Notes under the pieces: generated by a model | Databases searched by the model: none | Told to the model about the DNA's origin: nothing | What the model saw: the letters and a program-made list of their open reading frames with translations, nothing else | From: Oscillospiraceae bacterium | GTDB taxonomy: Bacteria > Bacillota_I > Bacilli_A > RF39 > UBA660 | Reading direction: 5' to 3' | Assembly (NCBI GenBank): GCA_963632935.1 | Contig: CAVGWA010000001.1 | Span: forward strand, 20,216 to 84,215 | Length of the DNA: 64,000 nucleotides | Shown: positions 1-64,000 of the stretch, in pieces | How positions within the stretch are numbered: position 1 is the stretch's first letter | Layout of the letters: every line of letters begins with the position of its first letter | Made by a program: the position numbers and the translations under genes

Positions 1-222
1 TGTGGGCATGTACAAAAATAGTCATTTATATTTTTATTTTGGTCTGTTATTATTTCCACGTCGTATTCTTTGTCTATTCTTTCTGATATTATTTTAAAGT
101 AGTTTCTTTTTACTATATTTTCTTTTTCTGATTTGATTAATTTTATTTTATTTGATTGATAATTTAAGCCTTTCATAAAGTCTGTTGTTCCACATATTCT
201 TATTACTTTGTCGTATAGTTTC
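1..222 (-). CDS. hypothetical protein, 3' end beyond the window. Start ATG at 222 preceded by GAGGTG RBS. Translation begins MKLYDKVIRICGTTDFMKGL.
   Basis: Open frame on the minus strand running off the window start. Good RBS spacing. No recognisable family. Confidence 0.35.
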
Positions 223-341
223 ATAGTTACACCTCTTTTGATATATTACTAGTTTTTTGCTTATTTAACAAGCGAACATGTTTAATTTGCCTATACTTTT
301 TATTTTTTTATTCATAGAATATGTCGAAAGGGGTTAAATAG

Positions 342-842
342 ATGAATGACTATTTTAATATGAATAATTTTTCTAATGGGTTTATGATGTCATTTCCACA
401 GGAAAATAATTATGATAATGAACTTAGTAAAAAGTTACAGGCTCAAGCTGGTGATAATATGAATTTTAATAAGTGTAATTTTAATGGTAATGCAAGTCCG
501 GATAAATTATATGATGTTTATAATGGTTTTATCAGAGGTAATATGTTTCCAAATTTATTTAATCAATATAAGCTTTCTAGGCCTTATGATATTAGACCAA
601 TGAATGAACAAGCAAATCTTTTAACTAAGGTTGATGCTTATGCTTTTGCGGCTCATGATGTAAATTTGTATTTGGATACACACCCTGATGATAAGGTGAT
701 GATAGAACTTTTTAATCAATATAGTTCTGATAGTAAATATGCGACTGAAGAATATGAAAACAAATTTGGAGCACTTTGCGTGAATTCAAAACAAGGGGTA
801 CCTTGGACTTGGAATGATACTCCTTGGCCTTGGGAAAATTAG
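342..842 (+). CDS. cotJB: spore coat peptide assembly protein CotJB, with a long N/Y-rich N-terminal extension.
   Basis: The C-terminal ~80 aa carry the CotJB signature (VNLYLDTHPDD ... YENKFGAL ... PWTWNDTPWPWEN). The gene lies immediately upstream of the cotJC start. Confidence 0.7.
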   Translation: MNDYFNMNNFSNGFMMSFPQENNYDNELSKKLQAQAGDNMNFNKCNFNGNASPDKLYDVYNGFIRGNMFPNLFNQYKLSRPYDIRPMNEQANLLTKVDAYAFAAHDVNLYLDTHPDDKVMIELFNQYSSDSKYATEEYENKFGALCVNSKQGVPWTWNDTPWPWEN

Positions 843-850
843 GGGGTTAT

Positions 851-946
851 TATGTGGAAATATGAAAAAAAATTACAATATCCTGTGAATATTAAGAAAA
901 AAGATTTAAATATGGCTAAATGTATTATGACACAATATGGTGGACC
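851..946 (+). other. cotJC: 5' segment of the interrupted spore coat gene cotJC (manganese-catalase family): MWKYEKKLQYPVNIKKKDLNMAKCIMTQYGGP. The frame then reads into phage DNA and stops at ~1003.
   Basis: Strong match to the conserved CotJC N-terminus (B. subtilis MWVYEKKLQYPVKV...EQYGGPDGELAA). The conserved sequence ends exactly at the att core. RBS GGGGG precedes the ATG at 851. Confidence 0.85.
935..945. repeat. attL core TATGGTGGACC, with putative crossover dinucleotide GG at 941-942.
   Basis: Identical 11-mer at 29329-29339. Phage-side flanks form an inverted repeat. Confidence 0.8.
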
Positions 947-1197
947 ACACACCAAAAAAGACATATATAAGGATAGAAAAAACTTTCTTTTTATACTTTC
1001 TTAAAAACTATGAAAAAAAATTTAATCAAAAGGAATATAATAAAGAATTTAACAAAAAACACTATAGGCAATTTAAAACTGAACTTCCAATTGCTGAAAA
1101 AGAAGAGATTGATAATTTTTTAAAGGAAATTAATATGAGTAAAGTTGAGTTTATTAGAAAAGCTTATGTCCTCTTAAAAACAGAATTCAAAAAATAA
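937..1197 (+). CDS. hypothetical small basic protein at the prophage left end, overlapping the attL core in another frame.
   Basis: ORF only. K/E-rich with no recognisable family. Followed by a strong hairpin terminator. Confidence 0.25.
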   Translation: MVDHTPKKTYIRIEKTFFLYFLKNYEKKFNQKEYNKEFNKKHYRQFKTELPIAEKEEIDNFLKEINMSKVEFIRKAYVLLKTEFKK

Positions 1198-1213
1198 AAA
1201 AGTAGCAAAATAA

Positions 1214-1250
1214 AAAAGGTAGTGATTTTTACACCACTACCTTTTTACTG
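1214..1250. terminator. bidirectional rho-independent terminator (GGTAGTGATTTTTACACCACTACC hairpin, A-run upstream and T-run downstream).
   Basis: Perfect 7-bp stem with flanking A/T runs, between convergent ORFs 937-1197(+) and 1271-2194(-). Confidence 0.6.
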
Positions 1251-1270
1251 TTCAATTTTTGAACGGAACA

Positions 1271-2194
1271 TTATTTCATTTGAATTGCGTCAATTTCTCT
1301 TCCATAGATCCCTGCATAACCATCATTTGTATTATCGGCTTTATGTATCCAAGGAAGCCATGAGCCACCTTTTGTATGTACTCTATAACTTACATAACCA
1401 TAGTCAGACCATATTTTAACGCCGTCAATAGTTTTGTTTATTATGCCACTATAAGAACTTCCATTGTTTGAGTTCTTTGCATATGTATCTGATTTAATTG
1501 TAGATAACCAAGAACCACCTTTTACATGCGTTAACATATAAATACAACCATTGACACATTTGGCTCTTATACCACCCATAGAATTGCCTAAATTACCAGC
1601 ATAACCATTATCATTAACAACTTCTGGTAACCAACATTTCTTGACATTATCATATGATTGGTAAGTAATATTTCCTGTGCAAGTTGGTTCAGAGTTTTTT
1701 GCAGAGTTTTCTGCAGAGTTGCCTAATTCTGCTCTAATCATATTTAAAAATCTATCCCAGCCCATATCTAAAGTACGATGTGGGCAATATTTTTTTGAAT
1801 AGTCTTGATGTTTTGTGACTTTATCAATACCCCAATCTCTTTCTTTTAAAAGTTGAGCAATTAGTTTTGCTGCGTTTTGTTCTGCTTTAATAAATCTATC
1901 TCCACCTGATTTAGAATAACAAATTTCAATAGATATACCTTCTTTATTACCTTTGCCGTTGCCATCACCTGCATTCCATGTGTTTCTATTAAATGGAATA
2001 CCTTGTACGGCTTCTTTATCATCAACAGCGATATGATAGGATACTTCATTATTGTTACTAATCATATATTTAATTTCATTATTAGCACTTGCGTCATTTG
2101 CAGTATTATGCACTACAATTCTTGTCGCATTCATACTATATGGACATTTATATTTATATTTACTATTATCTACTAACATTTGTCTTATTTCCAT
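1271..2194 (-). CDS. phage endolysin: N-acetylmuramoyl-L-alanine amidase (Amidase_2/PGRP-type) with C-terminal repeated GGSWL cell-wall-binding-like repeats.
   Basis: N-terminal RIVVHNTANDASA...YHIAVDD...GIPFNRNTWNAGDG motif block typical of amidase_2 lysins. Position is next to the holin at the prophage end. Confidence 0.8.
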   Translation of the reverse strand: MEIRQMLVDNSKYKYKCPYSMNATRIVVHNTANDASANNEIKYMISNNNEVSYHIAVDDKEAVQGIPFNRNTWNAGDGNGKGNKEGISIEICYSKSGGDRFIKAEQNAAKLIAQLLKERDWGIDKVTKHQDYSKKYCPHRTLDMGWDRFLNMIRAELGNSAENSAKNSEPTCTGNITYQSYDNVKKCWLPEVVNDNGYAGNLGNSMGGIRAKCVNGCIYMLTHVKGGSWLSTIKSDTYAKNSNNGSSYSGIINKTIDGVKIWSDYGYVSYRVHTKGGSWLPWIHKADNTNDGYAGIYGREIDAIQMK

Positions 2195-2195
2195 A

Positions 2196-2462
2196 TTATC
2201 CCTCTTTTCTTAATAAATTTTTAAGCATTTCATACATACCTGTAGATGCTAAACCACTTACCATGCCTGTTAATATTACATCTAAAGTTATGTTATGTAA
2301 ATTAGATACAACACTTAAGAATGTGCCTAAAACTAATACAATTAAGGGTATATATTTATTAAAGTCATTTGTATTAATTAAATTTTTAATAACATACCCA
2401 ACACATAAACAAATTCCTAAAATTACAACATTTACACTTTCGGTTAAAAAACTTAAATCCAT
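2196..2462 (-). CDS. phage holin (88 aa, predicted transmembrane segments, charged C-terminus).
   Basis: Small hydrophobic protein immediately upstream of the endolysin, with a 1-nt intergenic gap to the lysin. Confidence 0.7.
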   Translation of the reverse strand: MDLSFLTESVNVVILGICLCVGYVIKNLINTNDFNKYIPLIVLVLGTFLSVVSNLHNITLDVILTGMVSGLASTGMYEMLKNLLRKEG

Positions 2463-2463
2463 A

Positions 2464-2784
2464 TTATCTACCTTCTTTCATTAACTTATCCCACCAGTCA
2501 TGGATATAGCTATTACCACCTAGACTGGTATATCTTTCAAAACATTCATATGCTCTTTGTTTTTCAATAGCACTTAGCTCCTGCTTATTTTCTATGTCCT
2601 TCAAAAATCTCACTAAATAATTTTTACATTGAGATTTATCAACTTCTTTTAAATCTTCTCTAATAGGTTCAAAGAGCTTATTTATTTGTTTTTTGAGCAC
2701 ATTACATATATATGCGACTGAGCCAATTAATGCACTTAAAAAAGCCAAGACAGTTGCGATTTGACCTAATGTTATTGTTTCCAT
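2464..2784 (-). CDS. hypothetical protein with N-terminal TM helix (lysis-module accessory or second holin component).
   Basis: N-terminal hydrophobic segment IATVLAFLSALIGSVAYI. Translationally coupled to the holin. Confidence 0.35.
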   Translation of the reverse strand: METITLGQIATVLAFLSALIGSVAYICNVLKKQINKLFEPIREDLKEVDKSQCKNYLVRFLKDIENKQELSAIEKQRAYECFERYTSLGGNSYIHDWWDKLMKEGR

Positions 2785-2959
2785 GTTTTTCCTCTTTCTA
2801 CTTTTTAAAATTTACCTCCGAAGTTTGCCTGAATTTCATTAATTACAGTATCCAAAGATTTATATTTTCCTGTTTCATTATTTTGCAGTGCAATCTCGTT
2901 TGCATTTAGTTTATTACCTTTAAAAAAGTTTTTAAATAATTTCATTATTTTTTGTGCCA

Positions 2960-3394
2960 TCATGCTACTCTTAACCAAAAATAAACGGCGTAAAATTTAG
3001 GCATATTATTATGTGCTTTAGAATCACCTGAAGTCTGTGTCGAAGTGGTACCTTCTGGATTGGTCCCATTCGCAGCCATTACAATATCACCAACTGACCA
3101 CATACTTACTCCAGTTCTTCCTGAAATTTGATGTGAATGTGATGGCATTTCATCAACTGTTAATGTGTGTGTGTTTTCGCCACCTGTAGTTTTTACTGGA
3201 TAGGTTTCACTAGCACTCATTAAGAATGTTTCTTCTTCTATTTTTTGCCACGTCGTTCCCTTATATCTTGCGTTAGGGTCTATATTATTTGTTGTAGTTA
3301 ATATATCTCCTACCATATAAGGACATACTAAGAATTCCATTTCTTCGCCGTCTATTTTCTTTTTCCATAAAGTGCTTGCTACTTTCATTAACAA
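2960..3394 (-). CDS. phage tail-collar fibre domain protein (likely receptor-binding tip).
   Basis: GGENTHTLTVDEMPSHSH motif is characteristic of the Phage_tail_collar / MdpB domain. Confidence 0.6.
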   Translation of the reverse strand: MLMKVASTLWKKKIDGEEMEFLVCPYMVGDILTTTNNIDPNARYKGTTWQKIEEETFLMSASETYPVKTTGGENTHTLTVDEMPSHSHQISGRTGVSMWSVGDIVMAANGTNPEGTTSTQTSGDSKAHNNMPKFYAVYFWLRVA

Positions 3395-3493
3395 ACACCT
3401 CCTAGAAGAGAGTTACTTAATAGAACTCCCTCCTTTCTTGTATTGTTTGACATATATATATTATAAGTAATATTTTCAATAAATAGTTTCATG

Positions 3494-4147
3494 TTATTCC
3501 TCCTCCACTTCAATAATCGTTGTATCGAAGATTAGTTTATCATTTATTTCATCTATTTGATTTTGTAAATTACCAGCAACGTCTGTTGATAATTGCCCCT
3601 TAACATTATCAAACCACGTAGTAAACCAAATATTGTATTGCTTAAAAATATCTTCAGTAGATAAACTTTGCACTGCTTGCACAACGTTACCACACTCGTC
3701 AGTAAATCTAGTATCAGTTATCTTATCAGTTGTTATTCTCGTAGTTCCAGTTGAAACCGTAATGTTCGCAAGTCTTAAATCATAAATATTTCCACTTCTT
3801 GTTAGTATTGGCTGGCCTGGTGTCGTGGCTGTTTGTCCTTCTAAAATCATTGCAGTAATATTTCTATCACTTAGATTTAATCTCAATATAACCGAATCAA
3901 TTCTATTTAATTCTTTATCTGCCTCGTCTATATCTAAAGTAAGTGATTCTGTATTTTCATAACTATATCCATTAATATTAGCTGTTCCTGCCGCAACAGA
4001 AACAGTCATATTATCGTTTGCACTTACTTTTAAAGAATTATTAAATATTCCATTTGTAAAAAACTTTGATAAAAAATCAGCAACATCACTGGCATCATAA
4101 ACCCTATCATTGTTTACTGAATTAAAGAATCCATATTTTTGTGCCAT
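3494..4147 (-). CDS. hypothetical phage tail/baseplate protein.
   Basis: Position between the Tal-like protein and the tail collar protein. No motif recognised. Confidence 0.35.
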   Translation of the reverse strand: MAQKYGFFNSVNNDRVYDASDVADFLSKFFTNGIFNNSLKVSANDNMTVSVAAGTANINGYSYENTESLTLDIDEADKELNRIDSVILRLNLSDRNITAMILEGQTATTPGQPILTRSGNIYDLRLANITVSTGTTRITTDKITDTRFTDECGNVVQAVQSLSTEDIFKQYNIWFTTWFDNVKGQLSTDVAGNLQNQIDEINDKLIFDTTIIEVEEE

Positions 4148-4163
4148 TTATATCATTCCTTTC

Positions 4164-6161
4164 TTATTCGCCATCCCAAGCACTTGAAAAAGCACTTCCA
4201 AAGGTTGGCTTAACTGTTATATTCCCATCTTCTATTATTTCTTCAACTTCTATTATTCTATATGAGGTTAATATTCCCCATTTATCCTTTTTGATATTAA
4301 CAATATCTCCTAAGTCCCATTTATCTTTATAATCACCAATGTTTAATGCGGTTACTTCTAAGTTAAATGTTCCTGTGCTTAATTTTCCTTCTCCAACGGT
4401 TTTTAATTTTTCTATATATTCACTTGATGATAGATTATTATTACTTAAAGATTTTTGATCACAAAATAATTCATATAAATCAAATCCTGTTTTACCTTCA
4501 TCAACTGTAGTTGTTATTCTTGCTGTATCTTCTCCAGTTCCACCAACTAAAACATAATTAACACTTGTTTTCTTTGAAATAACAAGTTTTCCCTGCTCTA
4601 AATTATAATTATCATCACTGAAAGCATATTGTTCATTTTCAGTTTGATTAACTGTCCTATCTTTTCCCTTATATACTTCAAACATATAAACCTTTGAATC
4701 AACATTAGGTACAATTCTTATTCCAAGGCCAGAGTATTCACTGAGTTTAAGCAAATAATCGTAAACGTTTTTATATGTACACTGAAAAGAAATTGGTTCT
4801 GAACTCATTGTTACTGTTTCAGTCTCCCATGCGTCTGTCAGTGGAGTCATAGCATTGACTATTGTGTTCATACCTTCAATTGAATTGCCTGTAAAGTTTA
4901 TTTTATTTTTAACAATTCTTCTTTCGAATAAACATGACAGAAATCTACCACTTATGGTTACTTCTTCATCTGTACTATCATCACTAAATTCTATCGTTTC
5001 AATAATACCCGCCTCGGTATAATTATTTCTCATAACTAAAATATCAGTATCAATAAATTTCATTATATAATCAGTAACTGGCAATACTATTTCAAATTCA
5101 CCAGCCTCAAAATATTTTCTACGCCATCTTAGACTAATAAAATAATCAATAATTCCAAGCATATTAAGTTCTTTATCAAAAAAGAACAAGGATGAATCTT
5201 CATCACCATCAGTAGTAAGTTCACGGGATAGATTTAATATATAAATAGGTATTGTTCCAGTTTCTTTATAATGCTCTGCTGTTATTACCATTACATTCTT
5301 CTCATTATTATAGGCTAATCCATATCTAAGACCTGCTGTGCCATTATCAATGTCAGTCCATGATACACCATCTATTGATTGCAATATAGTACCATTGTAG
5401 CCACAAGCAATATACGTTCCATTTGCATATCTAGACCTAATCAAATATGCATCAGTTCCAGTTTCTTGCTTTGTCCAGTTTATACCATTTGTTGAGGTTA
5501 AAATTGTTCCGTTATCTCCAGTAATTACAAACTGACCTTTACCATATGTTATACCAACAAGTTTTACTGTTGTTTCTGATACTCTTCTTATCCAATTGTC
5601 AAGATCTGTAGATGTAAATATTGAACCAGTTTCTCCAACTCTTACATAAGTTCCGTTGTAAAAATCGATGTCCATTTGATTAAGATTTTCACTAGATTCA
5701 ACAATTAATTGATGTTTTGTCCAGCTTATACCATTTGTACTTTCGTAAAACCAGTCTTCAGTTTTAGTTCTTATTTTTTTTCCGTCTATCGTCTTATACC
5801 AATAAATACCAAGTAATGCTACAAATCTATTATTTATAAATTTGACACTATTACTAGAAATTCCAAAAGTTTCACCTGTATTTATCTTAATTGGCGTCCA
5901 ATTAACACCATCAGTAGATCGATAAAACCAAGTATCAGTACTTGTACTACTTTCACCTGTTATTATAAAAACACCATTGCCATATACAATATTGCTTGGT
6001 TTTAAATAATCTTCATTTAATTGATATTCAGTCCAATTTTCTAAGTTTTCTGATACACATACTTTTGCAGGGCTCTTTGATAATAAATAGTATTTCCCAT
6101 CAACGTATGCAATACCTCGACCACGACCTAATATACCACTATCTTTTTCTATTAATTTCAT
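4164..6161 (-). CDS. phage tail-associated protein (Tal/prophage-tail endopeptidase family position). The N-terminal half has repeated G..Y..G..G.I..S.DG..W (BNR/beta-propeller-like) units.
   Basis: 665 aa ORF directly after the Dit-like gene downstream of the tape measure. Internal ~45-aa repeats visible (GVNWTP, GISWTK, GINWTK, GVSWTD). Confidence 0.5.
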   Translation of the reverse strand: MKLIEKDSGILGRGRGIAYVDGKYYLLSKSPAKVCVSENLENWTEYQLNEDYLKPSNIVYGNGVFIITGESSTSTDTWFYRSTDGVNWTPIKINTGETFGISSNSVKFINNRFVALLGIYWYKTIDGKKIRTKTEDWFYESTNGISWTKHQLIVESSENLNQMDIDFYNGTYVRVGETGSIFTSTDLDNWIRRVSETTVKLVGITYGKGQFVITGDNGTILTSTNGINWTKQETGTDAYLIRSRYANGTYIACGYNGTILQSIDGVSWTDIDNGTAGLRYGLAYNNEKNVMVITAEHYKETGTIPIYILNLSRELTTDGDEDSSLFFFDKELNMLGIIDYFISLRWRRKYFEAGEFEIVLPVTDYIMKFIDTDILVMRNNYTEAGIIETIEFSDDSTDEEVTISGRFLSCLFERRIVKNKINFTGNSIEGMNTIVNAMTPLTDAWETETVTMSSEPISFQCTYKNVYDYLLKLSEYSGLGIRIVPNVDSKVYMFEVYKGKDRTVNQTENEQYAFSDDNYNLEQGKLVISKKTSVNYVLVGGTGEDTARITTTVDEGKTGFDLYELFCDQKSLSNNNLSSSEYIEKLKTVGEGKLSTGTFNLEVTALNIGDYKDKWDLGDIVNIKKDKWGILTSYRIIEVEEIIEDGNITVKPTFGSAFSSAWDGE

Positions 6162-6171
6162 CTAACCACCT

Positions 6172-7047
6172 CTATACTGCCTCATAATAGTTATAATAAC
6201 TAATAGTACAATCTAAGTTGGCTGAACCACTATCTGCATTTGTCACATATTTATTTACACCATTCGGTGCCTGTAAGAACTTTGTACCAAATACCAACGC
6301 ATTTGTTATATTACTTTCATTTCCATTAGAATCAATATGAGTAATAGTTTTTTCATTGTTATAGGTAGTAACAACTATTTGCTCGCCTAACTTTAAAGTA
6401 TAATTTAGTTTCATGATTTCATTAGTTCTGGTGTTTGTTAATGATGGATTTACTACTTCACCATTTGCTATAAATGTGATAGTCAAACCATACGATATAT
6501 GTGAATTATTTTCAATTTCAACTGTAGTAACATTATTTTGACTACCAAATTCAATACCAGAAACAGGTATTTCAAGTGGAAAACTAAATAATTTATCCCA
6601 ATTACTAAGTGTAGCTATTGTTTCTTTTGAATCCATAAAATAAGGACTTGGACATAATAAATTAATTGTTGCGTAAGTGTAATTGGCTTTTCTAGTTAAG
6701 GTTACCTTTTCAACGTAATAATTTATCTTTCTTTCTATATAGCCTTCATAATAATAGAGTGTACCTTTATCTTTTAATGGGAAAATATTATATATTTTTT
6801 GCTTATTTGTAATTAAGTTTTCCCCATCCTTAAATGCAATTACCAAACTAATACTTCGTTGATTAATCGATGTTCCTATATATGACACACCAGTACCGAA
6901 TGCACTTTTTATAGTAGCAACACTTCCCGCATATTCATGAATTCCAGAATATGAATCTAAAAAAAATGGAAATGAATAGTTAAATGATAATTTATATCCA
7001 TAACTGTTTTCACATATTATTTTTTTGGTTCTTGAATTATAAGCCAT
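6172..7047 (-). CDS. phage distal tail protein (Dit-like).
   Basis: 291 aa ORF immediately downstream of, and translationally coupled to, the tape measure gene. Canonical siphovirus order is TMP-Dit-Tal. Confidence 0.5.
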   Translation of the reverse strand: MAYNSRTKKIICENSYGYKLSFNYSFPFFLDSYSGIHEYAGSVATIKSAFGTGVSYIGTSINQRSISLVIAFKDGENLITNKQKIYNIFPLKDKGTLYYYEGYIERKINYYVEKVTLTRKANYTYATINLLCPSPYFMDSKETIATLSNWDKLFSFPLEIPVSGIEFGSQNNVTTVEIENNSHISYGLTITFIANGEVVNPSLTNTRTNEIMKLNYTLKLGEQIVVTTYNNEKTITHIDSNGNESNITNALVFGTKFLQAPNGVNKYVTNADSGSANLDCTISYYNYYEAV

Positions 7048-9353
7048 TATCTAGCACCCCCATATTTTAATTTATATAATTGATATTCTTGTCTAAGAAG
7101 TCTTACATTCTCAGCAGGTGATGTATATTTAGAGTAATTGTTGATAACTGGATTGAATTCAATGTTGTTTTTATTATCATTTGTATTGTTACTGTAACGT
7201 TCTAACATTAAGCTATTAGCATTAGGGTTAATCAATGGATTTAATGAGTTTTTTACACCATAATTGAGTGCTTTCATTGCTCCAGTAGTATTTTTCAATA
7301 TATCATCAAAAGATAATTTATTTGCCATATTTTGGGCCATCTTATCGGTTGCATTTTCTAATAAGTAACTTGATTGGTTAATTCCTTTAACCATACCTTT
7401 AACCATGTCAGGCATCCATGTTTCATAATCTCTTAGTGGTCCTATATCAGGTCTTGAAAAGTGTAAGAAATTTTTGATTTTGTCGGCAACACTCTTTGCT
7501 GCATCTCCAACTTTTCCTATCATATTTTTAATACCATCAATAAAGCCTTGAATCATGTCCTTACCCCAATCGAGAGCCATTTTAGGTAATTGACCCATCT
7601 TTTCTTTAATCGCACTAATAACTTTTAATATTCCAGTCCCAACTGCACTATTCATACTTATTATTCCAGATATTAAAGATCCAATTATCTTAATTCCAGC
7701 CTCAAATATTGTAGGTAAATTTGATTTGATTGCCGCAACTATTTTTAATACGATTGTTGGTATTGCCTCAACTATTTTAGCAAGTGAATCTGGAGCAGTT
7801 AATCCCTCTACTAAGCCCACAATAAGTTGTATTCCTGCATCAATTATTAAATCTATATTATCAATAATTGTATCTACAATATTCAATATGCAATCAACTA
7901 TTTGTGGTATTAATGTAGGTAACATTTCACCAAGTGAAATAGCTAATTGTGAAATAACTTGTATTAGTGTGTTTATTATAGTAGGAAGATTAGTTAATAA
8001 TAAATTAGCGATGTTTTGTATTAAATTTGTAATAAGTGGAATTAATTTAGGGAGCAACTCTGGAATCATCTTTATAATTTCATCTAGCATTTGGCTTATG
8101 ACAGGTATATATTTATCAGACATTTGAATCAAATGATTTGCAACATTAGTTGCAAAAGTTCCTAACTGTTTTAATAGATTATTCATTTCTTCACTAATGT
8201 CTTCTCCGCTTACCATCTTTTTAATCATGTCTTTTGCAGAATTCATTACTGGTGTTATACCTTCTAAAAGAGGTGTCATTATTTCTGCACCAACTCTTGA
8301 CAATGCACTTTTTAAATTAGCTAAAGATGACGTAAAGGTTTGTCCAGCATTCTGAGCAGCTCCTCCTAAACCTTGTTCCATTGCTTTTGAAAATTCTTCG
8401 AACCCTACTTTTCCAGCACTAACAAGTTTACTAACCTCGGATGTGCTAATTCCCATAGTTTCAGATAACATTTGTAAAATTGGTATGCCAGAATCAGATA
8501 ACTGATTTAATTCTTCCCCAGTAATTTTTCCGTTTGCAGCTATTTTATTAAATATAGAACCCATATCTTCCATAGAACGGCCTGACACTTGAGATGCGTC
8601 TGCTACAAGTTTTAAAGCACTTGTCATATCTTCTCCCTCTTTAATACCTGCAGCAAATAATCCACTTGCTACTGTAGCAGCACTATCCATAGAAAAAGCA
8701 GTGCCATCAACCGAGTCACTGACATTTTGCATTATTTCATCAAGCTGTTCTGTAGAATCAACAAATGTAGACATTTTAGCTTTAGCATTTTCCAAATTTA
8801 ATGCTCTATCAATACCACCAGAAATAACCATATTCCCTATTGAATTAGATATAGATTTAATTTTTCCTACTATGTTATCAAATACTCTAATAATTGCTTC
8901 ACTAGCAAGATTTGCTTTTATTAAATCTCCCACTTTGATAGCACTCTGACCCACTTTATCCATTTCATTAGTTATTGGTGTTAAATTGCCAGATTTGATA
9001 CTATCCAGTTCTTTATTCATCTTAACTAAATTACTTTGTGCCTTAGCAATTTCAATTGATAAATTAGTATACTGTTGTTTCTGCTCTTCTGTTAAATTAG
9101 AATACTCTCCTAATTGTGATTGAGCAGTTTTTAGCTGTTTTAATCTTTCAACGGTAGCACCTATGTTTGCAGTTAATAATTTTTGTTTGGTTGCTAATGT
9201 ATCAGTATTTGTAGGGTCTAATTTCAATGCTCTATTCAACTCCCAAAGCCCTGAGTTGGTTGAATAAACTACTTGATTAACATTTTTTAATGATTCTTCT
9301 AATTTAGATGTATTACCACCAATGTCTATAGTAATACCTTTTAAACTCGCCAT
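7047..9353 (-). CDS. phage tail tape measure protein (768 aa).
   Basis: Long alpha-helical/low-complexity protein with coiled-coil N-terminus and repeated IP..I segments. Lies between the major tail protein and Dit. Confidence 0.8.
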   Translation of the reverse strand: MASLKGITIDIGGNTSKLEESLKNVNQVVYSTNSGLWELNRALKLDPTNTDTLATKQKLLTANIGATVERLKQLKTAQSQLGEYSNLTEEQKQQYTNLSIEIAKAQSNLVKMNKELDSIKSGNLTPITNEMDKVGQSAIKVGDLIKANLASEAIIRVFDNIVGKIKSISNSIGNMVISGGIDRALNLENAKAKMSTFVDSTEQLDEIMQNVSDSVDGTAFSMDSAATVASGLFAAGIKEGEDMTSALKLVADASQVSGRSMEDMGSIFNKIAANGKITGEELNQLSDSGIPILQMLSETMGISTSEVSKLVSAGKVGFEEFSKAMEQGLGGAAQNAGQTFTSSLANLKSALSRVGAEIMTPLLEGITPVMNSAKDMIKKMVSGEDISEEMNNLLKQLGTFATNVANHLIQMSDKYIPVISQMLDEIIKMIPELLPKLIPLITNLIQNIANLLLTNLPTIINTLIQVISQLAISLGEMLPTLIPQIVDCILNIVDTIIDNIDLIIDAGIQLIVGLVEGLTAPDSLAKIVEAIPTIVLKIVAAIKSNLPTIFEAGIKIIGSLISGIISMNSAVGTGILKVISAIKEKMGQLPKMALDWGKDMIQGFIDGIKNMIGKVGDAAKSVADKIKNFLHFSRPDIGPLRDYETWMPDMVKGMVKGINQSSYLLENATDKMAQNMANKLSFDDILKNTTGAMKALNYGVKNSLNPLINPNANSLMLERYSNNTNDNKNNIEFNPVINNYSKYTSPAENVRLLRQEYQLYKLKYGGAR

Positions 9354-9440
9354 AATTTCACCTCTTTACCAATACTAAAAAAACTACTTTTTAAAGTAGT
9401 TATAAGTAGTCTTTTTACTACTCTAAAGAGTAGCATTAAA

Positions 9441-10007
9441 TTAAACTGTTTTTTCATATACAGAACTAAAGAAACTATCATATGCAGTTTTATTTTCTTC
9501 TGTTTCTTCTAAGAACACTTTAACTCTATTATCACTAATTCTTGCATTAGCAGTAATATTTAAAGTATCAGTGGTTGGCTCTTTTGATGTTTCAATAGTT
9601 TGACCTGAAGTTGATGGTCTTTGAGCAGATACGTTATAGAACCAAAATTTACGATTTGATTTATCACCATTGATTTGGAAACCTAATGCAAAATCAGATA
9701 TAGTATCATCAACGCTCTCTATTAATGCGCCGTTTGAATCTGATGTTTCGCCCAAAATTTGAGTTCTAAATTCATCAGTTATCATAGCAATTTCTAATGA
9801 ACCACTATAACCTTGATTGGCATATTCACTAAAATATTTAGTATTATCACCATAAAAATCAGTGCTTTCACCTTCTGGATCAAGTGTTAGGTTTACCGCA
9901 CCAGGTATTTTAAATGGATCACCATAAGTAACACCATCACTAGAATTAGCAGTTATTTTAGCAATATGTACATTACTTAATCCAAATTTAACTTTATTTT
10001 TTCCCAT
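9441..10007 (-). CDS. phage major tail protein (phi13/TP901-1-like).
   Basis: N-terminus KVKFGLSNVHIAKI typical of major tail proteins. Size 188 aa. Position upstream of the tape measure. Confidence 0.6.
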   Translation of the reverse strand: MGKNKVKFGLSNVHIAKITANSSDGVTYGDPFKIPGAVNLTLDPEGESTDFYGDNTKYFSEYANQGYSGSLEIAMITDEFRTQILGETSDSNGALIESVDDTISDFALGFQINGDKSNRKFWFYNVSAQRPSTSGQTIETSKEPTTDTLNITANARISDNRVKVFLEETEENKTAYDSFFSSVYEKTV

Positions 10008-10018
10008 ATTTTTTCCTC

Positions 10019-10330
10019 CTATATTTCATAAAAATTATGATAAATTTTTTCGTCTTCATCCCATATTTCATCTGTTATGTCATATGGAATATTATTTTTT
10101 GTTAACAATTCTTCAATAGCCTGTTCTAATACAATATCTTTTTTTTCTGTTATAAGTTCTATTTCAAAAGAAGAAGGCCTATAATATACCTTACCATCAG
10201 CTTTAAATGTTTCTGTACTGGATTCTCTATAGACAACAAAAGGTGGAGTTACATTCTGTTGTACATTAAAGTGATCATAAGCTACTGGTATATTCAATTC
10301 ATTCAATAATTCATATATTTTTTTATGCAT
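10019..10330 (-). CDS. hypothetical tail-completion / neck protein.
   Basis: Gene order only. Confidence 0.3.
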   Translation of the reverse strand: MHKKIYELLNELNIPVAYDHFNVQQNVTPPFVVYRESSTETFKADGKVYYRPSSFEIELITEKKDIVLEQAIEELLTKNNIPYDITDEIWDEDEKIYHNFYEI

Positions 10331-10331
10331 A

Positions 10332-10718
10332 TTAACTCTTCTTTCTTATACCATTTTCTACATTTTTCACATATTCAGATATACATTGTTCTGCGACAGG
10401 TGCAATATGTACAATTGGCTTAGTCTTACCACCATTTCTTGTAACGTGTCCATTTTCAAGCAAGTGGGTTAATTGCCAGTCAGTTTTATTATGAATAGTG
10501 CAATAGATTTCACCTTTGCCAACTTCTTTTTTTATTCTCCAACCTTTAGCATATCTTCCACGATTTTTTGTTGCTCTTTTATTCTTTGGTGAAGTTGCTT
10601 TTAGTGTCTTAACACCCTCTTTTGCAATCTTTATTGTTTCCTCTTCAATTAGTGCTTGAATATCATCACAATAACCAGCAAGAATATCATTTATATCTAA
10701 AATAGAAGAGTTAGCCAT
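10332..10718 (-). CDS. HK97 gp10-like head-tail joining protein.
   Basis: Size (128 aa) and position in the head-tail connector cluster. Confidence 0.35.
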   Translation of the reverse strand: MANSSILDINDILAGYCDDIQALIEEETIKIAKEGVKTLKATSPKNKRATKNRGRYAKGWRIKKEVGKGEIYCTIHNKTDWQLTHLLENGHVTRNGGKTKPIVHIAPVAEQCISEYVKNVENGIRKKS

Positions 10719-11025
10719 TTATACCAATCTTTCTAGAGCATACTAAAACAATATCAAACTTGTTTTTAGGTTCTACTGTCCTAATAACCTGATATCGTTC
10801 ATTATTCCACTCTAATTCAAATTCACCATTGTAATTTAGTCTCTTAAGAACAAACTCACAATTTGGTGTTAATCCAACTTCTATTGCACTATAGTATTCT
10901 CCAGTTTTTACACTTTGTTTTTTAGCAAAACACTTTTGTTTGGTTTCAGAAGTGGGAAGATAATTGCCAATATCATCCTGCTTCTTAACTTGATTTATTA
11001 AATAAATGATTTCACTATATTCCAT
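10711..11025 (-). CDS. phage head closure / head-tail adaptor protein.
   Basis: Gene order. 104 aa. Confidence 0.35.
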   Translation of the reverse strand: MEYSEIIYLINQVKKQDDIGNYLPTSETKQKCFAKKQSVKTGEYYSAIEVGLTPNCEFVLKRLNYNGEFELEWNNERYQVIRTVEPKNKFDIVLVCSRKIGING

Positions 11026-11029
11026 ATAA

Positions 11030-11299
11030 TTATTTCTCTGTTATATACTCTTTAGTGTGTCTTAGCACATCTTTTTGAAGTGCGTAACTATTGGAATATA
11101 AATCAGCGTTTGCTACATCTAATAAACTTAAAACATAAGTAATTATTGCGGTATTTATCAAACTATCAGAATTATTAATAAAAGTATCGACTATGCCGAT
11201 ACTTTTAAGGTCTAACTTAGCTGAATCAATCCAATTTTGAATAACTGAATCAAATTCAGTATGATTTATACCTTGTATTTTTTTTATTTCATCTAGCAT
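11030..11299 (-). CDS. gp6-like head-tail connector protein.
   Basis: 89 aa ORF directly downstream of the major capsid gene. Confidence 0.35.
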   Translation of the reverse strand: MLDEIKKIQGINHTEFDSVIQNWIDSAKLDLKSIGIVDTFINNSDSLINTAIITYVLSLLDVANADLYSNSYALQKDVLRHTKEYITEK

Positions 11300-11316
11300 A
11301 GTCTTCCTCTTTTCTA

Positions 11317-12594
11317 TTAAACGGTTAATTCAGGTTTAGCCACTAATGTAAATGCTTTATCAGCAACAATACCTACACCAACATATTGACGACCTAAAAT
11401 TTCAACTAAATCCTCTTTCTTACGAGTTAATTCATCAAATTTAATATTAACTTCATCGCCATTAGGGAAGTTTGCGGCTGCACCTTGACCATAGTCACCA
11501 ACTATCATATAAACATCTCCTGAACTAGCTGTTTCATATGATGGTAATGTATTATTAAATTTAACATCAAAGCCCTCAAAAATATCTACGCCATAGTTGT
11601 TAGCATATTGTACTTCTTTAAACTTAGCATAAGTTAATTTATTCATTGTTATTACTGGGTTTGAAGCTTCATCACTTAAATTAGCAAATGCAGTAGCAAT
11701 AGTTGATGCTTTTGGTTCAATTGCTATTTTAACAGCACTTGGGCTTGTTTTTGTTGCAGTTTGTGGTAATGCAGCAATCTTAGCAATTAATACATTAGTT
11801 GCTTTTTTAACAATTCTATAAGTTAATTGATTATAAATATAGCTTAAGAATTTTTCACCTCTTAAATCCATTACTTCATCAGATATTGAAATCCATTCTT
11901 TGATAGATGCTGGACTAATTGTTGCAATACCTTCCTTAAGGTCTTCTTCATCTACAGCACCACTACCTTCAGTATGAACTACAGCATCGCTTCCACTTAT
12001 TTCAAACTGAATTTTTAAATTTCCTTTGAGTTCTGTTTTAGTAACTAATGACATAATATCAGATTTTTCCCACGCAGTTTTTACCTCATCTAAGACAAAA
12101 TCTGGTACAGCAATAGTTCCATCAGTGGCGTTTTCAGATAAAAGTGTTCTTACCTCCTCATCTTTACCAGTTTTTATATATTCTGCATAAGCATCAATAT
12201 ATTTTTTTGAATTTCTTACTTCTTTTAATTTTTCATTATTCATTTTTCTTTCCTCTTTTCTAATCTCTTTTATTACAGATTCTTGTTTTTTCATTTCATC
12301 TGCAATTGTTTTATTTTTTTCTTGGCTCTCAATTTGAGTTTCTTCTTCATTTAATGCATCTACTTCTTTTTCTTTTTCATTTAATTCTTCAATATTTGAT
12401 GCATTTTGAATTTCATTACGAAGTTCAACTTTACGAGCTTCAATTTCTTCTTTTCTTGTCATTATTGACCTCCTATTCCTTTTGAACTCTTTAGGGCTGT
12501 ATCTTTCCCACTCGGCTCTCCAGCCTTTATTAAAACGACTTAGTTGATATCCACCAACAAAAAAAGAACTCTCCAGTTCTTCTTTCATCATCAT
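11317..12594 (-). CDS. phage major capsid protein (HK97 fold, with N-terminal coiled-coil delta domain).
   Basis: 425 aa. N-terminal E/K-rich coiled coil followed by a capsid-like C-terminal body. Lies downstream of the prohead protease. Confidence 0.8.
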   Translation of the reverse strand: MMMKEELESSFFVGGYQLSRFNKGWRAEWERYSPKEFKRNRRSIMTRKEEIEARKVELRNEIQNASNIEELNEKEKEVDALNEEETQIESQEKNKTIADEMKKQESVIKEIRKEERKMNNEKLKEVRNSKKYIDAYAEYIKTGKDEEVRTLLSENATDGTIAVPDFVLDEVKTAWEKSDIMSLVTKTELKGNLKIQFEISGSDAVVHTEGSGAVDEEDLKEGIATISPASIKEWISISDEVMDLRGEKFLSYIYNQLTYRIVKKATNVLIAKIAALPQTATKTSPSAVKIAIEPKASTIATAFANLSDEASNPVITMNKLTYAKFKEVQYANNYGVDIFEGFDVKFNNTLPSYETASSGDVYMIVGDYGQGAAANFPNGDEVNIKFDELTRKKEDLVEILGRQYVGVGIVADKAFTLVAKPELTV

Positions 12595-12595
12595 A

Positions 12596-13183
12596 TTAAC
12601 CTAATTTAGTAATTAGTTTATTCTTTGCCTCTTCCAAGGCTTTGTTTTCTTCATATTGTTTTCTTAATTCTGCTCTTCTTTCTAAAAAGTCATCATTCTT
12701 ACTTGCAATACTTACATCAGTTGCATTATAAAATGGTTGATCTACAACTGACACATCAAACAACTTACCAATTTTAGTTATTGTTCTAGTATCTGTTTCA
12801 TAATCATACTCATCTTCTTCTACCGTGAATGCAAATGATTGTTTATCTATTAATCCTGTTTTTATTGCATTAAATATATTTTTATGTTCTGTTATATCAT
12901 CTTGCAAAACAGCATCCATAAATAAACCTTTTTCATCTTTAGCAAGTTTTAATGAACCATTTCTTGTTCTTGCAAGAACCATAAACGAATCATTATGATT
13001 GTATCTTAATACTACATCATCTATCTTAGCATTATCTAATGCACTCTTTGATATAATTTCAGTATATTCGTAAGTTTCAGGGCTATTAAAAACTACTGCA
13101 TAACCTTTTATTTCCATCTTTTCTTCTTCAGTAGTTTCTGCCCTAAATTGCATATCTAATTTTCTTATTTCTTTCTCTTTCAT
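12596..13183 (-). CDS. phage prohead serine protease (HK97 family, S78).
   Basis: IKGYAVVFNSPE...SFMVLARTRNGSLKL block typical of Caudovirus prohead proteases. Confidence 0.75.
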   Translation of the reverse strand: MKEKEIRKLDMQFRAETTEEEKMEIKGYAVVFNSPETYEYTEIISKSALDNAKIDDVVLRYNHNDSFMVLARTRNGSLKLAKDEKGLFMDAVLQDDITEHKNIFNAIKTGLIDKQSFAFTVEEDEYDYETDTRTITKIGKLFDVSVVDQPFYNATDVSIASKNDDFLERRAELRKQYEENKALEEAKNKLITKLG

Positions 13184-13226
13184 TTTTACACACCTTTCTT
13201 AAAAATAAAAACACCCTTTTGAGTGC

Positions 13227-13460
13227 TTATTCATCTTCTTCTATTCCCGTAATTTCTTCTAAATCATCACATAATTCAAAACCATATTTATAAATATCAT
13301 CCGTATCAGTAATGTTATTATCAACTATATAGTCATACATTTTTTGTATATCTTCTTCTGTATCTAGTAATCCCATAACTCCTGAAATATCATTTTCTTC
13401 ATGGTCAAATATATATTCTTCTTTTAATTTTTTTCTTAATTTTTCTTCGATTTCACTCAT
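13227..13460 (-). CDS. small acidic hypothetical phage protein.
   Basis: ORF between portal and protease. D/E-rich. Confidence 0.3.
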   Translation of the reverse strand: MSEIEEKLRKKLKEEYIFDHEENDISGVMGLLDTEEDIQKMYDYIVDNNITDTDDIYKYGFELCDDLEEITGIEEDE

Positions 13461-14947
13461 TTTTTATATTTCCTCCTGTCAATAATATTATAATCATTAT
13501 AGCCATTATACTCAAAAAAATACAAATTGTCATCTATGATTTGAGAATTAATTTTATTTTTAGACCATTTTTTTGGATGTGAATCAATTAAATGTGCCAG
13601 TCTTCCATATTCCTTTTTACTTATTTTACACGATGCATTGCCACTAGAAGTAAATTTTCCATGCTTATCATGATATGGATTACCTTTAGATTCACTACTT
13701 TTAGATTCACTACTTTTTATATTATCTTGGTTATCACCATTACCACTCTGATTATTGCTACTGTTGCCTTGATAATCATTGGCTATATCACTATCAATAT
13801 GATTCAAATCTTGCATTATCTTGTCACCATCGGCACGAGGTGGTAGATTAAATACTTCTCTTAATTCATTGATAGTCATTATATTATTTGCATATCTTAA
13901 TAAATTGATTTTGGTATTATTAGATACATATTGAAGTCTATTACTTTCAAATACTATTTCATTACCAAAATATTTCTCAGTTGGAGTAAATATTTTATTA
14001 GTAAATTCTAAGCTCATCTGTAAACCTATCGGTTCTAATACTGATTCATAAAATGCATTCCATTCGTCTTCTGAATATTTAGATTGAATAATATTCTCAT
14101 TTATTCCATAATAAGAAAGTATCTTATTATCAATGCTTTTAATTTGATTATCATCTGCAGTTTTAGGTTCAATTTTAACAGGTGTAAAATCTGTAGTAGC
14201 ATCTAATCCTCCGATGCCACTTTCGTCTGCATTTTCAATGAAGTCTTCAACAAATTGATCACGCATTTTTTTTACATCTTCTGGTTTTAACATGGCTTTA
14301 GTTGATTTAATAATACCTTTAATAGATTGAGTGGTTTTTATTGCATTAACTATACCTTCATCTAGTATATGTTTAATTGATAAGGTTTTAGTTATTGGCA
14401 GAGTCGAACCCCCAGTTATTCCGCTTTCTGTTATAAAGCGTGTTAAATGAATACAACTATCATATGGTACAAATCGTTCTTTAGAATAGCCAAATCTAAA
14501 CTTTACCCATATTTTGTTTTCATATTCATATAATTTGCCATCACTAAAATCAAGTGGATATAATCCTGTTACTTTTAAATTTTCATCTCTTTGAATATAA
14601 ATGAAACTATCATTATACAAATATAAATTGTAAATAATTGTATAATAAAAACGAAAAGCGTTTTGCAATTCATTTGGTTGTTTTGATAATAAATTATATA
14701 AGTTATCATTAAGACTTTCAAATTTATTGGCAAAGTTTCTAATGTGTTGTGGATGCATTTTTGCACCATTTCTAGCTATAGCATCTATGCATGCTCTTAC
14801 ATTTATATCGTTTTTAAAATCTCCATTATATTTGGTAAAGACTGCTCTTGTACCATCTAAAATAGTAAACTCACTTGCTTTTTGTGGGATTGGGCTACTT
14901 TGATTATTTCCAAATATCTTACTAAATAAACTTCTTTTTGCCATCAC
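13457..14947 (-). CDS. phage portal protein (HK97 family).
   Basis: 496 aa, directly downstream of and overlapping the terminase large subunit. Typical size and order. Confidence 0.75.
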   Translation of the reverse strand: MMAKRSLFSKIFGNNQSSPIPQKASEFTILDGTRAVFTKYNGDFKNDINVRACIDAIARNGAKMHPQHIRNFANKFESLNDNLYNLLSKQPNELQNAFRFYYTIIYNLYLYNDSFIYIQRDENLKVTGLYPLDFSDGKLYEYENKIWVKFRFGYSKERFVPYDSCIHLTRFITESGITGGSTLPITKTLSIKHILDEGIVNAIKTTQSIKGIIKSTKAMLKPEDVKKMRDQFVEDFIENADESGIGGLDATTDFTPVKIEPKTADDNQIKSIDNKILSYYGINENIIQSKYSEDEWNAFYESVLEPIGLQMSLEFTNKIFTPTEKYFGNEIVFESNRLQYVSNNTKINLLRYANNIMTINELREVFNLPPRADGDKIMQDLNHIDSDIANDYQGNSSNNQSGNGDNQDNIKSSESKSSESKGNPYHDKHGKFTSSGNASCKISKKEYGRLAHLIDSHPKKWSKNKINSQIIDDNLYFFEYNGYNDYNIIDRRKYKK

Positions 14948-16629
14948 TTTACCTCCTCACCAATATAATCCAAATATTCTTGCTTTTTATTAACATAAAT
15001 AACATAAGCATCCATTAAACTTGCTGCACCATCTATTCTCTGCCTTGCTTTTTCTTTTGATAACATAATATTTTCATTATCATCTATTTTTACTACAACG
15101 TTTGATAGATTCCATTTTAATATTGGATTATTATTGTAATTTATTTTTTTATCTATTAAATCAGCTTTCATTTGTTTTAATGGTGCAGACTCAGTTTTAT
15201 AACCTTGTCTTACTTCCACCAAATCAAATCCTTCTGCTTTCATTTCATCACACCAAAATTGAGCATTCCAACTATCATACCCTACCCAAAGTGGTCTTAA
15301 ATCGAATTCTTGAACCTGCTGTTTAAACCAGGTGGTAATATCATGATAATCAATTTTTGATTCACCACTTAATCTAAGATATCCTAATTTTAACCATTTA
15401 TCATAGGGTATCTTATCTTCAGTTACCTTTTTTTCTAAGAAATTTGTAGGAATCCAATACATCTGTTTCACTCTTATTTTTCCTTTAACTACGCCTAAAA
15501 GTGTAGCACAAGTTAAATCTGTAGTAGATGATAAATCACATCCTCCAATGCAGTAAGAGTCTTTCCAACCAGAATATATTTCTTCATTGTTTAAATCATC
15601 AAATGTTAACCAAGCGTTTATTGAATTTTGTCTAACATTAAAATCTTTACAAAGTAAATTAACTAATTCAATAGGATTGGCTTTAGCTCTTTGAACTTTT
15701 TCTCTTAACGCCTTGATTGATTTAATTTTTCCAAGTGATGGATTAGCTTTATACCACGCTTCTTCATTAACCCATTCTTTTTCGTCATCAAGTTCATAAA
15801 TAATCGGCAATAATACTTCATCTTGTATTGTTCCATTAATAACTTGAGATGCATAATCATACTCAATATCAAATACGTTCTGCCTTATAGTTCCCATCGT
15901 GCTTGTTTCAAGTAATAAAGGTTGCTGTCTTGCACTCATTGAATCATACATTACATCAAGTAGATTTTTATCTTTCCAAGCATGAACCTCATCAGCAATT
16001 ACCAAATGACTATTTAATCCATCAAGTGAATTAGAATCACTTGCAAGTGCTCTAAATGTAGAATCGGTTGCATCATAATATATTCCACCAATCAAACATC
16101 TAATTCTTTTTGCTAAGGCAGGCGACTTTTTTATCATTTTTTTTGATTCTTCCCAAACAATTTTAGATTGATCACGTTTTGTGGCAACCGAATATATCTC
16201 TGCTCCACCCTCGCCATCTTTTGTAAGCATAAAATTAGCTATTGCAGAATCTAAAACTGACTTACCATTTTTTCTTGCTACAAATAGTATTGCCTTTTTA
16301 TATCTTCTAAAGCCTGTATCTTTATCTACAAATCCAAATAACGCTTGCAAAAAAGCTTTTTGAAACAATTCTAACTTCAATTTCTGACCATTCCATTGTC
16401 CTTTTGATTGCCTACAATATTTTTCAATAAAATGAATACACCTCAAACTTTTTTTCTCATCAAAAATATATGTATGGTTTTCAGTCTCTCCAGTTGATTG
16501 ATTAATAAAAGACACCTTTTTTGGTGTCTTAATATCATCAACTAATTTTTTATATATAGTCTTTACTTTTTGACATACTTTATTTGGATTATTATTAATC
16601 CAGTTATAATACTCTTCTATATATGTCAT
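14944..16629 (-). CDS. phage terminase large subunit.
   Basis: 561 aa. Walker A-like VARKNGKS. C-terminal nuclease-like region. Overlaps the small subunit and portal genes. Confidence 0.85.
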   Translation of the reverse strand: MTYIEEYYNWINNNPNKVCQKVKTIYKKLVDDIKTPKKVSFINQSTGETENHTYIFDEKKSLRCIHFIEKYCRQSKGQWNGQKLKLELFQKAFLQALFGFVDKDTGFRRYKKAILFVARKNGKSVLDSAIANFMLTKDGEGGAEIYSVATKRDQSKIVWEESKKMIKKSPALAKRIRCLIGGIYYDATDSTFRALASDSNSLDGLNSHLVIADEVHAWKDKNLLDVMYDSMSARQQPLLLETSTMGTIRQNVFDIEYDYASQVINGTIQDEVLLPIIYELDDEKEWVNEEAWYKANPSLGKIKSIKALREKVQRAKANPIELVNLLCKDFNVRQNSINAWLTFDDLNNEEIYSGWKDSYCIGGCDLSSTTDLTCATLLGVVKGKIRVKQMYWIPTNFLEKKVTEDKIPYDKWLKLGYLRLSGESKIDYHDITTWFKQQVQEFDLRPLWVGYDSWNAQFWCDEMKAEGFDLVEVRQGYKTESAPLKQMKADLIDKKINYNNNPILKWNLSNVVVKIDDNENIMLSKEKARQRIDGAASLMDAYVIYVNKKQEYLDYIGEEVK

Positions 16630-16952
16630 AATTCATCATTATCAAAATCGTCAAAACCATCTATATCTTCTTTTGGTAAGAGTTCATTTATTTGCTTAAC
16701 TGTTGATTGATAATTTTTAATCATAGCATTATATTGATTCAATGCTGGATTAGCCCTCTCTATACTATACTTACCTTGTGACATCTCCGTTACTACACCT
16801 TTTTCTTGAAGTTCCTTTTTTAATTTAGTTAAAGTTTTTTTCATGAATTCTAATTCTTTAATTAATGTAAGTCCAAGCATTCCCTTTTCACTTCTCATTT
16901 CATTAAAGATTTTTTTCAAATTCTTAAAACTAATTGGTTTGATTTTATCCAT
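16626..16952 (-). CDS. phage terminase small subunit (P27-like). Start probably at MDKIKPISFK; the listed ORF extends to 17000.
   Basis: Position immediately upstream of TerL, overlapping its start. Size ~110 aa. Confidence 0.45.
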   Translation of the reverse strand: MDKIKPISFKNLKKIFNEMRSEKGMLGLTLIKELEFMKKTLTKLKKELQEKGVVTEMSQGKYSIERANPALNQYNAMIKNYQSTVKQINELLPKEDIDGFDDFDNDEL

Positions 16953-17064
16953 TTTATCACCTTTTTCTCGAAATAGGGGGGGATATGCACAAATCTGCAC
17001 ATTTTTTGAAGGCTCTCGCTTCGGTTTCTCTTAAAGCCCATTTAAAAACCCCACTAGGGGGGAT

Positions 17065-17406
17065 TCAAACTCTTTGAACTAGGTTTCCATTTTCATCAAA
17101 TGTATAATTTTTTCTAGTTGATACATCTTGATGATGTTCTAACTCATGACATTCCTTACACAGACCCTCTAAGTTTTCTTCACTTAAAGTAATACTGTCA
17201 TCATAGACATTAGAATTATCTAAGTACTCTCTGTGATGTACTATTCCTATTCTTCTCTTGTCTTTTGGAAGCCATTCACTTAAACCATCAACATACACTG
17301 GCTTATGACATCTATTACATAATAGATTTTGTTTTATCCAGATATTTTTTCTAACTTTCTTCCACGATTTTGAATTATAGAAGTTTTTTCTTATTCCATA
17401 ACTCAT
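17065..17406 (-). CDS. HNH homing endonuclease (packaging-associated).
   Basis: CNRCHKPVYV...HHREYL...CKECHELEHH HNH motif. Adjacent to terminase as in cos-type phages. Confidence 0.75.
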   Translation of the reverse strand: MSYGIRKNFYNSKSWKKVRKNIWIKQNLLCNRCHKPVYVDGLSEWLPKDKRRIGIVHHREYLDNSNVYDDSITLSEENLEGLCKECHELEHHQDVSTRKNYTFDENGNLVQRV

Positions 17407-17690
17407 TTTGTTTTCTTATTAGATGTTTTTGTTTTCTGCAATGCAGTTTCAGCATCAGGTTCTAACTTAGCATTTTCTACCTTTTCTGTTTGTTCTTGTT
17501 CTTCTTGTTGTTCTTGTTGTTCTTGTTCTTCTTGTTGTTCAATAACTTCACATACTCCTGCCTTTACTAATTCAATAGCTCTTTCTTTAGTTACTATTCT
17601 TTCATAATTAGCATCCTCTGGGTTGTTAGTTATTCTTTCATTAATTTCTGAATCAATATATGTTTGTATACATCTTACTTTTGTTTCCAT
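17403..17690 (-). CDS. hypothetical phage protein with EQEQQEQQEEQEQ low-complexity tract.
   Basis: ORF with a GAACAA nucleotide repeat at 17480-17540. Confidence 0.3.
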   Translation of the reverse strand: METKVRCIQTYIDSEINERITNNPEDANYERIVTKERAIELVKAGVCEVIEQQEEQEQQEQQEEQEQTEKVENAKLEPDAETALQKTKTSNKKTK

Positions 17691-17886
17691 TTTATTTTTC
17701 CTCCTTTATAGTATTAATCTATCTATATCCTCTTGAGTAGCCTTTCTTACAGCACTATCTGAGGTAGATTCTATACTAGATAATAATATGTTTAATAAAC
17801 TTACAAATGACATTTCTTTCATATCACTCATACTTATATTAAGTCTTTTAGCAAGTGCCAACACTTGATATTCATCTATTGGCTCA

Positions 17887-18249
17887 TCACTTTGCGATTG
17901 ATTGGGGATTTCCTTGATTTCCCCCTGATATGGGAGTTAATGCTAATTCTATTACATCATTAACCCAATCCATGCTGTCAAATAGTGTTTCTATATTTTT
18001 CAGAAAATCATCAAAAGAACCAACTTGTGAAGCATCAGATTCAACTATCATTACATAAGTTATTTGTAATAATATTTTTAGAAAGTCATCTAATATATTT
18101 AAAGTATCATCTTTATTAACTTTTAATTCTTTTATACTATCTATATCTTGCATCAATTTTCTACCAGTCATATCACGATATTTAAATTGTGTTAATGCAC
18201 TTGATTGCATTGTGTAGGATTTCCCTCCAAGATTAATTATTTTTTTCAT
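17887..18249 (-). CDS. hypothetical phage protein (possible late-gene regulator by position).
   Basis: Strong RBS GGAGGATTAAAATG. Lies at the head of the HNH/terminase operon, downstream of iteron-like repeats. Confidence 0.3.
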   Translation of the reverse strand: MKKIINLGGKSYTMQSSALTQFKYRDMTGRKLMQDIDSIKELKVNKDDTLNILDDFLKILLQITYVMIVESDASQVGSFDDFLKNIETLFDSMDWVNDVIELALTPISGGNQGNPQSIAK

Positions 18250-18261
18250 TTTAATCCTCCA

Positions 18262-18358
18262 ACTTGTTTTTTTAATTTAAGTATTTTTCTACTTTATCAT
18301 TCTATCACAAGAAAACTATCATTTTTTATCATTTTCTATCATTTTCTATCATCTTTCA
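18262..18358. repeat. six to seven direct iterons of TATCATTTTC-like 10-mers.
   Basis: Sequence ctttatcattc/tatcacaag/ctatcattttt/tatcattttc/tatcattttc/tatcatctttc seen directly. Confidence 0.6.
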
Positions 18359-18799
18359 TTTTTTTGTGTTTTTTGCTTGCAAAGTATTTCTTATTTCATT
18401 AAGCATTCTATATACTTGAGCATCCTCATATGGCATTATATTTATTATTTTTTTAACCTTGTATTTTTCTAAATATTTATATACATATATTTTGTCTATC
18501 CATTCGCTGCTATTTCTTAATTCAATTTCCTTTTTATCTAATAATGCTTTTCTATCATTCATTAGTGTTTGAATTTCTTTTAATCTTTTATCTATTTGTT
18601 TTTCTTCTTTCAAAATTAAATAATCATTTATTAAATTGTTTTTCTTACCACCGTCGATAGATATTTTATTTAGATTTAAGGATTTAGGTTGAGTTTTAGC
18701 AAACAATCTTTCTTGTTCTTCAAGTATTCCAATATATATATTTTGTAAGTCATTATATTTTTTCTTACATTCTTCATATGCAATATAAATATCGTTCAT
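18356..18799 (-). CDS. hypothetical coiled-coil phage protein.
   Basis: ORF only. Confidence 0.3.
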   Translation of the reverse strand: MNDIYIAYEECKKKYNDLQNIYIGILEEQERLFAKTQPKSLNLNKISIDGGKKNNLINDYLILKEEKQIDKRLKEIQTLMNDRKALLDKKEIELRNSSEWIDKIYVYKYLEKYKVKKIINIMPYEDAQVYRMLNEIRNTLQAKNTKK

Positions 18800-18972
18800 A
18801 TATGCACCCTCTTTTCTTAATTATCCTTCTTATAAAATGTTCTATAATCCCTTAAACTCGAACATTTTTATATAGCAATTTTTAATCTATATTTTTGTCT
18901 TATTTTATAAGTGTAAAAGTTATTTTTCCACATTATATTTTTTGAAAAACGTTACCGTAGATACTAAACACG

Positions 18973-19650
18973 TTAATTCCGTAATTTTTTAGGTTTTTGA
19001 TGACCGATGAAGATAGCCTCACGATCTGCCTCTGCATCATCAATTCCCCAGTGCACGTAACGCATCGTGTAGTTGTAATCATCGTGATTATACATCTTCA
19101 TAAGTGTTTCAGGTTTACCACCATGAAGAATATACATATAGCCAAATGTTTTACGCAGACTATGTAATCCAAACTTAAAATCCATATTCACTGCATTTCC
19201 AGCTTTTTGAATAACTCTGCGTGCTTGTTGCTGAGTTATTGGAAGTATTACATTAGTTGTCTTTCCTTTGTACGTATTTATCGTTTTTTGTCCCATAAAT
19301 AGATAATCATTTGGCTTTAAATCAAACTCCTTGATATATTTAAGTACTTCATCGTGAAACTGCTTATTCATTCTGAAATTCTGCATCTTACCAGTTTTTA
19401 ACTCCTTAATTGATACATAACCTTTTTCTAATTGAAACACCTTTAATTGAAGCAAATTTTCAGCTCTAAACGCAGTATTGAATCCAATTAAACAGATCAT
19501 ATAATTACGATATGCTTGATAATACTTAATTTTTGACTTGGCATGCTCAACTTTAGACCACAGATTATCCATTAAAGCCTGCAGCTGTTTCTCGTCTTTA
19601 ATTGGTAAGGTTTCCTGTTGTCCTCCAAACAAAGCTATTCTTCTACCCAT
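18973..19650 (-). CDS. small tyrosine recombinase (225 aa, catalytic domain only, FimB/FimE-sized) with its own AGGAGG RBS.
   Basis: Conserved R (TAFRAENL), HSLRKTFG (H-x-x-R) and a C-terminal Y (TMRYVHW). GC content is visibly higher than that of flanking phage DNA. Confidence 0.7.
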   Translation of the reverse strand: MGRRIALFGGQQETLPIKDEKQLQALMDNLWSKVEHAKSKIKYYQAYRNYMICLIGFNTAFRAENLLQLKVFQLEKGYVSIKELKTGKMQNFRMNKQFHDEVLKYIKEFDLKPNDYLFMGQKTINTYKGKTTNVILPITQQQARRVIQKAGNAVNMDFKFGLHSLRKTFGYMYILHGGKPETLMKMYNHDDYNYTMRYVHWGIDDAEADREAIFIGHQKPKKLRN

Positions 19651-19685
19651 ATTATCCTCCTATTTATATTTTTCTACTTTACCAC

Positions 19686-20133
19686 TTATTGTGATACTTG
19701 TTCATTACTTTTCTTTCCCATCTTCATCAATAACTCATGCCTAAATTTTATTTGATTATTTCTATATACTCTCTTTCCACAATGGCTACAATATGCAAAT
19801 TCTAATTTGTTAGGCACAAATACAGTATGACTACATTCACATACGTGTCTTATTTTATATAATTCATTAAATCTCTTTTTTTCTTGAAGAGCCTTCGCCA
19901 TAGCCATCGCCAGAGCCATCGCCAAAGCCTGAGCCAGAGCCATCGCCATAGCCAGAGCCATCGCCAAAGCCAGAGCCAGAACCATCGCCAAAGCCTGAGC
20001 CATCGCCAAAGCCTGAGCCATCGCCATAGCCAGAGCCATCGCCAGAGCCATAGCCAAAGCCAGAGCCAGTATCTTTTTCTTTTATGTATTTATCAGTTAA
20101 TTGTGTTGCTTTTATATATTCTATTTTTCCCAC
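19686..20133 (-). CDS. frameshifted (or two-frame) gene. The N-terminal part carries GSGFGDGSGYGD repeats, ending at 19867. A C-x-C...C-x2-C zinc-ribbon tail follows in the +1 frame (to 19686). The frames meet at an A7 tract.
   Basis: GC-rich tandem repeat (gccagagccatcgccaaagcc) open in all frames. Homopolymer AGAAAAAAAGAG sits at the frame switch. Zn-ribbon motif HVCECSH...CSHCGKR lies downstream. Confidence 0.4.
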
Positions 20134-20486
20134 TCACTAACACCTTCAATGCTTTTTTGTGCTTTTGCCGTACATTCTATAATTTCAATGGCTTCTGTAA
20201 CTTCTATTTTATCAACTTCAACAGCAAATTTGCAGTCTTCAGGTTTTTTGGTTCCATCTTTGGCAAGTTGACTTAAGCTGTTTGCTCCATCCCAATACCA
20301 AATTCGTCTTACTTTCCTAATTACTACTTCTTTACCATTTCTGCTTTCTACATATCCCGCAAACACTCCTGCGGAATAAGTTCTTACTATGCAATACTTC
20401 ATTCCTTCATATTCTTCAGCTTTTAAATATTTTGTAACTTCTGTTTCTGGAATATATTTAATTCCATCAATAATAATTTCTTTCAT
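20121..20486 (-). CDS. hypothetical phage protein.
   Basis: ORF in the early-gene run. Confidence 0.3.
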   Translation of the reverse strand: MKEIIIDGIKYIPETEVTKYLKAEEYEGMKYCIVRTYSAGVFAGYVESRNGKEVVIRKVRRIWYWDGANSLSQLAKDGTKKPEDCKFAVEVDKIEVTEAIEIIECTAKAQKSIEGVSEWEK

Positions 20487-20487
20487 T

Positions 20488-20991
20488 TTAATCCTCCTCT
20501 AAATATTCATCAATAAGTCTATTTTTTTCAGCAATGATATTTTTCTTTAATTTACTATATTTTTCAATTAACAAACAAATGGAGTTTATTTTTTCTTTAG
20601 TATATTCTCCATTCAAAAAGAATTTTTCTTTATCATATACTTTATCCGGATCCACATAATCACTATCATATGCTTCGTCTCTATAATTAGTCATAATGAT
20701 AATAGGAAAATCACTTGCAATCTTTTTTATTTCTTCATAAATTGAAGTGCCTTTTAGTCTATTTCCTTCTATAACTAATTTATTATCAATAATTAATAAC
20801 ATAATTTTGTCTTCAAGAATATCTTTTTTGATTTCATCTATAATATCAACATAATTTATAGTATTTTTATTCAAATTATAATCTTTATATAGAATAGTGT
20901 GCTCAAAAGATAAATGAGTATATATAGTTCTTTTAATTGAATTTAATTCCTCTAAATCATCTTCAATAATTCCAATTTTATATTCCTTCAT
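20488..20991 (-). CDS. hypothetical phage protein.
   Basis: ORF, tight spacing to neighbours. Confidence 0.3.
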   Translation of the reverse strand: MKEYKIGIIEDDLEELNSIKRTIYTHLSFEHTILYKDYNLNKNTINYVDIIDEIKKDILEDKIMLLIIDNKLVIEGNRLKGTSIYEEIKKIASDFPIIIMTNYRDEAYDSDYVDPDKVYDKEKFFLNGEYTKEKINSICLLIEKYSKLKKNIIAEKNRLIDEYLEED

Positions 20992-20992
20992 A

Positions 20993-21412
20993 TTAATCCA
21001 CCTTTGGCCATCTTATTGTGTCTATTCCTTGCTGTTCGCACTCTTGAATAAGCCCACTCATCAAGAATGCAAATTCGCTTGTATTCAGTTCGTGACTTGG
21101 AGTATATATCATGTATATATCCCACGCATTTCCGTTTTTAACTTTAGAACTTAACTTTTCATAATATTTTATTCCTCTTATCAAAGTATTGTGTGGCACA
21201 CAAACTTGATATCTCACAGAATAATCTTTCAACATTTTAAAATGTAGTTCTTCTATATTCGTTTTTAATACTTTTGCTAATTCGTATAATAATTTCCAAT
21301 ATTTTTTATTTTGTTCTTTATTTCTAGCGTTTTTATACTCTTTTAATTCGTATAATTTATCTTTGTCAAGCTTTATTAATTCACTAGCTAATTTCTCGGG
21401 TTTTGCTATCAT
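20993..21412 (-). CDS. hypothetical phage protein (replication-module position).
   Basis: ORF immediately downstream of SSB. Confidence 0.3.
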   Translation of the reverse strand: MIAKPEKLASELIKLDKDKLYELKEYKNARNKEQNKKYWKLLYELAKVLKTNIEELHFKMLKDYSVRYQVCVPHNTLIRGIKYYEKLSSKVKNGNAWDIYMIYTPSHELNTSEFAFLMSGLIQECEQQGIDTIRWPKVD

Positions 21413-21414
21413 AA

Positions 21415-21831
21415 CTACTCCAAGAAATTATCGTCAATATTTACTTGCTCTCCAAAATCTGCGAATGGGTCCTCATCTTTCTTTTCGACTTGTTCAGTTT
21501 TCCTTGCAGATTGTAAAAATGATATTCTTTCCACATTGACTTCTGTAATGTATTTTGTAGCACCTTGAGTATCAGTATATCTATTTCCAGTTAATCTTCC
21601 TTTTACGACTATTAAATCGCCTTTTTTTACATATTTGTTAACTGTTTCAGCTGTGTTGCTCCAGCATCGACAATTTATAAAATCTGTATCATATTCGCCA
21701 TGTTGATTTTTAAAATTGCGTGTAACTGCTAATGTAAACGTTGCATAGCTTTTTCCTGTACTCGTTTTTTTTAATTCAATATCTTTTGTTAATCTTCCTA
21801 ACAATATTCCTTCATTAAGCATTTTTTTCAT
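21415..21831 (-). CDS. ssb: phage single-stranded DNA-binding protein.
   Basis: OB-fold N-terminal region (LLGRLTKDIELKKTSTGKSYATFTLAV...VVKGRL) and acidic C-terminal tail ending DDNFLE. Confidence 0.75.
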   Translation of the reverse strand: MKKMLNEGILLGRLTKDIELKKTSTGKSYATFTLAVTRNFKNQHGEYDTDFINCRCWSNTAETVNKYVKKGDLIVVKGRLTGNRYTDTQGATKYITEVNVERISFLQSARKTEQVEKKDEDPFADFGEQVNIDDNFLE

Positions 21832-22155
21832 CTCCTAATTCTTTTGATAATTTTTCTAACTCTCTAATTAAAATTGGCTTATAATGTGATTTTGACATAT
21901 CCTTTTCTCCCTTTTTTATTTTTTCGACTAATTCTTGATTATTCATATTAACCACCTACATAATTACCTTTATCATCATGCGTTATTTCAATTATTTTAG
22001 GAACAATGTTATAAACTTCATCTTCTTTAATTCCGTTAATAACATTGCATATATAATCAGTTGTTTCTACTAAATATTCAGATACATCTTTGATACAACC
22101 TATAAAATCACATTTATTGCTTTTCTTATTGATACAGCATACATTTCCTCTATAA

Positions 22156-22464
22156 TTATAGATTTACAATTAATGGTAATCTTTTTAAATTAGGTTTTAT
22201 TTGTTTAACATTTATATTAATATCAAGCTTATATTTAACATAAAATTGTTGTAAAAGCACCAGTACATCTGCTATTTTTTCTTCAATACGATGTCTTAGA
22301 TATGTTTCCATATCAACATTCAAACTATAAAGTTCATAATCCTTAATCGCATCTAATAATCCTTGAATTTCTTTACGTAATTTATTCATTTGATTTGATT
22401 TTCCATAATTATTAAATATTTTTAATAGTTTTTCTTTCATCGTTTTTTCCACACTTTCTTGCAT
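22156..22464 (-). CDS. hypothetical phage protein.
   Basis: ORF only. Confidence 0.25.
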   Translation of the reverse strand: MQESVEKTMKEKLLKIFNNYGKSNQMNKLRKEIQGLLDAIKDYELYSLNVDMETYLRHRIEEKIADVLVLLQQFYVKYKLDININVKQIKPNLKRLPLIVNL

Positions 22465-22599
22465 AAATTACTATGTTTTTCAAAATATTCATAGTTAGTA
22501 GTACAATTATGATCTATTGAGCACATACATATTTCAAAGAGAAAAAAGTAAAAAAATAAAATTCCTAGAATAAACACAAACATCATAACTTTTTTCATT

Positions 22600-22899
22600 T
22601 TAACCTTCTTCCAATTGCCCAAAATTTTTTATATATTCATCAACTGAAGCTATTTCAATCATTAAATTTTTAACATATTCCTCAGAAACGACTTCAATTT
22701 TATTTAAATCTTTAAAGTAAACATTCTCACATTTTCCAACAAAATTTAAGTATGTTCCTTTTTTTGTTTTATAAATCTTTGCGTTAAAATATTGATCAAT
22801 TATTCCAAAAAAAGTTGAAACAGGAATTTTCTGTTGATATTCTAAAATCACATCACACTTATCAGTATCATAAATTTTGTTTTCTATAATTTTTTTCAT
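22600..22899 (-). CDS. hypothetical phage protein.
   Basis: ORF only. Confidence 0.25.
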   Translation of the reverse strand: MKKIIENKIYDTDKCDVILEYQQKIPVSTFFGIIDQYFNAKIYKTKKGTYLNFVGKCENVYFKDLNKIEVVSEEYVKNLMIEIASVDEYIKNFGQLEEG

Positions 22900-23143
22900 T
22901 TTTTCTCCTTAAGTCATTTAATTGTTTAGTTAAGCCTTCAATTTTGCTGGCGTTTTGGCGTCTTTGCATCTCTTTTATTTTTAGCTTGTATTGTAATTCT
23001 TTGTTTTGTTTGTTAATCAAAATTATTGCATCATTTAAACTATCAAATGCTTTTTTGATTTCAAAAAATTTCTTTTGGATTTTTCCAAATTCATTTTCAA
23101 AATATATTAAATCTTTATATTTTTTATTGCTTATTATTTTCAC
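22868..23143 (-). CDS. hypothetical coiled-coil phage protein.
   Basis: ORF only. Confidence 0.25.
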   Translation of the reverse strand: MKIISNKKYKDLIYFENEFGKIQKKFFEIKKAFDSLNDAIILINKQNKELQYKLKIKEMQRRQNASKIEGLTKQLNDLRRKNEKNYRKQNL

Positions 23144-23156
23144 TTTATTCCCCTTT

Positions 23157-23441
23157 TCATTCTTTAATTTTAAAATAATTATTTACTAAATTAAGATCAG
23201 TCGAATTGATAATTTTATTTTGGCCTTGAAATTTGATGCTAAAACTTTCACCATTCTTGCTATATATTTCAAATTTTTTTACTTTATTTTTCTTATCAAT
23301 CACTTTTGTTCTAGTTACCATTGCAAAGTGCCAAAACTTTCGTTGACTAATAAAATATCCAATATCTTGTCTCCACTGTTTTTGATTAAAATCAATGATA
23401 TTTTTTTTAGCAATCCATGAACGATTATATTTTCTAGCCAT
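23157..23441 (-). CDS. hypothetical phage protein.
   Basis: ORF only. Confidence 0.25.
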   Translation of the reverse strand: MARKYNRSWIAKKNIIDFNQKQWRQDIGYFISQRKFWHFAMVTRTKVIDKKNKVKKFEIYSKNGESFSIKFQGQNKIINSTDLNLVNNYFKIKE

Positions 23442-24177
23442 AGTTACATCTCCGTTCTAAATCTTTTATTTCTTCAAAAGTTGCTTTATCTTCTGCTATT
23501 TCTTTTCCATACCAATCAGGGCCATTTTCATTTTGTTTATATTTGTTTTTTTCTAACATACATTCCTTTAATGTTTTGTAACCTTTATCATGCCATGAAT
23601 TAATAATGGTAGTTGTATAATTTAAACCTCTAGCTCCATTAAGTAATGTCTTTTCAACAGCATAATTAATCACATCATCATCAAACCATTCTTTCCAATT
23701 CATCAGTGTTTGATATTCAACAGGAGATAATGTTCTACCAAATTGTTCTTCACAGTAGCTGAAGCAATTTTTTTCTTCTTTAGTAGTTTCTTCTTTTATA
23801 TCCTTATCCTTATCTTTATCCTTATCCTTATCCTTTTCCTTATCCTTATCGGGTTTTTTTAGGTTATTAGGTTTTAAATAGGTTTCTTCTTTAGGTTTTT
23901 GTTTTTTAGGTCTACCACCCTTTTTACCATTTAATTTAGAGGTTTCTGACCTTTTGTCATAATTTTCTTTATCTCTTTTTAGGTTTCTTTTTATGAATGA
24001 AAAAGCCATTTTTGTAATACCGTTTAATTCTTCATCTTCAAAACCTAATTTTTCATATTTAAACATTGCTCTAACCAATTTACCTAATTCTTCATTTGAT
24101 AAATCTTCTAACAATTCTTCATAGTCATAGTACATCAAAAATGATTTTTTGCTTTCTGTTTCTTCTTTTATCATCAC
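23434..24177 (-). CDS. DnaD-domain replication protein (phage replisome organiser) with internal (KD)n low-complexity linker.
   Basis: C-terminal FGRTLSPVEYQTLMNWKEWFDDDVINYAVEKTLLNGARGLNYTTTIINSWHDKGYKTLKE matches the DnaD C-terminal domain pattern. Position at the head of the early operon. Confidence 0.6.
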   Translation of the reverse strand: MMIKEETESKKSFLMYYDYEELLEDLSNEELGKLVRAMFKYEKLGFEDEELNGITKMAFSFIKRNLKRDKENYDKRSETSKLNGKKGGRPKKQKPKEETYLKPNNLKKPDKDKEKDKDKDKDKDKDIKEETTKEEKNCFSYCEEQFGRTLSPVEYQTLMNWKEWFDDDVINYAVEKTLLNGARGLNYTTTIINSWHDKGYKTLKECMLEKNKYKQNENGPDWYGKEIAEDKATFEEIKDLERRCNYG

Positions 24178-24200
24178 TCATAATCACCCTTCTTTTATTC

Positions 24201-24425
24201 TTATATTTTGTTAATTTCGTAAGTAAAATAATCAGTAATTTCTATCACAAAACAAAGTGAAATTATAAAAGTAAATAATCCACACCATGTCCAGCCAAGT
24301 ACCTTACTATTAAACCAAGGCATTATAAGAAGCACATATAAATCATGTAATATGATAATAGTACTTACTATTAAAACAATTAATAATGCTATGTTATTCC
24401 ATTTTATTTTTCTTCTCTTCTTCAT
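24201..24425 (-). CDS. small membrane protein (2 TM).
   Basis: Hydrophobic ORF. Confidence 0.3.
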   Translation of the reverse strand: MKKRRKIKWNNIALLIVLIVSTIIILHDLYVLLIMPWFNSKVLGWTWCGLFTFIISLCFVIEITDYFTYEINKI

Positions 24426-24672
24426 AATTTCACCTCTAATTTGAATAATATTTTATTTTTAACATATTAGATATGTCTATAAGAGCCTTTTTGTCCTGCT
24501 CTTCAGTTAATTTATTTGTAACAATTATTTTTAATTTTTTTTGTTTTGGTAGTTTTTTATTTTTCATTTGATCACCCCATTAAAGTTTATGAATTTAGAT
24601 ATTCCAGTATCTAAAATTATTTATAGTTATCACCAACATGCTATAATGTAGATATAGATTGGAGGTGAATTT

Positions 24673-24882
24673 ATGTATAAGGTATATTTTAAAGACATAA
24701 ACAATGAACTATGTTTATTAAACAACGAAACTGATTTTATCGATGGTATTCTGCCTAACGATTTTGTGAATAAGTTGACAGATAATAAACTTAATTTCCA
24801 AAATGACTTTATCAGAATTCAATATCAAGGAAATAAGTATATAATCAGTATTAGTAATTTAATAATTTATTTAGAAGATTAG
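24673..24882 (+). CDS. hypothetical small protein.
   Basis: ORF with RBS GGAGGTGAATTTATG. Confidence 0.3.
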   Translation: MYKVYFKDINNELCLLNNETDFIDGILPNDFVNKLTDNKLNFQNDFIRIQYQGNKYIISISNLIIYLED

Positions 24883-24887
24883 TTAGA

Positions 24888-25166
24888 TTAATCTTTTAAT
24901 TTATACCATTGTTTAGTTGCATCACTAATTTCCAAATAGATTTCACTTTGGATTCGAATTAAAGAATCTTCATAATTACGTTCAACAACATTAACAAGTC
25001 TTTTAAATGTAGAATAATCAATCTTATTTTCTTGAATGTATTTTATAAAGTTTCCAAGAGCATCACTAAAATTATCAGTTTTATTTACTTTTCTACATTT
25101 ATCAGCAATCTGTTCTGGGCTTAAATATTTGTCATTATCATTTACATAAACTTTCATCTTCCCCAC
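24888..25166 (-). CDS. hypothetical phage protein.
   Basis: RBS GGAGGTGGGGAAGATG. Immediately downstream of the Cro-like gene. Confidence 0.3.
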   Translation of the reverse strand: MGKMKVYVNDNDKYLSPEQIADKCRKVNKTDNFSDALGNFIKYIQENKIDYSTFKRLVNVVERNYEDSLIRIQSEIYLEISDATKQWYKLKD

Positions 25167-25169
25167 CTC

Positions 25170-25418
25170 CTATTCTTCTTTATTTTCAACATTATTTTTG
25201 TGAATATATTCGCAAATATTTCTAAAAAAAATATCTGATGGAACATTATATTTTTCAAGAAAAGAATATAACTTTCCAATTTTTAAAATTTCAGGGTTGT
25301 TCTCATAAACACTTAATGTATTTTTATGAATACCAAGTATTTCAGCAGCACTTTCTAACGTCAATTCCTTACGTAATCTAATTAATTTTAATTCTCTGCC
25401 TATTTGTTCAACAAACAT
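25170..25418 (-). CDS. XRE-family HTH protein, Cro-like (same orientation as lytic genes).
   Basis: HTH_XRE motif LTLESAAEILGIHKNTLSVYEN. 82 aa. Divergent from the CI-like gene. Confidence 0.6.
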   Translation of the reverse strand: MFVEQIGRELKLIRLRKELTLESAAEILGIHKNTLSVYENNPEILKIGKLYSFLEKYNVPSDIFFRNICEYIHKNNVENKEE

Positions 25419-25557
25419 TTTCTACCTCCTATCTAGCATCATTATATGCGAATATATTCTCAAAGTCAATTGTTTTTGTGAAAAAATTCGCAGATTTGTT
25501 GATTTTTACATTTTTTTGCGATAGAATTAGTGTGAATAAATGTTGAGGAGGAAAAGA

Positions 25558-25956
25558 ATGGCAAACTATTTTGTAAAAAATTTAAAATATATTAGAAACC
25601 AAAAAAAAATATCCCAGCAAGAATTAGCTGATAAAATAGGGGTTGACCGTTCTACTATTGGATACTGGGAAAATGGTAAGGCAGACCCAACTTTATTAAA
25701 TGTTCAAAAACTATCTGATGCATTAAATATTAATATGATAAAGTTAGTTGGAACTGATTTATCTTTAGAAGAAAATCAAACAAATGAAAAAAAACAATTC
25801 TCCGAAGAAGAAAAAAAAGAGGCTTTAAAACAAGTGTTAAAAGATAAAGGCTTTTTTAATGAGAATGAAGAAATATCCAAAGATGATGTTGATAAATTAA
25901 TCGACTTTGCTAAAAGAAATAAAGATTATATTATAGATAAGAAAGAAGAAAAGTAA
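25558..25956 (+). CDS. XRE-family HTH repressor, CI-like. Start at MANYF with GAGGAGG RBS; the ORF-track start at 25540 is upstream in frame.
   Basis: ISQQELADKIGVDRSTIGYWENGKADP HTH. Divergently arranged from the Cro-like gene, heading the plus-strand lysogeny operon. Confidence 0.6.
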   Translation: MANYFVKNLKYIRNQKKISQQELADKIGVDRSTIGYWENGKADPTLLNVQKLSDALNINMIKLVGTDLSLEENQTNEKKQFSEEEKKEALKQVLKDKGFFNENEEISKDDVDKLIDFAKRNKDYIIDKKEEK

Positions 25957-25961
25957 AGTAT

Positions 25962-26633
25962 ATGAAAAGATTCGAATATGAAAACAAAATATTAAAATGG
26001 AAACCATGGGTACACATTGTATTAGGCATCTACACTTGTTTTTTATGGTTCATTGTTTTATTAATCATTTACTTTGATTATAATAATTCAAATAAAGAAT
26101 CAGCAAAAAAGGCAATTAATTCTAACACTGAAAATTATGACAACAAAAAGGAACCTATTATATCAGTACATTTTAAAGTTGCAGGTGTAACATTTGAAAA
26201 TAGACAAAAAATAATAAAACAAATTGTAAATGAAAATAAAAATACAATATTTCACAAACCGTATTATGGAATGACAAATAAAGAAATAATTGATAATGGA
26301 AATGAAATTTACGAAATAAATAATCTGAGTGTTAATTCTTTAAGATTAGAACCTACAACCTTCAAAAATGAAGATGCAATCGAAGTTTATATAAGTGATA
26401 ATGAAGAAAAAGAATATATGGTAGGATATGTTCCAGAACATAAAATTAAAGAAGTTCAAAAATTTTTAATAATGTACAATGAACACCCTAACTATCAATT
26501 AAAATCTGATGCATATTTTACTGGTGGTAAATACAAAGTTGGAGAATTTAATGATTGTAGCAAAGAAGTTATTAAAACATATAAAAACAATTATGGAATC
26601 AATATCAAGTTAGAATTATATGAGCAAAAATAA
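25962..26633 (+). CDS. membrane-anchored HIRAN-domain protein (lysogeny-module cargo).
   Basis: N-terminal TM helix. VAGVTFENRQ...LRLEPTTFKNEDAIEVY...YMVGYVPE fits the HIRAN pattern (hydrophobic-GY/R, EP.N..D..AI.V, IGY.P). Confidence 0.4.
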   Translation: MKRFEYENKILKWKPWVHIVLGIYTCFLWFIVLLIIYFDYNNSNKESAKKAINSNTENYDNKKEPIISVHFKVAGVTFENRQKIIKQIVNENKNTIFHKPYYGMTNKEIIDNGNEIYEINNLSVNSLRLEPTTFKNEDAIEVYISDNEEKEYMVGYVPEHKIKEVQKFLIMYNEHPNYQLKSDAYFTGGKYKVGEFNDCSKEVIKTYKNNYGINIKLELYEQK

Positions 26634-26744
26634 AAAAGAGTTAAAAACTTAATCAATATCTAACAAATAAATTATTGATTTTGTAAAAAAAATAAAGATT
26701 ATATTATAGATAAGAAAAATACCACAAAATAAGGAGTATGATGT

Positions 26745-27272
26745 ATGAATAATAAAATTGATATTGCCTGTAATAGGTACAAACTTATAAAAAATAGTTT
26801 ACACCCTAAATTTTGTACTATTGATGAATGGTTAGACAAAGAAAGTAAAATTTTTGAGAGTGAATTATCCTCCAAACCAAGAACTTATAAAAAATTAAAA
26901 AGAGGTCAGATTATCAAAGTGGACTTTGGTATAAATATTGGTTCTGAATTATGTTATACTCATTTTGCAATAGTTTTAAATAAAAATGATAGCATTTACA
27001 GTGATAATGTAACTGTAATACCAATTACCTCAAAAAGGGGAAATAATAGAATTGCACTTGGGAAAATATTGCATAATGTATATCCAAATTCATTAAAATA
27101 TAATTTGAATTGTTATGCCAACGTAACACAAATAAAATCAATTAGCAAATCCAGAATATTTCAAAATAATAAAAATTACGTTTGTATTAACGATATACTA
27201 GATAAAATAGATAATGCAATTTTAACAACATTTACTAATGTTAATAAAAATAAAACAAAAATAGGTGTATAA
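26745..27272 (+). CDS. PemK/MazF-like fold protein (putative toxin/abortive-infection cargo) with ~50-aa N-terminal extension. No adjacent antitoxin evident.
   Basis: RGQIIKVDFGINIGSE...HFAIVL...NVTVIPITSK parallels the MazF/PemK signature (GD.V.VDF.P..GSE...RPA.VLS...v.v.PiTs). Confidence 0.4.
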   Translation: MNNKIDIACNRYKLIKNSLHPKFCTIDEWLDKESKIFESELSSKPRTYKKLKRGQIIKVDFGINIGSELCYTHFAIVLNKNDSIYSDNVTVIPITSKRGNNRIALGKILHNVYPNSLKYNLNCYANVTQIKSISKSRIFQNNKNYVCINDILDKIDNAILTTFTNVNKNKTKIGV

Positions 27273-27799
27273 AAATTTGACTTTAGAATAAAAATATGGT
27301 ATAAGTAAAGTAATCATTTAATTGATTATATTTAGTCCTTAACGGACACCTCAGTTTCTTTTGAAACTGTACTTGGCTTTTTACAAGCACTTAAGATACC
27401 ATATTTGGTATCTTTTATTTTATATAAACACATATAAAATTCTAAAAAAAGAAATTTACTAAACATTAATAATCAATGTCTAGTAAATAAATCAAAACTA
27501 TATAAAGTTCAATATTTAATCGATAGCTTTGTAATAGTTTATAAAAATCATCAAATTTCATAAAAACCTCCTAACGGAGAAAATATTATAATGTAAATTT
27601 AAAGATAATTAAAAACTCTCTAGCTGGAACTAGAGAGCAAATGAAAAATTTAAGCCACCAACTTAGCAAAAATAGGATTGAAATCAATACTATAATTGCA
27701 TACTATAACATACGATGCATATAAAATACAATACATATGCTACAATACAATTTTTCTATATAATTGTATCATAAATTTATTAATAAAGGAAGTGCTATA

Positions 27800-29308
27800 A
27801 TGAAAAAACAAATAATATCTGAATTTATTGATTGGTTAAAAAAAGAAAACTTATCTATAACCAATTTAAATGCAAAAAATACAATTGCTATTTATATTAG
27901 AGTATCAACTAACAAGCAAGAAGAATTAAGCCCATTAAGCCAATTAAAAGAGATATATAAATATGCTGTAAGAAATAATTATCAAATTGATATAAATCAA
28001 ATTTATGTAGAAGAGGAAGGTATAAGTGGTAAACATGCTGAAAAACGTAATGAATTTCAAAGTATGATTGCACACGCTAAATCTAAAGAAAAAGAATTTG
28101 ATACTATTGTTGTGTGGAAATTTTCAAGATTTGCAAGAAACCAAGAAGAAAGTATTGTTTATAAGAATATGCTTAAGAAAAACAATGTTAACGTTGTAAG
28201 TGTATCAGAACCTATCATAGATGGTCCTTTTGGCAGCCTGATAGAGCGAATTATCGAGTGGATGGATGAATACTACTTAATACGTCTTTCAGGTGAAGTT
28301 ACACGTGGAATGACCGAAGCAGCCAATCAAGGTCGTGTTCTTAGTACAGCACCGTTTGGATATCGTAATGAAAATAAAAAATATATAATTCATGAAGAAG
28401 AGGCGAAAATAGTTAAATGGATTTTTGAAACTTTTGTAGATGGAAAAATGAGCCAAATTGAAATGGCTAGACATATTAATAATCTAGGATTTAAAACCAA
28501 AAGGGGAAGTAAGTTTGAAAATAGAACTATTTCATACATTTTATTAAATCCGACGTATACTGGTAAAATACGATGGACGCCTAATGGAAAACTCACAAGA
28601 GAAGAACTATATAATAATACTAAATCAATTATAACAAAGGGAACACACGAGGCAATTATTAGTGAAGAATTATTTAAAAAGGCAAATGAAAGACTAAAAG
28701 AAAACAGGAAGTTCATGCACTCACATGAACATCACACAAAAATATGGCACTGGATGAAAGGTTTAATAAGATGTGAGTGTGGAAGGACATTTGTTAGAAC
28801 CAGTGGAAAATTACGCTGTAATGGGTATAATAAAGGTACTTGTACAGCATCTGATAGAATAGACTATAATGAAGTAGAATGCCTTGTTTTGGAACAATTA
28901 AAAAGAGATAGCACGCATAAAATAGCAATTGAAAATATAGTACAATCAAAAAAAGAGTCTAAAAAGACAAATGATCTAGAATATGAGGCACTTAAAAATT
29001 TAGAAAAAAAAGAAGAAAGAATAAAGGAAGCTTATCTTAATGGAATAGATTCATTAACTGAATATAAATATAATAAACAAAAGATACAAAAGGAACGAGA
29101 AATATTATTACAAAAAATAGAAGAAAATACAGAAAAAAAAGAAGATATTTCTATTGAAGAAAAGATAAGTGAAAACTTAAAAACCATCTACGAAACGCTT
29201 ACTGATGATAATGTAGATATAAAAAAGAAGTATGATATTGCCCATAGATATATAAACGTAATTACTTATAAAAGCGGCGTTTTATACATGAAATATAACG
29301 ATTTTTAG
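27800..29308 (+). CDS. large serine recombinase (prophage integrase, SpoIVCA/SprA-like class). Probable start at MKKQII (27800); the ORF is open from 27764.
   Basis: N-terminal resolvase domain AIYIRVSTNKQEE...S with catalytic Ser. Recombinase and zinc-ribbon regions and C-terminal coiled coil. Ends 20 bp from the attR core. Confidence 0.9.
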   Translation: MKKQIISEFIDWLKKENLSITNLNAKNTIAIYIRVSTNKQEELSPLSQLKEIYKYAVRNNYQIDINQIYVEEEGISGKHAEKRNEFQSMIAHAKSKEKEFDTIVVWKFSRFARNQEESIVYKNMLKKNNVNVVSVSEPIIDGPFGSLIERIIEWMDEYYLIRLSGEVTRGMTEAANQGRVLSTAPFGYRNENKKYIIHEEEAKIVKWIFETFVDGKMSQIEMARHINNLGFKTKRGSKFENRTISYILLNPTYTGKIRWTPNGKLTREELYNNTKSIITKGTHEAIISEELFKKANERLKENRKFMHSHEHHTKIWHWMKGLIRCECGRTFVRTSGKLRCNGYNKGTCTASDRIDYNEVECLVLEQLKRDSTHKIAIENIVQSKKESKKTNDLEYEALKNLEKKEERIKEAYLNGIDSLTEYKYNKQKIQKEREILLQKIEENTEKKEDISIEEKISENLKTIYETLTDDNVDIKKKYDIAHRYINVITYKSGVLYMKYNDF

Positions 29309-29328
29309 GGTTTTTGTCCTTTTTGGTG

Positions 29329-29339
29329 TATGGTGGACC
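29329..29339. repeat. attR core TATGGTGGACC, with putative crossover GG at 29335-29336.
   Basis: Identical to 935-945. The cotJC reading frame resumes through it. Confidence 0.8.
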
Positions 29340-29802
29340 CGCTGGTGAGCTTGCGGCTGCGTTTCAATATTTAGATCAACGTTATAATATGCCTGATGAT
29401 CGTGGTAAGGCTTTACTTACTGATATTGGTACTGAAGAGTTAGCTCATGTTGAGATTATTTCAACTATGGTGTATCAACTTATGAAAGGTGCGACTAAGG
29501 ACGAACTTTTAAAGGCTGGCTTGGATGGAATGTATGCTCAATTTGGAAGGGATTTATTTCCTTCTGATGCGATGGGAAATCCTTTTAATATGAGTTATAT
29601 TAAAGTTTCTGGTGATTATATTGCTGATTTGGAAAGTGATATGGGAGCGGAACAAAGAGCGCGAGCTACTTATGAACATTTGATGGATTTGACCGATGAT
29701 GCTGATATTTTGGGACCACTTTCTTTTTTAAGACAAAGGGAAATTATTCATTATCAAAGATTTAAGGAATTGCGTGATTATTATTTAAGTATGAAAAAAT
29801 AA
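29330..29802 (+). CDS. cotJC: 3' segment of cotJC (manganese-catalase-family spore coat protein). Conserved sequence resumes at ...YGGPAGELAAAFQYLDQRYNMPDD. The ORF-track Met at 29314 is fortuitous.
   Basis: Strong similarity to CotJC/Mn-catalase (GELAA..YL.QRY, EEL.H.E.I). The reading frame across the reconstructed attB is continuous with 851-946. Confidence 0.85.
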
Positions 29803-29804
29803 TG

Positions 29805-29826
29805 CTTTATAGCATTTTTTTGTATT
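29805..29826 (+). terminator. rho-independent terminator after cotJC (ATGCTTTATAGCAT hairpin plus T7).
   Basis: Hairpin and T-run seen directly. Confidence 0.55.
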
Positions 29827-29865
29827 GTTTTTTATTTTTATATAATAATAATTATAGGTGATGAT

Positions 29866-30519
29866 ATGAAAAGATTACTAATTTTTATTATTCCTTTTTT
29901 AATTTTGGGATGTTCAAAAAAGCTTGAGATAAATGATAAAATTACTGAGATTAAATATAATAATTATGTTATTGATAGTGGTGATTTTAATAAGATTAAA
30001 AATATGATAGGAACTAATTTTAACAAAAAATATGGTGGAAATTTAGCTGATAAGTTAATAATTAAAACTACAAAGGATATATATTTTTTTTATTTAGATG
30101 ATGAAATGATTAAATATAATAGCATGGTTCAATATAATAATAAATTAAATAAATTTTTAAAAAGTTTGATTGAAAAATATACTAATAAGGATTTTTATTT
30201 TATAGAATATAAGAAAAATTATGAAGATGGTGATAATAATATTTTGCTTGATAAAACATCTAATTATATTGTTTTAAATTTTAATGAGGATGTTTATGAT
30301 TTTAGAATTAATGAGATTGAAAAAAGTAATGATAAATTTGAAGAGGTTAATTTACTTTATTCACAAGATGTGGTTAATGAAAATATTGTAATTCGTAAGA
30401 CTATTGATTATGAAAATCCTGATGTTAAGATTTCTTTTAAGAATAAATATGGTTATACTTTTTCTATTATTCCTTTTTATATTAATGATAATTTAAAATT
30501 TAATGTAAAAATTACATAA
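29866..30519 (+). CDS. lipoprotein (lipobox LILGC), hypothetical.
   Basis: Signal peptide with Cys lipobox. N/K/Y-rich body. Confidence 0.55.
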   Translation: MKRLLIFIIPFLILGCSKKLEINDKITEIKYNNYVIDSGDFNKIKNMIGTNFNKKYGGNLADKLIIKTTKDIYFFYLDDEMIKYNSMVQYNNKLNKFLKSLIEKYTNKDFYFIEYKKNYEDGDNNILLDKTSNYIVLNFNEDVYDFRINEIEKSNDKFEEVNLLYSQDVVNENIVIRKTIDYENPDVKISFKNKYGYTFSIIPFYINDNLKFNVKIT

Positions 30520-30523
30520 TAAA

Positions 30524-30550
30524 AGTCGCTTGATAGCGACTAATTTTTCT
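30524..30550. terminator. bidirectional terminator (AGTCGCTTGATAGCGACT hairpin) between the convergent lipoprotein gene and typA.
   Basis: Hairpin with A/T runs on both sides. Confidence 0.55.
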
Positions 30551-32351
30551 TATTTGAATATTTTTTTCTTTCGTTTGTGTTTAATATTTTTTTTCTTAAT
30601 CTGTATGAAACTGGTGTTACTTCGACTAATTCATCTTCATTAATGTAGTCTAAGCAAACTTCTAAGCTCATTTCTCTTGGTCTTTTTAAAACTACTGTAT
30701 GGTCTTTATTAGCACTTCTTGTGTTTGTTAGTTGTTTTCCTTTGGTCACATTAACGGCTAAATCATTATCATGATTATTTTCTCCAACTATCATTCCCTC
30801 GTAAACATCTGTACCTGGTGCGACAAACATTACTCCCCTATCTTCTAGTGAACCTAAGGCATAAGCTGTTGCTTTACCACCGTCTATTGATACTAAAACT
30901 CCGGCTTTTCTTTCTCCTATATTTCCACTAGTCATTTTTTCATATGATTTAAATGCATGGCTTAGGATACCATATCCTTTTGTTAATGTCATGAATTCTG
31001 TTGTAAAACCGATTAATCCTCTTGATGGAATTGTATATAAAAGTTTTGTTTGATTATCAAATGGTTGCATGTTTTCCATTGTACCACCACGGTTTCCTAA
31101 TGCTTCGATTACTGATCCTACATATTCTTCTGGAACTTCTATTTCAACATCTTCGTATGGTTCGTATTTTGTTCCATCTATTTCTTTTATAATGATTTGC
31201 GGTTTTGATACTTGTAGTTCGTATCCTTCACGTCTCATTGTTTCAATTAATATAGATAGATGTAATTCACCACGACCTGATACTATCCAGGATTCTGAAT
31301 CTAATTGTTTTACTTTTAAGGAAACGTCTTTATCTGTTTCTTTTAGTAATCTTTCTTCTATTTGTCTTGCAGTTAGGAATTTTCCTTCACGTCCATTGAA
31401 AGGACTTGTATTTACGCCAAATGTCATTTGAAGTGTTGGTTCATCAATTCTTAATGTAGGTAAGGCTTCTTCGTGTCCTACTTCGCAGATGGTTTCTCCT
31501 ACTGATATGTCTGGAAGACCTGCAATTGCGACTATATCTCCTGCATGTGCTTCAGTAACTTCAATTTTATTTAATCCTAAATAGCCAAAGATTTTTTGAA
31601 TTCTAAATTGTTTAACTGTTCCATCTAGTCGCATGCAAGAAACATTTGAGTTTACTTTTATGTGTCCTCTTTTGACTACACCGATTCCAATACGTCCGAC
31701 AAAGTCATTATAATCAAGTAAAGCAGGTTGAAATTGGAATGAGCCATTTTCATCTACTTCTGGGGCTGGTATATTTTCAATAACAGCATCTAAAATTGGA
31801 TCCATTGTTTGTTTTTGATCACTTACTTCAGGACTTGTACTTGATGTCCCATTTAGGGCTGATGCATATAGAACTGGAAATTCTAGTTGTTCTAAAGATG
31901 CTCCTAATTCAATAAATAGGTCCATCACTTCATCTACAACAGCTGCTGGTCTAGCGGATGGTTTATCTATTTTATTAACTACAACAATTGGAGTTACCCC
32001 TGCAGCTAGGGCTTTTTTTAATACAAATCTTGTCTGTGGCATGGTTCCTTCATAAGCATCTACTACTAGTAATACACCATCTACCATGTTCATTATTCTT
32101 TCTACTTCACCGCCGAAGTCAGCATGTCCTGGTGTATCTAATATATTAATTCTATAGTCTTTGTAATTTATAGCTGTTGTTTTAGAAAGAATTGTAATTC
32201 CTCTTTCTCTTTCTAAGTCATTTGAATCCATTGCTCTTGTTTGAACTGTTTCATTTTCTCTAAATGTTCCTGATTGTTTTAGTAGTTGGTCTACTAATGT
32301 TGTTTTTCCATGGTCGACATGGGCAATTATTGCTATATTTCTTTGTTTCAT
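30540..32351 (-). CDS. typA: translational GTPase TypA/BipA. Likely start at [18 protein letters not shown]; the ORF is open to 32372.
   Basis: G1 [21 protein letters not shown] motifs. ~603 aa. Domain order of BipA. Confidence 0.9.
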
Positions 32352-32424
32352 ACATACTCCCTCTTTTCGCACTAGGGTTAATTATAGCACGTATAGTATA
32401 AGTTGTAAACCTTTTTAGGTAAGA

Positions 32425-32452
32425 AAAAAGCTTGATAATTTATCAAGGCTTT
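32425..32452 (-). terminator. rho-independent terminator downstream of the NUDIX gene (AAGCCTTGATAAATTATCAAGCTT hairpin plus T-run).
   Basis: Seen directly. Confidence 0.5.
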
Positions 32453-32454
32453 GT

Positions 32455-32895
32455 TTAGTTTTCCTCATTAAAATAATTTTTTAGTATGTAGTCAAATGTA
32501 ATTTTTATGTCGGGAAATACTGGCATTTCTTCTAGTTGTTTTCTAGTAAACCATCCTATGTCAGTACTTTCTGAACTGATTTTTAAGGAAGCTTCTAGAT
32601 TATTAGGAATACCAACATATATAATATCTATGTGCTTATCTCCATTAATTTTTCTATTGCACTGTATTCCTAATGGTCTTATTAAATCATCTTCTCTTGG
32701 AAAATGTTCACCTAATAATGTTATTTTTAAGCCTGTTTCTTCATATACTTCTCTTATTGCGGCTTCTTCTGGAGTTTCATTTTCTTCAATATGACCTCCT
32801 GGTTGGGTCCATTTTCCCCATATTGCATGTTTTACTAATAATAATTTTTTTTCATCATTTACTACAAATGCGGATGCACAAAAGTGTCTTTTCAT
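32455..32895 (-). CDS. NUDIX hydrolase.
   Basis: Nudix box GGHIEENETPEEAAIREVYEETGL. Confidence 0.75.
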   Translation of the reverse strand: MKRHFCASAFVVNDEKKLLLVKHAIWGKWTQPGGHIEENETPEEAAIREVYEETGLKITLLGEHFPREDDLIRPLGIQCNRKINGDKHIDIIYVGIPNNLEASLKISSESTDIGWFTRKQLEEMPVFPDIKITFDYILKNYFNEEN

Positions 32896-32937
32896 ACTAT
32901 CACCGTTTTTAAGTATAGCAAATTATTTATTTTATTA

Positions 32938-33657
32938 CTAGTTTAATACGTCGTAACTTTCTTGGTTTACATTTTTTTCGTAAATTTCTAAATTTTCTTG
33001 TAGATCTAGTGTGGCTAGTATGATGTTTTCTAGTTTAATTCCTTTTATTTTTATTTCATGTTCTAACCATTTTTTATCTTTGTTCATAGTTTCTAATGAT
33101 TCTTCAATTATTTGTCCGTCTACTATTAGGTTTGCACATAGTCCTGATTTTTGTTTTTTTATTTTTAGGTCTTTATTATTTGGAAGTTGATAATCTGGTT
33201 TTAATAAAAAGCTTATTTTACCGTTTGCTTCCATTAAGGCATAATCTATTTCTGATAGGTCAAAGTGTCCATTTATTCTACATTCTTCTAATAGATCGTT
33301 AATATCAAATTTTGTTTTTTTTAGATTTTTATATATTACATTTCCATTTTCTATTAATATTGTAGGGTCTCCTATAAAGAATTTTCTTGCTTTTAAGTTT
33401 TTTAGTGTTAGTATGGAAACTAGGTATGCGACTAGTCCGAAAACTATTACAGCTATTATTCCATGAAGGTATTCTGATTTTAGATTTATTGACATTTCGG
33501 CTGCGAAGTTTCCTATTGATATTCCTATTACATAATCAAATAAGCTGAATTGGGATACTTGTTTTTTTCCTATCATTTTTGTTACTAGAAATAAGGTTAT
33601 TAATGATAATAAGCATCTTAATATTACATCTAAAATTTCTATTATTTCTTTTTCCAT
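32938..33657 (-). CDS. DUF421/YetF-family membrane protein.
   Basis: Two N-terminal TM helices plus YetF-like C-terminal domain pattern. Confidence 0.45.
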   Translation of the reverse strand: MEKEIIEILDVILRCLLSLITLFLVTKMIGKKQVSQFSLFDYVIGISIGNFAAEMSINLKSEYLHGIIAVIVFGLVAYLVSILTLKNLKARKFFIGDPTILIENGNVIYKNLKKTKFDINDLLEECRINGHFDLSEIDYALMEANGKISFLLKPDYQLPNNKDLKIKKQKSGLCANLIVDGQIIEESLETMNKDKKWLEHEIKIKGIKLENIILATLDLQENLEIYEKNVNQESYDVLN

Positions 33658-34004
33658 AAGTTCACCATTTTTATTATGGATATAAAAAAAATAATTATGT
33701 AAGAATTTTGGTTGTTTTATAAGTAGTGCTGGTGAGTGTAATTTACTACACTGTTTTTATATAAATTTAATACAATGTAATTGTTAATTAAACATTGAAA
33801 GGAATAAACTTATGTCTACAAATAATTATATACTAAATATTAAAGATGAAACAAGCGTTAAAAGAATTACTTTTGGTTATAAAAAATATGATTATTTTAT
33901 ATCTCGTATTTTCTTAATTAAAGGCATTATAAAGGGATGAATTTCTTCATCCCTAAATCATTTATCAAATTTATTGTTTACCAACACTATTTGACAAAGA
34001 ATCA

Positions 34005-35066
34005 TTATTTTTTATGTTTTTTATGCATATGGGCTGTGTCAACAACTATGTCTGTTTTTAACACGAATATTACAACTATTATTGTTAGTAATGCGTATAT
34101 TACGTATCCAACTTTTTGGTCATGAAGGACGTAGATAATTGATGCTATGGCAAATAGTATATCGATTGCATAAATGATTAATACTGTTGTTTTGTGTGAA
34201 AAATTTTTATTCAATAGTTGATGATGTAGATGTGATTTATCTGGTTTTGATATTTTTTCACCTTTTAAAAGTCTTCTAATGATTGCAAATACGGTATCTA
34301 ATATTGGAATTGCAAGAATTAGCAATGGTATTATTAAGGATGTTAGTGTTACACTTTTAAAGCCTAGTAAGGCTATTACAGCGATCATAAATCCCATGAA
34401 TAATGATCCTGAGTCACCAGCAAAGATTGATGCAGGGTGGAAGTTATGGACTAAGAAGCCTAATACTGATCCTAACATTATAAAAGTTAATACAAAGTCT
34501 AATCCCATTTTACCCATTATTATTGATATTATTCCGATTGTTGCGAAATATATTGCACTGATTCCTGATGCTAGTCCATCTAGACCATCAATTAAGTTAA
34601 TACAATTTAAGCATCCTAATATAAAGAATATTGTTATAGGATAAGCGAAAATTCCTAAATCTATATATAATCCAAATGCGGTAATATCTTGTATTAATAA
34701 TTTTCCATAGCAACATACTACTATTGCGGCCATTAGTTGGGCAACAAATTTAATGGATGCTTTTAATGGTTTTATGTCATCTATAGCTCCTGTTAGAACT
34801 ATGATGAAACTTCCTATTAAGATAGAATTCATTGTACTACTTGGTTCACCAAATAACATGTATCCGAATAAAAAGCCAAAGAATATTGCAAGACCACCTA
34901 ATCTTGGCATTGGCTTACTATGAACTTTTCTTGCATTTGGTATATCAAGTGCTCCTACATGAATTGCTATTTTTTTTATAAATGGAACTATACATACAAC
35001 GAATAAAAATGTTGTTATTATCATTAGAAATATTTTTATTATTTCGTTTTGTCCCATAAAACTCAC
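34005..35066 (-). CDS. tagO: undecaprenyl-phosphate GlcNAc-1-phosphate transferase (WecA/TagO, glycosyltransferase family 4).
   Basis: PNARKVHSKPMPRLGG, GAIDDI, NLIDGLDGLASG motifs of the MraY/WecA superfamily (WecA-type). Polytopic membrane protein. Confidence 0.7.
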   Translation of the reverse strand: MSFMGQNEIIKIFLMIITTFLFVVCIVPFIKKIAIHVGALDIPNARKVHSKPMPRLGGLAIFFGFLFGYMLFGEPSSTMNSILIGSFIIVLTGAIDDIKPLKASIKFVAQLMAAIVVCCYGKLLIQDITAFGLYIDLGIFAYPITIFFILGCLNCINLIDGLDGLASGISAIYFATIGIISIIMGKMGLDFVLTFIMLGSVLGFLVHNFHPASIFAGDSGSLFMGFMIAVIALLGFKSVTLTSLIIPLLILAIPILDTVFAIIRRLLKGEKISKPDKSHLHHQLLNKNFSHKTTVLIIYAIDILFAIASIIYVLHDQKVGYVIYALLTIIVVIFVLKTDIVVDTAHMHKKHKK

Positions 35067-35103
35067 CTCTTGTTTTTATTTTAACACATTTTGTTTATTT
35101 ATG

Positions 35104-35604
35104 CTATTGTTGTTTTAATTGATAGTTTATGCTGTAGGTTACTATTATTATGTATATAACCATTAATATAAAGTCATTATTAAAATTTAGTGTGGAAAAT
35201 AAGGTTTTAATTAATAATGTTGTACCGCTTAATGATGTTGATATTATTAATAATGGTTTTGTGAATTTAACGCCCAATATTCCAGCTAGTATGCCTGATA
35301 TTATTCCAAATATTATTCTTAAAGACTGATTAATACCTATAAACTGACATAAAATATATGCACTTACACCACATAGGATAAATATACCAATTAAATATAA
35401 TTTGTAAGATATAAAACCTATTATTATTCCTATTATGATTGAACATGTTGTTACCATCTGACTTTCTATTATGTATGATGGTAAAGATGCCAGTGCGAAT
35501 TTGTAACCGATTATGAATCCTAATATAGCTAATAATGCTTTACTGAATTTATAGCCAAAAAGACATGTAATAAATCCTAGTATTAAATCAAGAATTTTTG
35601 TCAT
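35104..35604 (-). CDS. hypothetical integral membrane protein.
   Basis: Multiple hydrophobic helices. Confidence 0.35.
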   Translation of the reverse strand: MTKILDLILGFITCLFGYKFSKALLAILGFIIGYKFALASLPSYIIESQMVTTCSIIIGIIIGFISYKLYLIGIFILCGVSAYILCQFIGINQSLRIIFGIISGILAGILGVKFTKPLLIISTSLSGTTLLIKTLFSTLNFNNDFILMVIYIIIVTYSINYQLKQQ

Positions 35605-35644
35605 ATATTCCTCCTTTTTTAATTATAGCACGAAAAAAGACGAA

Positions 35645-37054
35645 TTACTCGTCTTTGTAGAATATTTTATATGCTCTATAGGCATTATATATATCAAATT
35701 TACTTGTTATTTCGTATGGTGAGTGCATTGATAAGACGGGAATTCCACAATCTAGTACATCTAGACCTTTGTTGGCTAGTATATATGCGATTGTTCCACC
35801 ACCACCTACTCCTATTTTACCCATTTCACTATTTTGGTAGGCTATATTATTTCTTTCAAATAAATTTCTTATATATCCAACATATTCTGCGTTTGCATCT
35901 GAGGCTCCACCTTTACTGGCTGTTCCTGTATATTTTATTATTGAAATTCCATGGGATATATATGATTCGTTATTTTTTTCATATATGCCTTGGAAGTTTG
36001 GATTGTATGCTCCTGTTACGTCGGCTGATAGAACTTTTGAATTATTAAATATTTTATCTAATAACCCTACTTTATTTCCTACTGTTTTTTCTAATAATAT
36101 TTGAATAAAGTTTTCAAATGTTCTTGAACACATTCCAGTGTTTCCCACGCTTCCTATTTCTTCTTTATCTGCTAATAGGCAAATGCATGTTTTCTTTGGA
36201 TTTTCTATGTTTGCTAATGCTGTTATACTTGTATATGCACATGATCTATCATCTTGTCCATATCCAGCAATTAAACTTTTATCAAAGCCTAAACTTTTTG
36301 CATTAATTGCTGGAACAAATTCTATCTCACTACTAACAAAATCAGATTCGGTAATTTCGTATTTTTGGTTTAATAAATTTAAAATATTTAATTTTGTTTT
36401 TTCACTTATTTCTTCATCTGTTTCATATGGTATATTGCCAACTAATATATTTAAATCTTCACCACTTATTGCTTCTTCTAGGTTTTTTTTATTTTGCTGT
36501 TTTGAAAGATGTGGTAATAAATCTGCGATGGTGAATATTGGATCGTCTTCTTTTTCTCCAATGTTTACTGTTAGTTTTTCACCATTTGCTTTTATTATTA
36601 CACCATGCATGCTTAATGGAATATTTACCCATTGATATTTTTTTATTCCACCATAGTAGTGTGTTTTAAACATTGCAAGTTCTGTTTGTTCGTATAATGG
36701 GTTAGGTTTTAAATCTAATCTTGGTGAGTCAATGTGAGCTCCTATTATGTTAAATCCTTTTTCTAAATCTTCACTTCCTATTATTGCGGCATAGATATTT
36801 TTGTTTCTATTTATATAAAATACTTTTTCTCCTGCTTTTAGGCATTCTTCTTTTTCAATATTTTTAAAACCGTTTTTTATTAATAGTTGTGATATTTTTT
36901 CAACGCATTCTCTTTCTGTTTTTGCTTCATTTAGAAATTTTATATATTTATTACTGTAATCAAATATTTTTTCTTTTTCTTCTTTGGTTGTTTTTTCCCA
37001 ACCTGATTTTGATTTTTTGAATAGTTTTTCTTTTAATTCTTTAGCGTTTTTCAT
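35645..37054 (-). CDS. M18-family aminopeptidase.
   Basis: 469 aa. GAHIDSP and conserved His/Asp/Glu metal-ligand blocks typical of M18 aminopeptidases. Confidence 0.65.
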   Translation of the reverse strand: MKNAKELKEKLFKKSKSGWEKTTKEEKEKIFDYSNKYIKFLNEAKTERECVEKISQLLIKNGFKNIEKEECLKAGEKVFYINRNKNIYAAIIGSEDLEKGFNIIGAHIDSPRLDLKPNPLYEQTELAMFKTHYYGGIKKYQWVNIPLSMHGVIIKANGEKLTVNIGEKEDDPIFTIADLLPHLSKQQNKKNLEEAISGEDLNILVGNIPYETDEEISEKTKLNILNLLNQKYEITESDFVSSEIEFVPAINAKSLGFDKSLIAGYGQDDRSCAYTSITALANIENPKKTCICLLADKEEIGSVGNTGMCSRTFENFIQILLEKTVGNKVGLLDKIFNNSKVLSADVTGAYNPNFQGIYEKNNESYISHGISIIKYTGTASKGGASDANAEYVGYIRNLFERNNIAYQNSEMGKIGVGGGGTIAYILANKGLDVLDCGIPVLSMHSPYEITSKFDIYNAYRAYKIFYKDE

Positions 37055-37079
37055 ATATGACCTCCATTTGTATTATGGA

Positions 37080-38087
37080 CTAATAATTTTTGTTTAAACC
37101 ACTTTCTAGTAATGGGATGTTTTCTAATAAGACACCTGTTCCTTCAACTACACATGTAAGTGGTGATTCTGCTATAAATACTGGAACTTTTAGTTCGTGA
37201 CTTAAAAGTTTATCTATCCCATCTAAGAGTGCTCCACCGCCTGTTATTACTATTCCTTTATCAATTATGTCTGCTGATAATTCTGGTGGTGTTTGTTCTA
37301 AAACCGATTTTGCTGTTCCAACAATTACGTAAGCACTTTCTCTTAGAGCTTCTTCTACTTCTTCTGATGATAATGTTATTGTATGAGGTAGACCTGTTAC
37401 TAAGTCACGACCTCTTACTTCCATCTTTTCATCTTTTGATCCTGGAAAAACTGTTCCTATTTGAAATTTTATTTCTTCAGCTGTTCTATCTCCTACTAAC
37501 AATTTATATTTTTCTCTGATGTATTTTATTATGTCATTATCAAAAACGTTTCCGGCTATTTTTATTGATGAAGATGTTACTATACCACCTAGTGATAAAA
37601 CTGCAACATCGGTTGTTCCTCCACCAATATCAATTACCATGTTTCCACTTGGTTTTGATATGTCCATTCCAGCGCCTACGGCTGCTACTTTTGGTTCTTC
37701 TTCTAGGTATACTTTTCTAGCACCCGTTTTTTCTGCGGCTTCTCTTATAGCGTTTTTTTCTACTTGTGTTATGTTTGAAGGACAGCATATTAGTATTCTT
37801 GGTCTGCCAAAGAAGCTTTTTCCATTTACTTTTCTTATAAAATTATTAAGCATAATTTCTGTTATTTCGAAGTCTGCAATTACTCCATCTTTCATTGGTC
37901 TTATGGCTTTTACTTGTCCAGGGGTTCTTCCTAACATTTCTTTTGCAGTTGTTCCAACGGCAACTGGTCTTTTTGTTTCTTCATCTATGGCCACTACACT
38001 TGGTTCATTTAATACTATTCCTTGTCCTTTTATGTAAATTAGAACATTTGCTGTTCCTAAATCTATTCCTATATCTTTTGAAAACAT
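37080..38087 (-). CDS. mreB: rod-shape determining actin homologue MreB/Mbl.
   Basis: DIGIDLGTANVLIY...GGGTTD and actin-fold phosphate motifs. 335 aa. Confidence 0.85.
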   Translation of the reverse strand: MFSKDIGIDLGTANVLIYIKGQGIVLNEPSVVAIDEETKRPVAVGTTAKEMLGRTPGQVKAIRPMKDGVIADFEITEIMLNNFIRKVNGKSFFGRPRILICCPSNITQVEKNAIREAAEKTGARKVYLEEEPKVAAVGAGMDISKPSGNMVIDIGGGTTDVAVLSLGGIVTSSSIKIAGNVFDNDIIKYIREKYKLLVGDRTAEEIKFQIGTVFPGSKDEKMEVRGRDLVTGLPHTITLSSEEVEEALRESAYVIVGTAKSVLEQTPPELSADIIDKGIVITGGGALLDGIDKLLSHELKVPVFIAESPLTCVVEGTGVLLENIPLLESGLNKNY

Positions 38088-38167
38088 TTTATCACCCTTT
38101 TTCTTTAAGTATTATAACATACAGCGTTCTTTATTCGCAACAAATTATTTCGACATTTTATTAATAA

Positions 38168-39025
38168 TTAGTGCTTATAATAATGTGTTCTGTTCATGTA
38201 TTTATTTCGTTTTTTATTTTTTATTGTGAAGATAATTATAGCTATTATAATTGGTGATGAAAGGATTAAAATTCCTATTGCCATTCCTATTATGTCTGTT
38301 ATAAACATACTTTTTGAATAATTTATATAGTATTTTTGTATTTCGTTATTTTCTGCTGTTATATAGATTGTTATTTTATTATTTCCCGTTTTTAATTTGT
38401 TATTTCCTTCTATGTTTATTTTTGCTTTTTTATCTTCAGTTATTATATTTATTTTTAATGATTTCCTGTTTGATGTTACGAAAATATTGTTTATTTCATT
38501 ATCTATAAATTTATATTCTTTGCCATCAATTTTAATTGTTTTTATTTTATTATTACTACTTAGTTTTTTGTTTCTTATTATGTTTATTGTGTATGTTTTA
38601 GTCATACCACCTGGAGTTGTTAATTTTGCTTCTATTTTGTTATTTCCTATTTCTAAGTTTTTTGTTTTTTCGTATTCTACTTTTGCATATTGATAATTTG
38701 GGAGTATTTCTATGTTTGCGGTGGAGTCATATGTTGTAAATGTCATTTCATCATTTGTTTGAATATTTGTTTGATTTATTGTTACACTTTTCAGAGAAAT
38801 ATCATTATATTCTGCACATGGGTCTGTGTATATGGCATCTCCTTCGGCAATAAAACCGGCATCCGTTTGCTTTGCTTTGTGGTAGTGATTATTGTGATAG
38901 CCATATGTTATTCCATTACATGATTTTATCGAGTTTTCATATAACTGTCCTTCATCAGCTTTTACACTATTGATACTTATTCCAAATAGAAACAATAGCA
39001 AAAAAGCATATCTTGTTTTTTTCAT
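38168..39025 (-). CDS. secreted, membrane-anchored surface protein with cadherin-like beta-sandwich-type repeats.
   Basis: Signal peptide. C-terminal TM helix with basic tail. Two ~80-aa repeat units (NIEILPNYQ..., KIKTIKIDG...). Confidence 0.4.
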   Translation of the reverse strand: MKKTRYAFLLLFLFGISINSVKADEGQLYENSIKSCNGITYGYHNNHYHKAKQTDAGFIAEGDAIYTDPCAEYNDISLKSVTINQTNIQTNDEMTFTTYDSTANIEILPNYQYAKVEYEKTKNLEIGNNKIEAKLTTPGGMTKTYTINIIRNKKLSSNNKIKTIKIDGKEYKFIDNEINNIFVTSNRKSLKINIITEDKKAKINIEGNNKLKTGNNKITIYITAENNEIQKYYINYSKSMFITDIIGMAIGILILSSPIIIAIIIFTIKNKKRNKYMNRTHYYKH

Positions 39026-39182
39026 GATACCACCTACTCCATTTAATTTTTTTGAATGCTATATAATAGTATACAGCAACAACAATATAATATCAAAAGA
39101 AAGTGAGAATTTTGTTTATTTTTTTGTTATATTTTAAAATTAACAAGAATAAAAAAATAAAAAAGATTTTGTGATATAAAAA

Positions 39183-39205
39183 AAGTGACTTTTCGTCACT
39201 AATTT
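39183..39205 (-). terminator. terminator after the pyrophosphatase gene (AGTGACGAAAAGTCACT hairpin plus T-run).
   Basis: Seen directly. Confidence 0.5.
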
Positions 39206-40815
39206 TCCATGTAATTCATAATTTTTGGTACAATTTGTTTTTTTCTTGAAACAAGACCTTCAAAAAAGTGGCCTTGTTCAATATTTTCTACACCAAATGA
39301 ATTTGCGAATATTTCTTTGCTTTTTTCATTAAAGAAAATATAAGAACCATTTTTTAAAATGTCTGTTACAAATAGGGCAATTGCTATGTATCCTTCATCT
39401 TGAGCATCTTCATTTAATTCTTTGATGAACTCATCTTTTTTATTTAAGATTTCTGATGTTGTCATAGTAGAAACTTGTCCTATTCCAAATTTTTGATTTT
39501 CTACCATAAAGTTTTTAAAGTCTTCGTGGATTATTTCAGAAATGCTTTTTCCTTTCATTGAAGAACCAGCTTTAAACATTTCCATACCATATTCTTTATA
39601 ATCAACACCAGCGATTTTGCTTAGGGTTTCTAAGGCTTGTTTATCTATGTCAGTTGTTGTTGGCGATGTTAAAAGTAAAGTATCAGAGATAATTCCGGAT
39701 ATCATTAGGCCAGCAATTTCTTTTGGCACTTCTATATTATTTTCTTTGTACATTAGGTATAAAATAGTTTCAGTACATCCTAATGGCATATTTCTAAAGT
39801 TAATAGGCATGCTTGTACCTATGTTTCCAATTTTATGGTGATCGACTATTTCAATAATATCTGCTTCATCTAGGCCAATAACACTTTGTTCTTTTTCATT
39901 GTGATCGACTAAGATAACTTTTTTTGGATGTTTTGAATTTGCGGAACTTATTTTGAAAACGCCTAGACATTTTCCATTGTTATCTAAGATAGGGTAATTA
40001 CTAAATTTTTTCTTGTTTGCTAAATCTAATACTTCTGATAAAGCATCGTTTTCGTTTACTGTTATAATGTTTGTTTCCATTTTTGTTTTGATAAAGTTAC
40101 TTAAAACAACTAGGTTAGAAGCAACTAGAGTATCATAGTCAGTACTTATAACATCAACTTGATTTTTTTTGGCTAATTGTAGGTGTTCTTCTTTCATTTG
40201 AACGCCGTTAGTTAAGATAATTATTGATGCACAATTTTCTATGGCGTATTCTATGATACTATGTCTATCTCCAACGATTAAAACGCTTTCTTTATCTATG
40301 TTTACTTTTTCTTTGAATGTTGTGCTTCTATAGCCTGCGGTTAAAATATTACCTATGATTTCTTTATCAAATCTTAAAATTTCTTTACCATTTAGGGCAG
40401 AAAGTAGGTTATCATATGATGTGTCTAATTTATTTAAATTACCATCAATTAGATTACCTAAGGCATCTTTCATTGAAATTGCTCCAACATATTTTCCTTT
40501 TTTATTTACAACTGGAATGGTTCCAATTTTTGTTTCGTTCATATATTTGTAACCATCTAGTATTGAATTTTCTTCATTTAAAAAACAATTCTCTTCATAA
40601 TCAATGTCTTTTATTTGTAATCTTACATCATTTAAGTATTTAGGTGTTTCAACTTTAAAGTAGTTTAATACAAATTTTGTTTCATTGTTGATATTTCCTA
40701 ATATTCTAGGTTCACAGTCCATTCCTAATTTATTTTTTAGGTATGATAGTACTATAGCTGAAGTTACTGTATCTGTGTCCGGTTTTTGATGTCCAAATAC
40801 GAATGTTTTTTCCAT
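39199..40815 (-). CDS. ppaC: manganese-dependent inorganic pyrophosphatase with inserted CBS domains (DHH/DHHA2 family II PPase).
   Basis: N-terminal FGHQKPDTDTVTSAI DHH motif. CBS pair in the middle. C-terminal DHHA2 region. 538 aa. Confidence 0.8.
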   Translation of the reverse strand: MEKTFVFGHQKPDTDTVTSAIVLSYLKNKLGMDCEPRILGNINNETKFVLNYFKVETPKYLNDVRLQIKDIDYEENCFLNEENSILDGYKYMNETKIGTIPVVNKKGKYVGAISMKDALGNLIDGNLNKLDTSYDNLLSALNGKEILRFDKEIIGNILTAGYRSTTFKEKVNIDKESVLIVGDRHSIIEYAIENCASIIILTNGVQMKEEHLQLAKKNQVDVISTDYDTLVASNLVVLSNFIKTKMETNIITVNENDALSEVLDLANKKKFSNYPILDNNGKCLGVFKISSANSKHPKKVILVDHNEKEQSVIGLDEADIIEIVDHHKIGNIGTSMPINFRNMPLGCTETILYLMYKENNIEVPKEIAGLMISGIISDTLLLTSPTTTDIDKQALETLSKIAGVDYKEYGMEMFKAGSSMKGKSISEIIHEDFKNFMVENQKFGIGQVSTMTTSEILNKKDEFIKELNEDAQDEGYIAIALFVTDILKNGSYIFFNEKSKEIFANSFGVENIEQGHFFEGLVSRKKQIVPKIMNYMEN

Positions 40816-40918
40816 TTAATCCTCTCCTTTTTTAAGCTGTAACAATTATAGCACTTTTTAATTTTTATTTAAAGTATAATTATTATATTTTCACGCACAA
40901 TAAAATCTAGAAAGAAGG

Positions 40919-41443
40919 TTGAAAATGAAACAATTTGGAATCATTAGACGAATAGATGAGCTTGGGAGAATTGTAATTCCAAAAGAGATGAGAAGGGCTT
41001 TAAGAATTAAAAATGGGGATAGTTTAGAAATATTTATTGATAGGGAAAATATAGTTTTGAAAAGGTACTCAGAGATAAATGAATTTTCTGATTTGGCTAG
41101 GGTTATTGTTAATTTGATTGGGAATTATTTGAAGTGTGATGTTTTATTATGTGATACAAATTGTTATTTATTTGGTTCTGGCGATGGAGGAAAAAGTTAT
41201 ATAAATAAAAATGTAAGTAATGATATTATTGATATTTTGGAAAAAAGAAAGTTAGTTAGTAGGGATAATGTTTGTTTGATAGGCAGTGAAAGTAGGGAAG
41301 GAGAGTTTATTATAAATCCTATTGTTTCTGGTGGTGATGTTTTAGGCGGAATTATTGTATTTTGTCCTGATGAGTTTACTTCTGATAATATAAATATACT
41401 CAATTTTGGATCTAAAATTTTAGAAAGACATATTGAAAACTGA
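40919..41443 (+). CDS. spoVT: stage V sporulation protein T (AbrB-type N-terminal domain plus GAF domain).
   Basis: GIIRRIDELGRIVIPKEMRRALRI closely matches B. subtilis SpoVT N-terminus. GAF-like C-terminal domain ending GPIV..GD..G.IV.F. Confidence 0.8.
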   Translation: MKMKQFGIIRRIDELGRIVIPKEMRRALRIKNGDSLEIFIDRENIVLKRYSEINEFSDLARVIVNLIGNYLKCDVLLCDTNCYLFGSGDGGKSYINKNVSNDIIDILEKRKLVSRDNVCLIGSESREGEFIINPIVSGGDVLGGIIVFCPDEFTSDNINILNFGSKILERHIEN

Positions 41444-41454
41444 TATTAAAAATG

Positions 41455-41660
41455 TTATAATTACCGTGAAATGCGAGGAAAGAAAGAACGGTAGGTAACT
41501 TTATAGAGAGTTTATGTTTGGTGGAAATAAACAAGGTGACTATCTTAAATGGCTCTGGAGCAGTCTAACTATGTTAGAACGTAATCACACGTTACGTGTT
41601 TGAGGTAAGTTTTCTTACAAATTAAGGTGGTACCACGTTCAAAACGTCCTTATATATAGG
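41455..41660 (+). promoter_or_regulatory. T-box riboswitch leader upstream of metG.
   Basis: Conserved T-box sequence AAGGTGGTACCACG at ~41626-41639 followed by terminator/antiterminator. Leader about 200 nt. Confidence 0.7.
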
Positions 41661-41687
41661 ATGTTTTTTATTTTGAGGAGGGATATT

Positions 41688-43250
41688 ATGAAACCAAAAT
41701 TTTATATTACAACATCTATATTTTATGCTTCGGCTAAACCACATATTGGAAATACTTATGAGGGTATTTTGACTGATGCGATTGCGAGATATAAACGATT
41801 GATGGGATTTGATGTTAGATTTCACACTGGAACTGATGAACATGGCGAGAAGGTTGAATTAAAAGCAAGGGAAGCTTCTAAGAGTCCTCAAGAATATGTT
41901 GATGAGGTTTCTTTAGAGGTTAAAAGAATTGATGATTTAATGAACATAAGTTATGATAAGTTTGTTAGAACTTCTAATCCACATCATAAGGAAGTTGTTA
42001 GTAAGATTTTTAAGAGATTATATGAAAATGGTGATATTTATAAGGGTAAGTATGAAGGCCTTTATTGTACACCTTGTGAGTCGTTTTTTACTGAAAAGGA
42101 TTTAGTGGACGGAAAATGTCCTGATTGTGGTCGTGATGTTCATAAAACTGAGGAAGAAGCTTACTTTTTGAAATTAAGTAAGTACAATAAATGGCTTGAG
42201 GATTATATTGATTCTCATCCGGATTTTATTAAACCTGAAAGTAGAAAAAATGAAATTGTTAATAATTTTATTAAACCTGGAGTTCAAGATTTATGCATTT
42301 CAAGAACATCTTTTGATTGGGGTGTGAAGGTTCCGTTTGATGAGAAACATGTTATTTATGTTTGGCTGGATGCTTTGGTTAATTATATTACTTTTGTAGG
42401 ATATGATCCTGATAATAAGAGTGATGAATTTGATAAATATTGGCCTGCGGATGTACACATCATTGGTAAGGATATTTTGAGATTTCATACTATTTACTGG
42501 CCTGTAATTTTGAAAGCACTTGATTTACCATTACCAAAATGTATTTTTGGTCATCCTTGGGTATTATCATCTGATAGTGATAAAATGAGTAAATCTAAGG
42601 GAAATGTTTTATATGCGGATAATTTGGCTCGTTTATTTGGTACTGATGCGATTAGATATTATGTTTTGCACGAAATTCCATATGGACATGATGGTAATAT
42701 AGGTTATGAATTGATTATTGATAGAATTAATTCTGATTTAGCAAATACATTAGGAAATTTGGTTAATAGAACAATTAATATGAGTTATAAGTATTTTGAT
42801 GGTATTGTAAGTAATCCTAAGCAATATGAAGATGTTGATAAAGCTTTAATTGAAAGTGCGACTAGTTTAGGTGATAGAATTGATGAAAAGATGAATGATC
42901 TTAAGGTTGCTGATGCGATTGAAGAGATAATGGAATTATACAGACAAAGTAATAAATATATTGATGAAACAACGCCTTGGATTTTAGCTAAGGACGATAG
43001 TAAAAAGGAAAGACTTCAAACTGTTTTATATAATTTACTTGAATCTATTAGAATTGCAAATGTGTATTTGTCTGCTTTTTTACCTGAGACTGCCGAGAAA
43101 ATATTTAAACAATTAAATACTCAAAATAATAGGGTAGAGAGTACTAAAGATTTTAACGGTATGGATGATGGTATTAAGCTAAATGAACCAGAAATTTTAT
43201 TTGCTCGTATTGATAAAAGTGAATTTGAAAAAAAATTGGAAACTATTTAG
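41688..43250 (+). CDS. metG: methionine--tRNA ligase (short form).
   Basis: HIGN (HIGNTYEG) and KMSKS (KMSKSKGN) class-I motifs. Zn knuckle CTPCESFF...CPDCG. RBS GAGGAGGG before ATG at 41688. Confidence 0.9.
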   Translation: MKPKFYITTSIFYASAKPHIGNTYEGILTDAIARYKRLMGFDVRFHTGTDEHGEKVELKAREASKSPQEYVDEVSLEVKRIDDLMNISYDKFVRTSNPHHKEVVSKIFKRLYENGDIYKGKYEGLYCTPCESFFTEKDLVDGKCPDCGRDVHKTEEEAYFLKLSKYNKWLEDYIDSHPDFIKPESRKNEIVNNFIKPGVQDLCISRTSFDWGVKVPFDEKHVIYVWLDALVNYITFVGYDPDNKSDEFDKYWPADVHIIGKDILRFHTIYWPVILKALDLPLPKCIFGHPWVLSSDSDKMSKSKGNVLYADNLARLFGTDAIRYYVLHEIPYGHDGNIGYELIIDRINSDLANTLGNLVNRTINMSYKYFDGIVSNPKQYEDVDKALIESATSLGDRIDEKMNDLKVADAIEEIMELYRQSNKYIDETTPWILAKDDSKKERLQTVLYNLLESIRIANVYLSAFLPETAEKIFKQLNTQNNRVESTKDFNGMDDGIKLNEPEILFARIDKSEFEKKLETI

Positions 43251-43368
43251 GTTTCCATTTTTGTTTGTAAATTGTTGTAAAATGTCGAGAGTTTATTGTT
43301 GCCTTTATAAATGTAATCGTGTTATTCTAGGGGTGGACGAATTAATAAAACAAGAGAGGAATATTAAC

Positions 43369-43533
43369 ATGAACCATAAAAACATTAGTGGAATTGGTGT
43401 GATGTTCGTTTTTATTATTTTTTATTTAACAATGAGTATTATTGATAAATTTAATTATTTAGATTTTGTATACCTTTTGTTTATAATTGGTTGTTTTATT
43501 AGATTTATTTTTATTAAAAAAGAACAAAATTAG
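43369..43533 (+). CDS. small membrane protein (54 aa).
   Basis: RBS-preceded ATG. Two hydrophobic helices. Confidence 0.3.
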   Translation: MNHKNISGIGVMFVFIIFYLTMSIIDKFNYLDFVYLLFIIGCFIRFIFIKKEQN

Positions 43534-43537
43534 GGGA

Positions 43538-43798
43538 TTAATTTTTTAAGTTATTAATCTCTTTTTCTAATGCTTTTATTACTTTTTCAAGCATATATAT
43601 TGTATTTTCTTTATCATTAAATGTTGTTTTTTCATTTTTTAGTTGTACAAAGTAAGCATTTGTGCATAACATTTGAGCTATTAACATAAGCCAGTTTCCT
43701 AAGGCATTTTGTTCAGCTGATGTTGTGTCATCTAAAAGTAGATAACCTATTGCGACTGCACTTAGTGTTGAAAGTTTTGGAGGAAGGTTTGAAAACAA
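43538..43798 (-). CDS. hypothetical protein.
   Basis: ORF only. Confidence 0.3.
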   Translation of the reverse strand: MFSNLPPKLSTLSAVAIGYLLLDDTTSAEQNALGNWLMLIAQMLCTNAYFVQLKNEKTTFNDKENTIYMLEKVIKALEKEINNLKN

Positions 43799-43932
43799 AT
43801 TATTACCCCCTTATATAAATTCTATTATATATATCTAAACTAATTACTTATTTTATTTGTATTTTCTTTCAAGGTTTTATAAGGTGGGGACTGATTATAT
43901 TTTAGGGCTTACAGATATAAAAAAAGTTTGAT

Positions 43933-44754
43933 TTAATTCAAACTATTAGCTATTTCTACAAATATTTCTATTGGTAAGGCTTCAGCTCTTACGGTTAAAT
44001 CTAAATTATGGGTTTTTAATATTTCTTCTATTTTATTTAAATCATAGTTTTTTAGATTATTTTTTAAGGTTTTTCTTTTTTGTTTAAAGGCATCTTTTAT
44101 TAGTTTGAAAAAGATTTCCTCATTTACTTTTAATTTTTCTTCTTTCTTTGTAAAACATACTACTATGCTATCAACGTTTGGTTTTGGTATAAATACGTTT
44201 TTACTAACATCTAATAGTTTTTCCACATTATAATAGTAATTTAAAAATATTGATAATGAATTATATTCTTTTGTGTTTGGTTTGGCTTTAAATCTATTAC
44301 CAACTTCTTTTTGAACCATGACTACAATTTTGTCTATGTTTGATTTATCTTCTATTAGTTTTATTATTATTGGTGTTGTTATATAGTAGGGGAGATTGGC
44401 TACTACGTATATTTTTTTGTAATCATATTTTTTTAAATCTTTTTCAATATTTCTTTTTAAAAAATCACCATATATTATTTCTGTGTTGTTTTCAATGTTT
44501 TGCTCTAATATTGGTTTTAGTGTTTCGTCTATTTCATAGGCAATTACATTCCCTGCAACTTTACCTAGTTCACTTGTTAGGGATCCTGCTCCTGGGCCTA
44601 TTTCCATTACTAATGTATCTTTATCTATTTTTGATTTATTAATTATGCTGTGGATAATATTTTTGTCCACAATAAAATTTTGACCATATTTTTTTTTGAA
44701 GTTAAAGTTTTGATTTTTTAATGTATTACTTATTGCTTTTGGTGAGTATTCCAT
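43933..44754 (-). CDS. rsmA: 16S rRNA (adenine1518/1519-N6)-dimethyltransferase.
   Basis: KKYGQNFI, EIGPGAG, NLPYYITTPI motifs of KsgA. Confidence 0.85.
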   Translation of the reverse strand: MEYSPKAISNTLKNQNFNFKKKYGQNFIVDKNIIHSIINKSKIDKDTLVMEIGPGAGSLTSELGKVAGNVIAYEIDETLKPILEQNIENNTEIIYGDFLKRNIEKDLKKYDYKKIYVVANLPYYITTPIIIKLIEDKSNIDKIVVMVQKEVGNRFKAKPNTKEYNSLSIFLNYYYNVEKLLDVSKNVFIPKPNVDSIVVCFTKKEEKLKVNEEIFFKLIKDAFKQKRKTLKNNLKNYDLNKIEEILKTHNLDLTVRAEALPIEIFVEIANSLN

Positions 44755-44794
44755 AGTTTTTCCTCCAAGTTTATTATACTAAAAAAATGAAGTT

Positions 44795-45499
44795 TTAAAA
44801 ACCCCATCTTTTAACGCTATATTTAACGTTTGAACTGGTTGTTTTGTTTATATCTGGGTCTGTTTCTGATTTATAAGCTAGGTCCATATGAACTGTTCCA
44901 TTTGACCAAGCATTTCGCATTGCACTACCAGTATCTAAAACGATAGCATTGAAGGTTCCTAAATTAGGGTTATTTACTTCTATTATTGTTCCACAAGGAA
45001 ATTTATCTAAAGCTGCGGCGATGATACGAACTGTTCCGTATTCATCATCTTGATATGTGTTTCCATCTGTTGTTAAGCTGTGATAAGAGCCAGATTTTGT
45101 TTTACAATATAGTGTTCCCGTTTTTGAACAACCTTCGCAGTCTGCACCATAACCTGTCATTTTTCCTACGTATTCAGCTTCATCACCAGTTCCAATTTCG
45201 ATTTCTGCATTTGTTGGACTTTCAATGACTTGTGTGTTGTTATCACTGTCAATATAGGCTAGTCCGTTATGCCCCTCTTGTTTTGTGATGGTTGTTCCAG
45301 TAGGAAGACTTTTGTTATAAGTTTTGACTGTATCATATTCTATGACTTTCGTTAAAGCCACAGAGTTTTTTGTCTGGTTTAAGTTTTTTACTTCAACTTT
45401 CTTTTCTGAAATTGGGTTACCAGAACTCAATAGCCCTGTTAAAATTAATGTTATTAAATATAAATTAACGCTTAATTTCCACAGGTGATTTTTATTCAT
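44795..45499 (-). CDS. YabE-like cell-wall protein with C-terminal 3D (RlpA-like) domain.
   Basis: Signal/TM N-terminus. C-terminal D..G.A...D.AY 3D-domain pattern. Conserved position between tatD and ksgA as in B. subtilis. Confidence 0.55.
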   Translation of the reverse strand: MNKNHLWKLSVNLYLITLILTGLLSSGNPISEKKVEVKNLNQTKNSVALTKVIEYDTVKTYNKSLPTGTTITKQEGHNGLAYIDSDNNTQVIESPTNAEIEIGTGDEAEYVGKMTGYGADCEGCSKTGTLYCKTKSGSYHSLTTDGNTYQDDEYGTVRIIAAALDKFPCGTIIEVNNPNLGTFNAIVLDTGSAMRNAWSNGTVHMDLAYKSETDPDINKTTSSNVKYSVKRWGF

Positions 45500-45547
45500 A
45501 TTTCACCTCATATTTCAAAATTGAAACCGAGTAGTATGATAACACTA

Positions 45548-46306
45548 TTATATTTTTATGTCAAATTGATGAATTGCAGTCGATGTTGTTGTGTCATATA
45601 TTATATTTATATCTATGTTTTTTAATTCTGATATTTTTTGAGCTACATATTTAATGTTTACTGGTTCGTTTTGATGACCTCTAAATGGTTCAGGAGTTAG
45701 ATATGGGCTATCTGTTTCTAAAAGAAAGTTTTTTAAATCTAATGTTTTTACTATTTCTTTTAGTTTTTTTTCATTTTTGAATGTTAAGACGCCTCCTATA
45801 CCAAGTGTTATGTTTAATTTTATGAATTTTTTTGCCATTTCTAGGCTTCCACTATAGCAGTGCATATGACATTTTGTTTCTTTTTCTTTATATTTTTCTA
45901 TAATATTATATGTATCTTCAATTGCATCTCTACTATGAATGACTATTGTTTTTTTATATTTATTTGCAAGGTTGATTTGTTTTATGAATAACTGTTTTTG
46001 GTTTTCTTTGTTTTCTTTGGTGTAATGGTAGTCAAGTCCTATTTCTCCAATGCCTACTATTTTTGGATGTGCTAGATATTTTTCTATTTTTTTTATATCT
46101 TTGTCTTTATATGTATCAGCAAATTCTGGATGAATTCCTATTGTTCCATAGATATTGTTATAATTTTCACATAAATAAATTACTTCTTCTATGTCTTCTG
46201 GTGAGGCAGTTGATACTATCATTATGTTATTTTTCATGTTTTTTATTATTTGTTTTGGGTTGTCATAGTCATTTTTGCTTATATGACAGTGTGTATCTAT
46301 CATCAT
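45548..46306 (-). CDS. tatD: TatD-family metal-dependent DNase.
   Basis: IDTHCH, GEIGLDY, HSRDA motifs. Confidence 0.85.
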   Translation of the reverse strand: MMIDTHCHISKNDYDNPKQIIKNMKNNIMIVSTASPEDIEEVIYLCENYNNIYGTIGIHPEFADTYKDKDIKKIEKYLAHPKIVGIGEIGLDYHYTKENKENQKQLFIKQINLANKYKKTIVIHSRDAIEDTYNIIEKYKEKETKCHMHCYSGSLEMAKKFIKLNITLGIGGVLTFKNEKKLKEIVKTLDLKNFLLETDSPYLTPEPFRGHQNEPVNIKYVAQKISELKNIDINIIYDTTTSTAIHQFDIKI

Positions 46307-46365
46307 TTTTTAACACTTCCTTTGTTTGTTTTATGTTTGAAATATCAAAAAAATAAGGATTTTCC

Positions 46366-47202
46366 TTATAATTCATGATATTCATTATAGACTTCACTTT
46401 TTGGAATGTTCCTTTCCTTGGCAACTTTTTTTATTGCTTCTTTTGGAATTAATCCATCTTCTATATATAAATCTACATGCTCTTTTATAGTAATATTTTC
46501 AAATGTTTTTTGCTTTGTATTGCCTTCTGTTATTATAACTATTTCGCCTTTTATGTTTTCTACTTGTTTTATCACGTTATCAATGTCATCTCTAATGACT
46601 TCTTCATATTTTTTGCTTATTTCTCTTACGATTGCAATTTTTCTATTTCCAAATATTTCTTTTATGTTATTTAATGTTTTTAATAGTCTATGTGGGGCTT
46701 CATAAAAGGCAATAGGGTATGGAACTGTTTTTAATGATTCTAATTCTTTTTTTCTTTTACTTTCTTTGCTATTTAAAAATCCATAGAACATAAATGGTCC
46801 ACCACTTAGTCCCGACATTACTAGGGCAGGTATTACTGCTGTTGGTCCTGGAAGGCAAACTACATTATAATTATGTTTAATAGCATTATTTACTAGTATA
46901 AATCCAGGATCACTTATTACGGGTGTGCCTCTATCACTTACTACTGCAATGTTTTTTCCTTGATTTAGATATTCAATTTCCTTTGTTTCGTTGTTTTCTT
47001 CATTGTATAAATGGCTAGATATTAATTTATTTTTAATATCATAGTATTTTAACAGTTGATTGGTTGTTCTTGTATCTTCAGCAAATATAACATCTACTGT
47101 TTTTAGTATGTTTAATGCTCTTAGTGTTATATCTTCCATATTTCCAATTGGGGTTGGTACTATGTATAAAGTAGGGGAATCATCATAACTTTTTTGTTTC
47201 AT
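46366..47202 (-). CDS. rsmI: 16S rRNA (cytidine1402-2'-O)-methyltransferase.
   Basis: LYIVPTPIGNMEDITLRAL...AEDTR tetrapyrrole-methylase-fold N-terminus typical of RsmI. Confidence 0.85.
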   Translation of the reverse strand: MKQKSYDDSPTLYIVPTPIGNMEDITLRALNILKTVDVIFAEDTRTTNQLLKYYDIKNKLISSHLYNEENNETKEIEYLNQGKNIAVVSDRGTPVISDPGFILVNNAIKHNYNVVCLPGPTAVIPALVMSGLSGGPFMFYGFLNSKESKRKKELESLKTVPYPIAFYEAPHRLLKTLNNIKEIFGNRKIAIVREISKKYEEVIRDDIDNVIKQVENIKGEIVIITEGNTKQKTFENITIKEHVDLYIEDGLIPKEAIKKVAKERNIPKSEVYNEYHEL

Positions 47203-47213
47203 GTAATGTCACC

Positions 47214-47933
47214 TCATTTAAAATATTTTTGAATTTCTTTTGTATATGTTCCATCTTCATTATGTGAATATAGGGGTGGTAATATTTTTAATCCTTTTTT
47301 TCCGTTTTTTTTACCTTCAATTAATAGTATGTTGGCTTCTTTATTTTTTTTAGGATATATTAATCTTATTTTTTTTGGTTCTATATTGTAATTTCTCATT
47401 TTCGTTAATATATCTATTAATCTTTCTGGTCTGTGTACTAAGGCAAGGGTGCCTCCATTTTTTAGTAATTTTTTTGATGCGGAAAGTAGAATATCTAAAT
47501 TTAAATTTATTTCATGACGAGCAAATGTTTTGTAATCACTTTTGTTTAATTTTGAATTATCATTTATTTCAAAATATGGTGGATTACAAGTTATTACATC
47601 GTATGTTTCTGTTTCTATATAATTTTTATAGTTATTTATATCGTCGTTAATTATTTCAATTTGATTTTCTTTGTTGTTTATTTGAATGCTTTCTTTTGCC
47701 ATTTGACTTACTTCTTTTTGTATTTCTACGCCAGTTATATGAGCTGACGTTTTTTGCGATAAAATAAGAGGAATAGGGGCATTGCCACAACCTATATCTA
47801 GGATTTTTTTTGCTGATTTATTAAGGGTTACAAAGTTTGCTAATAGTATACTATCTAATGAAAAATTAAACATTTCATTGTCTTGTATTATTTTTAGGTT
47901 TTCATAACCTAGCAAATAATTTGTTACTTTCAT
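47214..47933 (-). CDS. SAM-dependent N6-adenine methyltransferase (YabB/TrmN6-like tRNA m6A37 methyltransferase).
   Basis: DIGCGNAPIPL SAM motif and NPPY (CNPPYF) motif. Confidence 0.6.
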   Translation of the reverse strand: MKVTNYLLGYENLKIIQDNEMFNFSLDSILLANFVTLNKSAKKILDIGCGNAPIPLILSQKTSAHITGVEIQKEVSQMAKESIQINNKENQIEIINDDINNYKNYIETETYDVITCNPPYFEINDNSKLNKSDYKTFARHEINLNLDILLSASKKLLKNGGTLALVHRPERLIDILTKMRNYNIEPKKIRLIYPKKNKEANILLIEGKKNGKKGLKILPPLYSHNEDGTYTKEIQKYFK

Positions 47934-48706
47934 TTTTTGTCGATTTCTACTATTCCATAGTCTTTGACATTTACTTTGTATTTTTGCCTTAATATATCTA
48001 ATCCTATTACTTTCCCTTCACCATGTTCTGTTGATACTTTATCTCCTATTTTAAGCATATTTTTACGGCATGAAAGGTAACATTCGTTTTCATATTTTAG
48101 ACAGCACATTAATCTACCGCATACTCCATTTATTTTTGATGGGTTAAGTGCGATGTTTTGATTTTTTGCTTGATTTATTGATACTGCATTTAAATCTTTT
48201 AGGAAACGGGCACAACAAAGTTTTTGTCCACATGGGCCATAACCGCCAATTGATTGTGCTTTATCTCTAATTCCTATTTGTCTTAGTTCTATACGAACTT
48301 TATATATGCTTGCTAATTCTTTAGCTAAGTCTCTAAAGTCAATACGATTTGATGAGACAAATTTAAATATTAATTTATCTCGGTCAAGTGTGTAATTTGC
48401 TTCTACTATATTCATTTCAAGCTTTTTTTCTGCTGCTATTTGACGACATTTTTTTAATGCATGGGAGGCATCTTTTTTATTTTTTTTATAATTTAGGTAA
48501 TCTTTTTTGGTTGATATTCTTACTATATTTTTTATTTCATTTTTTTCTTTTTCTATTTTTATATTTGTTTGTACGACTGTTGCGAATTGAAGTCCTTGCT
48601 GGGTTTCAACTATGACAGTTACATTATTTTTTAATTTTAGTTTTCCAGGTGCATAATAGTGAATTCTACCTGTAGGCTGAAATTTTACTCCAACAACTTC
48701 AATCAT
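47930..48706 (-). CDS. ricT: PSP1-domain protein YaaT/RicT.
   Basis: N-terminal VVGVKFQPTGRIHYY matches YaaT. Conserved position after holB. Confidence 0.75.
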   Translation of the reverse strand: MIEVVGVKFQPTGRIHYYAPGKLKLKNNVTVIVETQQGLQFATVVQTNIKIEKEKNEIKNIVRISTKKDYLNYKKNKKDASHALKKCRQIAAEKKLEMNIVEANYTLDRDKLIFKFVSSNRIDFRDLAKELASIYKVRIELRQIGIRDKAQSIGGYGPCGQKLCCARFLKDLNAVSINQAKNQNIALNPSKINGVCGRLMCCLKYENECYLSCRKNMLKIGDKVSTEHGEGKVIGLDILRQKYKVNVKDYGIVEIDKK

Positions 48707-49638
48707 TCTATTCCTCCTTCTAAATTTATTATTAGCTTATCCATTAGTAAATTTAAATTAGCATTATATTTTATATTTTCTTTTTGTTCAACTATTATGT
48801 TTATTTTGTTACATAGATTTTCAATTGTATTTTTGTTTGCTATTTGCATAATGTTTTCTGTGTTTTCAAATATTTCCAATTTGCTATTTAGTTTGCAGTT
48901 TAATATATCTTTATAGTATATTGTCATTATTTCAAGTGATAGGGATGTTTCTTCTTTGGTCTTTATATAATCATTCCATAGTTTGTTTAAATAAAGTAGG
49001 GTATTTAAGCCATTTTTTTCATAGTAATTTATGAATTCGATTGTTTTTTTTATTAATTGATTTTCATCTAGTGTATTTTCCATTTTTATTATATTTTTTA
49101 TTTTTTCTGTTTCAGTGTTTGCTTTAATTATTTCTGTTTCTTTTAATTTCAATATTTGACAGCGGGATCTTATTGTTGTTAAGACATTATATATGTTATC
49201 TGCAAGTAAGATGGCAACTATATTTCCTTCAGGTTCTTCTAAAAATTTTAAAATTGAATTGGCTGAAGCTTTATTTAATCTTTCTGCATTTTTTATGATA
49301 TATATTCTTTTGGTTCCAATAAGTGATTTGGTTGAAAATTCTTTTTGAAGGTCTTGTAGTTGTTCTTTTTTTATCCATTGTCCTTCTGGAGATATTATTT
49401 TTATTTCTGGAAAGTTAGATGAGTCTATTACTTCACACTGATGACATTTATTACAATTTTCTTGGTGTAATTTTTTTTGTGGACACAAAAGTGATTTTAC
49501 AAAGGCCATTGTAAAATTAAAATAATCATAAAAACCGCCTGTTTCTATTAAATAGGCGTGTGAATACTTTTCATTTTTTATAGCATTTTTTAGTATTTTA
49601 TATACAATTGGTTGTTGGTTTTTATAGTCATCTAACAT
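48703..49638 (-). CDS. holB: DNA polymerase III delta-prime subunit.
   Basis: HAYL, Zn-module C..C..C..C, and SRCQ motifs. Overlaps the yaaT start. Confidence 0.8.
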   Translation of the reverse strand: MLDDYKNQQPIVYKILKNAIKNEKYSHAYLIETGGFYDYFNFTMAFVKSLLCPQKKLHQENCNKCHQCEVIDSSNFPEIKIISPEGQWIKKEQLQDLQKEFSTKSLIGTKRIYIIKNAERLNKASANSILKFLEEPEGNIVAILLADNIYNVLTTIRSRCQILKLKETEIIKANTETEKIKNIIKMENTLDENQLIKKTIEFINYYEKNGLNTLLYLNKLWNDYIKTKEETSLSLEIMTIYYKDILNCKLNSKLEIFENTENIMQIANKNTIENLCNKINIIVEQKENIKYNANLNLLMDKLIINLEGGIE

Positions 49639-49649
49639 ACTGCTGCCTC

Positions 49650-49856
49650 CTAGTAGATTACTAATCTTATTATTATTAAAAATATTATTGCAGGTATACT
49701 AAAGATGGTTATTAATGATATTGTTATAATATTTATTGGTATTATTGCCGTTGCGGGTGCAATAACATTATAACCATATAGCATAAAAAAACTCATTATT
49801 AATTTTTTTATGATTTTTAATAATTTATTGAATATTTTTATCATGAAGCACCTCAA
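49650..49856 (-). CDS. bofA: BofA-like small membrane protein (pro-sigma-K processing inhibitor candidate).
   Basis: Two TM helices with IPIN.IT.....IP.I..L motif resembling BofA. Conserved location next to recR. Confidence 0.4.
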   Translation of the reverse strand: MRCFMIKIFNKLLKIIKKLIMSFFMLYGYNVIAPATAIIPINIITISLITIFSIPAIIFLIIIRLVIY

Positions 49857-49881
49857 TAAATTATATAGTTTTTTTCGGTTT

Positions 49882-50481
49882 TTATGAAATTATAGTTCTA
49901 TCTTCAATAGCCATTTCGAGTGTTAGGGGATCGATGTAGTCAATATCTGCTCCCATTGGTATTCCGTGGGCAATTTTTGATATTTTTATTTTTTCATTTT
50001 CTAGCATTTTTTTGATATAAAGTGAGGTTGTTTCTCCTTCAATACTTGGTTTAAAGGCTAATATAACTTCATTTATATTTTCTTTTTTTATTCTATTTAT
50101 TAGTTTGTCCATGCATATGTCTTCAGGATTAATTCCTTCTAAAGGTGATATTAGTCCTCCTAAGACATGGTATAGTCCTTTATATGTGCCTATTTTTTCA
50201 AATAATACTACATTTTTGCATTCTTCTACAACACATAATGTTTTATTATCTCTTGAAGTGTCTTGGCATATTTGACATGTTTCATCTTCAGTTAGACTAC
50301 CACAACGTTTGCAATATTTTATTTTTGTTTTTCCATCTTGAAGTGATTTTGAAAACATATTTATTATTTCTTCATCCATACTTAATGAGGCAAGAGCAAG
50401 ACGTTCAGCTGTTTTTTCGCCTATTCCTGGATATTTTTTAAAGCATTCTATTAAGTTTAATATTGTTTTTGGATAGTTCAT
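49882..50481 (-). CDS. recR: recombination protein RecR.
   Basis: HhH, C4 zinc finger (CKRCG...CQIC), Toprim. 199 aa. Confidence 0.9.
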   Translation of the reverse strand: MNYPKTILNLIECFKKYPGIGEKTAERLALASLSMDEEIINMFSKSLQDGKTKIKYCKRCGSLTEDETCQICQDTSRDNKTLCVVEECKNVVLFEKIGTYKGLYHVLGGLISPLEGINPEDICMDKLINRIKKENINEVILAFKPSIEGETTSLYIKKMLENEKIKISKIAHGIPMGADIDYIDPLTLEMAIEDRTIIS

Positions 50482-50777
50482 TAGAAAAGACCTGGCATTC
50501 CTTTTGTGTATTTACCCATTTTTTGTTCTGTTTCGCTATCAATTTGTTTATTAACATCATTTACTGCAACTAAAATCATGTCCTGTAACATTTCAATGTC
50601 GTCTTTTTCTAGTTTATCTATATCTATTTTTACTTCTATTAATTCTTTTGTTCCTTTGGCTTTTACCGTAACAAATGATGATTTTCCTTCGAAAGTTTTT
50701 TCATCAATAGATTTTTTTTCTTTTAACATATCATTTTGTAATTTTTGTGCTTGTTTCATCATTGCTTGTATATTCAT
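50481..50777 (-). CDS. ybaB: nucleoid-associated protein YbaB/EbfC.
   Basis: 98 aa with typical KQAQ..Q and C-terminal GMPGLF. Confidence 0.85.
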   Translation of the reverse strand: MNIQAMMKQAQKLQNDMLKEKKSIDEKTFEGKSSFVTVKAKGTKELIEVKIDIDKLEKDDIEMLQDMILVAVNDVNKQIDSETEQKMGKYTKGMPGLF

Positions 50778-50795
50778 ATTTTTTCCTTCTTTCTT

Positions 50796-52547
50796 TTAAT
50801 TATATTCTATTATATCTTCAAAGATTTTATTTATTTTTTCGTTTGAATTTAATTCTTTAAAAATGTCATCAAGTTTAAAATTTTCTTCTTGATAATCGAA
50901 TTTACGTAATTTATTGTTAAATTCTTTTTTTATTATTTCCCATTCATCTACATCGGTTGCTATTAAATTATATTTTTTATTTAAGATTTTTTCAATAGTT
51001 TGTTCAATAATTATTAAATTTTCGTTAAATAATTCTGATAATCTTTTTGTTTTATAGACGAATATTAAATTAGTATCACTGGCTGCTTTTAATGTACCGT
51101 CTAATATGATAGAGGCGGTGTGACTATATTCAGGATTTAAAAGCATATCATTTAATTTTTCAAGTTTTATAATTATAGTTTTTAGATTAGTTTTGTTAAA
51201 TCTTGCTAGTGTATTATCTATTCTTATTTTTTTTATTTCATTTAGCCTTTTATGTAATTTGATTTTTGTGTCATTTGATGGAGCTATTTTTTTTTCATCT
51301 TCTTTATTATCTACTGTTTTTTCTTGAATCGGTTTATTTTGTTGTTCTTTTATGTTTGATTTTTTTGTGTTTTCCACATTTTTTATTTCTTTTTCCTCAC
51401 TTTTGCGGGGGTTTTTTATGTTTTGTTCTAAATTAACTATTTTTTCTGGTGTTTGCTCATTTTTTTGAACACTATTTCTGTTATTTTCTGATATTATTTT
51501 GATTATTGCTAGTTCAAATAGTAATTTGCTATTACTACTGTTTTTCATTTCAAATGAATATTTATTTAAAACTTCTATGTATGAAAATATCTGATTTATA
51601 TTTACTGATTTACTGATTTTTTCATAATTTTCGAGGTTTTGAACTCTTGTTTTAAAATAATTTGGTGCTTCTTTATATAATAATGTATTTCTCATAAAAT
51701 TAATTAATTCTTCTGTTAATTTTATAAAATTTTTACCTTTATCATTATATTCATCTATTTTTTCTAATATTATATTTAATTTGCTATCTAAAATATTTGA
51801 GGTTAATTCCATTAAGTTGGTTTCGGTTAATGTGCCATTGATATCATGAATATCTTTTGTTGTTATTTTTCCTTCAGTATATGATCTTGCTTGATCTAGC
51901 ATACCTACGGAATCTCTCATTCCACCATCTGCTAGATTGGCTATTTCTGTTAATGCTTCTTCATCAATATCAATTTTTTCGCTTTTGGCTATTTTTTTTA
52001 AATTTTTGATTATTGCTTCATTGCTGATTTTTTTAAAGTCTAATCTTTGACATCTTGATAGTATTGTTTCTATGACTTTATGGGGATCTGTTGTTGCTAA
52101 TATGAATATAACGTGTGCTGGTGGTTCTTCTAATGTTTTAAGTAGAGCATTAAAGGCACCTTGGGTTAGCATATGAACTTCGTCGATTATATATATTTTG
52201 TATTTTCCATATGCTGGTAATAGGTTTACTTTGTTTCTTAATTCTCTTATTTCGTCTACACCGTTATTACTTGCGGCATCTATTTCTATTATGTCGCTAT
52301 TATTTGGTTGAGTACAGCTTATGCATTTTCCACATGAATGATAATTTGTTGGATTTTCACAATTTATTATGTTAGCAAATATTTTTGCTACGCTTGTTTT
52401 ACCAGTGCCTCTAGGTCCTGCAAAGAGATATGCATGATTTATTTGGTTATTTCGAATGGAATTTTTTATTATTTTTACTATTATATCTTGTCCCATTACA
52501 TCGTCTAAGGTTTTTGGCCTATATTTTCTATATAGTGCTTGGTACAT
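50796..52547 (-). CDS. dnaX: DNA polymerase III subunits gamma/tau.
   Basis: RPKTLDDVMGQ, GPRGTGKTS Walker A, Zn module C..C..C..C, SRCQ. Confidence 0.9.
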   Translation of the reverse strand: MYQALYRKYRPKTLDDVMGQDIIVKIIKNSIRNNQINHAYLFAGPRGTGKTSVAKIFANIINCENPTNYHSCGKCISCTQPNNSDIIEIDAASNNGVDEIRELRNKVNLLPAYGKYKIYIIDEVHMLTQGAFNALLKTLEEPPAHVIFILATTDPHKVIETILSRCQRLDFKKISNEAIIKNLKKIAKSEKIDIDEEALTEIANLADGGMRDSVGMLDQARSYTEGKITTKDIHDINGTLTETNLMELTSNILDSKLNIILEKIDEYNDKGKNFIKLTEELINFMRNTLLYKEAPNYFKTRVQNLENYEKISKSVNINQIFSYIEVLNKYSFEMKNSSNSKLLFELAIIKIISENNRNSVQKNEQTPEKIVNLEQNIKNPRKSEEKEIKNVENTKKSNIKEQQNKPIQEKTVDNKEDEKKIAPSNDTKIKLHKRLNEIKKIRIDNTLARFNKTNLKTIIIKLEKLNDMLLNPEYSHTASIILDGTLKAASDTNLIFVYKTKRLSELFNENLIIIEQTIEKILNKKYNLIATDVDEWEIIKKEFNNKLRKFDYQEENFKLDDIFKELNSNEKINKIFEDIIEYN

Positions 52548-52609
52548 TTTTTCACCTCACTTTACATTAATTATATCATAGTTTTCCACAAAAAAAGTAG
52601 GTTATGTTG

Positions 52610-53035
52610 TTATTTTTGACTTGTTTTTTTACTGGCTCTTTTGTTTTTGAAAAATTGTTTTAATAGTTTGGCGGAGTTTTCCACATTTTCTATTTGTATA
52701 AGAGTAGGGAGGGGCATTTTTGATTTTTTTTGCTGGGGTGCATTATAAAATATTTGTTTTATTCTGGCTTGTTTTATTGCTTCAAGGCACATCTGGCATG
52801 GTTCAAGTGTTACATATAATGTGCAATTATCTAAATGCCACGTGTTTTTCTTTTTGCATGCTTTTTTTATTGCATTTATTTCTGCGTGTGCTGTTATATC
52901 TTTTGTTTTTTCACGGGTATTATGTCCTTTTGCAATTATTTTGTCATTTTCTACTATTATGGCACCTATTGGAACATCATCGCTTTTTAAACTTTTTTTT
53001 GCTTCTTTTAATGCTATCTCTATATATTTTTTCAT
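52610..53035 (-). CDS. tadA: tRNA-specific adenosine deaminase. Start likely at MKKYIEIAL; the track ORF to 53065 would overlap the SRP RNA.
   Basis: HAEINAI and PCQMC zinc-binding deaminase motifs. Confidence 0.85.
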   Translation of the reverse strand: MKKYIEIALKEAKKSLKSDDVPIGAIIVENDKIIAKGHNTREKTKDITAHAEINAIKKACKKKNTWHLDNCTLYVTLEPCQMCLEAIKQARIKQIFYNAPQQKKSKMPLPTLIQIENVENSAKLLKQFFKNKRASKKTSQK

Positions 53036-53050
53036 ATCTTCTCCTAAATA

Positions 53051-53132
53051 AAAAGGTACACACAATTAGTGGGCCTTAAGGCTGCTATCTTCCGATTCTG
53101 ACCTGATTCAACCATAATTGTTGTACCTCTTT
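53051..53132 (-). ncRNA. ffs: small-type signal recognition particle RNA (4.5S-like, ~80 nt).
   Basis: Minus-strand sequence AAUCAGGUCAGAAUCGGAAGAUAGCAGCC matches the conserved SRP domain IV (CAGGUCAGGUCCGGAAGGAAGCAGCC). It is closed by a GGUACAACAAUUAUGG/CCACUAAUUGUGUGUACC stem and a U-tract. Conserved location between tadA and upstream genes. Confidence 0.7.
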
Positions 53133-53209
53133 AATAATATAACATTTTTTTCAAAAAATCAACAAATAGTCAACATGTTAATAAGTAGTTTTCCACAGTA
53201 TTTCTTTTT

Positions 53210-53225
53210 TGTTTCACGTGAAACG
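53210..53225. promoter_or_regulatory. parS site 1, TGTTTCACGTGAAACg (15/16 to consensus).
   Basis: Match to ParB/Spo0J binding consensus TGTTNCACGTGAAACA. Confidence 0.75.
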
Positions 53226-53428
53226 TTAGTGTTGTAAACTCCTTTTGTTACTTGTTAATAATGTTGTAAATTATTTTATTTAAACATAATTATCATACTT
53301 TTACATTTTTTCGGTTTGTAATAGTCATTTAAATATGTATATCAATATTTTTTTATTAAAATTAAACATTTCTTGTTAAGAAAATTTATCTTAGTTGATA
53401 TGCATTATCAAGCTTGATGTTTAAACAA

Positions 53429-53444
53429 TGTTTCACGTGAAACA
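53429..53444. promoter_or_regulatory. parS site 2, TGTTTCACGTGAAACA (16/16, within a 20-bp perfect palindrome).
   Basis: Perfect consensus parS. Confidence 0.85.
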
Positions 53445-53705
53445 TTAGTACTGTGGATTATTAATTAATATTTAATATGTTTAATCTTTATTACATTTTC
53501 TGCAAAATCCATATAATTTAGCTATTTTTTATGTAAATTGGTACTAGAATAAGGAAAAATATAATTTTTCTTTTATTTTATTATATTGTTAAAATATTGG
53601 ATTGAATATCTAGTGTAACCTAAGTGTTTTATTCACAATTAAAAATAGATAGAAAATTATTTGTCTTTTTTATATAAATAAAAAACAATTTTATTTTTGA
53701 ATTAA

Positions 53706-53721
53706 TGTTTCACGTGAAACA
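53706..53721. promoter_or_regulatory. parS site 3 (16/16, within a 24-bp perfect palindrome).
   Basis: Perfect consensus parS. Confidence 0.85.
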
Positions 53722-53829
53722 TTAATGCTGTGGATTATTTTTACTATTTAATAGTACTACTGATGGTAGAATAGGAAAATATATTTTTTATGTTTTATAA
53801 TAATAAAATTCACTTGATTTTAACACTAA

Positions 53830-53845
53830 TGTTTCACGTGAAACG
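53830..53845. promoter_or_regulatory. parS site 4 (15/16).
   Basis: Match to parS consensus. Confidence 0.75.
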
Positions 53846-54058
53846 TTAGTGTTGTGAATTCCTTTTGTTACTTGTTAATAATTTTGTAAATTATTTTATT
53901 TAAACATAATAATCATACTTTTACATTTTTTCAGTTTGTAATAGTTATTTAAATATGTATATCAATATTTTTTTATTAAAATCAGACAATTCTTGTTAAG
54001 AAAATTTATCTTAGGTGATATGCGTTATCAAGTTTGATGTTTAAACAATGTTTCACGT

Positions 54059-54074
54059 GAAACATTAGTGCTGT
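54059..54074. promoter_or_regulatory. parS site 5 (16/16).
   Basis: Perfect consensus parS. Confidence 0.85.
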
Positions 54075-54294
54075 GGATTATTAATTAATATTTAATATGT
54101 TTAATCTTTATTATATTTTCTGTAAAATCCATATAGTTTAGCTATTTTTTATGTAAATTGGTACTAGAATAAGGAAAAATATAATTTTTCTTTTATTTTA
54201 TTATATTGTAAAATATTTGGTTGAATATCTAGTATAACCTAAGTGTTTTATTCACAATTAAAAATAGATAGAAAATTATTTATTTTTGAATCAA

Positions 54295-54310
54295 TGTTTC
54301 ACGTGAAACA
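54295..54310. promoter_or_regulatory. parS site 6 (16/16).
   Basis: Perfect consensus parS. Confidence 0.85.
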
Positions 54311-54376
54311 TTAATGCTGTGGATTATTTTTTTGTTTTTAATATAAAAAAGAACGAATATAATATTCGCTCTGCTA

Positions 54377-54392
54377 TGTTTCACGTGAAACA
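54377..54392. promoter_or_regulatory. parS site 7 (16/16), 2 bp beyond the gyrA stop codon.
   Basis: Perfect consensus parS. Confidence 0.85.
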
Positions 54393-54394
54393 TA

Positions 54395-56866
54395 TTAATT
54401 TGTTGATTTAGTTGATTCTTCTTTGATGTCCTCAGTTGGTAATTCTTCTGTATCTTTTTCTAGTAGGGCTATGCTACTCACTTTTTGATTATCCTTTAGA
54501 TTAATTAATCTGACTCCTTGTGCAACTCTTCCGGTTGTTGAAATTTGTTCAATTGGTAATCTAATAATTATTCCACTATCAGTTATAATCATTAAATCTT
54601 CATCCCCATTTACTAGTTTAAATGATACAATATTTCCGTTTTTATCCGTTATATTAAGAGCTTTTACGCCTTTGCTACCTCTATGAGTCATTCGATATTC
54701 ATCAGTATTTGTGCGTTTTCCATAGCCTTTTTCTGTTACAACTAATATTTGTTGATTTGATTGAGCTATTTCACAGCCAACACAGTTTCCATCTCCAAGT
54801 TCAATTCCTTTAACTCCTGAGGCAGTTCTTCCCATGATTCTGATTTCATTTTCATTAAATCTAATCATTCTACCATTTGAAGAAGCTATTATTATTTCAT
54901 TTTCTCCAGTTGTTTTCTTTGCTGATATTAACTCATCTCCGTCTTTTAAATTTATGGCTATTTTACCATTTGATCTTATATTTTCAAATTCACTTAAAGC
55001 GGTTCTTTTTATTAATCCTTTTTGTGTACAAAATACAATATTCTTACATTCTTCTTCATTGCTTACTTTAAGCATTGTTTTTACTATTTCGTCTTTTTCT
55101 AATGGTAATAAGTTAACAATTGGCAAACCTTTTGATTGTCTACTATATTGTGGTATTTCATATCCCTTAACTCTATATACTTTTCCTTTGTTTGTAAAGA
55201 ACATTAAATAATCATGCGTTGTCATTGATAATAATTTTTCCACATAATCATTTTCGTTTGTTGTCATTCCTTTAATTCCAACACCACCACGATTTTGGGT
55301 TTTGTATGTATCTGATGTCATACGCTTAATATAACCTTTATTTGTTAATGTTATAACGATGTTTTCCACAGGTATTAGTGATTCATCTTCTATATAGTCA
55401 ATTGCTGTCATATCAATGTTTGTGCGTCTTTCATCACCATATTTATTTTTGATTTCTAGCATTTCATTTTTAATAATTTCTAATATTTTTTCTTCGGAAG
55501 CTAATATTTCTTTATACATTTTTATTTTTTCTAGCAATTCATTTAATTCTGCTTCTATTTTATCTCTTTCTAAACCTGTTAAACGTCTTAATTTTAATTC
55601 AAGAATGGCTTCTGCTTGAACAAGTGTTAGACTATATTTTGCTGTTAATTTTTCTTTCGCTTCTACATCTGTTTTAGCTTCTTTGATAATTTTGATAAAA
55701 TCATCAATATTATCAAGTGCTATTTTATAACCTTCTAATATGTGAACTCTTTTTTCAGCTTTGTCTAAATCAAATTGTGTTCTTCTTGTAATTACTTCTT
55801 TTTGATGATCAATATATTTTGAAATAATATCTTTTAGTCCTAATGTTCTTGGTGTTTTATTATCTATCATAAGTAGGATAATACTATATGTTGTTTGAAA
55901 TTGTGTATGTTTATATAAATTATTTAAAACAACTTGTGGATTAGCATCTTTTTTCAAAGTAATTGTTATTTTTATACCATTTTTTAGGTCCGTGTGGTAA
56001 TCTGATATACCATCTATTACTTTTGTATGAACAAGTTCTGCAACTTTATTTTTAAGTTCTGATGTGTTTACTCCATATGGTACTTCATCGATTATGATAT
56101 AATGTCTTCCATTTTTTTCTTCGATTGTCGCTTTACTTCTTATTGTTATTGTTCCACGGCCTGTTTCATAGGCTTTTTTTATACCACTATTTCCTAGAAT
56201 TGTTCCACCTGTTGGAAAATCTGGACCTTTTATATACTGCATTAGACCAAGTGTATCAATTTCTGGATTATCTATGTATGCTACACAGCCATCTATTACT
56301 TCACTTAGGTTATGTGGTGGAATATTTGTCGCCATTCCAACTGCAATACCCATTGTTCCATTTACTAATATATTTGGAAAGCGAGAAGGTAGAATTGATG
56401 GTTCTTTTTCTGATTCGTCAAAGTTTGGTTCAAAATCCACAGTATTTTTTTTAATATCTCTTAGTAATTCTAATGATATTTTTGAAAGTCTTGATTCTGT
56501 GTAACGCATTGCTGCCGCACTAGATCCTGCAATATTACCAAAGTTTCCATGTCCATCTACAAGCATGTATCTATAACTAAAGTCTTGAGCCATACGAACC
56601 ATTGCTTCATAAATACTAGAATCTCCATGTGGATGGTATTTACCCATAACATCTCCGACTATACGAGCACTTTTTTTATGTGGTTTATCTGGTGTATATC
56701 CAGATTCATACATTGAATATAATATACGACGATGAACTGGTTTTAAACCATCTCTTAGGTCGGGTAGGGCTCTTGATTTGATAACACTCATGGAATATTC
56801 TATGAATGAGCTTTCTATTTCACTAACGATGTTATTTTCTAATAATCTATCTCTTGTGTGATCCAT
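54395..56866 (-). CDS. gyrA: DNA gyrase subunit A.
   Basis: Active-site region AAMRYTE, QRD region (YHPHGDSS), C-terminal beta-pinwheel repeats. 823 aa. Confidence 0.95.
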
Positions 56867-56876
56867 AAGTTACCTC

Positions 56877-58802
56877 CTATACATCTAAATTTTCCGCATA
56901 TTGTGCGTTTTCTTCTATAAATTTTCTTCTTGGTTCTACTTCTTCACCCATGAGTTTTGAAAAAGCTTCATCGGCTGCCATAGCATCTTCTACTGTTATT
57001 TTTCTTAAGGTTCTATGGTTTATATCCATTGTTGTTTCATTTAATTCTTCTGGGTCCATTTCACCTAAACCTTTCATACGCATGATATCATATTTTGTAT
57101 TAGGATTTAGTGAAGCTATATATTTGTCTCTTTCTTCTTCATTTAAAACATATTTTATTGTTTGACCATGTTTTATACAGAATAGGGGAGGCTGAGCAGC
57201 ATAAATGTGACCGGCTTCTACTATTGGTTTAAAGAAACGATAAAATAGTGTTAGTAATAATACTCTTATGTGTGAGCCATCAACATCGGCATCAGTCATT
57301 ATTATAATTTTATTATACCTTAATTTAGACAAATTAAATTCTTGCCCAATTCCTGTTCCAAAAGCTGTTATGATTGTTCTTATCTCTTCATTTGATAAAG
57401 CTCTATCTATTCTTGCTTTTTCCACATTTAAAATTTTACCTCTTAGTGGAAGAATTGCTTGTGTCATTGAATCTCTACCTTTAACGGCTGATCCTCCGGC
57501 ACTATCTCCCTCGACTATAAATATCTCACATTTTGATGGATCTTTATCTTTGCAATCTTCAAGTTTTCCACCGAAATTAACTACATCAAGGTCACTTTTT
57601 CGTCTAGTAAGTTCTCTTACTCTTTTGGCTGCGATACGTGCTCTTGCAGCTGTCATATTTTTATCAATTATTACTTTAGCTTCGTCTGGGTGCTCAAGAA
57701 GATATCTTTCAAAACCTTCTGAAAATACTTTGTCTGCTAATTTTCTTACTTCTGAGTTACCTAATCTACCTTTTGTTTGTCCTTCAAATTGTGGGTTAGG
57801 ATGTTTGCACGAGACTATCATTGTAAGTCCCTCTTTTACATCTTCACCACTTAGGGAAGAATCCTTTTCTTTTAAGATGTTATTTTTTCTAGCGTAATTA
57901 TTGATAACTCTTGTTAAGGCTCTTCTAACTCCTTCTTCATGTGTTCCTCCATCATGGGTATTTATGTTGTTAACAAACGAATAAATACTTTCTGAATAAT
58001 CTGTACAATATTGCATTGCTACTTCAAAAAATACACCTTCATCTTCGCCGTCTAGGTGAATTATGTCGCTTTGAATAGGTGTTTTATGTTTATTTAAATA
58101 TTTAACATATTCACTTATTCCACCTTCATAGTAAAATACATCTTGAAGTTTGTTATCTTCATCTCTTGTGTCTGTTAAAGTTATTTTTAAGCCTCTATTT
58201 AAGAATGCTAATTCTCTTGTTCTGGTTTTTAGGGTATCATAATCAAATATGTCTGTATCAAATATTTCTGCATCTGGTTTAAATGTTACCGTTGTACCAG
58301 TTTTTTCGATATTGCAATCGCCAATTTCAGTTAGTTTTTGTTTTATTTTGCCACCGTTTTCAAATTTGGCTTCATATATTTTACCATTTTTATATACAGT
58401 AACATCAACCCAAGATGATAGGGCATTTACAACTGAAGCTCCAACTCCATGAAGTCCACCTGATACCTTATATCCACCACCACCGAATTTTCCACCCGCG
58501 TGGAGAACTGTATATACTGTTTCTACTGTGGAAAGTCCTGTTTTTGGATGAATTCCTGTTGGAATACCACGTCCGTTATCTTGTACGGTGATGGAATTTC
58601 CTTTATTTATTGTAATTTCAATATGATTACAATATCCAGCTAAAGCTTCATCTATACTGTTATCTACTATTTCCCATACTAAATGGTGTAGGCCTTTGAC
58701 ATCTGTTGTTCCAATATACATTCCTGGTCTTTTTCTTACCGCTTCTAGACCTTCTAGAACTTGAATGTCGGATTCGTTGTAGTGCTGATTATTTTCGTTC
58801 AT
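56877..58802 (-). CDS. gyrB: DNA gyrase subunit B.
   Basis: GHKL ATPase motifs ([16 protein letters not shown]), Toprim [17 protein letters not shown]. 641 aa. Confidence 0.95.
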
Positions 58803-59914
58803 TTTTCCACCTCTTTTATTATTTTTCCATCTTTTATATGGATTAATTTAGCTTTGGATAGGAGTTTTTTATCTATGCTATCTAAATTTGTTGTTGTTAT
58901 TATTACTTGCATGCCACTATCTATGTAGTTTAATAAATTATTTTTTTTATTATTATCTAAATCACTAAATACATCATCAAGTAATATAATAGGACTTGTT
59001 TGTTTATAATCTTTGAATATTTCTATTTCAGATAGTTTTAAGGCTATTACTGCCATTTTTTGCTGTCCCTGAGAGCCGAATTCTTTTACTGAATTGTCTT
59101 CTATGTTGAAGATAAAATCGTCTCTGTGAGGACCATATAATGTTTTTTTTAGCTTCACTTCTTTTTCGTGATTATTTTTATATGCTTGATATAATGTGCT
59201 TTTTATTTCTTCTTTTTCAAATGTTTTTAAATCTATTGATGGGTAATATTGGATGTTAAAATTTTTTATTTTGGCTATGTTTTCATATATTGAAGGACAT
59301 ATTTTATTTAACTTTTCCACATACTTTTTTCGCATTTGATAAATAAAAACACTTTTGTTGATTAAATAATCTGTTAGAATATCAAAATAATTTAAATCAA
59401 TTTTTAAGCCCATGTTTAAATCTTTTAATAATTCATTTCTTGTTTTGAGAAGCTTATTGAAGTCGCTTAATGTTTGGTAATAGTTTGCTGAAATTTGTGA
59501 TAATTCTAGGTTAAAATATTTTCTTCTATCACCTGGAGAACCTTTTATCAAATCTAAATCTTCTGATGAAAAGATAATAATATTCATTTTTTCAATGTAA
59601 TCTGATATTTTTGTTATCACATTATTATCTATTTTTACTGTTTTTTTTGTTTTAGATAAATCTATTTCTAAATTGTATGGTATTTCTTTTTGTAAAGTTC
59701 CTTTTATTATAGCTTTATCTTTTCCTGATTTAATAAGGTTATCGGATGTATATGAACGGTGAGAAGAAGTAAGTCCTAGAATGTATATACTTTCAAGTAA
59801 ATTTGTTTTACCTTGACCATTTTCTCCATAGATGATGTTTATTTTGTCATCTAAATTAATTTTGAGGGATTCGTAATTTCGAAAACTATGCATTTCTATA
59901 TTTTTGATGATCAT
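58799..59914 (-). CDS. recF: DNA replication and repair protein RecF.
   Basis: Walker [16 protein letters not shown]-like signature region. Position between gyrB and dnaN. Confidence 0.9.
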
Positions 59915-60057
59915 AATTTACCTCATTTCGATTTTTAAGCTCTTCATTTTTGATTTATAGCATTTGGCATACTCCTATACCTCATATCCATTATACCATA
60001 AAATAAGGTTAAAAACGCAAAAATAAGCTAATTTTAGCTTATTTAATAAGTATTTTT

Positions 60058-60507
60058 TTATAATTTTCGTTTTTTTAAAACTAATAGTAGTTTTGTTGCC
60101 CTTAGAATTTGATTTTCTAGTGAGGGATATGATATATCAAGGTTTAATTCTGTTCCATTCATGAATGTTATTTTGCTTTGATAATCATTTTTTTCATATT
60201 TTAAAATATTATTTAATGAAATCCAAATGCATTCTTTTATTTCTGGTGAAGTTGTGGGAAAAAATATTATTTCTCTAGTTTCTTCAAGTATTATGGGTAA
60301 TTTGTATTTCATACCTAGTGCATATTTTGATGCTTCATTTCTTCCATTTAAAGTACTTCCATAGTATTTGCAATTATATTTAAGTAATTCCCTCACTGAT
60401 TTGTTTACTATTATTGTTTCATTTCCTGCAATTATTTTTGCTGTATTATTATTTTCTGGCATTATTGCATATGTTTCGCTATTAATCTCATAATTTTTGT
60501 CAAACAT
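60058..60507 (-). CDS. comK: ComK-family protein (competence transcription factor-like). It sits where yaaA (S4-domain RlbA) lies in Bacillus.
   Basis: Collinear motif matches to B. subtilis ComK: YEINSETYAIMPE / YEVNGATIAVLPE; YYGSTLNGR / FFGSSYAGR; IIFFPTTSP...CIWIS / IFLFPTLSS...CGWIS; ITFMNGTELNLDISYPSLENQILRA / VTFSNGKTMELPISYNSFENQVYRT. Confidence 0.55.
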   Translation of the reverse strand: MFDKNYEINSETYAIMPENNNTAKIIAGNETIIVNKSVRELLKYNCKYYGSTLNGRNEASKYALGMKYKLPIILEETREIIFFPTTSPEIKECIWISLNNILKYEKNDYQSKITFMNGTELNLDISYPSLENQILRATKLLLVLKKRKL

Positions 60508-60607
60508 AATCTTCCTCCTTTTTTTGAAACAACTCTCTTATACTCATAATGAATGTCAAAATTTGTTGTTTTTTGTCGATATGGTGGAAAAACTTAAAAA
60601 AAAGAAC

Positions 60608-61729
60608 TTAATATGTCCTAATTGGTAAAATTAGTTGTATTAAGTCGTCATTTTCTACATTTTTAAGAATTATTGGTTTTATTTCTCCGTTAAACATCAA
60701 TTCTATATCATTTGTTTCTAATGATTTAATTGCTTCCATCATATATTTTGAATTGAAGGCAATTTTTATTTCTGAATTATTGTTTTTTTCTATTTCTATT
60801 TTTTCTTCTACATTTCCTATTTCAGGAATATTTGAGGAGATGAGTGCTATATCGTTTGTTGATTCAAATTTTATTGTGTTTTTATCACTTTCATTTGTAA
60901 GAAGTGAGGCTCTATCAATGGCACTATATAAATCATCATATTTAACTTTCATTGTTAATTCAAAATTTTCTGGGATTAATTTAGATGTATCTGGATAAGT
61001 ACCACTTATTAATCTTGTCATCATTGTGATTGTTCCAAATCTGAATACTGCTTTATTTGCAAATATGTGCATTTCTATATCTTTTTCATCATCATTCATT
61101 AATTTAACTAATTCATTTAAATTCTTTGTAGGTATTATTATATTTGAATTTTCTGAGGCTTTTGTATCTAATTTTATTGTTTTAACTGCTAGTCTATATG
61201 AATCGGTTGCGGTGCATTTTATTATATCATCATTTATTTTAAAATTTATACCAGTTAAAACAGGTCTTGTTTCACTTACTGAGGTTGCAAATGATGTTTG
61301 ATTTATTATTGTTTTAAATAGTTTTTGATTTAATGTTATAGGATTTTGATTAAATTCTAATTCTAAATCTGGAAATTCATTTACATTGCTACAATTTAGA
61401 GTGAATGAAGAGTTTTTTGTTGTGATATATAGCTTAGAGTCAATTACTTCTTCTAAATTTATTATTTCATCTGGTAATTTTCTTATTATTTCATATATAT
61501 ATTTACCTGATACAACTATTTCTCCTTTTGTATCTATTTTAATTATATTTTTTTTATCTATAAATGTTTTAATTGATATATCACTATCTGTACTCATTAA
61601 ATACATTCCTTCATCTGTTAATTCAAATTTTATACAGTTTAATATTGGTCTTAAATTTTTGTTTGATATTCCTTTAATTACATAATTTAAATGTTCTAAT
61701 AGAACAGATTGTTTAATTTCTAATTTCAT
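60608..61729 (-). CDS. dnaN: DNA polymerase III beta sliding clamp.
   Basis: 373 aa. Three-domain clamp. N-terminus MKLEIKQSVLLEHLNYV typical. Confidence 0.9.
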   Translation of the reverse strand: MKLEIKQSVLLEHLNYVIKGISNKNLRPILNCIKFELTDEGMYLMSTDSDISIKTFIDKKNIIKIDTKGEIVVSGKYIYEIIRKLPDEIINLEEVIDSKLYITTKNSSFTLNCSNVNEFPDLELEFNQNPITLNQKLFKTIINQTSFATSVSETRPVLTGINFKINDDIIKCTATDSYRLAVKTIKLDTKASENSNIIIPTKNLNELVKLMNDDEKDIEMHIFANKAVFRFGTITMMTRLISGTYPDTSKLIPENFELTMKVKYDDLYSAIDRASLLTNESDKNTIKFESTNDIALISSNIPEIGNVEEKIEIEKNNNSEIKIAFNSKYMMEAIKSLETNDIELMFNGEIKPIILKNVENDDLIQLILPIRTY

Positions 61730-61781
61730 AAATTTTCTCCTTTATTTTTTTATTTTTAAATATATTCTTTATTATTGGTGT

Positions 61782-61863
61782 GGAAAAAGTTGATAACTAT
61801 AATTTTCCCTTGAAATATAAAGTTAAATCATTACTTTACACCATGTGGATAAATGTGGAAAAG
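61782..61863. promoter_or_regulatory. DnaA-box cluster between dnaA and dnaN (TGTGGAAAA, TGTGGATAA, TGTGGAAAA) with adjacent AT-rich tract. Downstream part of a bipartite oriC.
   Basis: One perfect and two single-mismatch DnaA boxes seen directly at 61782, 61844, 61855. Confidence 0.6.
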
Positions 61864-61874
61864 AATGTTTTTTT

Positions 61875-63221
61875 TCACTCTTTAATTTGATTTATTATTT
61901 TTGATATTTCTATTTCTAAGTTTTTATCTTTTTTTAGTTCTCTTTTTATTTTTGCAACTGAGTGCATTACTGTAGTATGGTCTTTCCCTCCAAATTCACT
62001 TCCTATTTTTGGTAAAGATTCTTTTAGATGTATCCTACATATATACATTCCTATTTGTCTTGGTACTGCTATTTTAGATAATCTTTTTTTAGATTTTATA
62101 TCTTCCACAGTTATATTGTAATTATTTGCGACTAGTTGTATTACTTGATCTATTTTATTTCTTGATATTATATTTTTTCCAATATAGTCTTTTAAAGCTT
62201 CTACAGCAAGTTCTAGGGTTATTTCAGAACCATTCATTATTGTGGCGTATGCTAATACGCGGGTTAAAGCACCTTCTAATTTTCTTATGTCAGTTGTGCA
62301 GTTGTTAGCAATATATTCTTTAACTTCCATTGGTACAAAGCTTTTCATATCATGTGCTTCTATTTTTTTATCTAATATTGCTAATCTTAGGTTTAATTCG
62401 GGTGGTAATATGTCTATGGTTAATCCCCAGTTAAATCTGGTTCTTAATCTTTCTTCTAGTTTTTTTAAGTCATCTGGTGATCTATCTGATGAAATAATTA
62501 TTTGTTTATTGTTTGTGTGTAAATCATTGAATGTGTTGAAAAATTCTTGTTGTGTTTTGCTGGCAATTTCTAAATATTGTATATCATCTATCATTAAAAC
62601 ATCAATGTCACGGTATTTTCTTTTAAAGTTATCCACAGCCTTGAAATTACTAGTTTCATTTTTTCTATATATATTAAGAAAGTCGTCTACAAATTTTTCA
62701 CTAGTAACATATAGAACTTTTTTATTAGATGTTGAAACGATGTAATTTCCTATGGCGTGCATAAGATGTGTTTTTCCTAGACCGCTTGAGCCATATATAA
62801 ATAGTGGATTATACATAGCACCTGGTTTTTCAGCAACTGCTAGCCCTATAGCTTTAGCAAATTTATTACTTTCTCCAGATATAAAATTATCAAATGTGTA
62901 TTTACTATCTAGTCCACTTTCAAATACTGCTTCATTGTTTTCTTCATTTTCTTCATTTGGTTCAATATTGTTTATTTCATTAGGTGTTACATATTTAAAT
63001 TTAAAAATTGAGCCAGTTACTTCCATAAATGTTTCTTTGATAATTTCTCCATAATTTTCTTTTAAATGTTTTTTATGTACATCTAATGGAACTTCAATTA
63101 TTGCATATTCATTATTTAAATCTATTAATTTTGTATCTTTAAACCATGTTTGAAACAAAACAGGTTTTAATTTTATTTCCATTTTAGATAAAAAAACGGT
63201 CCACATGCTTTCTAAATCCAT
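61875..63221 (-). CDS. dnaA: chromosomal replication initiator DnaA.
   Basis: AAA+ Walker A GSSGLGKTHL. Domain IV DnaA signature (basic-loop and HTH region). 448 aa. Confidence 0.95.
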   Translation of the reverse strand: MDLESMWTVFLSKMEIKLKPVLFQTWFKDTKLIDLNNEYAIIEVPLDVHKKHLKENYGEIIKETFMEVTGSIFKFKYVTPNEINNIEPNEENEENNEAVFESGLDSKYTFDNFISGESNKFAKAIGLAVAEKPGAMYNPLFIYGSSGLGKTHLMHAIGNYIVSTSNKKVLYVTSEKFVDDFLNIYRKNETSNFKAVDNFKRKYRDIDVLMIDDIQYLEIASKTQQEFFNTFNDLHTNNKQIIISSDRSPDDLKKLEERLRTRFNWGLTIDILPPELNLRLAILDKKIEAHDMKSFVPMEVKEYIANNCTTDIRKLEGALTRVLAYATIMNGSEITLELAVEALKDYIGKNIISRNKIDQVIQLVANNYNITVEDIKSKKRLSKIAVPRQIGMYICRIHLKESLPKIGSEFGGKDHTTVMHSVAKIKRELKKDKNLEIEISKIINQIKE

Positions 63222-63224
63222 ATT

Positions 63225-63660
63225 ATCCCCCCATATGTGTTTTTTTGAACATCCATTTCCATTTTACATTATTTTTACATTTTTTTCTATAAAAACTGTG
63301 GAAAATAGGTAAAAAAGTTTTAAACATGATTTTATTGTCGAAAAATATCGGTTTATAGTAGATATGCACATATTGTGTGGATAAATAAATTTGCACATTT
63401 GTTGATAAATTATAATTATTCACATATGTTGAAAAGTAGAAAATTGTCTTTTTTATTGACAATTTTTTTGTGTGGAAAATAAAAAAATATAAAACTTAAA
63501 AATTTTATACTGTGGAAAACTCAATATTTGCATTTGGGTTTTATTTGTGTTATAATGCATGTGTTTTTTTTAATTAAATTTTGTTTTAATAAATTGACAT
63601 TTGATTGTTTTATCTATATAATTTATTAAGCAATGTGATTTTTATTTAGGAGGTGGATTT
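63225..63660. promoter_or_regulatory. oriC upstream part / dnaA promoter region with DnaA boxes and an AT-rich tract.
   Basis: DnaA boxes at 63297-63305 (TGTGGAAAA), 63376-63384 (TGTGGATAA, perfect), 63471-63479 and 63511-63519 (TGTGGAAAA), 63416-63424 (TTATTCACA). Very AT-rich stretch 63540-63620. Divergent dnaA and rpmH. Confidence 0.75.
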
Positions 63661-63661
63661 G

Positions 63662-63787
63662 ATGTCAAAGAGAACTTTTCAACCAAATACTCGTAGAAGA
63701 AGTAAAAAAATGGGATTTTTTGCTCGTATGAAAGCAGGTATTGTTAATAGAAGAAGAAACAAAGGCCGCAAGGTATTATCTCATTAA
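63662..63787 (+). CDS. rpmH: 50S ribosomal protein L34 (41 aa).
   Basis: MSKRTFQPNTRRRSKKMGFFARM...RRRNKGRKVLSH, a typical L34 sequence. RBS GGAGGTGG. Confidence 0.9.
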   Translation: MSKRTFQPNTRRRSKKMGFFARMKAGIVNRRRNKGRKVLSH

Positions 63788-63837
63788 ATTGCCACTGCTG
63801 GCGAAAGCGGTGGTTTTATTTTTATTATGGTGATGTT

Positions 63838-64000
63838 ATGAAAAAAATAAATATTGTTAAGGAAAATAGAGAATATAGTCGTATTATTCAAAATAATAAA
63901 CCTTTTAAGTATAAGGATTATATTATATATATAGATAAAAGAAATAATGATGTATACAAATTTGGATTTTCTGTAGGTAAGAAGATTGGTAATGCTGTTG
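63838..64000 (+). CDS. rnpA: ribonuclease P protein component, 5' part. Continues beyond the window.
   Basis: FGFSVGKKIGNAV motif characteristic of RnpA. Follows rpmH. Confidence 0.8.
   Translation, partial: MKKINIVKENREYSRIIQNNKPFKYKDYIIYIDKRNNDVYKFGFSVGKKIGNAV

Follow-up and report, generated by a model that had tools for sequence, protein, structure and literature searches.

The 64-kb stretch of DNA analyzed here (the window) carries a spore coat gene, cotJC, that is split after codon 32 by an insert of 28,393 bp (947–29339). Judged from its gene content, this insert is an intact-looking temperate siphovirus, and a large serine integrase encoded at its right end very probably placed it there by site-specific recombination within cotJC. 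We put the probability of this element and integration mechanism at roughly 0.85, a figure from which programmed excision is excluded.

The interrupted cotJ operon

The host features at the two ends of the insert are as follows.

290–321, plus strand: predicted cotJ operon promoter, sigmaE/K type (CCTATAC, 16-nt spacer, CATAGAATA)
342–842, plus strand: cotJB, 166 aa, CotJB domain at residues 92–165 (Pfam PF12652, 3.7e-25)
852–946, plus strand: cotJC 5′ fragment, codons 1–32, host sequence up to 946
936–946: attL core TATGGTGGACC, the breakpoint relative to the unoccupied genome L001
29329–29339: attR core TATGGTGGACC, identical to the attL core
29340–29802, plus strand: cotJC 3′ part, codons 33–185

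The gene sits directly 3′ of cotJB, and the same 11-mer is present at both junctions, as an earlier note on this DNA had described. The limits given there for the 5′ fragment, 851–946, are right at the end, but the ATG start is at 852. The open reading frame of the fragment runs past 946 into phage sequence and meets its stop codon at 1004. Joined in silico at the 11-mer, the two parts form a reading frame of 558 nt encoding 185 aa, which reads TQYGGP up to the junction and AGELAAAFQYLDQRY after it. The joined protein matches Pfam Mn_catalase (PF05067) at 2.9e-54 and aligns colinearly with solved Mn catalases across the junction, bearing out the proposal that joining yields an uninterrupted, conserved CotJC of the Mn-catalase type. 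It scores 115 bits against the NCBIfam full-length manganese catalase equivalog, below the cut-off of 350 bits, which fits the short 185-aa CotJC type and not a canonical catalase. The product of cotJC is a predicted Mn-catalase-type spore coat protein, and the 64-kb window holds no second copy of the gene.

Contig CAVKUP010000005.1 (L001), from a conspecific genome, matches window positions 1–946 at 99.3% and 29329–33799 at 99.5%. The two matches overlap by 11 bp, identifying L001 as the empty site (attB), and the level of flank identity to this unoccupied genome indicates a recent insertion. The 5′ fragment is 100% identical to residues 1–32 of L001 CotJC, and the rebuilt reading frame is identical to the unoccupied gene. 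The earlier suggestion to look for uninterrupted cotJC in related genomes was borne out both at this same locus in L001 and in all 80 of the 80 best related loci.

The predicted promoter lies about 21–29 nt 5′ of the cotJB ATG. A motif of the form AC-N15-17-CATAnnnTA, which we take to resemble the B. subtilis sigmaK/sigmaE consensus, occupies the equivalent position in 58 of 79 related loci (0.6 expected from shuffles), with a 16-nt spacer in 55 of these 58. It is predicted to be a conserved promoter of mother-cell (sigmaE/K-like) type, and its conservation provides independent sequence evidence that the lineage keeps a working mother-cell program. A strict match at 59976 in the window has no downstream gene and was dismissed as chance. 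By eye, the N-terminal extension of CotJB appears CotJA-like.

A SpoVT homolog is also encoded in the window, and the host is an uncultured, RF39-like, and probably spore-forming gut member of the Bacillota. Spore formation by RF39 is itself a prediction and not an observation of sporulation (PMC10868615); Ca. Coprosoma, equivalent to CAG-822, is a member of RF39 (PMC8035907). The cotJC gene is kept intact in some 360 loci, the genomes concerned measuring 1.3–1.5 Mb.

Gene content of the prophage

1012–1197, plus strand: small accessory ORF at the left prophage end, conserved part of 61 aa
1213–1246: bidirectional terminator separating the small ORF from the lysis genes
1271–2462, minus strand: lysis cassette (amidase endolysin 1271–2194, holin 2196–2462; PHROGs)
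2464–10330, minus strand: tail module with fiber/tail proteins (minor tail protein 4164–6161, Dit 6172–7047, tape measure 7047–9353, major tail 9441–10007, tail terminator 10019–10330; PHROGs)
10332–17406, minus strand: head, connector and packaging module (major head 11317–12594, protease 12596–13183, portal 13457–14947, large terminase 14944–16629, HNH 17065–17406; PHROGs)
18973–19650, minus strand: internal tyrosine-recombinase-like gene, 225 aa (phrog_216 at 4.7e-34; PF00589)
20993–24177, minus strand: replication/recombination genes (NinB-like 20993–21412, SSB 21415–21831, DnaD-like loader 23434–24177; PHROGs)
25170–25956: divergent HTH regulators (cro-like 25170–25418, minus strand; cI-like 25540–25956, plus strand)
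26745–27272, plus strand: PemK/MazF-like toxin-domain protein of the lysogeny module (Pfam PF02452)
27800–29308, plus strand: large serine integrase, 502 aa (Resolvase, Recombinase and Zn-ribbon)

Lysogeny, replication, packaging, head, tail, and lysis modules are all present as uninterrupted open reading frames, in agreement with the earlier description of a complete temperate phage between the cotJC halves. A strong sigma70-like site (25469–25441, minus strand) lies in the cro/cI region.

The small ORF at the left end is co-oriented with cotJB and the cotJC 5′ fragment. Only the closest sister phages have this ORF, as a 67-aa gene to which it is 97% identical, and in other relatives the locus is variable. 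In the window, a deletion has removed the promoter and start codon of the ORF, and no stop interrupts its frame as far back as an ATG at 937 within the core. The ORF has no Pfam match and a weak PHROG match; by eye it resembles a ribbon-helix-helix protein.

Integrase and attachment sites

All three integrase domains (PF00239, PF07508, and PF13408) score above their cut-offs, and the gene stops 20 nt short of the attR core, exactly where the earlier note had placed it. The reconstructed attP shows 20/24 inverted-arm matches around a central GG, compared with 9/24 for attB; the two share the 11-bp core, and sister attP sites score 15–21/24. The serine integrase is not the only integrase candidate, as had been stated, given the tyrosine-recombinase-like ORF at 18973–19650. 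That gene was rejected as the integrase: it is short, it lies internally, away from the att sites, and a gene of this kind has a comparable internal location in relatives. Moreover, the att sites are of the serine type, and use of the cotJC site follows the serine integrase clade.

On this basis, the integrase would have recombined an attP of roughly 50 bp, with near-palindromic arms around the central GG, with an attB in cotJC spanning the invariant TQYGGPAGE codons. Cleavage at the central dinucleotide and subunit rotation would follow the known mechanism of large serine integrases. Integration would thereby part codons 1–32, together with cotJB and the mother-cell-type promoter, from the remaining 153 codons; lysogeny would be held by the cI-like repressor; and precise excision, expected to need a directionality factor, would restore cotJC. 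Tentatively, sporulation may act as a further trigger, with excision in the mother cell rebuilding cotJC in the way that SPbeta rebuilds spsM.

An exact look-up found the integrase of the window in no public assembly, and the activity of this copy is therefore judged from its relatives. A sister phage with a 93% identical integrase is integrated in cotJC in four metagenome loci (L081, L083–L085) and shows the predicted attP junction in two others (L082, L086). The attP form was likewise seen for phages with a 67% (L087) and a 50% identical integrase; it was observed for these sister phages only, and not for the exact phage of the window. In other host species, integrases of 50–60% identity adjoin the 3′ part of cotJC, and in some of these hosts spoIID, spoIIID, and an M23 peptidase gene are neighbors of cotJC. 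Relatives repeatedly occupy the same cotJC codon in several host species. Either cotJC or sleC is the neighbor at about 110 of the 141 related integrase loci; this large integrase family of gut metagenomes is nearly dedicated to these two spore genes, which its members almost always adjoin.

Sporulation signals were sought in the phage and in its relatives. Of the sigmaE/K-dependent promoter and the directionality factor that the earlier note proposed to look for, a promoter of this type is predicted at the host cotJ operon, and neither was recognized within the prophage. The host-type mother-cell motif is not enriched there (6 matches, 5.9 expected), and none of the six precedes the integrase gene or any small ORF. 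Searches of all small ORFs against Pfam and PHROGs gave no match to a directionality factor or excisionase family; such factors are not known to share a common fold, so that a missing match says little. Among relatives, a sigmaK-like CATATTGTA motif with AC 15–17 nt upstream precedes the integrase gene in 17 of 134 regions, compared with 3.3 expected. Its position is conserved in part of the family, in distant relatives only, and the motif is absent upstream of the window's integrase. As these sequences are kin, the enrichment may reflect only relatedness.

Consequences for cotJC

Integration through the att sites leaves several readings of what becomes of the gene. The first, to which we give a little under an even chance, is passive insertional inactivation, with cotJC serving as a conserved and dispensable safe harbor. 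Spores of the lysogen would then lack CotJC or contain an N-terminally truncated form, and the gene would return only upon lytic induction. Large serine integrases commonly use intragenic sites without a developmental role, the attB falls on the most conserved cotJC codons, as expected if the phage selects for host range, and the motif scan found no sporulation signal in the phage. In addition, C. difficile data quoted in PMC11222575 describe cotJC-type genes as dispensable for spore formation. The restriction of the integrase family to two spore genes is, however, hard to explain by conservation alone, and the maintenance of intact cotJC in such small genomes also speaks against passive inactivation.

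Developmentally programmed reconstitution of cotJC in the mother cell is a plausible second reading, at somewhat less than even odds. Passive inactivation would be costly at the other target of the family, since several clostridia depend on sleC to germinate, and this counts for programmed excision, as do the near-restriction to cotJC and sleC, the CATATTGTA motif before integrase genes, and the strong conservation of cotJC in small genomes. The architecture, with a serine integrase at the end of an element within a mother-cell gene, is that of SPbeta in spsM and skin in sigK (PMC4191935, PMC5499854). Against programmed excision, neither a sporulation promoter nor a directionality factor was recognized in the phage by Pfam, PHROGs, or motif scan; the CATATTGTA motif is missing from the window's own integrase; and the sister attP contigs, which derive from bulk metagenomes, fit ordinary lytic induction equally well. 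Given the dispensability of cotJC-type genes in model organisms, selection for programmed excision may also be weak.

It is an unlikely variant that integration itself wires excision to sporulation, by read-through from the host cotJ promoter. The phage group has variable small genes between attP and the lysis cassette that read away from attP. After integration these lie directly downstream of cotJB and the cotJC 5′ fragment, co-oriented and with no strong terminator between, and would therefore be transcribed from the mother-cell promoter. For the ORF at 1012–1197, lacking a promoter and start codon of its own, host read-through would be the sole source of expression, and if its protein were the directionality factor, the phage would need no sporulation promoter of its own. 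Were this so, coat (cotJC) and germination (sleC) competence would be phage-dependent in many uncultured gut spore-formers through a single serine integrase family.

That the element is a decaying, immobile remnant and cotJC permanently inactivated is improbable: compared with sister phages, the left-end ORF is missing its promoter and start codon, and the 28.4-kb element is smaller than sister-phage contigs of 31–39 kb, but all essential modules are uninterrupted, the two att cores match exactly, the arms of attP are well preserved, and the flank identity to the unoccupied genome points to a recent insertion.

Comparison with known systems

The skin/SPbeta paradigm has been studied almost exclusively in cultured Bacillus and Clostridium, and the present element extends it to an uncultured, genome-reduced, RF39-like gut lineage with predicted sporulation. 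The integrase survey suggests that in the gut phages may commonly control spore coat and germination functions, and it also supplies a set of serine integrase attP/attB pairs from nature. If excision is passive, the element is an ordinary prophage insertion. To our knowledge, RF39-type hosts were not available in 2013. The earlier note had considered cotJC a possibly undescribed target, a view that does not stand: according to a 2021 preprint, the in silico survey of Abe et al. 2013 (Mol Microbiol 90:415) noted cotJC-interrupting elements, and the gene is listed there as a phage/transposon integration target. As far as the preprint describes them, those elements have the target gene cotJC in common with the phage of the window. 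Neither cotJ nor catalase occurs in the supplement of Mageeney et al. 2020.

The likeness to SPbeta in spsM and skin in sigK drawn in the earlier note is upheld, in that a spore gene is split, a large serine integrase lies at the junction, and the att sites are precise. SPbeta of B. subtilis (spsM, SprA integrase, SprB directionality factor) is likewise an active-looking phage with a large serine integrase at its end, lying within the coding sequence of a mother-cell spore-envelope gene whose frame is restored by precise excision. Target gene, host lineage (RF39-like here), and phage size differ, with 28 kb here compared with about 134 kb for SPbeta. For SPbeta it has been demonstrated that excision is specific to sporulation and that the directionality factor is under sigmaE/K control (PMC4191935, PMC5499854). 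Here, in contrast, no SprB-like gene was found, and of the two phages excision in sporulation is known only for SPbeta.

The skin elements in sigK (B. subtilis SpoIVCA; C. difficile CD1231/CD1234) also split a sporulation gene and carry a serine recombinase. Because sigK is essential for late sporulation, excision is obligatory for sigK elements, whereas cotJC encodes a coat component that model species do not require. Skin elements are defective, while the element of the window looks complete. Closer in size is phiS63, a functional siphovirus of 33.6 kb in sigK of C. perfringens (PMC3442830), which also splits a sporulation gene and bears a serine recombinase. The yin element in yabG of Clostridium botulinum is a further sporulation-gene intervening element (PMC10747680), of the same serine recombinase class as vfbin (spoVFB), vrin (spoVR), and gin (gerE). 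For these four, excision and circularization have been measured; they are mostly defective or minimal and occupy other targets. A118-type prophages in Listeria comK (active lysogeny) share the serine integrase, the intragenic position, and the restoration of the gene upon excision, but their trigger is intracellular growth and not sporulation, and excision is reversible and not confined to a terminal cell. The element in cotJC is a further example of the gene-intervening prophages typified by SPbeta and skin, and its programmed excision is plausible, at somewhat less than even odds.

The interrupted cotJC gene

The spore-coat gene cotJC is divided after codon 32, with cotJB directly upstream and the rest of the gene on the far side of a prophage.

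290-321, plus strand: cotJ operon promoter motif (AC-N15-17-CATAnnnTA pattern)
342-842, plus strand: cotJB (Pfam CotJB, 3.7e-25)
29340-29802, plus strand: remainder of cotJC

An open reading frame from 852 encodes the CotJC N-terminus in its codons 1-32, runs into phage DNA past 946 and stops at 1004. The 11-mer TATGGTGGACC is common to both junctions (936-946 and 29329-29339), and joining them there gives a 558-nt gene, in frame, whose 185-aa product reads ...TQYGGPAGELAAAFQYLDQRY... across the join. This product matches Pfam Mn_catalase (2.9e-54, residues 1-175) and aligns without gaps over the junction to the solved manganese catalases 6j42 and 1jku. The earlier note had described this split and in-frame rejoining, with coordinates that prove correct to within one base. 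No second copy of cotJC was found within the 64-kb window.

Read-through from the integrase gene could yield an N-terminally truncated CotJC of 162 aa, because in-frame TTG/GTG codons are contributed by the phage side of attR and no terminator separates the integrase gene from the cotJC 3' part (29314-29802). Such a protein would still contain the conserved GE motif's Glu, just past the split point; no ribosome-binding site for it is evident at 29314-29802. Upstream, CotJB is 166 aa long, and its first ~90 residues (342-617) precede the CotJB domain. By eye, the N-terminal stretch LYDVYNGFIRGNMFPNLF resembles the CotJA motif IYDVDKAFCVGTIFAELN of the related locus L248, and a cotJA-cotJB fusion could be present in this lineage; no Pfam CotJA match was obtained in the N-terminal part of CotJB.

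Prophage content

The insert (947-29339, 28,393 bp) is, judged by genes identified in PHROG and Pfam scans, a complete-looking temperate siphovirus, in keeping with the full temperate phage first proposed; its modules extend from lysis to lysogeny.

Lysis: amidase endolysin and holin
Tail: fibre/tail proteins, minor tail protein, Dit, tape measure, major tail protein, tail terminator
Head and connector: neck/adaptor proteins, major head protein, maturation protease, portal
Packaging: large terminase and HNH protein
Replication/recombination: NinB-like protein, SSB, DnaD-like loader
Lysogeny: divergent cro-like/cI-like pair, PemK/MazF-like protein
18973-19650: tyrosine-recombinase-like gene, 225 aa (phrog_216, PF00589)
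27800-29308: large serine recombinase, 502 aa (Resolvase, Recombinase and Zn-ribbon domains)

The serine recombinase lies at the right junction as claimed, its stop codon 20 nt ahead of the attR core. The statement that it is the only integrase candidate is incorrect, given the tyrosine-recombinase-like gene at 18973-19650; the latter was rejected as the integrase because it is internal, short and found at a comparable internal position in related phages.

The 527-bp AT-rich non-coding region upstream of the integrase gene (27273-27799) is unusually long. A terminator lies on each of its strands (27393-27414, plus; 27638-27615, minus), and, in a comparison of ~200 nt upstream of the gene, the decamer ATTGTATCAT is common to relatives just 43% identical. 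The region may serve regulation through a conserved site, or encode a small antisense RNA.

Empty site and attachment sites

With the joined CotJC protein as query, one genome per species was scanned; this found 361 related loci, and cotJC is uninterrupted in all of the best 80. L001 (CAVKUP010000005.1) matches 1-946 at 99.3% and 29329-33799 at 99.5%, the overlap between the two being exactly the 11-bp core. L001 thus shows the unoccupied attB in a conspecific genome, and the insertion is therefore recent and precise. The uninterrupted gene that the earlier note proposed to seek in related genomes is found there.

The attB sequence in cotJC, ATATGGTGGACCCGCTGG, spans the invariant codons TQYGGPAGE. 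The attP reconstructed from the window contains ...TTTTTGGTGTATGGTGGACCACACACCAAAAAAG..., with inverted arms that match at 20/24 positions around a central GG; those of attB match at only 9/24. Large serine integrase sites typically show such asymmetry between attP and attB arms.

Integrase family and its targets

Protein searches identified a clade of about 40 integrases with 50-93% identity to that of the window. The closest (P0001, 93%) adjoins the cotJC 3' part in four metagenome contigs (L081, L083, L084, L085); in two others (L082, L086) it is followed by the core, the small ORF and the lysin, which is the attP junction exactly where predicted. A 67% relative (P0003) occurs in attP form (L087), and relatives at 60%, 56%, 54%, 53% and 50% all adjoin the cotJC 3' part in different host species, the last also occurring in attP form (L258).

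Scans of viral and metagenome contigs added more distant relatives (42-49% identity). Among the 141 loci with enough sequence past the integrase gene, cotJC is adjoined in about 35, in either orientation, and a second gene, likewise split at one fixed point, in 75; the remainder are attP forms or other contexts. When its halves are joined, the second gene gives a colinear match to the spore cortex-lytic enzyme pre-pro-form (PDB 9h68_A, 2e-127), which identifies it as sleC. It is split at ...CPNWMT / QWGSKYL..., with the integrase beside either half (loci L098-L255, e.g. L099, L102, L177), and most relatives at 42-48% identity sit inside it. The family is almost dedicated to two spore genes, cotJC and sleC; in a shallow literature search, sleC was nowhere reported as a prophage target. 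We put the probability that the element is real and well defined, with its integration mechanism, at roughly 0.85.

In L248 (1724-6056), the minus strand carries cotJA-cotJB-cotJC' and the plus strand, only 3.7 kb away, the integrase and cotJC 3' part, so that its proper attL-like and attR-like junctions are inverted in relative orientation. Either a prophage-bearing segment has been inverted or the metagenome contig is misassembled.

The cotJ promoter and excision

Upstream of cotJB, 79 related loci are poorly conserved except for the blocks CC(C/T)ATAC and CATAnnnTA, which are 16 nt apart and 26-29 nt ahead of the cotJB ATG. The pattern AC-N15-17-CATAnnnTA occurs at this place in 58/79 loci against 0.6 expected from shuffles, a count inflated by kinship of the sequences, in which the bases around the motif have nevertheless diverged freely. 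The motif is the B. subtilis sigmaK consensus and is close to that of sigmaE, which speaks for cotJ as a mother-cell gene in this lineage. A sigma-E/K-type promoter, one of the signals suggested for follow-up, is therefore present at the cotJ operon.

Neither such a promoter nor a directionality factor was detected within the prophage. The host-type motif matches there 6 times against 5.9 expected, with none ahead of the integrase or any small ORF, and Pfam/PHROG scans recognised no excisionase or directionality factor. In part of the distant integrase family a CATATTGTA motif, preceded by AC at a distance of 15-17 nt, holds a fixed place ahead of the integrase gene (17/134 regions against 3.3 expected); it is absent from the window's phage, and its enrichment may reflect mere common descent.

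Programmed excision in the mother cell, rebuilding cotJC during sporulation as the earlier note proposed, is plausible, at somewhat under even odds. Passive inactivation of cotJC by the prophage has close to an even chance, about as likely as programmed excision, and ordinary lytic induction can account for the attP contigs of the sister phage and other relatives.

A small ORF at the left end was considered as a directionality factor.

1012-1197, plus strand (that of cotJB-cotJC'): small ORF between attL and the lysis genes

Its counterpart in sister phages encodes 67 aa and has a TTTACA-17-TATAAT promoter of its own; relative to these phages, the window has lost promoter and start codon through a deletion of about 215 bp. 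The frame is open back to an ATG within the att core. An A8 run (1013-1020) directly follows another ATG, at 1010, where A9 would give an in-frame start; the run (1010-1020) may stem from a homopolymer error in the assembly or from a frameshift mutation, or may mark a slippage site. To the eye the protein is similar to a ribbon-helix-helix fold, with no Pfam match and only a weak PHROG match. Only a weak hairpin separates cotJC' from the small ORF, which a strong terminator follows, and the cotJ promoter would transcribe the integrated ORF. Were it a directionality factor, integration itself would tie excision to the mother cell. This coupling is improbable: the contrary evidence is substantial, since the gene is present only in the closest relatives, the locus varies among others, and in oppositely oriented relatives the cotJ promoter would read antisense to the integrase gene.

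Host and its spore genes

Related loci belong to uncultured gut 'Bacilli'/'Tenericutes' metagenome-assembled genomes of about 1.3-1.5 Mb, including Candidatus Coprosoma and Firmicutes bacterium CAG:822. Ca. Coprosoma corresponds to GTDB genus CAG-822 of order RF39 (PMC8035907), whose spore formation is predicted from gene content, not observed (PMC10868615). In other hosts of related prophages, cotJC neighbors spoIID, an M23 peptidase gene, spoIIID and mbl.

40919-41443: SpoVT homologue (Pfam SpoVT_C; TIGR02851 4e-38, below cut-off)

This homologue has an AbrB-type N-terminus and a SpoVT_C domain; downstream of it, a T-box leader (41467-41654) precedes the methionyl-tRNA synthetase gene. A ComK homologue (60058-60507, minus strand; PF06338, 8e-40) sits near the presumed replication origin between ORFs 58799-59914 and 60608-61729, which from position and size are probably recF and dnaN. 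Between the SRP RNA (53043-53136, minus strand) and an 823-aa ORF (54395-56866; probably gyrA, judged solely from position and size) is a 1.25-kb non-coding stretch (53140-54395). It holds a 620-bp tandem duplication (95% identical), and the perfect palindrome ATGTTTCACGTGAAACAT occurs in it about eight times, in most cases ahead of TGTGGATTA, which differs from a DnaA box at a single position.

Comparison with known systems

The element has the same architecture as SPbeta in spsM (PMC4191935, PMC5499854) and skin or phiS63 in sigK (PMC3442830), as the earlier note proposed for skin and SPbeta. Other published targets of intervening elements are spoVFB, spoVR, gerE and yabG (PMC10747680). The suggestion that cotJC was an undescribed target does not stand: a 2021 preprint, citing Abe et al. 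(2013), already lists it as a phage/transposon integration target. The available parts of the text and supplements of a large integrative-element survey mention neither cotJ nor catalase. With architecture and target both on record, the element is classed among a known kind; cotJC as a target is not new, and the novelty lies in the host lineage, in a phage that looks complete and in the pattern of targets across the integrase family.

Follow-up and report, generated by a model that had tools for sequence, protein, structure and literature searches.

In the analysed window, a single 64-kb stretch of DNA, it is well supported that the spore-coat gene cotJC is interrupted by a 28.4-kb prophage, which inserted by means of a large serine integrase. 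The underlying observations are two copies of a core sequence at the prophage ends, an empty attB in a close relative, a free attP in related phages, the family of the integrase and the constant orientation of the locus. The integrated unit comprises 28,393 bp. The features of the locus are as follows.

342..842, + strand: cotJB, the host gene immediately upstream of the split cotJC (Pfam CotJB, 3.7e-25)
852..946, + strand: 5' fragment of cotJC, running from codon 1 to the second base of codon 32, with the core at its end
918..967, + strand: attL, consisting of the host B arm (918-941), the central GG (942-943) and the phage P' arm (944-967), read directly from the sequence
936..946, + strand: left copy of the 11-bp core, from direct match and shuffle control
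942..943, + strand: putative crossover dinucleotide GG, which opens the codon for Gly31 in cotJC (bases 1-2) and forms the centre of the dyad
944..29334, mostly - strand: prophage body, with lysis, tail, head, packaging and replication genes and cro on the - strand, and cI, toxin and int on the + strand at the right end
1009..1197, + strand: conserved short ORF just inside attL, with 62 aa in frame and a weak match to phrog_13890
1271..2194, - strand: endolysin of the amidase type, encoded by the first large gene inside attL (matches to Pfam Amidase_2 and PHROG amidase)
18973-19650, - strand: tyrosine-recombinase-like protein, 224 aa (Pfam Phage_integrase, 1.2e-18; PHROG 'integrase')
27800..29308, + strand: integrase of the large serine recombinase type, 502 aa when started at the ATG at 27800, with its stop codon at 29306-29308
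29311..29360, + strand: attR, consisting of the phage P arm (29311-29334), the central GG (29335-29336) and the host B' arm (29337-29360)
29329..29339, + strand: right copy of the 11-bp core, from direct match and shuffle control
29340..29802, + strand: 3' fragment of cotJC, from Pfam Mn_catalase in the joined frame and the match to the relative L001

The split cotJC gene and its junctions

The core sequence TATGGTGGACC is found exactly twice in the window, both times on the + strand, and identity between the junctions ends at exactly 11 bp on either side. No exact match to the core occurred in 100 dinucleotide-preserving shuffles, and none is expected by chance. An earlier note on this DNA had described identical cores at both junctions. 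The right copy lies where it was placed (29329-29339), whereas the left copy, given there as 935-945, was one base off and occupies 936-946.

Deletion between the core copies, which joins 852-946 to 29340-29802, restores an open CotJC/Mn-catalase reading frame of 185 aa (Pfam Mn_catalase, 2.9e-54). The joined protein is 100% identical to the product of the uninterrupted gene in L001. The DNA of this relative is 99.5% identical to the window across an alignment of 4,406 bp that is continuous over the predicted junction, and thus represents the empty attB. The attB predicted in the earlier note is matched by a real site that differs from it by one synonymous SNP, directly right of the core. The interrupted sporulation gene belongs to the CotJC/Mn-catalase family, lies directly 3' of cotJB and would be restored by precise excision.

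The spliced, junction-spanning sequences are TTTTTGGTGTATGGTGGACCACACACCAAAAAA for attP and ACACAATATGGTGGACCCGCTGGTG for attB. The empty site in L001 contains the same 11-bp core, and its identity to the P arm is otherwise 8/25 and 5/25. The attB is located over the QYGGP codons of cotJC, its internal symmetry is weak (9/25), and each of the 69 cotJC homologues parsed has the GG. The wobble base just left of this GG does vary, as there are hosts with GGA, GGC or GGG at Gly30. The limits of the attL and attR arms are set by how far the symmetry of attP extends.

The serine integrase and its attP

The integrase contains all three domains of large serine recombinases (LSR) above the Pfam cut-offs, namely Resolvase (1e-26), Recombinase (4.7e-22) and Zn_ribbon_recom (2.1e-6). 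In a family alignment of 26 integrase homologues, the residues Y32, R34, V35, S36, T37 and Q40 as well as the zinc-ribbon cysteines C325, C327, C340 and C348 are invariant. A profile of the integrase matches the structures of SPbeta SprA (9dxh, 3.9e-34) and of the A118 integrase (4kis, 5.5e-20), with alignments that span positions 172-495 and 182-499, respectively. The region expected to hold the coiled-coil insertion of the zinc-ribbon domain is covered by these matches, and K, E and heptad-like repeats appear abundant there on reading the sequence. Among GenBank phages, the best protein match is 43% identical. Sequence conservation extends upstream of the integrase gene. CATA-type motifs are present there, but at about 25% G+C they carry no information on a sporulation promoter, and DNA this rich in A+T does not permit a reliable call of sigma-E or sigma-K promoters.

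Splicing of 29311-29339 to 947-967 yields an attP that begins 2 bp past the stop codon of the integrase. Written as in the earlier note, it reads TTTTTGGTGTATGG-TGGA-CCACACACCAAAAA, with arms matching at 13/14 positions. The same site written around GG is TTTTTGGTGTATGGT-GG-ACCACACACCAAAAA, with 14/15 matches per arm and 20/24 per arm when extended. Among the natural centres of the window, about 64,000 in number, only 1 reaches a value of 14/15, and the same value is reached by random two-piece joins in ~2e-5 of trials (11 centres tried per join), so that the near-perfect dyad around a non-palindromic GG, as originally described, holds against chance. The symmetry extends over about 42-50 bp, and the half-site is roughly TGTCC(C/T)TTTTGGTGTATGGT.

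The length of the sites bears on the in vitro test that the earlier note had proposed, with an attB of 24 bp and an attP of 32 bp. Published minimal LSR sites measure 34-44 bp for attB and 39-52 bp for attP (PMC5499854). The proposed substrates are probably too short, because they fall below every measured minimal site. In the model for A118, the motif recognized by the zinc ribbon lies ~5 bp nearer the centre in attB than in attP (PMC3783163). Here, the outer P-arm motif GTCC(C/T) is found at -19 to -15, and its best counterparts in attB, judged by eye, match at 3/5 positions at a 6-bp shift.

The predicted junction was found intact in metagenomic phages. Relatives with integrases 93%, 64% and 50% identical to that of the window occur free, with the integrase gene followed by an intact palindromic attP and then by lysis genes, as predicted. 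In the two closest (L162 and L167, 93%), the homologue of 27458-29339 joins directly onto the homologue of 936-2819, and the overlap is the 11-bp core. An intact palindromic attP also follows the integrase in L173/L174 (64%) and in L186 (50%), where it is 20/20 symmetric. The inverted-repeat architecture is thus preserved in L162, L167, L173 and L186. Seven half-site columns vary among the phages with both arms remaining symmetric, i.e. by co-variation. The attP reconstructed in the earlier note is hence a junction that exists in free-phage contigs of close relatives. The LSR-type geometry with a central dinucleotide, also proposed there, agrees with the three LSR domains, the empty attB of L001 and the free attP junction.

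The phage of the window itself was not found free, and the evidence for attP comes from relatives at no more than 93% integrase identity. The reconstructed attP region (1.3 kb) had no DNA match among GenBank phages, and the exact attP and P'-arm patterns had none in IMG/VR. Neither the truncated CotJC' nor the endolysin was on record in exact-protein look-ups, and nothing was found when CotJB was used to look in viral contigs for host flanks on the attL side. Of two scans of JGI metagenomes with P' arms for attL with variant Gly codons, the first found none and the second found three unrelated chance matches.

Among lysogens, the integrase lies upstream of the 3' fragment of cotJC and is co-oriented with it in all 20 loci fetched (20/20), which come from several hosts. 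The comparison shows repeated landing of related phages on the conserved QYGGP codons of cotJC.

Proposed recombination and alternative explanations

A temperate siphovirus-like phage very probably entered cotJC by conservative site-specific recombination, for which its own serine integrase (27800-29308) would have been the catalyst. An integrase dimer would bind the two attP half-sites. The attB is little symmetric and shares only the 11-bp core with attP. By analogy with characterised serine integrases, cleavage of both sites would probably be staggered by 2 bases at the GG in the centre of the dyad and leave 2-nt 3' overhangs, and the half-sites would rotate and rejoin to form attL (B-GG-P', 918-967) and attR (P-GG-B', 29311-29360). 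As GG is not its own reverse complement (CC), religation would be possible in one orientation only. Excision would be the reverse reaction, restoring the 185-aa cotJC and releasing a 28,393-bp circle with the palindromic attP, and presumably needs a phage directionality factor.

The position of the crossover within the core can be narrowed by comparison. The attP of L186 (from the clade at 50%) reads GGTGG-A-CC, while attR sites with the same integrase read GGTGG-G-CC (L185, L187) and GGTGG-T-CC (L188). Since these sites differ directly right of GG, this base is host-derived. The exchange thus lies no further right than GG, and the ACC part of the core falls outside it. On the left, any dinucleotide in TATGGTGG would give the same products, and symmetry and family comparison point to GG. 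The dyad axis coincides with GG in six attP sites of the clade. In relatives at 43-48% identity, attP dyads of 15-18/20 are centred on GGT-NN-ACC, where NN is TG, CA or CC, and the axis falls on NN in 13 more distant GGT-NN-ACC loci. In one distant subfamily of this type, attP, attL and attR have only GTCA in common, which ends at the dyad-central CA.

A reading with the same site and the same enzyme, in which the 2-bp crossover lies elsewhere in the core, e.g. at the TG or GT just left of GG, is unlikely. It draws on the fact that neighbouring dinucleotides in TATGGTGG are inseparable by sequence, given that attP and attB are identical over 11 bp in this prophage, over 8 bp in the L185/L186 group and over 4 bp (GTCA) in the distant subfamily. 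However, the dyad axes in the six clade sites and the 13 distant loci speak against a shift, the attP/attR variants rule out the ACC side, and in characterised serine integrases the inverted repeat of attP is cut in its centre (PMC5595907, PMC5499854). The earlier note had placed the prophage ends at single-nucleotide resolution. The sites themselves stand, but such resolution depends on a crossover at GG, and the ends are otherwise ambiguous within the 11-bp identity.

It is very improbable that the tyrosine-recombinase-like protein (18973-19650) is the integrase and the 11-bp repeat its overlap region. The domain matches of this protein fit such a role and an identity of 11 bp is long relative to many serine integrases, but the protein has only 224 aa and is encoded mid-genome, ~10 kb from either end. 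The serine integrase, in contrast, directly adjoins att in every relative, and the two vary together in sequence. Moreover, the core shrinks to 4 bp in the related subfamily, too short for the overlap of a tyrosine integrase, and attP is a simple palindrome of 2 x 20-24 bp, like that of SPbeta (PMC5499854).

Transposition, too, leaves direct repeats around an insertion, but there is next to no likelihood that a transposase generated the 11-bp repeat by duplicating its target site, or that the repeat arose by chance, with the palindrome as a splicing artefact. One core copy is already present in the donor palindrome (L162, L167, L173 and L186) and one in the empty site, which argues for conservative recombination and not for duplication; chance is excluded by the random joins and shuffles, and Pfam and PHROG scans found no transposase among the prophage genes. 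A main role of the dyad as transcription terminator of the integrase gene, and not as a protein-binding site, would suit a strong inverted repeat directly behind the stop codon but is just as improbable, since a T-run before the stem and an A-run after it leave neither strand with a U-tail, the hairpin is split in the lysogen, and its centre is the recombination core.

Relation to known systems and gene content of the prophage

Recombination by the serine integrase, as proposed here, most resembles that of SPbeta in Bacillus subtilis, where SprA recombines attP with an attB within the sporulation gene spsM (PMC5499854, PMC4191935). In both cases, a prophage splits a sporulation-related gene and precise excision restores the frame, in active form for SPbeta and at the level of sequence here. 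Among solved structures, that of SprA is the closest to the integrase profile (9dxh), and both systems combine a highly symmetric attP of ~50 bp with an attB of little symmetry. The shared core measures 16 bp in SPbeta and 11 bp here, and the non-palindromic central dinucleotide is AA and GG, respectively. The systems differ in target (spsM versus cotJC) and in core and half-site sequences, and the present phage is much smaller (28.4 kb).

A directionality factor like SprB was, unlike in SPbeta, not recognised in this prophage. PHROG and Pfam scans of its ORFs found no match to excisionase/RDF families, which are too diverse for this to imply absence. No small ORF matched PDB chains containing SprB; the PDB matches obtained lay on artificial linkers between concatenated ORFs.

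The Listeria A118/LI integrase shares the profile match over the C-terminal recombinase and zinc-ribbon domains as well as an attP of two half-sites around a dinucleotide (PMC3783163, PMC3556126). Its site sequences are unrelated, and a 5-bp displacement of the zinc-ribbon motif towards the centre of attB is not convincingly demonstrable here. The serine integrases in use as tools, such as phiC31 and Bxb1, belong to the same enzyme class, in which the central 2 bp set polarity, but sequence similarity to them is only distant and the att sequences differ.

Elements with SpoIVCA-like recombinases interrupt further sporulation genes, namely skin in sigK, vfbin in spoVFB and gin in gerE (PMC5595907; bioRxiv 10.1101/2022.02.25.481979; bioRxiv 10.1101/2021.11.22.469490). 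A skin-like element in cotJC of Laceyella sacchari is mentioned in one of these preprints (bioRxiv 10.1101/2021.11.22.469490, citing Abe 2013). That such elements target cotJC is thus already on record in the literature. Unlike these elements, the present one looks like a complete phage with free-form relatives, and its host belongs to uncultured gut Bacilli.

The locus is an ordinary example of a known integration system and leaves the understanding of serine integrases unchanged. [quoted passage not shown] These can be used for accurate prophage delimitation and add an integrase/att pair to the recombinase toolbox.

A speculative extension, by analogy with SPbeta and spsM, concerns the whole clade of phages in these uncultured small-genome gut Bacilli (integrase identity down to ~50%). 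They may all target the same two Gly codons of cotJC, with the crossover GG on two codon positions that cannot drift, and the prophages might also act as developmental switches, leaving the chromosome of the mother cell so that cotJC is rebuilt. If so, the clade would offer a collection of related integrases, ready for use, that have GGT-NN-ACC cores but differ in the specificity of their arms.

The genes of the prophage body include matches to amidase, holin, Dit, tape measure, major tail, connectors, capsid, protease, portal and TerL as well as to HNH, SSB, NinB, DnaD-like and HTH regulator proteins. The proteins of the toxin region had no match to a defence system in PADLOC. In L162, a 67-aa gene is called at the position of the small ORF at 1009-1197, within a stretch that is ~90% identical to 1007-2819 at the DNA level.

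Core sequences and the interrupted cotJC gene

The window contains two, and only two, copies of the 11-bp core TATGGTGGACC (936-946 and 29329-29339, both on the + strand); no exact copy was found in 100 dinucleotide-preserving shuffles. The identity between attL and attR comprises exactly these 11 bp and ends on both sides. The earlier note had proposed two identical copies, as observed here, but placed the left one at 935-945, one base off. When 852-946 is joined to 29340-29802, an open frame of 185 aa is obtained that matches Pfam Mn_catalase, the CotJC family (2.9e-54).

342-842: cotJB, directly upstream of the split cotJC

Within cotJC, the core is read as TAT GGT GGA CC (Tyr29, Gly30, Gly31, Pro32). 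The central GG (942-943 and 29335-29336) represents bases 1-2 of the Gly31 codon and is present in 69/69 parsed cotJC homologues, while the wobble bases on either side vary. Thus, the sole two bases at which phage and host need to agree lie on protein-fixed positions.

To characterize the empty site, the joined CotJC was scanned against species-representative genomes, which yielded 361 relatives. The best 80 of these 361 loci were kept, and all of them contain a single continuous CotJC match. The hosts are uncultured gut Bacilli; record names of the relatives include Candidatus Coprosoma and Firmicutes bacterium CAG:822. The relative L001 (CAVKUP010000005.1) aligns to the window minus 947-29339 with 99.5% identity over 4,406 bp, continuously through the predicted junction. 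Its site, ACACAATATGGTGGACCGGCTGGTG, departs from the attB deduced in the earlier note by a single synonymous C/G change, located directly right of the core.

Symmetry of attP and probable position of the crossover

Splicing of the phage-side flanks gives the attP TTTTTGGTGTATGGT-GG-ACCACACACCAAAAA. Counted outwards from GG, 14 of 15 arm positions are symmetric; the earlier note had counted this dyad as 13/14 around TGGA. The symmetry extends to 20/24 positions per arm and weakens past about -20. It is far beyond chance: of the ~64,000 centres naturally present in the window, only a single one reaches 14/15, as do 2e-5 of random two-piece joins (11 centres tried per join). The attB half-sites are weakly symmetric (9/25), and the innermost GGT-GG-ACC is common to attB and attP. 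Among six attP sites, seven half-site columns vary between phages with both arms still symmetric, which would be the pattern expected if identical protein subunits read both arms.

Searches that included GenBank phages and the viral-contig database IMG/VR did not recover the window's own phage. The predicted circular attP junction is present in the free phage L162, a relative with a 93% identical integrase. Here, the homologue of 27458-29339 (91% identity) is joined straight to that of 936-1007, the overlap between these alignments being precisely the 11-bp core. They are followed by ~210 unaligned bp and a match to 1007-2819 (90%).

Free and integrated relatives, by integrase protein (percentages, integrase identity to the window's integrase)
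P0001, 93%; integrated (L161, L163-L166, L168-L170): ...GGAGTATGGTGGACC then GGCTGGTGAGC, cotJC 3' part
P0001, 93%; free (L162, L167): order integrase, attP, small ORF, lysis genes
P0004, 64%; free (L173, L174): palindromic attP, then lysis genes
P0007, 60%; integrated (L175-L182): cotJC of another host
P0028, 53%; integrated in cotJC (L183): Bro-N gene between integrase and attR
P0037, 50%; integrated (L185, L187, L188): cotJC of other hosts
P0037, 50%; free (L186): attP symmetry 20/20 per arm

In the P0003 group (67%; L171, L172), the P' arm is more diverged (15/27, scored on a longer 27-bp arm); this site is probably also an attP.

As attP and attB are identical across 11 bp, one lysogen cannot place the crossover. 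Cleavage by serine integrases is known to occur in the middle of the attP inverted repeat (PMC5595907, PMC5499854, PMC3783163), and the dyad axis lies on GG in 6/6 attP sites of the clade. In the 50% group, attP reads TATGGTGG-A-CC (L186), and attR, with the integrase as in L186, reads TATGGTGG-G-CC (L185, L187) or TATGGTGG-T-CC (L188). The base right of GG is therefore host-derived, which excludes the ACC part of the core. On the left, attL junctions from hosts with another Gly30 wobble base were sought and none was recovered. In the window's clade, the left limit of the exchange is unproven.

In thirteen IMG/VR loci whose integrases are 43-48% identical to the window's, the attP dyad scores 15-18/20 (L120: 14/20) and its innermost bases read GGT-NN-ACC, where NN is TG, CA or CC. 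In one distant subfamily, attP, attL and attR have only GTCA in common, the end of which is the dyad-central CA.

Attachment sites of the distant subfamily
attP, L189: ...AAAAAGGT-CA-ACCTTTT...
attL, L190: ...CACTGCGT-CA-ACCTTTT...
attR, L110, L112, L116: ...AAAAAGGT-CA-TCCAGT...

This subfamily, with its 4-bp shared core, integrates into a host gene without assigned identity. Among the 43-48% integrases, the attP palindrome directly follows the integrase gene (L107, L108, L118, L120, L129, L130, L139, L141, L151, L152, L160, L189-L193).

Since GG is not self-complementary, a single insertion orientation is expected. In 20/20 fetched lysogen loci, which represent several host backgrounds, the integrase gene precedes the cotJC 3' fragment and is read in the same direction.

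Integrase and prophage gene content

The integrated unit comprises 28,393 bp with a full siphovirus-type gene set.

Lysis module: holin, amidase
Tail module: fibre, Dit, tape measure, major tail protein
Head/packaging module: connectors, capsid, protease, portal, TerL, small terminase-like protein, HNH
Replication module: SSB, NinB, DnaD-like loader
Lysogeny control: divergent Cro-like and CI-like HTH regulators
PemK/MazF-like toxin
27800-29308, + strand: integrase, right end of the prophage

The integrase domains Resolvase, Recombinase and Zn_ribbon_recom all pass the Pfam cut-offs. All 26 aligned homologues retain the catalytic R34-V35-S36 and four Cys, and the profile built from this alignment matches the structures of SPbeta SprA (9dxh, 3.9e-34) and A118 integrase (4kis, 5.5e-20). 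The stop codon (29306-29308) is located 2 bp before the first P-arm base. No directionality factor was recognised among the prophage ORFs.

A 224-aa protein (18973-19650, - strand) between the replication and packaging modules contains a tyrosine-recombinase catalytic domain only (Pfam Phage_integrase, 1.2e-18) and is an unlikely candidate for the integrase. Together with another core dinucleotide, a target-site duplication or a terminator, this internal ORF makes up a jointly improbable set of alternatives. The two cores and the attP dyad are confirmed, and their interpretation as large-serine-recombinase att sites is supported.

Upstream of the integrase, a ~530-bp non-coding stretch is conserved in its integrase-proximal 200 bp (27607-27800), with a variable-sequence hairpin, then an invariant TGAAAAA, two TATAAT-like boxes and a ribosome-binding site. 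The conservation, seen in L161, L162, L171, L173, L175 and L185, extends to phages with integrases of only 50-67% identity, and over one 42-bp piece L173 shows 97.6% identity; the region possibly serves integrase regulation. Between the CI-like repressor and the integrase, a cargo slot (25962-27272) encodes a 223-aa unknown protein and the PemK/MazF-like toxin, without a PADLOC match. In L161-L170 its content differs: the slot carries either an RNase_T protein or an RNase_T-BRCT protein, and the toxin may be present or absent.

Just inside attL, a small lysine-rich ORF (937-1197, + strand) has its sole in-frame ATG before codon 43 at 937. As this ATG sits within the core, the start context differs between prophage and free phage. 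A gene is called at this position in L162, where the DNA is ~90% identical. A G+C-rich, GCCATAGCCAGAGCC-like tandem repeat of ~180 bp (19888-20069; periods 18, 24 and 42) gives ORF 19686-20057 an artificial 'LAMALAMA...' N-terminus; the true product is probably a small zinc-ribbon protein of the CxC...CxxC type. Within the DnaD-like gene, a further repeat (TATCCT x 8.7, 23799-23850) may represent origin iterons.

Known systems and other features of the window

The overall anatomy closely parallels SPbeta SprA/spsM (PMC5499854). The shared core is 16 bp in SPbeta but 11 bp here, and the central dinucleotide is AA in SPbeta but GG here. The minimal SPbeta attP has 52 bp and 25-bp arms with three mismatches, whereas ~42-50 bp are symmetric here (20/24 per arm); attB shows little symmetry in both (SPbeta minimal, 44 bp). 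Published minimal sites are 34-44 bp for attB and 39-52 bp for attP (PMC5499854), and the 24-bp attB and 32-bp attP of the earlier note are probably too short for in vitro recombination. The 5-bp zinc-ribbon-motif shift of the A118 model was looked for in attB and is not evident. As a target of such elements, cotJC has been listed before, in a preprint (10.1101/2021.11.22.469490, citing Abe 2013) and for Laceyella sacchari (10.1101/2022.02.25.481979), so the prophage adds another example of a known system. The novelty and surprise of the attachment-site finding are modest.

The prophage is located ~33 kb from dnaA. The window includes the chromosomal origin region, as indicated by the gene order below.

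54395-63221, - strand: dnaA, dnaN, recF, gyrB, gyrA, in that order
53043-53136, - strand: small SRP RNA
41467-41654: T-box leader, directly upstream of the methionyl-tRNA synthetase gene (41661-43250)

Just downstream of gyrA and adjoining the SRP RNA, seven copies of TGTTTCACGTGAAAC(A/G), with none expected by chance, are found at 53210-54392, in a 1.2-kb stretch that lacks ORFs of at least 60 aa and itself consists of a ~600-bp unit duplicated in tandem. The motif matches the B. subtilis parS consensus, TGTTNCACGTGAAACA. Given the adjoining gyrA and SRP RNA, the cluster looks like a putative origin-proximal parS (centromere) array.

Follow-up and report, generated by a model that had tools for sequence, protein, structure and literature searches.

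The gene at positions 25962-26633 encodes a protein that combines a predicted transmembrane segment and a very divergent domain of the HIRAN family in one polypeptide, a combination characteristic of ThaL-like proteins, and it behaves as a mobile cassette lying directly behind the repressor of a prophage. What it does there is harder to say, but its most likely role, which we put forward tentatively and at somewhat less than an even chance, is the exclusion of incoming foreign DNA or phage by the resident prophage, of either the superinfection-exclusion or the abortive-infection type. Few phage genes are expressed in every lysogen; those that share a transcript with the prophage repressor belong to this small group and have repeatedly been exclusion or defence determinants. 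The family is common in Bacillota prophages, occurring in gut MAGs, in S. aureus Sa3int-type and pneumococcal prophages and in SPbeta-like phages, so that a role, once found, would explain a gene that recurs in the lysogeny modules of prophages of clinical importance, and would tell what bacteria use HIRAN for, a domain known only from eukaryotic fork remodelling.

Table 1. Features of the locus and of the encoded protein, in positions of the window (the whole 64-kb stretch of DNA analysed)
Feature	Positions	Strand	Evidence or remark
Divergent promoter-like sites, 121-nt repressor/cro intergenic region	25441-25527		Consensus scan
CI-like repressor, 138 aa	25540-25956	+	Pfam HTH_3, E 9.7e-19; PHROG transcriptional repressor/regulator families
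Left copy of 39-nt direct repeat (3' end of repressor ORF)	25906-25944	+	Repeat comparison
ThaL-like membrane-anchored divergent HIRAN protein	25962-26633	+	223 aa, ATG start
Predicted transmembrane helix, aa 17-38	26010-26075	+	Hydropathy; AlphaFold2 helix aa 15-53
Low-complexity N/K/E-rich linker, aa 39-66	26076-26159	+	pLDDT <50 at aa 47-60
Predicted strand beta1 of HIRAN-like domain, aa 67-78	26160-26195	+	Motif FKVAGVTF; AlphaFold2 models, alignments A1 and A2
Family-specific helical insert between beta1 and beta2, aa 79-125	26196-26336	+	Alignments, AlphaFold2 models
HIRAN core beta2-beta3-beta4-alpha1, aa 126-175 (LRLEPTTFKNEDAIEVY ... VGYVPEHKIKEVQKFL)	26337-26486	+	hhalign
Long beta5-beta6 hairpin, aa 176-221	26487-26624	+	Invariant T187-G-G-K190-x-K192, Y211-G212
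Right copy of 39-nt direct repeat, 92% identical	26679-26717	+	Repressor 3'-end remnant reading ...KDYIIDKKNTTK*
PemK/MazF-like gene, 175 aa	26745-27272	+	Pfam PemK_toxin, E 2.6e-10
Terminator-like hairpin, then T run	27393-27414	+	Sequence scan
Large serine recombinase (integrase), prophage right end	27764-29308	+	Pfam Resolvase, Recombinase, Zn_ribbon_recom; phrog_95

A divergent HIRAN domain behind a predicted membrane helix

The reading frame is a real gene under purifying selection rather than a chance ORF, since homologues were found and dN/dS is 0.21 against the homologue at locus L001 (81% amino-acid identity). Nineteen homologues appeared at E <= 1e-3 among 5.8 billion proteins, and an exhaustive profile search returned 746 cluster representatives. 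An earlier note on this DNA had described an N-terminal membrane helix joined to a HIRAN-like module, and both are present in the one protein (aa 17-38 and aa 67-221), as are the motifs that it quoted, VAGVTFENRQ at aa 73-82, LEPTTFKNEDAIEVY at aa 129-143 and VGYVPE at aa 154-159. The predicted helix is the hydrophobic segment VHIVLGIYTCFLWFIVLLIIYF, with a Kyte-Doolittle 19-residue maximum of 2.61; AlphaFold2 models it within a single long helix, and the basic juxtamembrane motif KILKWKPW stands just ahead of it. The linker that follows varies in both length and sequence among homologues.

The homology of the domain to HIRAN holds indirectly, through transitive and profile evidence. Taken by itself, the protein does not match Pfam HIRAN (PF08797, gathering score 24.7 bits) even at E <= 1, and direct scans of it with Pfam, PHROG, PADLOC and NCBIfam gave nothing informative, the sole PHROG match being phrog_13363, of unknown function (E 1.2e-5). 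Likewise, phmmer and hmmsearch against PDB sequences returned chance matches only, and two Foldseek searches of the PDB, one with the model of the whole protein and one with a pLDDT-90 model of the domain, retrieved no solved HIRAN and nothing significant. The relatives, however, are far more forthcoming. The protein aligns end to end with three proteins that are all Pfam-positive, namely UOX38155.1 of the Bacillus phage BUCT083 (BLASTP 34% identity over 160 aa, E 3e-11; 30.5 bits on Pfam HIRAN, above the cut-off), which has the same helical insert, the pneumococcal IPP12_00002 (27% over 162 aa, E 2e-6; 39.7 bits), which has a C-terminal transmembrane segment, and S. aureus JS01_018 (43.4 bits). 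HIRAN is matched by 75 of 149 family representatives at E <= 0.01, with a best E of 4.6e-12. By hhalign, alignment A2 scored 70% against HLTF HIRAN (E 4e-5), while against a standalone HIRAN family assembled independently A1 scored 81.5% and A7 83% (E about 1e-5); that family is a profile of four sequences made up of the ZQG1 protein and its three homologues; attempts at a deeper independent profile with ZQG1-type and HLTF queries yielded 3 proteins and 19, mostly fragmentary. In BFVD, which collects predicted structures of viral proteins, Foldseek ranked phage proteins annotated as HIRAN highest (E 9e-7, probability 1.0, TM-score 0.76 when normalised by the target), and the modelled order of elements, beta1-beta2-beta3-beta4-alpha1-beta5-beta6, matches that of HIRAN.

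The profile and structure check that the earlier note had proposed was thus favourable in hhalign and in BFVD and negative in the PDB, and the HIRAN-like module stands as a homologue recognised through its relatives, although not as a Pfam match. One could still argue that the resemblance is spurious and the domain an unrelated beta-rich fold, pointing to the missing Pfam match, to the PDB searches that came back negative twice and to the 0.6% that hhalign gave when the close alignment was compared with one HLTF sequence by itself. We consider this very improbable, given the full-length alignments with three Pfam-positive proteins, the Pfam-positive relatives, the independent profile comparisons at 81-83%, the annotation of the BFVD matches and the modelled order of secondary-structure elements.

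Judged by its alignments, this is a distinct HIRAN subfamily, set apart by the helical insert of about 45 aa (YxGxTNKEI), in which R81, Q82, Y101, G103, T105, N106, K107, E108, I109 and E118 are conserved, and by the GGKxK hairpin. With HLTF HIRAN (PDB 4S0N, 4XZF, 2MZN) it appears to share the core motif L-x-x-E/D-P...A-I-x-V...G-Y/H-V/L-P/K-K, spanning beta2-beta3-beta4-alpha1, and, in the model, the order of secondary structure; it differs in the 45-aa insert after beta1, in the long beta5-beta6 hairpin with GGKxK and in having no alpha2. HLTF, moreover, is an enzyme that remodels forks in the nucleus, not a membrane protein.

A mobile cassette in the immunity operon

The gene begins 5 nt past the stop codon of the repressor, on the same strand and upstream of the integrase, while the lytic and structural genes, complete as a set, lie on the - strand, opposite to the genes from repressor to integrase. 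The repressor has an HTH_3 domain alone, with no S24 protease domain. Upstream of it lie promoter-like sites on the + strand (TTGATT-17-TAGAAT, 25499-25527) and the - strand (TTGACT-17-TATAAT, 25469-25441), which are pattern matches only, the repressor/cro region as a whole not being enriched over shuffles. The neighbours listed in the earlier note, that is, a repressor, a PemK/MazF-like gene and an integrase, are indeed there, and all of them lie on the + strand. Its view that our gene is transcribed with both the repressor and the integrase survives in part: the terminator-like hairpin, which probably ends a transcription unit of repressor, HIRAN-like gene and PemK, and a gap of about 490 nt come before the integrase, so that of the two, co-transcription is likely for the repressor alone.

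The gene behaves as a mobile cassette. It is bracketed by the 39-nt direct repeat, and nucleotide similarity to L001 is limited to 25936-26636, with the left edge at 25936 falling inside the left repeat. The remnant in the right repeat ends in a TAA stop codon overlapping the PemK-like gene's GGAG ribosome-binding site, and the presence of this repressor 3'-end remnant between the two genes indicates that the HIRAN-like cassette was inserted between repressor and PemK. Base composition shows no anomaly over the cassette (GC 22-26% throughout), an Rfam scan of the cassette region found no RNA, and blastn of the locus against a phage collection gave no match. Exact-pattern searches of viral and metagenome contigs for the repeat and for the repressor/PemK junction were empty, and a cassette-free sister prophage was consequently not found.

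Distribution and architectures of the family

The earlier note had placed the gene in the lysogeny operon, and its position there, directly behind the repressor, is conserved in many unrelated prophages. The order of repressor, HIRAN-like gene and integrase, the last of serine or tyrosine type, was seen in eight other prophage lineages (L001, L003/L012, L005/L011/L016, L006, L022/L023, L025, L026 and phage JS01), although the upstream gene of L026 is cut short and can count only as a putative repressor. The distance from repressor to HIRAN-like gene ranges from -4 to 63 nt over the loci, with 4-nt overlaps in L005 and L025, and the partner repressors are mostly HTH-S24 elsewhere and HTH-only here.

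The other neighbour does not travel with the gene. The co-occurrence with a MazF-like gene that the earlier note had suggested looking for is absent at every other homologue locus examined, and homologues of the PemK-like gene are solitary, making it a neighbour and not a conserved partner; a MazF/PemK partnership was rejected on this lack of conserved adjacency. It follows from the same synteny that the idea of our protein as an antitoxin or regulator of the downstream PemK/MazF-like toxin is largely refuted and barely credible, even though an upstream gene is followed by a toxin gene with no other antitoxin evident, and HIRAN domains have been put forward as antitoxin modules for HipA-like kinases, HipN and HipL being described as putative antitoxins that contain one (bioRxiv 10.1101/2021.04.14.439929); the repressor remnant, too, separates the two genes, with the cassette inserted between them. 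HipN and HipL, of HipA-like kinase toxin-antitoxin systems, are bacterial HIRAN proteins in conflict systems and are proposed DNA-end binders, but they are fused to HipS-like or kinase domains, have no membrane anchor and lie outside lysogeny modules, and unlike them our family has no conserved toxin partner.

Membrane anchoring recurs in the family, 60% of 165 members having an N-terminal transmembrane segment, a transmembrane hairpin, a TM2 domain or a C-terminal tail anchor (with C-terminal tails of 0-6 residues), and the other 40% lacking an anchor. The early genes of SPbeta-like phages include a soluble homologue, and relatives that lack a transmembrane segment are located away from any repressor. 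The anchor-less 40% and the soluble SPbeta-like homologue mean that the basic activity of the domain is not intrinsically one of lysogen defence. Other relatives have zinc ribbons fused directly to the domain or, in one case, an RNase_T 3'-5' exonuclease, and relative P0042 runs from a zinc ribbon through a KILKW motif and one transmembrane segment to the HIRAN-like domain. One related prophage adjoins a ComEC-type gene.

By sequence relationship, our protein belongs to one family with JS01_018 and with IPP12_00002, which has the thaL architecture. The earlier note regarded this architecture as poorly characterised, which is fair in that the literature on thaL consists of annotation only, for the family as a whole; the architecture itself had, however, already been noticed, as thaL of pneumococcal prophages. 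Our comparison with thaL was made via IPP12_00002, the probable representative in sequenced pneumococcal prophages, in place of the phiRMV8 ThaL sequence. Both proteins join a HIRAN-family domain to a membrane anchor, both are encoded in a lysogeny module between a Cro/CI-type regulator and an integrase, and they align across the whole domain, insert and GG-x-YK hairpin included. IPP12_00002 differs in being tail-anchored, with the domain N-terminal and the transmembrane segment C-terminal where ours is N-terminal, and in keeping the canonical DNRYDPNAIKV pocket motif, which is replaced in our protein.

The DNA-end pocket, charge and topology

The earlier note took over from HIRAN the binding of DNA 3' ends, and here it needs correcting. 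By alignment, HLTF Y72, N90/N91, Y93, D94, H110 and K113 correspond to F78, T132/T133, K135, N136, Y156 and E159, with F78 paired to Y72 by motif alignment, so that our protein has other residues in place of those with which HLTF binds the 3'-OH (N91 to T133, Y93 to K135, D94 to N136, K113 to E159) and conservative retention is confined to two aromatic positions, F78 and Y156. The domain is also acidic, with a pI of 5.9 against a family median of 4.8 and 9.6 for HLTF HIRAN, which argues against general DNA binding. Taken together, the replaced residues and the acidic character mean that 3'-end binding cannot simply be carried over. Across the family the picture is divided, the pocket being canonical (N-x-Y/F-D) in 67 of 149 relatives and all three core residues being lost in 64; a link between pocket loss and the N-terminal-TM architecture was rejected in the comparison of the 149 representatives.

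The flanks of the transmembrane segment carry 5 K/R on the N-terminal and 3 on the C-terminal side, and the flanking-charge rule therefore favours N-in/C-out for our protein; with the order seen in P0042, this would put the domain outside the cell. Among single N-terminal-TM members, however, 38 are more basic on the flank next to the domain and 14 on the opposite flank, and the soluble, tail-anchored, zinc-ribbon-fused and RNase_T-fused relatives imply a cytoplasmic domain.

What might the protein do?

In our preferred reading, in which the prophage excludes incoming DNA or phage, the gene would be a cargo ('moron') cassette of the immunity operon, co-expressed with the repressor in the lysogen, and its product a divergent domain of the HIRAN superfamily, joined by a flexible linker to an anchor that crosses the membrane once. 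The domain would be kept on the cytoplasmic side of the membrane, at the point of DNA entry, and its remodelled pocket (F78, Y156, the GGKxK loop and the helical insert) might recognise the end of a nucleic acid, a nucleotide or some component of the entering phage; binding would then either block the establishment of the invader or trigger membrane damage. The logic resembles that of lambda cI-rexA-rexB, where the immunity promoter drives the exclusion genes along with the repressor and one component lies in the membrane, although Rex is a two-protein system of unrelated fold and the analogy is one of logic only. The same slot between repressor and integrase is occupied by Sie2009 and Ltp in prophages of lactic acid bacteria. 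Sie2009 is said, in the work of McGrath (2002) and of Mahony (2008), to cause superinfection exclusion by blocking DNA injection. Ltp, a lipoprotein with HTH repeats, also excludes superinfecting phage by blocking DNA injection (PMC3952083). Both are membrane-associated and lysogen-expressed, as we infer for our protein, but by description they have other folds and face outwards, whereas the evidence on the ThaL-like family mostly points to the cytoplasm. AbiP and PdpSau provide precedents for membrane-anchored, nucleic-acid-binding abortive-infection proteins (PMC13064643, PMC10127798). AbiP/AbiC of Lactococcus and PdpSau of S. aureus prophages have, like our protein, an N-terminal transmembrane segment and a small beta-rich domain, in their case nucleic-acid-binding or OB-like, and PdpSau is likewise a prophage accessory gene; PdpSau, however, adjoins lysis genes and not the repressor, and the AbiP and PdpSau domains are basic where ours is acidic, AbiP being likened by description. 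Homology to PdpSau was rejected (hhalign of A2 against phage 53 ORF016, 0.2%), and the PADLOC-DB 2.0 defence models gave 0 families at E <= 0.1 for our protein.

The competing explanations mostly turn on where the domain lies and what it meets. If the N-terminus were inside and the helix a signal anchor, the domain, displayed on the outer face of the membrane, could bind either a host entry factor or a phage protein of the tail, tape-measure or ejection kind, and so block DNA injection as Ltp and Sie2009 do. The more basic N-terminal flank of our protein and its closest relatives, the arrangement of P0042, the loss of canonical 3'-OH residues from an acidic domain and the classical location of sie genes of lactic acid bacteria phages between repressor and integrase all suit this idea. 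We nonetheless think it unlikely, since 40% of the family have neither signal nor anchor, the tail-anchored and the zinc-ribbon- and RNase_T-fused relatives imply the cytoplasm, the charge bias of 38 to 14 runs the other way, and the loss of pocket residues is unlinked to the N-terminal-TM architecture. A role in the phage's own lysis-lysogeny decision, in which the protein would sense ssDNA, DNA ends or damage from its tether in the membrane, modulate induction or immunity with the repressor and exclude no other phage, seems to us quite unlikely. Physical coupling to the repressor gene is tight and conserved, down to the 4-nt overlaps, and most partner repressors are of the RecA-sensitive HTH-S24 type; a HIRAN prophage cargo gene was 'required' in S. 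Typhi TraDIS, like repressors (PMC3632133), and pneumococcal C1-type prophages with thaL respond to imported ssDNA, although the same study gives no direct link of thaL to induction (PMC12637031). Yet the cassette moves independently of repressor type, and relatives without a transmembrane segment sit away from any repressor.

Protection of the prophage from deletion by natural transformation, through capture of the entering single strand beside the uptake channel and hence fewer curing recombinations, is an explanation that we strongly doubt for this gene. Mejean and Claverys reportedly found that transforming ssDNA enters the cell 3' end first, about half of the family keeps the canonical motif, one relative is fused to a 3'-5' exonuclease, anchoring is recurrent, the literature naming thaL concerns the conflict between prophages and transformation, and a ComEC-type gene adjoins one related prophage; but our protein is without the canonical pocket residues, and the 64-kb window holds no sign of host competence.

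A broader and decidedly speculative proposal, to which we give little credence, is that the ThaL-like family as a whole might be a membrane-tethered sensor or trap for nucleic-acid ends where foreign DNA enters, with the pocket-lost acidic variants, ours among them, as a second functional type with another ligand, perhaps a protein or a modified end. What it caught would be either the end by which the genome of a superinfecting phage enters or, in natural transformation, the imported single strand with its 3' end in front, and the latter use would guard the prophage against 'chromosomal curing'. If true, a DNA-repair domain of eukaryotic type would underlie a new class of defence against DNA entry, one that takes a single gene and is expressed in the lysogen. 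The canonical-pocket and pocket-lost subtypes furnish a ready structure-function comparison.

Is the gene real, and what does it encode?

The gene encoding the ThaL-like window protein is real. Its 223-aa ORF carries every motif that the earlier note quoted, exactly as given; the product has 19 homologues in a set of 5.8 billion proteins, an exhaustive profile search returns 746 cluster representatives at E <= 1e-3 (290 at E <= 1e-10), and comparison with the homologue of another prophage, L001 (81% identical), gives a dN/dS of 0.21, anchor/linker part and domain alike. A basic N-terminus of 16 residues precedes a hydrophobic stretch (aa 17-38) that, in the AlphaFold2 model (pLDDT 83 at full length; 90.3, with pTM 0.82, for the domain alone), is part of a single long helix, joined by a disordered N/K/E linker to a compact domain (aa 67-221). 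The latter consists, in order, of strand beta1 (FKVAGVTF), an insert of three helices (aa 79-125), beta2, beta3, beta4, alpha1 and a long beta5-beta6 hairpin. F71, G75, Q82, N106, I109, E118, G155, V157, T187, G188, G189, K192 and G212 are invariant in the close family, while the positions best kept across 149 diverse representatives are G75, Q82, Y101, G103, NKEI 106-109, E118 and A139 and, towards the C-terminus, GYVPK 155-159, GGKxK 188-192 and Y211-G212.

The surrounding prophage, of ~28.4 kb, encodes a full gene set for replication, packaging, head, tail and lysis on the strand opposite to this gene. A sequence scan finds promoter-like hexamers in both directions within the 121-nt gap between repressor and cro, and the only plus-strand terminator-like hairpin of the lysogeny module lies 3' of the PemK-like gene, ~350 nt before the integrase.

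Features of the prophage and its surroundings in the window
Feature	Position	Strand	Remark
cotJB-like ORF	342-842		beside interrupted cotJC-like gene
cotJC-like gene, one half	852-947
11-nt core TATGGTGGACC	937-947		prophage end
Small tyrosine-recombinase-like gene, 225 aa	18973-19650	-	phrog_216
Cro-like HTH gene	25170-25418	-	opposite strand to repressor
HTH_3 repressor gene, 138 aa	25540-25956	+	HTH-only, acidic C-terminal tail
39-nt direct repeat, left copy	25906-25944
ThaL-like gene, 223 aa	25962-26633	+	start 5 nt past repressor stop
39-nt direct repeat, right copy	26679-26717
PemK/MazF-like gene, 175 aa	26745-27272	+	3' of ThaL-like gene
Terminator-like hairpin	27393-27414	+
Large serine recombinase	27764-29308	+	abuts attR
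11-nt core, second copy	29329-29339		prophage end
cotJC-like gene, other half	29329-29802
T-box leader	41467-41654	+
Small SRP RNA	53043-53136	-

Does the arrangement recur in other prophages?

The order repressor, homologue, integrase is found with serine integrases in the prophage loci L001 (a Bro-N gene intervening) and L005/L011/L016, with tyrosine integrases in L003/L012, L006 and L025, and also in L022/L023 and S. aureus phage JS01; in L026 the homologue precedes a tyrosine integrase and the gene upstream is cut, and in pneumococcal prophage IPP12 a ParE toxin-antitoxin pair additionally separates regulator and homologue. Repressor-homologue gaps range from -4 to 63 nt, with a 4-nt gene overlap in L005 and L025, and distant relatives (26-31% identity) likewise adjoin HTH regulators and integrases. 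Genes for P0014 and P0016, members of a TM-less clade, stand solitary in opposite orientation, flanked by the lysis cassette on one side and early genes on the other, and SPbeta-like phages carry a soluble homologue amid early genes. The repressors that precede the homologous cassette elsewhere combine an HTH with a self-cleaving S24 domain; that of the window is HTH-only. In L005 the prophage directly adjoins a ComEC-type competence gene at 7189-8703 (-) of that locus (DUF4131, Competence, Lactamase_B), and may have inserted at or in the competence locus.

Is the domain a HIRAN domain?

The answer is very probably yes, although the HIRAN-like module proposed in the earlier note is not recovered by direct searches with the protein itself. 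Pfam HIRAN gives no match to it at E <= 1, PDB sequence searches are negative, and Foldseek against the PDB retrieves HIRAN with neither the full-length nor the domain-only model; the profile of the close family, compared by hhalign with the HLTF sequence alone, also finds nothing. Transitive alignments, profile comparisons and viral fold matches, however, all point to a HIRAN-superfamily domain, albeit a divergent one. The window protein aligns with Bacillus phage BUCT083 UOX38155.1 (34% identity over 160 residues, E 3e-11), which scores 30.5 bits on Pfam HIRAN against a cut-off of 24.7, in an alignment that covers the family's insert too, and with pneumococcal IPP12_00002 (39.7 bits on the same model) across 162 residues; S. 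aureus phage JS01_018, with GGKYK and YG motifs, reaches 43.4 bits. Half of the representatives (75/149) match Pfam HIRAN at E <= 0.01 (best E 4.6e-12). With hhalign, the broad family matches HLTF HIRAN (target sequence identical to the PDB chains) from beta2 to alpha1 at 70% and E 4e-5, and an independent family of standalone phage HIRAN proteins of 95-111 aa is matched at 81.5% by the close family and at 83% by the subset without pocket residues. Foldseek against predicted viral structures places HIRAN-annotated phage proteins at the top (E 9e-7, probability 1.0, target-normalised TM-score 0.76). The family is a distinct HIRAN subfamily, defined by its helical insert and GGKxK hairpin.

Could it still bind DNA ends?

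In the 2015 structures of HLTF HIRAN, the 3'-terminal nucleotide is reportedly held by Y72, N90/N91, Y93, D94, H110, K113 and F142. Aligned with the first six of these sites, the window protein has F78, T132/T133, K135, N136, Y156 and E159. The HLTF structures defined the DNA-contacting residues, Phe142 being named (bioRxiv 10.1101/2021.04.14.439929). The N, Y/F and D pocket residues are kept in 67/149 representatives and all three are lost in 64/149, a loss scattered among soluble, N-anchored and C-anchored forms. The domain is acidic family-wide (median pI 4.8, 97% below 7), and the window protein has a pI of 5.9 against 9.6 for HLTF HIRAN. General DNA binding by its pocket-lost subtype is unlikely. 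A ligand pocket is probably retained, since conserved residues occupy elements that line the HLTF pocket (beta1 end, beta4-alpha1 junction, beta5-beta6 loop), with further conserved positions in the insert.

How is the domain held at the membrane?

Among 165 family sequences, 66 have no hydrophobic segment, 63 have one N-terminal TM, 21 have two and one has three, and 14 have C-terminal TM(s). Anchors so varied and interchangeable suggest selection on membrane location, not on a particular pore-forming helix. TM2 domains occur in ten representatives; zinc ribbons, DUF6681, DUF4428, bacterial PH domains or an RNase_T exonuclease are found in others. Fusions in one group of family proteins (P0050, P0032, P0045, P0053, P0111, P0035 and P0074, from the broad alignment A2) include a TM with the HIRAN-like domain and an RNase_T 3'-5' exonuclease, a TM hairpin splitting a zinc ribbon, and zinc ribbons plus a C-terminal TM placed after the domain. 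Tail-anchored members end in tails of 0-6 residues. Several architectures in the family (tail anchors, the zinc ribbon split round a TM hairpin, direct zinc-ribbon fusions and the exonuclease fusion) predict a cytoplasmic domain; flank charges in the window protein (5 K/R in the N-terminal flank vs 3 after the helix) and the family protein P0042 (zinc ribbon, one TM, domain) would instead favour N-in/C-out.

Does the PemK-like neighbour belong with it?

The MazF-like gene raised in the earlier note as a possible companion is absent beside the homologue at every locus examined but the window, and PemK-like homologues on three metagenome contigs (59-70% identity) are solitary too. At the nucleotide level the window resembles L001 only over 25936-26636 (87.6%), repressors and downstream genes being unrelated; GC content shows no break across the cassette. 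The 39-nt repeats flanking the gene are 92% identical, and the right copy is a dead repressor 3'-end remnant whose TAA overlaps the PemK-like gene's GGAG site. Cassette insertion therefore split an ancestral repressor-PemK junction, leaving the repeat as a recombination scar. The PemK/MazF-like protein has an N-terminal extension of ~50 aa, with no antitoxin gene evident, and its family bears the PHROG label 'antitoxin mazE-like' (phrog_1412, E 3.7e-41).

What might the protein do?

The gene falls within a class of lysogeny-module cargo of prophages that has a name, thaL (PMC12637031), but is functionally uncharacterised. In S. Typhi, TraDIS rated a prophage cargo gene with HIRAN as required (PMC3632133). 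For HipA-like systems, HIRAN modules have been proposed to act as antitoxin or regulatory components (bioRxiv 10.1101/2021.04.14.439929), and in islands they adjoin diDNase genes (PMC11706625). AbiP (PMC13064643) and PdpSau (PMC10127798) are membrane-anchored abortive-infection proteins with nucleic-acid-binding domains, though PdpSau has no similarity to the ThaL-like family.

The candidate function that we tentatively judge most likely is that the protein, expressed in the lysogen, excludes incoming phage or DNA at the membrane. An outward-facing protein that blocks injection is unlikely; the topological signals, taken together, lean modestly towards a cytoplasmic domain. That the protein serves the induction circuit of its own prophage, close as the gene sits to repressors, seems improbable, and that it guards against transformation-mediated curing more doubtful again; partnership with the PemK-like toxin is very improbable indeed, and largely refuted. 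The observation in the earlier note holds, and its interpretation is partly supported. The idea itself is no longer new, but the family is widespread and model hosts allow it to be tested.

Where does the prophage sit?

The insertion site is inside a cotJC-like gene (Mn-catalase family, spore-coat), and fusing its halves across the 11-nt core restores ...MTQYGGPAGELAAAFQYLDQRY. The prophage resembles SPbeta (in spsM) and skin (in sigK), sporulation-gene-intervening elements, and by this analogy excision during sporulation may rebuild cotJC. From ORF sizes and order alone, 54395-63221 (-) resembles dnaA-dnaN-recF-gyrB-gyrA, which would place the prophage near the origin of replication in a host whose GC content is about 25%. 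Rabbit-gut MAGs of Bacilli and Clostridia are the source of the nearest homologues. Amid the early/late genes, despite the serine integrase, lies the small tyrosine-recombinase-like gene, whose kind L001, L005, L022 and L025 likewise carry.

Follow-up and report, generated by a model that had tools for sequence, protein, structure and literature searches.

Why should seven centromere-type sites be massed in a short spacer beside gyrA? The question is posed by the 64-kb stretch of DNA analysed here (henceforth the window), which belongs to a lineage of uncultured, low-GC gut Bacilli whose MAGs are labelled Bacilli, Tenericutes or Mollicutes; Candidatus Coprosoma lies near to it, with a DnaA 88% identical. 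Along the minus strand come, in turn, dnaA, dnaN, a ComK-family ORF, recF, gyrB, gyrA, the array of sites, the SRP RNA, tadA, dnaX, ybaB and recR, and the landmarks around the array are as follows.

54395..56866, minus strand: gyrA, 823 aa, bounding the array upstream
54350..54372, minus strand: intrinsic terminator of gyrA, a 10-bp stem and then a T run
53043..53136, minus strand: small SRP RNA gene (Rfam, 59 bits), the downstream boundary of the array
52610-53035: tadA, following the SRP RNA gene
50796-52547: dnaX, after tadA
61875-63221, minus strand: dnaA, start at 63221
61779..63519, no strand: bipartite oriC flanking dnaA, with DnaA-box clusters at 61779-61862 and 63297-63519

Since DnaA-box clusters are found in the dnaA-dnaN interval as well as upstream of dnaA, and gene orientation flips at rpmH (63662), oriC flanks dnaA. 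The array is origin-proximal, as chromosomal parS sites are: some 7-10 kb (7.4-10 kb) separate it from the clusters of DnaA boxes and from dnaA, and 8.8-10 kb from the dnaA start, in keeping with the figure of about 9 kb from dnaA given in a preliminary description of this DNA. That description also considered the locus remodelled. This is so relative to the gene order of Bacillus, which we take to differ from the gyrA-array-SRP RNA-tadA arrangement of the window, but the change is not recent, the arrangement being old and lineage-wide.

Searching the window with the parS 16-mer TGTTTCACGTGAAACA at up to two mismatches yielded seven matches, five exact and two with a single mismatch, just where the preliminary description had placed them. 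The chance expectation for 64 kb is 0.01, and a count of seven was reached by none of the shuffles. All seven lie between 53210 and 54392, the remainder of the window being free of parS at up to two mismatches of the same 16-mer. With a degenerate consensus and up to three mismatches, the best match in the window outside the array still had two mismatches and no credible extra site emerged; nor was any further such parS present in the approximately 80 kb of the source genome examined.

53210..53225, no strand: parS 1, TGTTTCACGTGAAACG, one mismatch; opens repeat copy 1 and adjoins the SRP-RNA promoter region
53429..53444, no strand: parS 2, exact; within a 20-bp palindrome and followed, 7 nt on, by TGTGGATTA
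53706..53721, no strand: parS 3, exact; within a 26-bp palindrome, then TGTGGATTA
53830..53845, no strand: parS 4, one mismatch; opens repeat copy 2; lies in a 28-bp palindrome that has a single central mismatch
54049..54064, no strand: parS 5, exact; then TGTGGATTA
54295..54310, no strand: parS 6, exact; then TGTGGATTA
54377..54392, no strand: parS 7, exact; past the gyrA stop codon and ahead of the terminator of that gene

The sites are 82-277 nt apart, a density of around 6 parS per kb. In both of the one-mismatch copies (53210 and 53830) the change is A16->G. The palindromes of parS 1 to 7 measure 14, 20, 26, 14 (28 if one central mismatch is allowed), 20, 20 and 20 bp, so that the 18-24 bp originally quoted was roughly right, the measured range being 14-28 bp. 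The seventh site, described as abutting the gyrA stop, begins 3 nt past it and, being located between stop codon and terminator, falls inside the gyrA 3' UTR. Judged against the 16-bp palindrome consensus TGTTNCACGTGAAACA, all seven belong to the parS class (five exact, two at one mismatch), and each of the 14 half-sites reads G at its first and A at its sixth position, the parS type, as against the A/C of Noc sites (NBS). Agreement over the full 16-bp consensus, invariance of the discriminating bases and variation only at the known degenerate position together support the prediction that these are genuine parS sites.

Much of the array has arisen by duplication. Positions 53210-53509 and 53830-54129 are 95% identical with a period of 620 nt, and the repeat resumes at 53590-53668 and 54209-54287, where identity is 94%. 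The duplication recognised at the outset (53210-53721 and 53830-54310, three parS per copy) is thus borne out by the repeat comparison. Tandem Repeats Finder missed the 620-nt repeat because its period exceeds 500.

53210..53829, plus strand: repeat copy 1, 620 nt, three parS
53830..54335, plus strand: second, truncated copy of the repeat; about 506 nt long and bearing three parS; identity with copy 1 is 94-95%, and around 31 nt are deleted

The interval 53137-54394 contains no ORF of 40 aa or longer, in agreement with its first description as ORF-free. Promoters and small RNAs were also rejected as its content: promoter-like matches in the spacer numbered 16, compared with 14.8 in shuffles and hence without excess, and the SRP RNA was the single Rfam family matched, the sub-threshold miRNA matches being the palindromes themselves. 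Besides parS, no other recurring GC-containing palindrome that might serve as a Noc-type target was found in the window.

The array is not peculiar to this genome. Among 29 distant relatives (GTDB species representatives whose GyrA is 62-79% identical to that of the window), 23 have at least three parS, from three to ten, in the roughly 2 kb that follow the gyrA stop; of the other six, three are on contigs that stop fewer than 300 nt past gyrA. More distant Bacillales, taken as an outgroup, are essentially without parS after gyrA, and a few Erysipelotrichaceae have one to three at 1.7-3.9 kb. These comparisons support conservation of the array's position after gyrA across a deep lineage.

Copy number, on the other hand, is polymorphic between strains. 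Strain variation, which the preliminary description had proposed as a check, was seen in ten conspecific contigs (DnaA 99% identical) that carry 3-9 parS in gyrA-tadA gaps of 555-1721 nt, figures which collapse of repeats in short-read assemblies may distort. A sibling species (L083) has at least four parS, a relative (L113/L114) seven or eight, and Candidatus Coprosoma 13-14 over 2-2.4 kb, one such array lying on a contig of 1.37 Mb. In a second assembly of the window's species, GCA_963659735.1 (99.5% identity over 9.8 kb), contigs end inside the array from both sides, and Logan contigs do likewise, indicating that short reads do not resolve the repeat. Copy numbers from such assemblies are therefore uncertain. 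An assembly artefact as the source of the array itself was nonetheless rejected, since independent assemblies, long-read-style contigs among them, span comparable arrays.

Comparison of sites indicates what is retained as the arrays turn over. Between the window and a sibling species with 83% nucleotide identity in genes, the spacer gives no blastn match, yet the parS modules are kept. At 117 of 121 sites with distinct flanks the 16-mer is preceded by A and followed by T, so the conserved unit is an 18-bp palindrome; within the core, only positions 5 and 12 (where the consensus is known to be degenerate) and the outermost bases vary. The 18-bp palindrome is the only element conserved, the flanking DNA not being so. 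Beyond it, many sites run on into longer perfect palindromes, the outer arms of which differ from site to site, with a mean extension of 2.47 nt compared with 1.61 ± 0.08 under a flank-shuffling null, and 23 of the 121 sites extend by 5 nt or more. Such long palindromes could reflect selection for hairpins or cruciforms, or correction of quasi-palindromes by template switching.

The spacer carries a second class of motif. Seven 9-mers within one mismatch of the DnaA box TTATCCACA, none of them exact, occur in its 1258 nt, against 0.47 in dinucleotide shuffles, of which 0 of 500 reached that number.

53452..53460, minus strand: DnaA-box-like TAATCCACA, one mismatch; 7 nt from parS
53729-53737: identical copy of TAATCCACA, 7 nt from parS
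54072-54080: identical copy of TAATCCACA, 7 nt from parS
54318-54326: identical copy of TAATCCACA, 7 nt from parS
53189..53197, plus strand: DnaA-box-like TTTTCCACA, 12 nt before parS 1; variant present three times in oriC
53629-53637: one-mismatch box TTATTCACA
54248-54256: one-mismatch box TTATTCACA

The motif CTGTGGATTA, reported at the outset to follow four of the sites, was recognised at 53452, 53729, 54072 and 54318; these four boxes beside parS are copies of one duplicated module. Enrichment is also present elsewhere: the L083 array has three boxes against 0.22 expected, that of Candidatus Coprosoma five against 0.69, one being exact, and that of L013 seven against 0.49, three being exact, with the arrays of L005 and L026 similarly enriched. 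Exact copies of TTATCCACA are found in the arrays of L112, L005, L012 and L013. The spacing and orientation of boxes relative to parS vary between species, and a composite site with a fixed parS-to-box spacing was rejected on that ground. In the strict tandem arrays of parS plus NBS (L009, L015 and L021) there are zero boxes, which makes the boxes optional and parS the constant element. The DnaA boxes thus make up a third module of the repeat, and an optional one. A plausible role, by analogy, would be to hold DnaA near the centromere; in B. subtilis, oriC-proximal DnaA-box clusters and Spo0J are synergistic in restraining initiation (PMC3245932).

The parS plus NBS arrays introduce the other site type with which parS must be compared. 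The NBS sequence ATTTCCCGGGAAAT has no match in the 64-kb window at up to three mismatches, and at up to two mismatches the other loci examined for the clade are without it as well, except that one sibling species (L093/L095) has two degenerate sites resembling NBS. Of the 29 distant relatives, however, 21 have exact NBS 16-mers, and in more distant relatives NBS occurs about once per 10 kb as well as in arrays. Tandem units with a single parS are 44, 64, 82, 118 or 125 bp long in relatives, and one parS is joined by one NBS in each unit at L009 (125 bp), L015 (64 bp), L021 (82 bp), L024 (118 bp) and L028 (around 73 bp). At least 120 metagenome contigs have parS and then NBS within 16-46 nt; 116 of the matches listed are at the gyrA-tadA-dnaX locus, in genomes of 19-35% GC. 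A census of half-sites over 1.4 Mb found 1020 of parS type (GA) and 713 of NBS type (AC), no hybrid class larger than 11 and one mixed site, a sharply bimodal distribution which implies two separate binders. Our literature search found no description of such interleaved parS/NBS arrays.

Candidates for both binders can be seen in one relative whose arrays are mixed. In L009/L235, which has the 125-bp units, the order is gidB-noc-soj-spo0J; gidB is followed by a Noc-type protein (473 aa, QKAR), a ParA (257 aa) and a ParB (295 aa), the last with the ParA-stimulating motif RALGKGL at its N-terminus. The window's source genome has at the corresponding place the order gidA-gidB-P0108-dapF, where P0108 is a ParB-family protein of 696 aa. 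Orthologues of 540-690 aa occupy the same gidB-adjacent place in four sibling species, and across species the clade's Noc-type protein is about 540-700 aa long; no ParA or second ParB lies within 10 kb of this gene in the clade. P0108 has ParB_N and HTH_ParB domains with the CTPase motifs FQPR, GERRFKAS and ENVQRQ kept, then a low-complexity linker of 300-450 aa and a short C-terminal domain. Its best PDB and NCBIfam matches are to Noc rather than Spo0J, although the score against NCBIfam nucleoid_noc, 256 bits, is below the curated cut-off of 315. ParB_N begins at residue 7, after the N-terminus MQENGKLTVL, and the amphipathic membrane-targeting helix that Noc requires at its N-terminus (PMC8429893) is absent.

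The determinants of specificity in this family have been established, in Caulobacter numbering, as RTAG for the parS type and QKKR for the NBS type, with R173 invariant in parS binders and discriminating half-site bases of G/A for parS versus A/C for NBS (PMC7383237). At the four positions, 173, 179, 184 and 201, P0108 has Q-K-N-R, and its best 120 homologues are all Q-K-(N/S)-R, including Q173, K179 and R201; its recognition helix is essentially the same as that of the L235 Noc. By the published criteria P0108 is accordingly predicted to be an NBS binder rather than a parS binder. In the window genome and its clade, inspection of the DNA flanking oriC, about 22 kb to one side and about 62 kb to the other, revealed neither a canonical ParB (R173/G201 type) nor a ParA. 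At more than 150 loci, no array has a ParA or ParB ORF closer than 10 kb. When B. subtilis Spo0J and Soj and a Noc-type N-terminus were compared with the window and the retrieved loci by tblastn and phmmer, the gidB-adjacent gene was the only ParB-family ORF recovered, Soj-like tblastn matches being limited to two distant Bacilli loci (L070 and L075). In L113/L114 the gene after gidB is not ParB-like and the parS array is kept. The preliminary description had made its reading depend on the presence of a ParB/Spo0J homologue: one exists in P0108, but it is of Noc type, and a canonical ParB was not found in the sequence covered.

In the window's clade, then, there is a mismatch between the protein present, which is Noc-type, and the sites present, which are parS-type.

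We consider it probable (roughly 0.7) that the spacer forms a centromere-like array, amplified in tandem close to the origin, which serves as a dense loading hub for a canonical ParB encoded elsewhere. It may, as the preliminary description proposed, be the organism's principal site of ParB loading. The seven 18-bp palindromes A-TGTTTCACGTGAAACA-T would be the putative loading sites of a parS-specific ParB/Spo0J CTP clamp; from established ParB biology, dimers would nucleate at each site, close on CTP and slide outwards, so that seven sites in 1.2 kb might act as one very strong loading point. The resulting single ParB-DNA complex, 7-10 kb from oriC, would recruit SMC condensin and organise or segregate the origin. 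Unequal recombination or slippage between repeats would change the size of the array, giving the 3-9 parS among strains and the 13-14 in the neighbouring genus. The ancestral state of the lineage may have been gidB-noc-soj-spo0J together with arrays mixing parS with Noc sites; in the window's clade soj-spo0J would have gone from the gidB locus and Noc sites from the array, with parS kept and DnaA-box-like motifs gained or kept, the latter perhaps additionally holding DnaA near the origin. For the sites, this centromere-like reading has good support; for the protein, it is incomplete. The most economical and most likely arrangement places the gene for a parS-specific ParB elsewhere in the clade's genomes, and the example of L113/L114, where there is no ParB-family gene after gidB, indicates that parS arrays persist without a Noc-type gene there.

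A broader view, which we regard as possible but hold only tentatively, is that the gyrA-tadA spacer is a modular, fast-evolving hub at which parS, NBS and DnaA boxes are co-amplified and at which segregation, occlusion-type and initiation proteins meet, the window's clade having re-tooled it to parS and DnaA boxes. The departure of soj-spo0J from the noc locus would then have accompanied loss of the membrane helix from the Noc-type protein and its gain of a disordered linker of 300-450 aa, leaving room for that protein to be what may now serve the centromere. The stricter proposal that the clade's lone P0108 took over parS recognition after soj-spo0J was lost, and now acts as the centromere or condensin-loading protein, seems unlikely to us, even though proteins of its type are the sole ParB-family genes found near oriC in the window species and four siblings, its CTPase motifs are intact, the membrane-targeting helix is missing, and NBS is absent from the window and near-absent from clade loci, unlike the situation in distant relatives. 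What weighs against it is the NBS set of residues defined by published scanning mutagenesis, retained in every one of the best 120 homologues in place of the R173 invariant in parS binders. The L235 Noc, moreover, whose recognition helix is nearly identical, occurs alongside NBS sites and a distinct ParB, and L113/L114 maintain a parS array with no P0108-type gene at the gidB locus.

Of lower probability still is that the spacer is primarily a DnaA-box cluster, of the DBC or datA kind, which titrates DnaA near oriC and in which parS sites are secondary passengers. The excess of boxes over shuffles, the similar enrichment of the L083, L112, L013, L005 and L026 arrays, the exact boxes of four arrays and the joint restraint of initiation by box clusters and Spo0J in B. 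subtilis are all consistent with it; but no box in the window array is exact, the four adjacent to parS trace to one duplicated module, the L009, L015 and L021 arrays dispense with boxes, and the placing of boxes relative to parS differs between species. Least probable of all, and very much so, is that the palindromes have no connection with ParB, being instead REP- or MITE-like elements, bidirectional terminators or CRISPR-like repeats, or that they are an artefact of assembly. The palindromes do extend further than expected, with differing arms, and short-read assemblies do break at the array. Their core, however, is the ParB consensus at all 16 positions, varying only at the known degenerate position, and the motif is limited to one locus in 64 kb. 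A CRISPR would not have 'spacers' that are themselves repeated, set 82-277 nt apart, with no cas-like ORFs nearby, while the spacer contains a single terminator-like site, gyrA's own; the CRISPR, MITE, REP-like and terminator readings were all rejected on these grounds. The comparable arrays spanned by independent assemblies speak against an artefact.

Taking the array as a ParB-loading centromere, its closest counterparts are the chromosomal parS clusters, which share the 16-bp consensus, an origin-proximal and mostly intergenic location, multiplicity of sites and, by analogy, the role expected of them, which is to nucleate ParB and load SMC. B. subtilis has 8 origin-proximal parS, S. coelicolor and Listeria innocua 20-23, and C. 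glutamicum ten in 35 kb, or around 0.3 per kb compared with about 6 per kb here. Origin-proximal clusters of parS are thus known; what differs here is the density, the tandem direct repeats, the fixed position after gyrA, the rapid turnover of copy number and, in relatives, co-amplification with NBS. A further difference is that no parAB genes were found near the array.

The preliminary description had likened the cluster to plasmid-style centromeres, and aptly so, the head-to-tail repeats each bearing binding sites. In sopC of the F plasmid, 12 tandem 43-bp units each contain a 16-bp inverted repeat, and head-to-tail units with ParB-family palindromes in variable copy number are common to both. 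The present array is nevertheless chromosomal and made of the canonical chromosomal parS sequence, its unit in the window is long (620 nt with three sites), no par operon adjoins it (none within 10 kb at the more than 150 loci), and the units of relatives bear NBS as a second site type.

With the Noc-NBS system of Bacilli the lineage shares exact NBS 16-mers and a gidB-adjacent, Noc-type paralogue with Q173/K179/R201. The differences are that the window is without NBS, that NBS in relatives is stacked with parS in origin-proximal arrays rather than scattered chromosome-wide, and that P0108 falls short of the Noc cut-off though nucleoid_noc is its best NCBIfam match. ParB-parS-SMC systems that lack ParA have precedents in Streptococcus pneumoniae and Staphylococcus aureus, and the window's clade likewise showed no ParA gene close to the origin, which makes condensin loading, rather than ParA-driven transport, the likely role. 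Those species have a few dispersed parS and an identified ParB, whereas here the sites are massed at one point. The DnaA-box clusters of B. subtilis and datA of E. coli resemble the array in placing DnaA-box-like 9-mers a few kb from oriC; in the window, by comparison, the boxes are all one-mismatch forms embedded in the parS repeat, and they are missing from the arrays of many relatives.

A review of the field counts it among the open questions why bacteria maintain several parS and what makes these sites cluster. The lineage presents an extreme natural case, with up to 14 canonical parS in 1-2.4 kb at a fixed locus, copy-number variation among strains, and sister lineages whose repeats also carry Noc sites or DnaA boxes. 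Comparative genomics together with simple biochemistry could use it to ask whether the number of sites determines how large the ParB complex becomes, whether the clamps of ParB and Noc help or hinder each other where they share DNA, and whether the centromere sequesters DnaA. Were the modular hub to prove correct, two paralogous CTP clamps and DnaA would assemble at one point. On a practical level, the array breaks short-read assemblies of these gut MAGs at the origin.

Tandem units in five loci of distant relatives each pair one ParB/Spo0J site (parS) with one exact Noc-binding site (NBS, TATTTCCCGGGAAATA), the two alternating strictly:

L009, 12471-13170: parS+NBS array, unit of 125 bp
L015, 3818-4307: parS+NBS array, unit of 64 bp
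L021, 13107-13747: parS+NBS array, unit of 82 bp
L024, 12638-13476: parS+NBS array, unit of 118 bp
L028, 2843-3183: parS+NBS array, unit of about 73 bp

Such pairs were found on at least 120 contigs in a metagenome scan, and among the matches listed 116 of 120 represent the gyrA-tadA-dnaX locus. The relative carrying the first of these arrays retains the classical order gidB-noc-soj-spo0J (L235, 1-2724), with genes for a 473-aa Noc-type protein, a 257-aa ParA and a 295-aa ParB following gidB. In the window's clade dapF lies directly after the Noc-type gene, and soj-spo0J has therefore been lost from the gidB locus. The sole ParB-family protein near oriC in this clade is of Noc type, as judged by the residues Q-K-N-R at the four positions setting parS versus NBS specificity. 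Its gene was located as follows:

L098, 3479-5569: Noc-type ParB-family gene, source genome (contig CAVKUP010000012.1)
L083, 16926-18608: Noc-type ParB-family gene, sibling species
L112, 885-2762: Noc-type ParB-family gene, Ca. Coprosoma

The protein owes its size of 540-700 aa to a low-complexity linker of 300-450 aa. It scores under the curated Noc cut-off and has neither the Noc membrane-targeting helix nor the ParA-stimulating N-peptide. One sibling species carries an NBS-like site of degenerate sequence, TATTTCCCGAAAAATA, upstream of the gene at a distance of about 40 nt (L095, 9947-9962); its counterpart in the window's species (L098, 3425-3440) has decayed to TATTTTTAAAAATA. Some 4.6 kb downstream of the gene, the source genome encodes a 2366-aa protein (L098, 10154-15569) with no Pfam match recorded.

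In another relative (L113, 1-600; L114, 1-599; DnaA 82% identical), gidB is followed by a gene for a 304-aa protein having no Pfam match and no similarity to ParB; the parS array is intact (7-8 sites) despite this. A cassette of TetR, ABC-ATPase, FtsX-permease and prepilin-type (N_methyl) genes is inserted between trmE and gidA in the window's species (L087/L101, 1337-5507) and is absent there from the sibling species locus L083.

Many parS sites lie inside longer perfect palindromes, in which each arm is extended by as many as 13 nt, for example:

L023, 3572-3605 and 3665-3698: palindromes holding parS
L006, 12513-12544: palindrome holding parS
Window, 53701-53726: palindrome holding parS

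This extension exceeds a flank-shuffling null by more than 10 sd. The outer arms vary from site to site and look like covarying flanks.

Short-read assemblies of the window's species end inside the array or at its edges, from both sides (L001, L082, L090-L092), that of L082 stopping within it at window position 54212. The origin region of these MAGs is therefore systematically fragmented at the array.

Two further features lie in the window:

60058-60507, - strand: ComK-family ORF, 149 aa (Pfam ComK, E = 8e-40)
41467-41654, + strand: T-box leader (Rfam, 109 bits)

The former, without a match to any NCBIfam model, sits between dnaN and recF, a position kept throughout the lineage (L083, L101-L114, L235). 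The T-box leader precedes a 529-aa ORF (window 41661-43250), whose homologue in L090 matches class-I aminoacyl-tRNA synthetase (tRNA-synt_1g) families.
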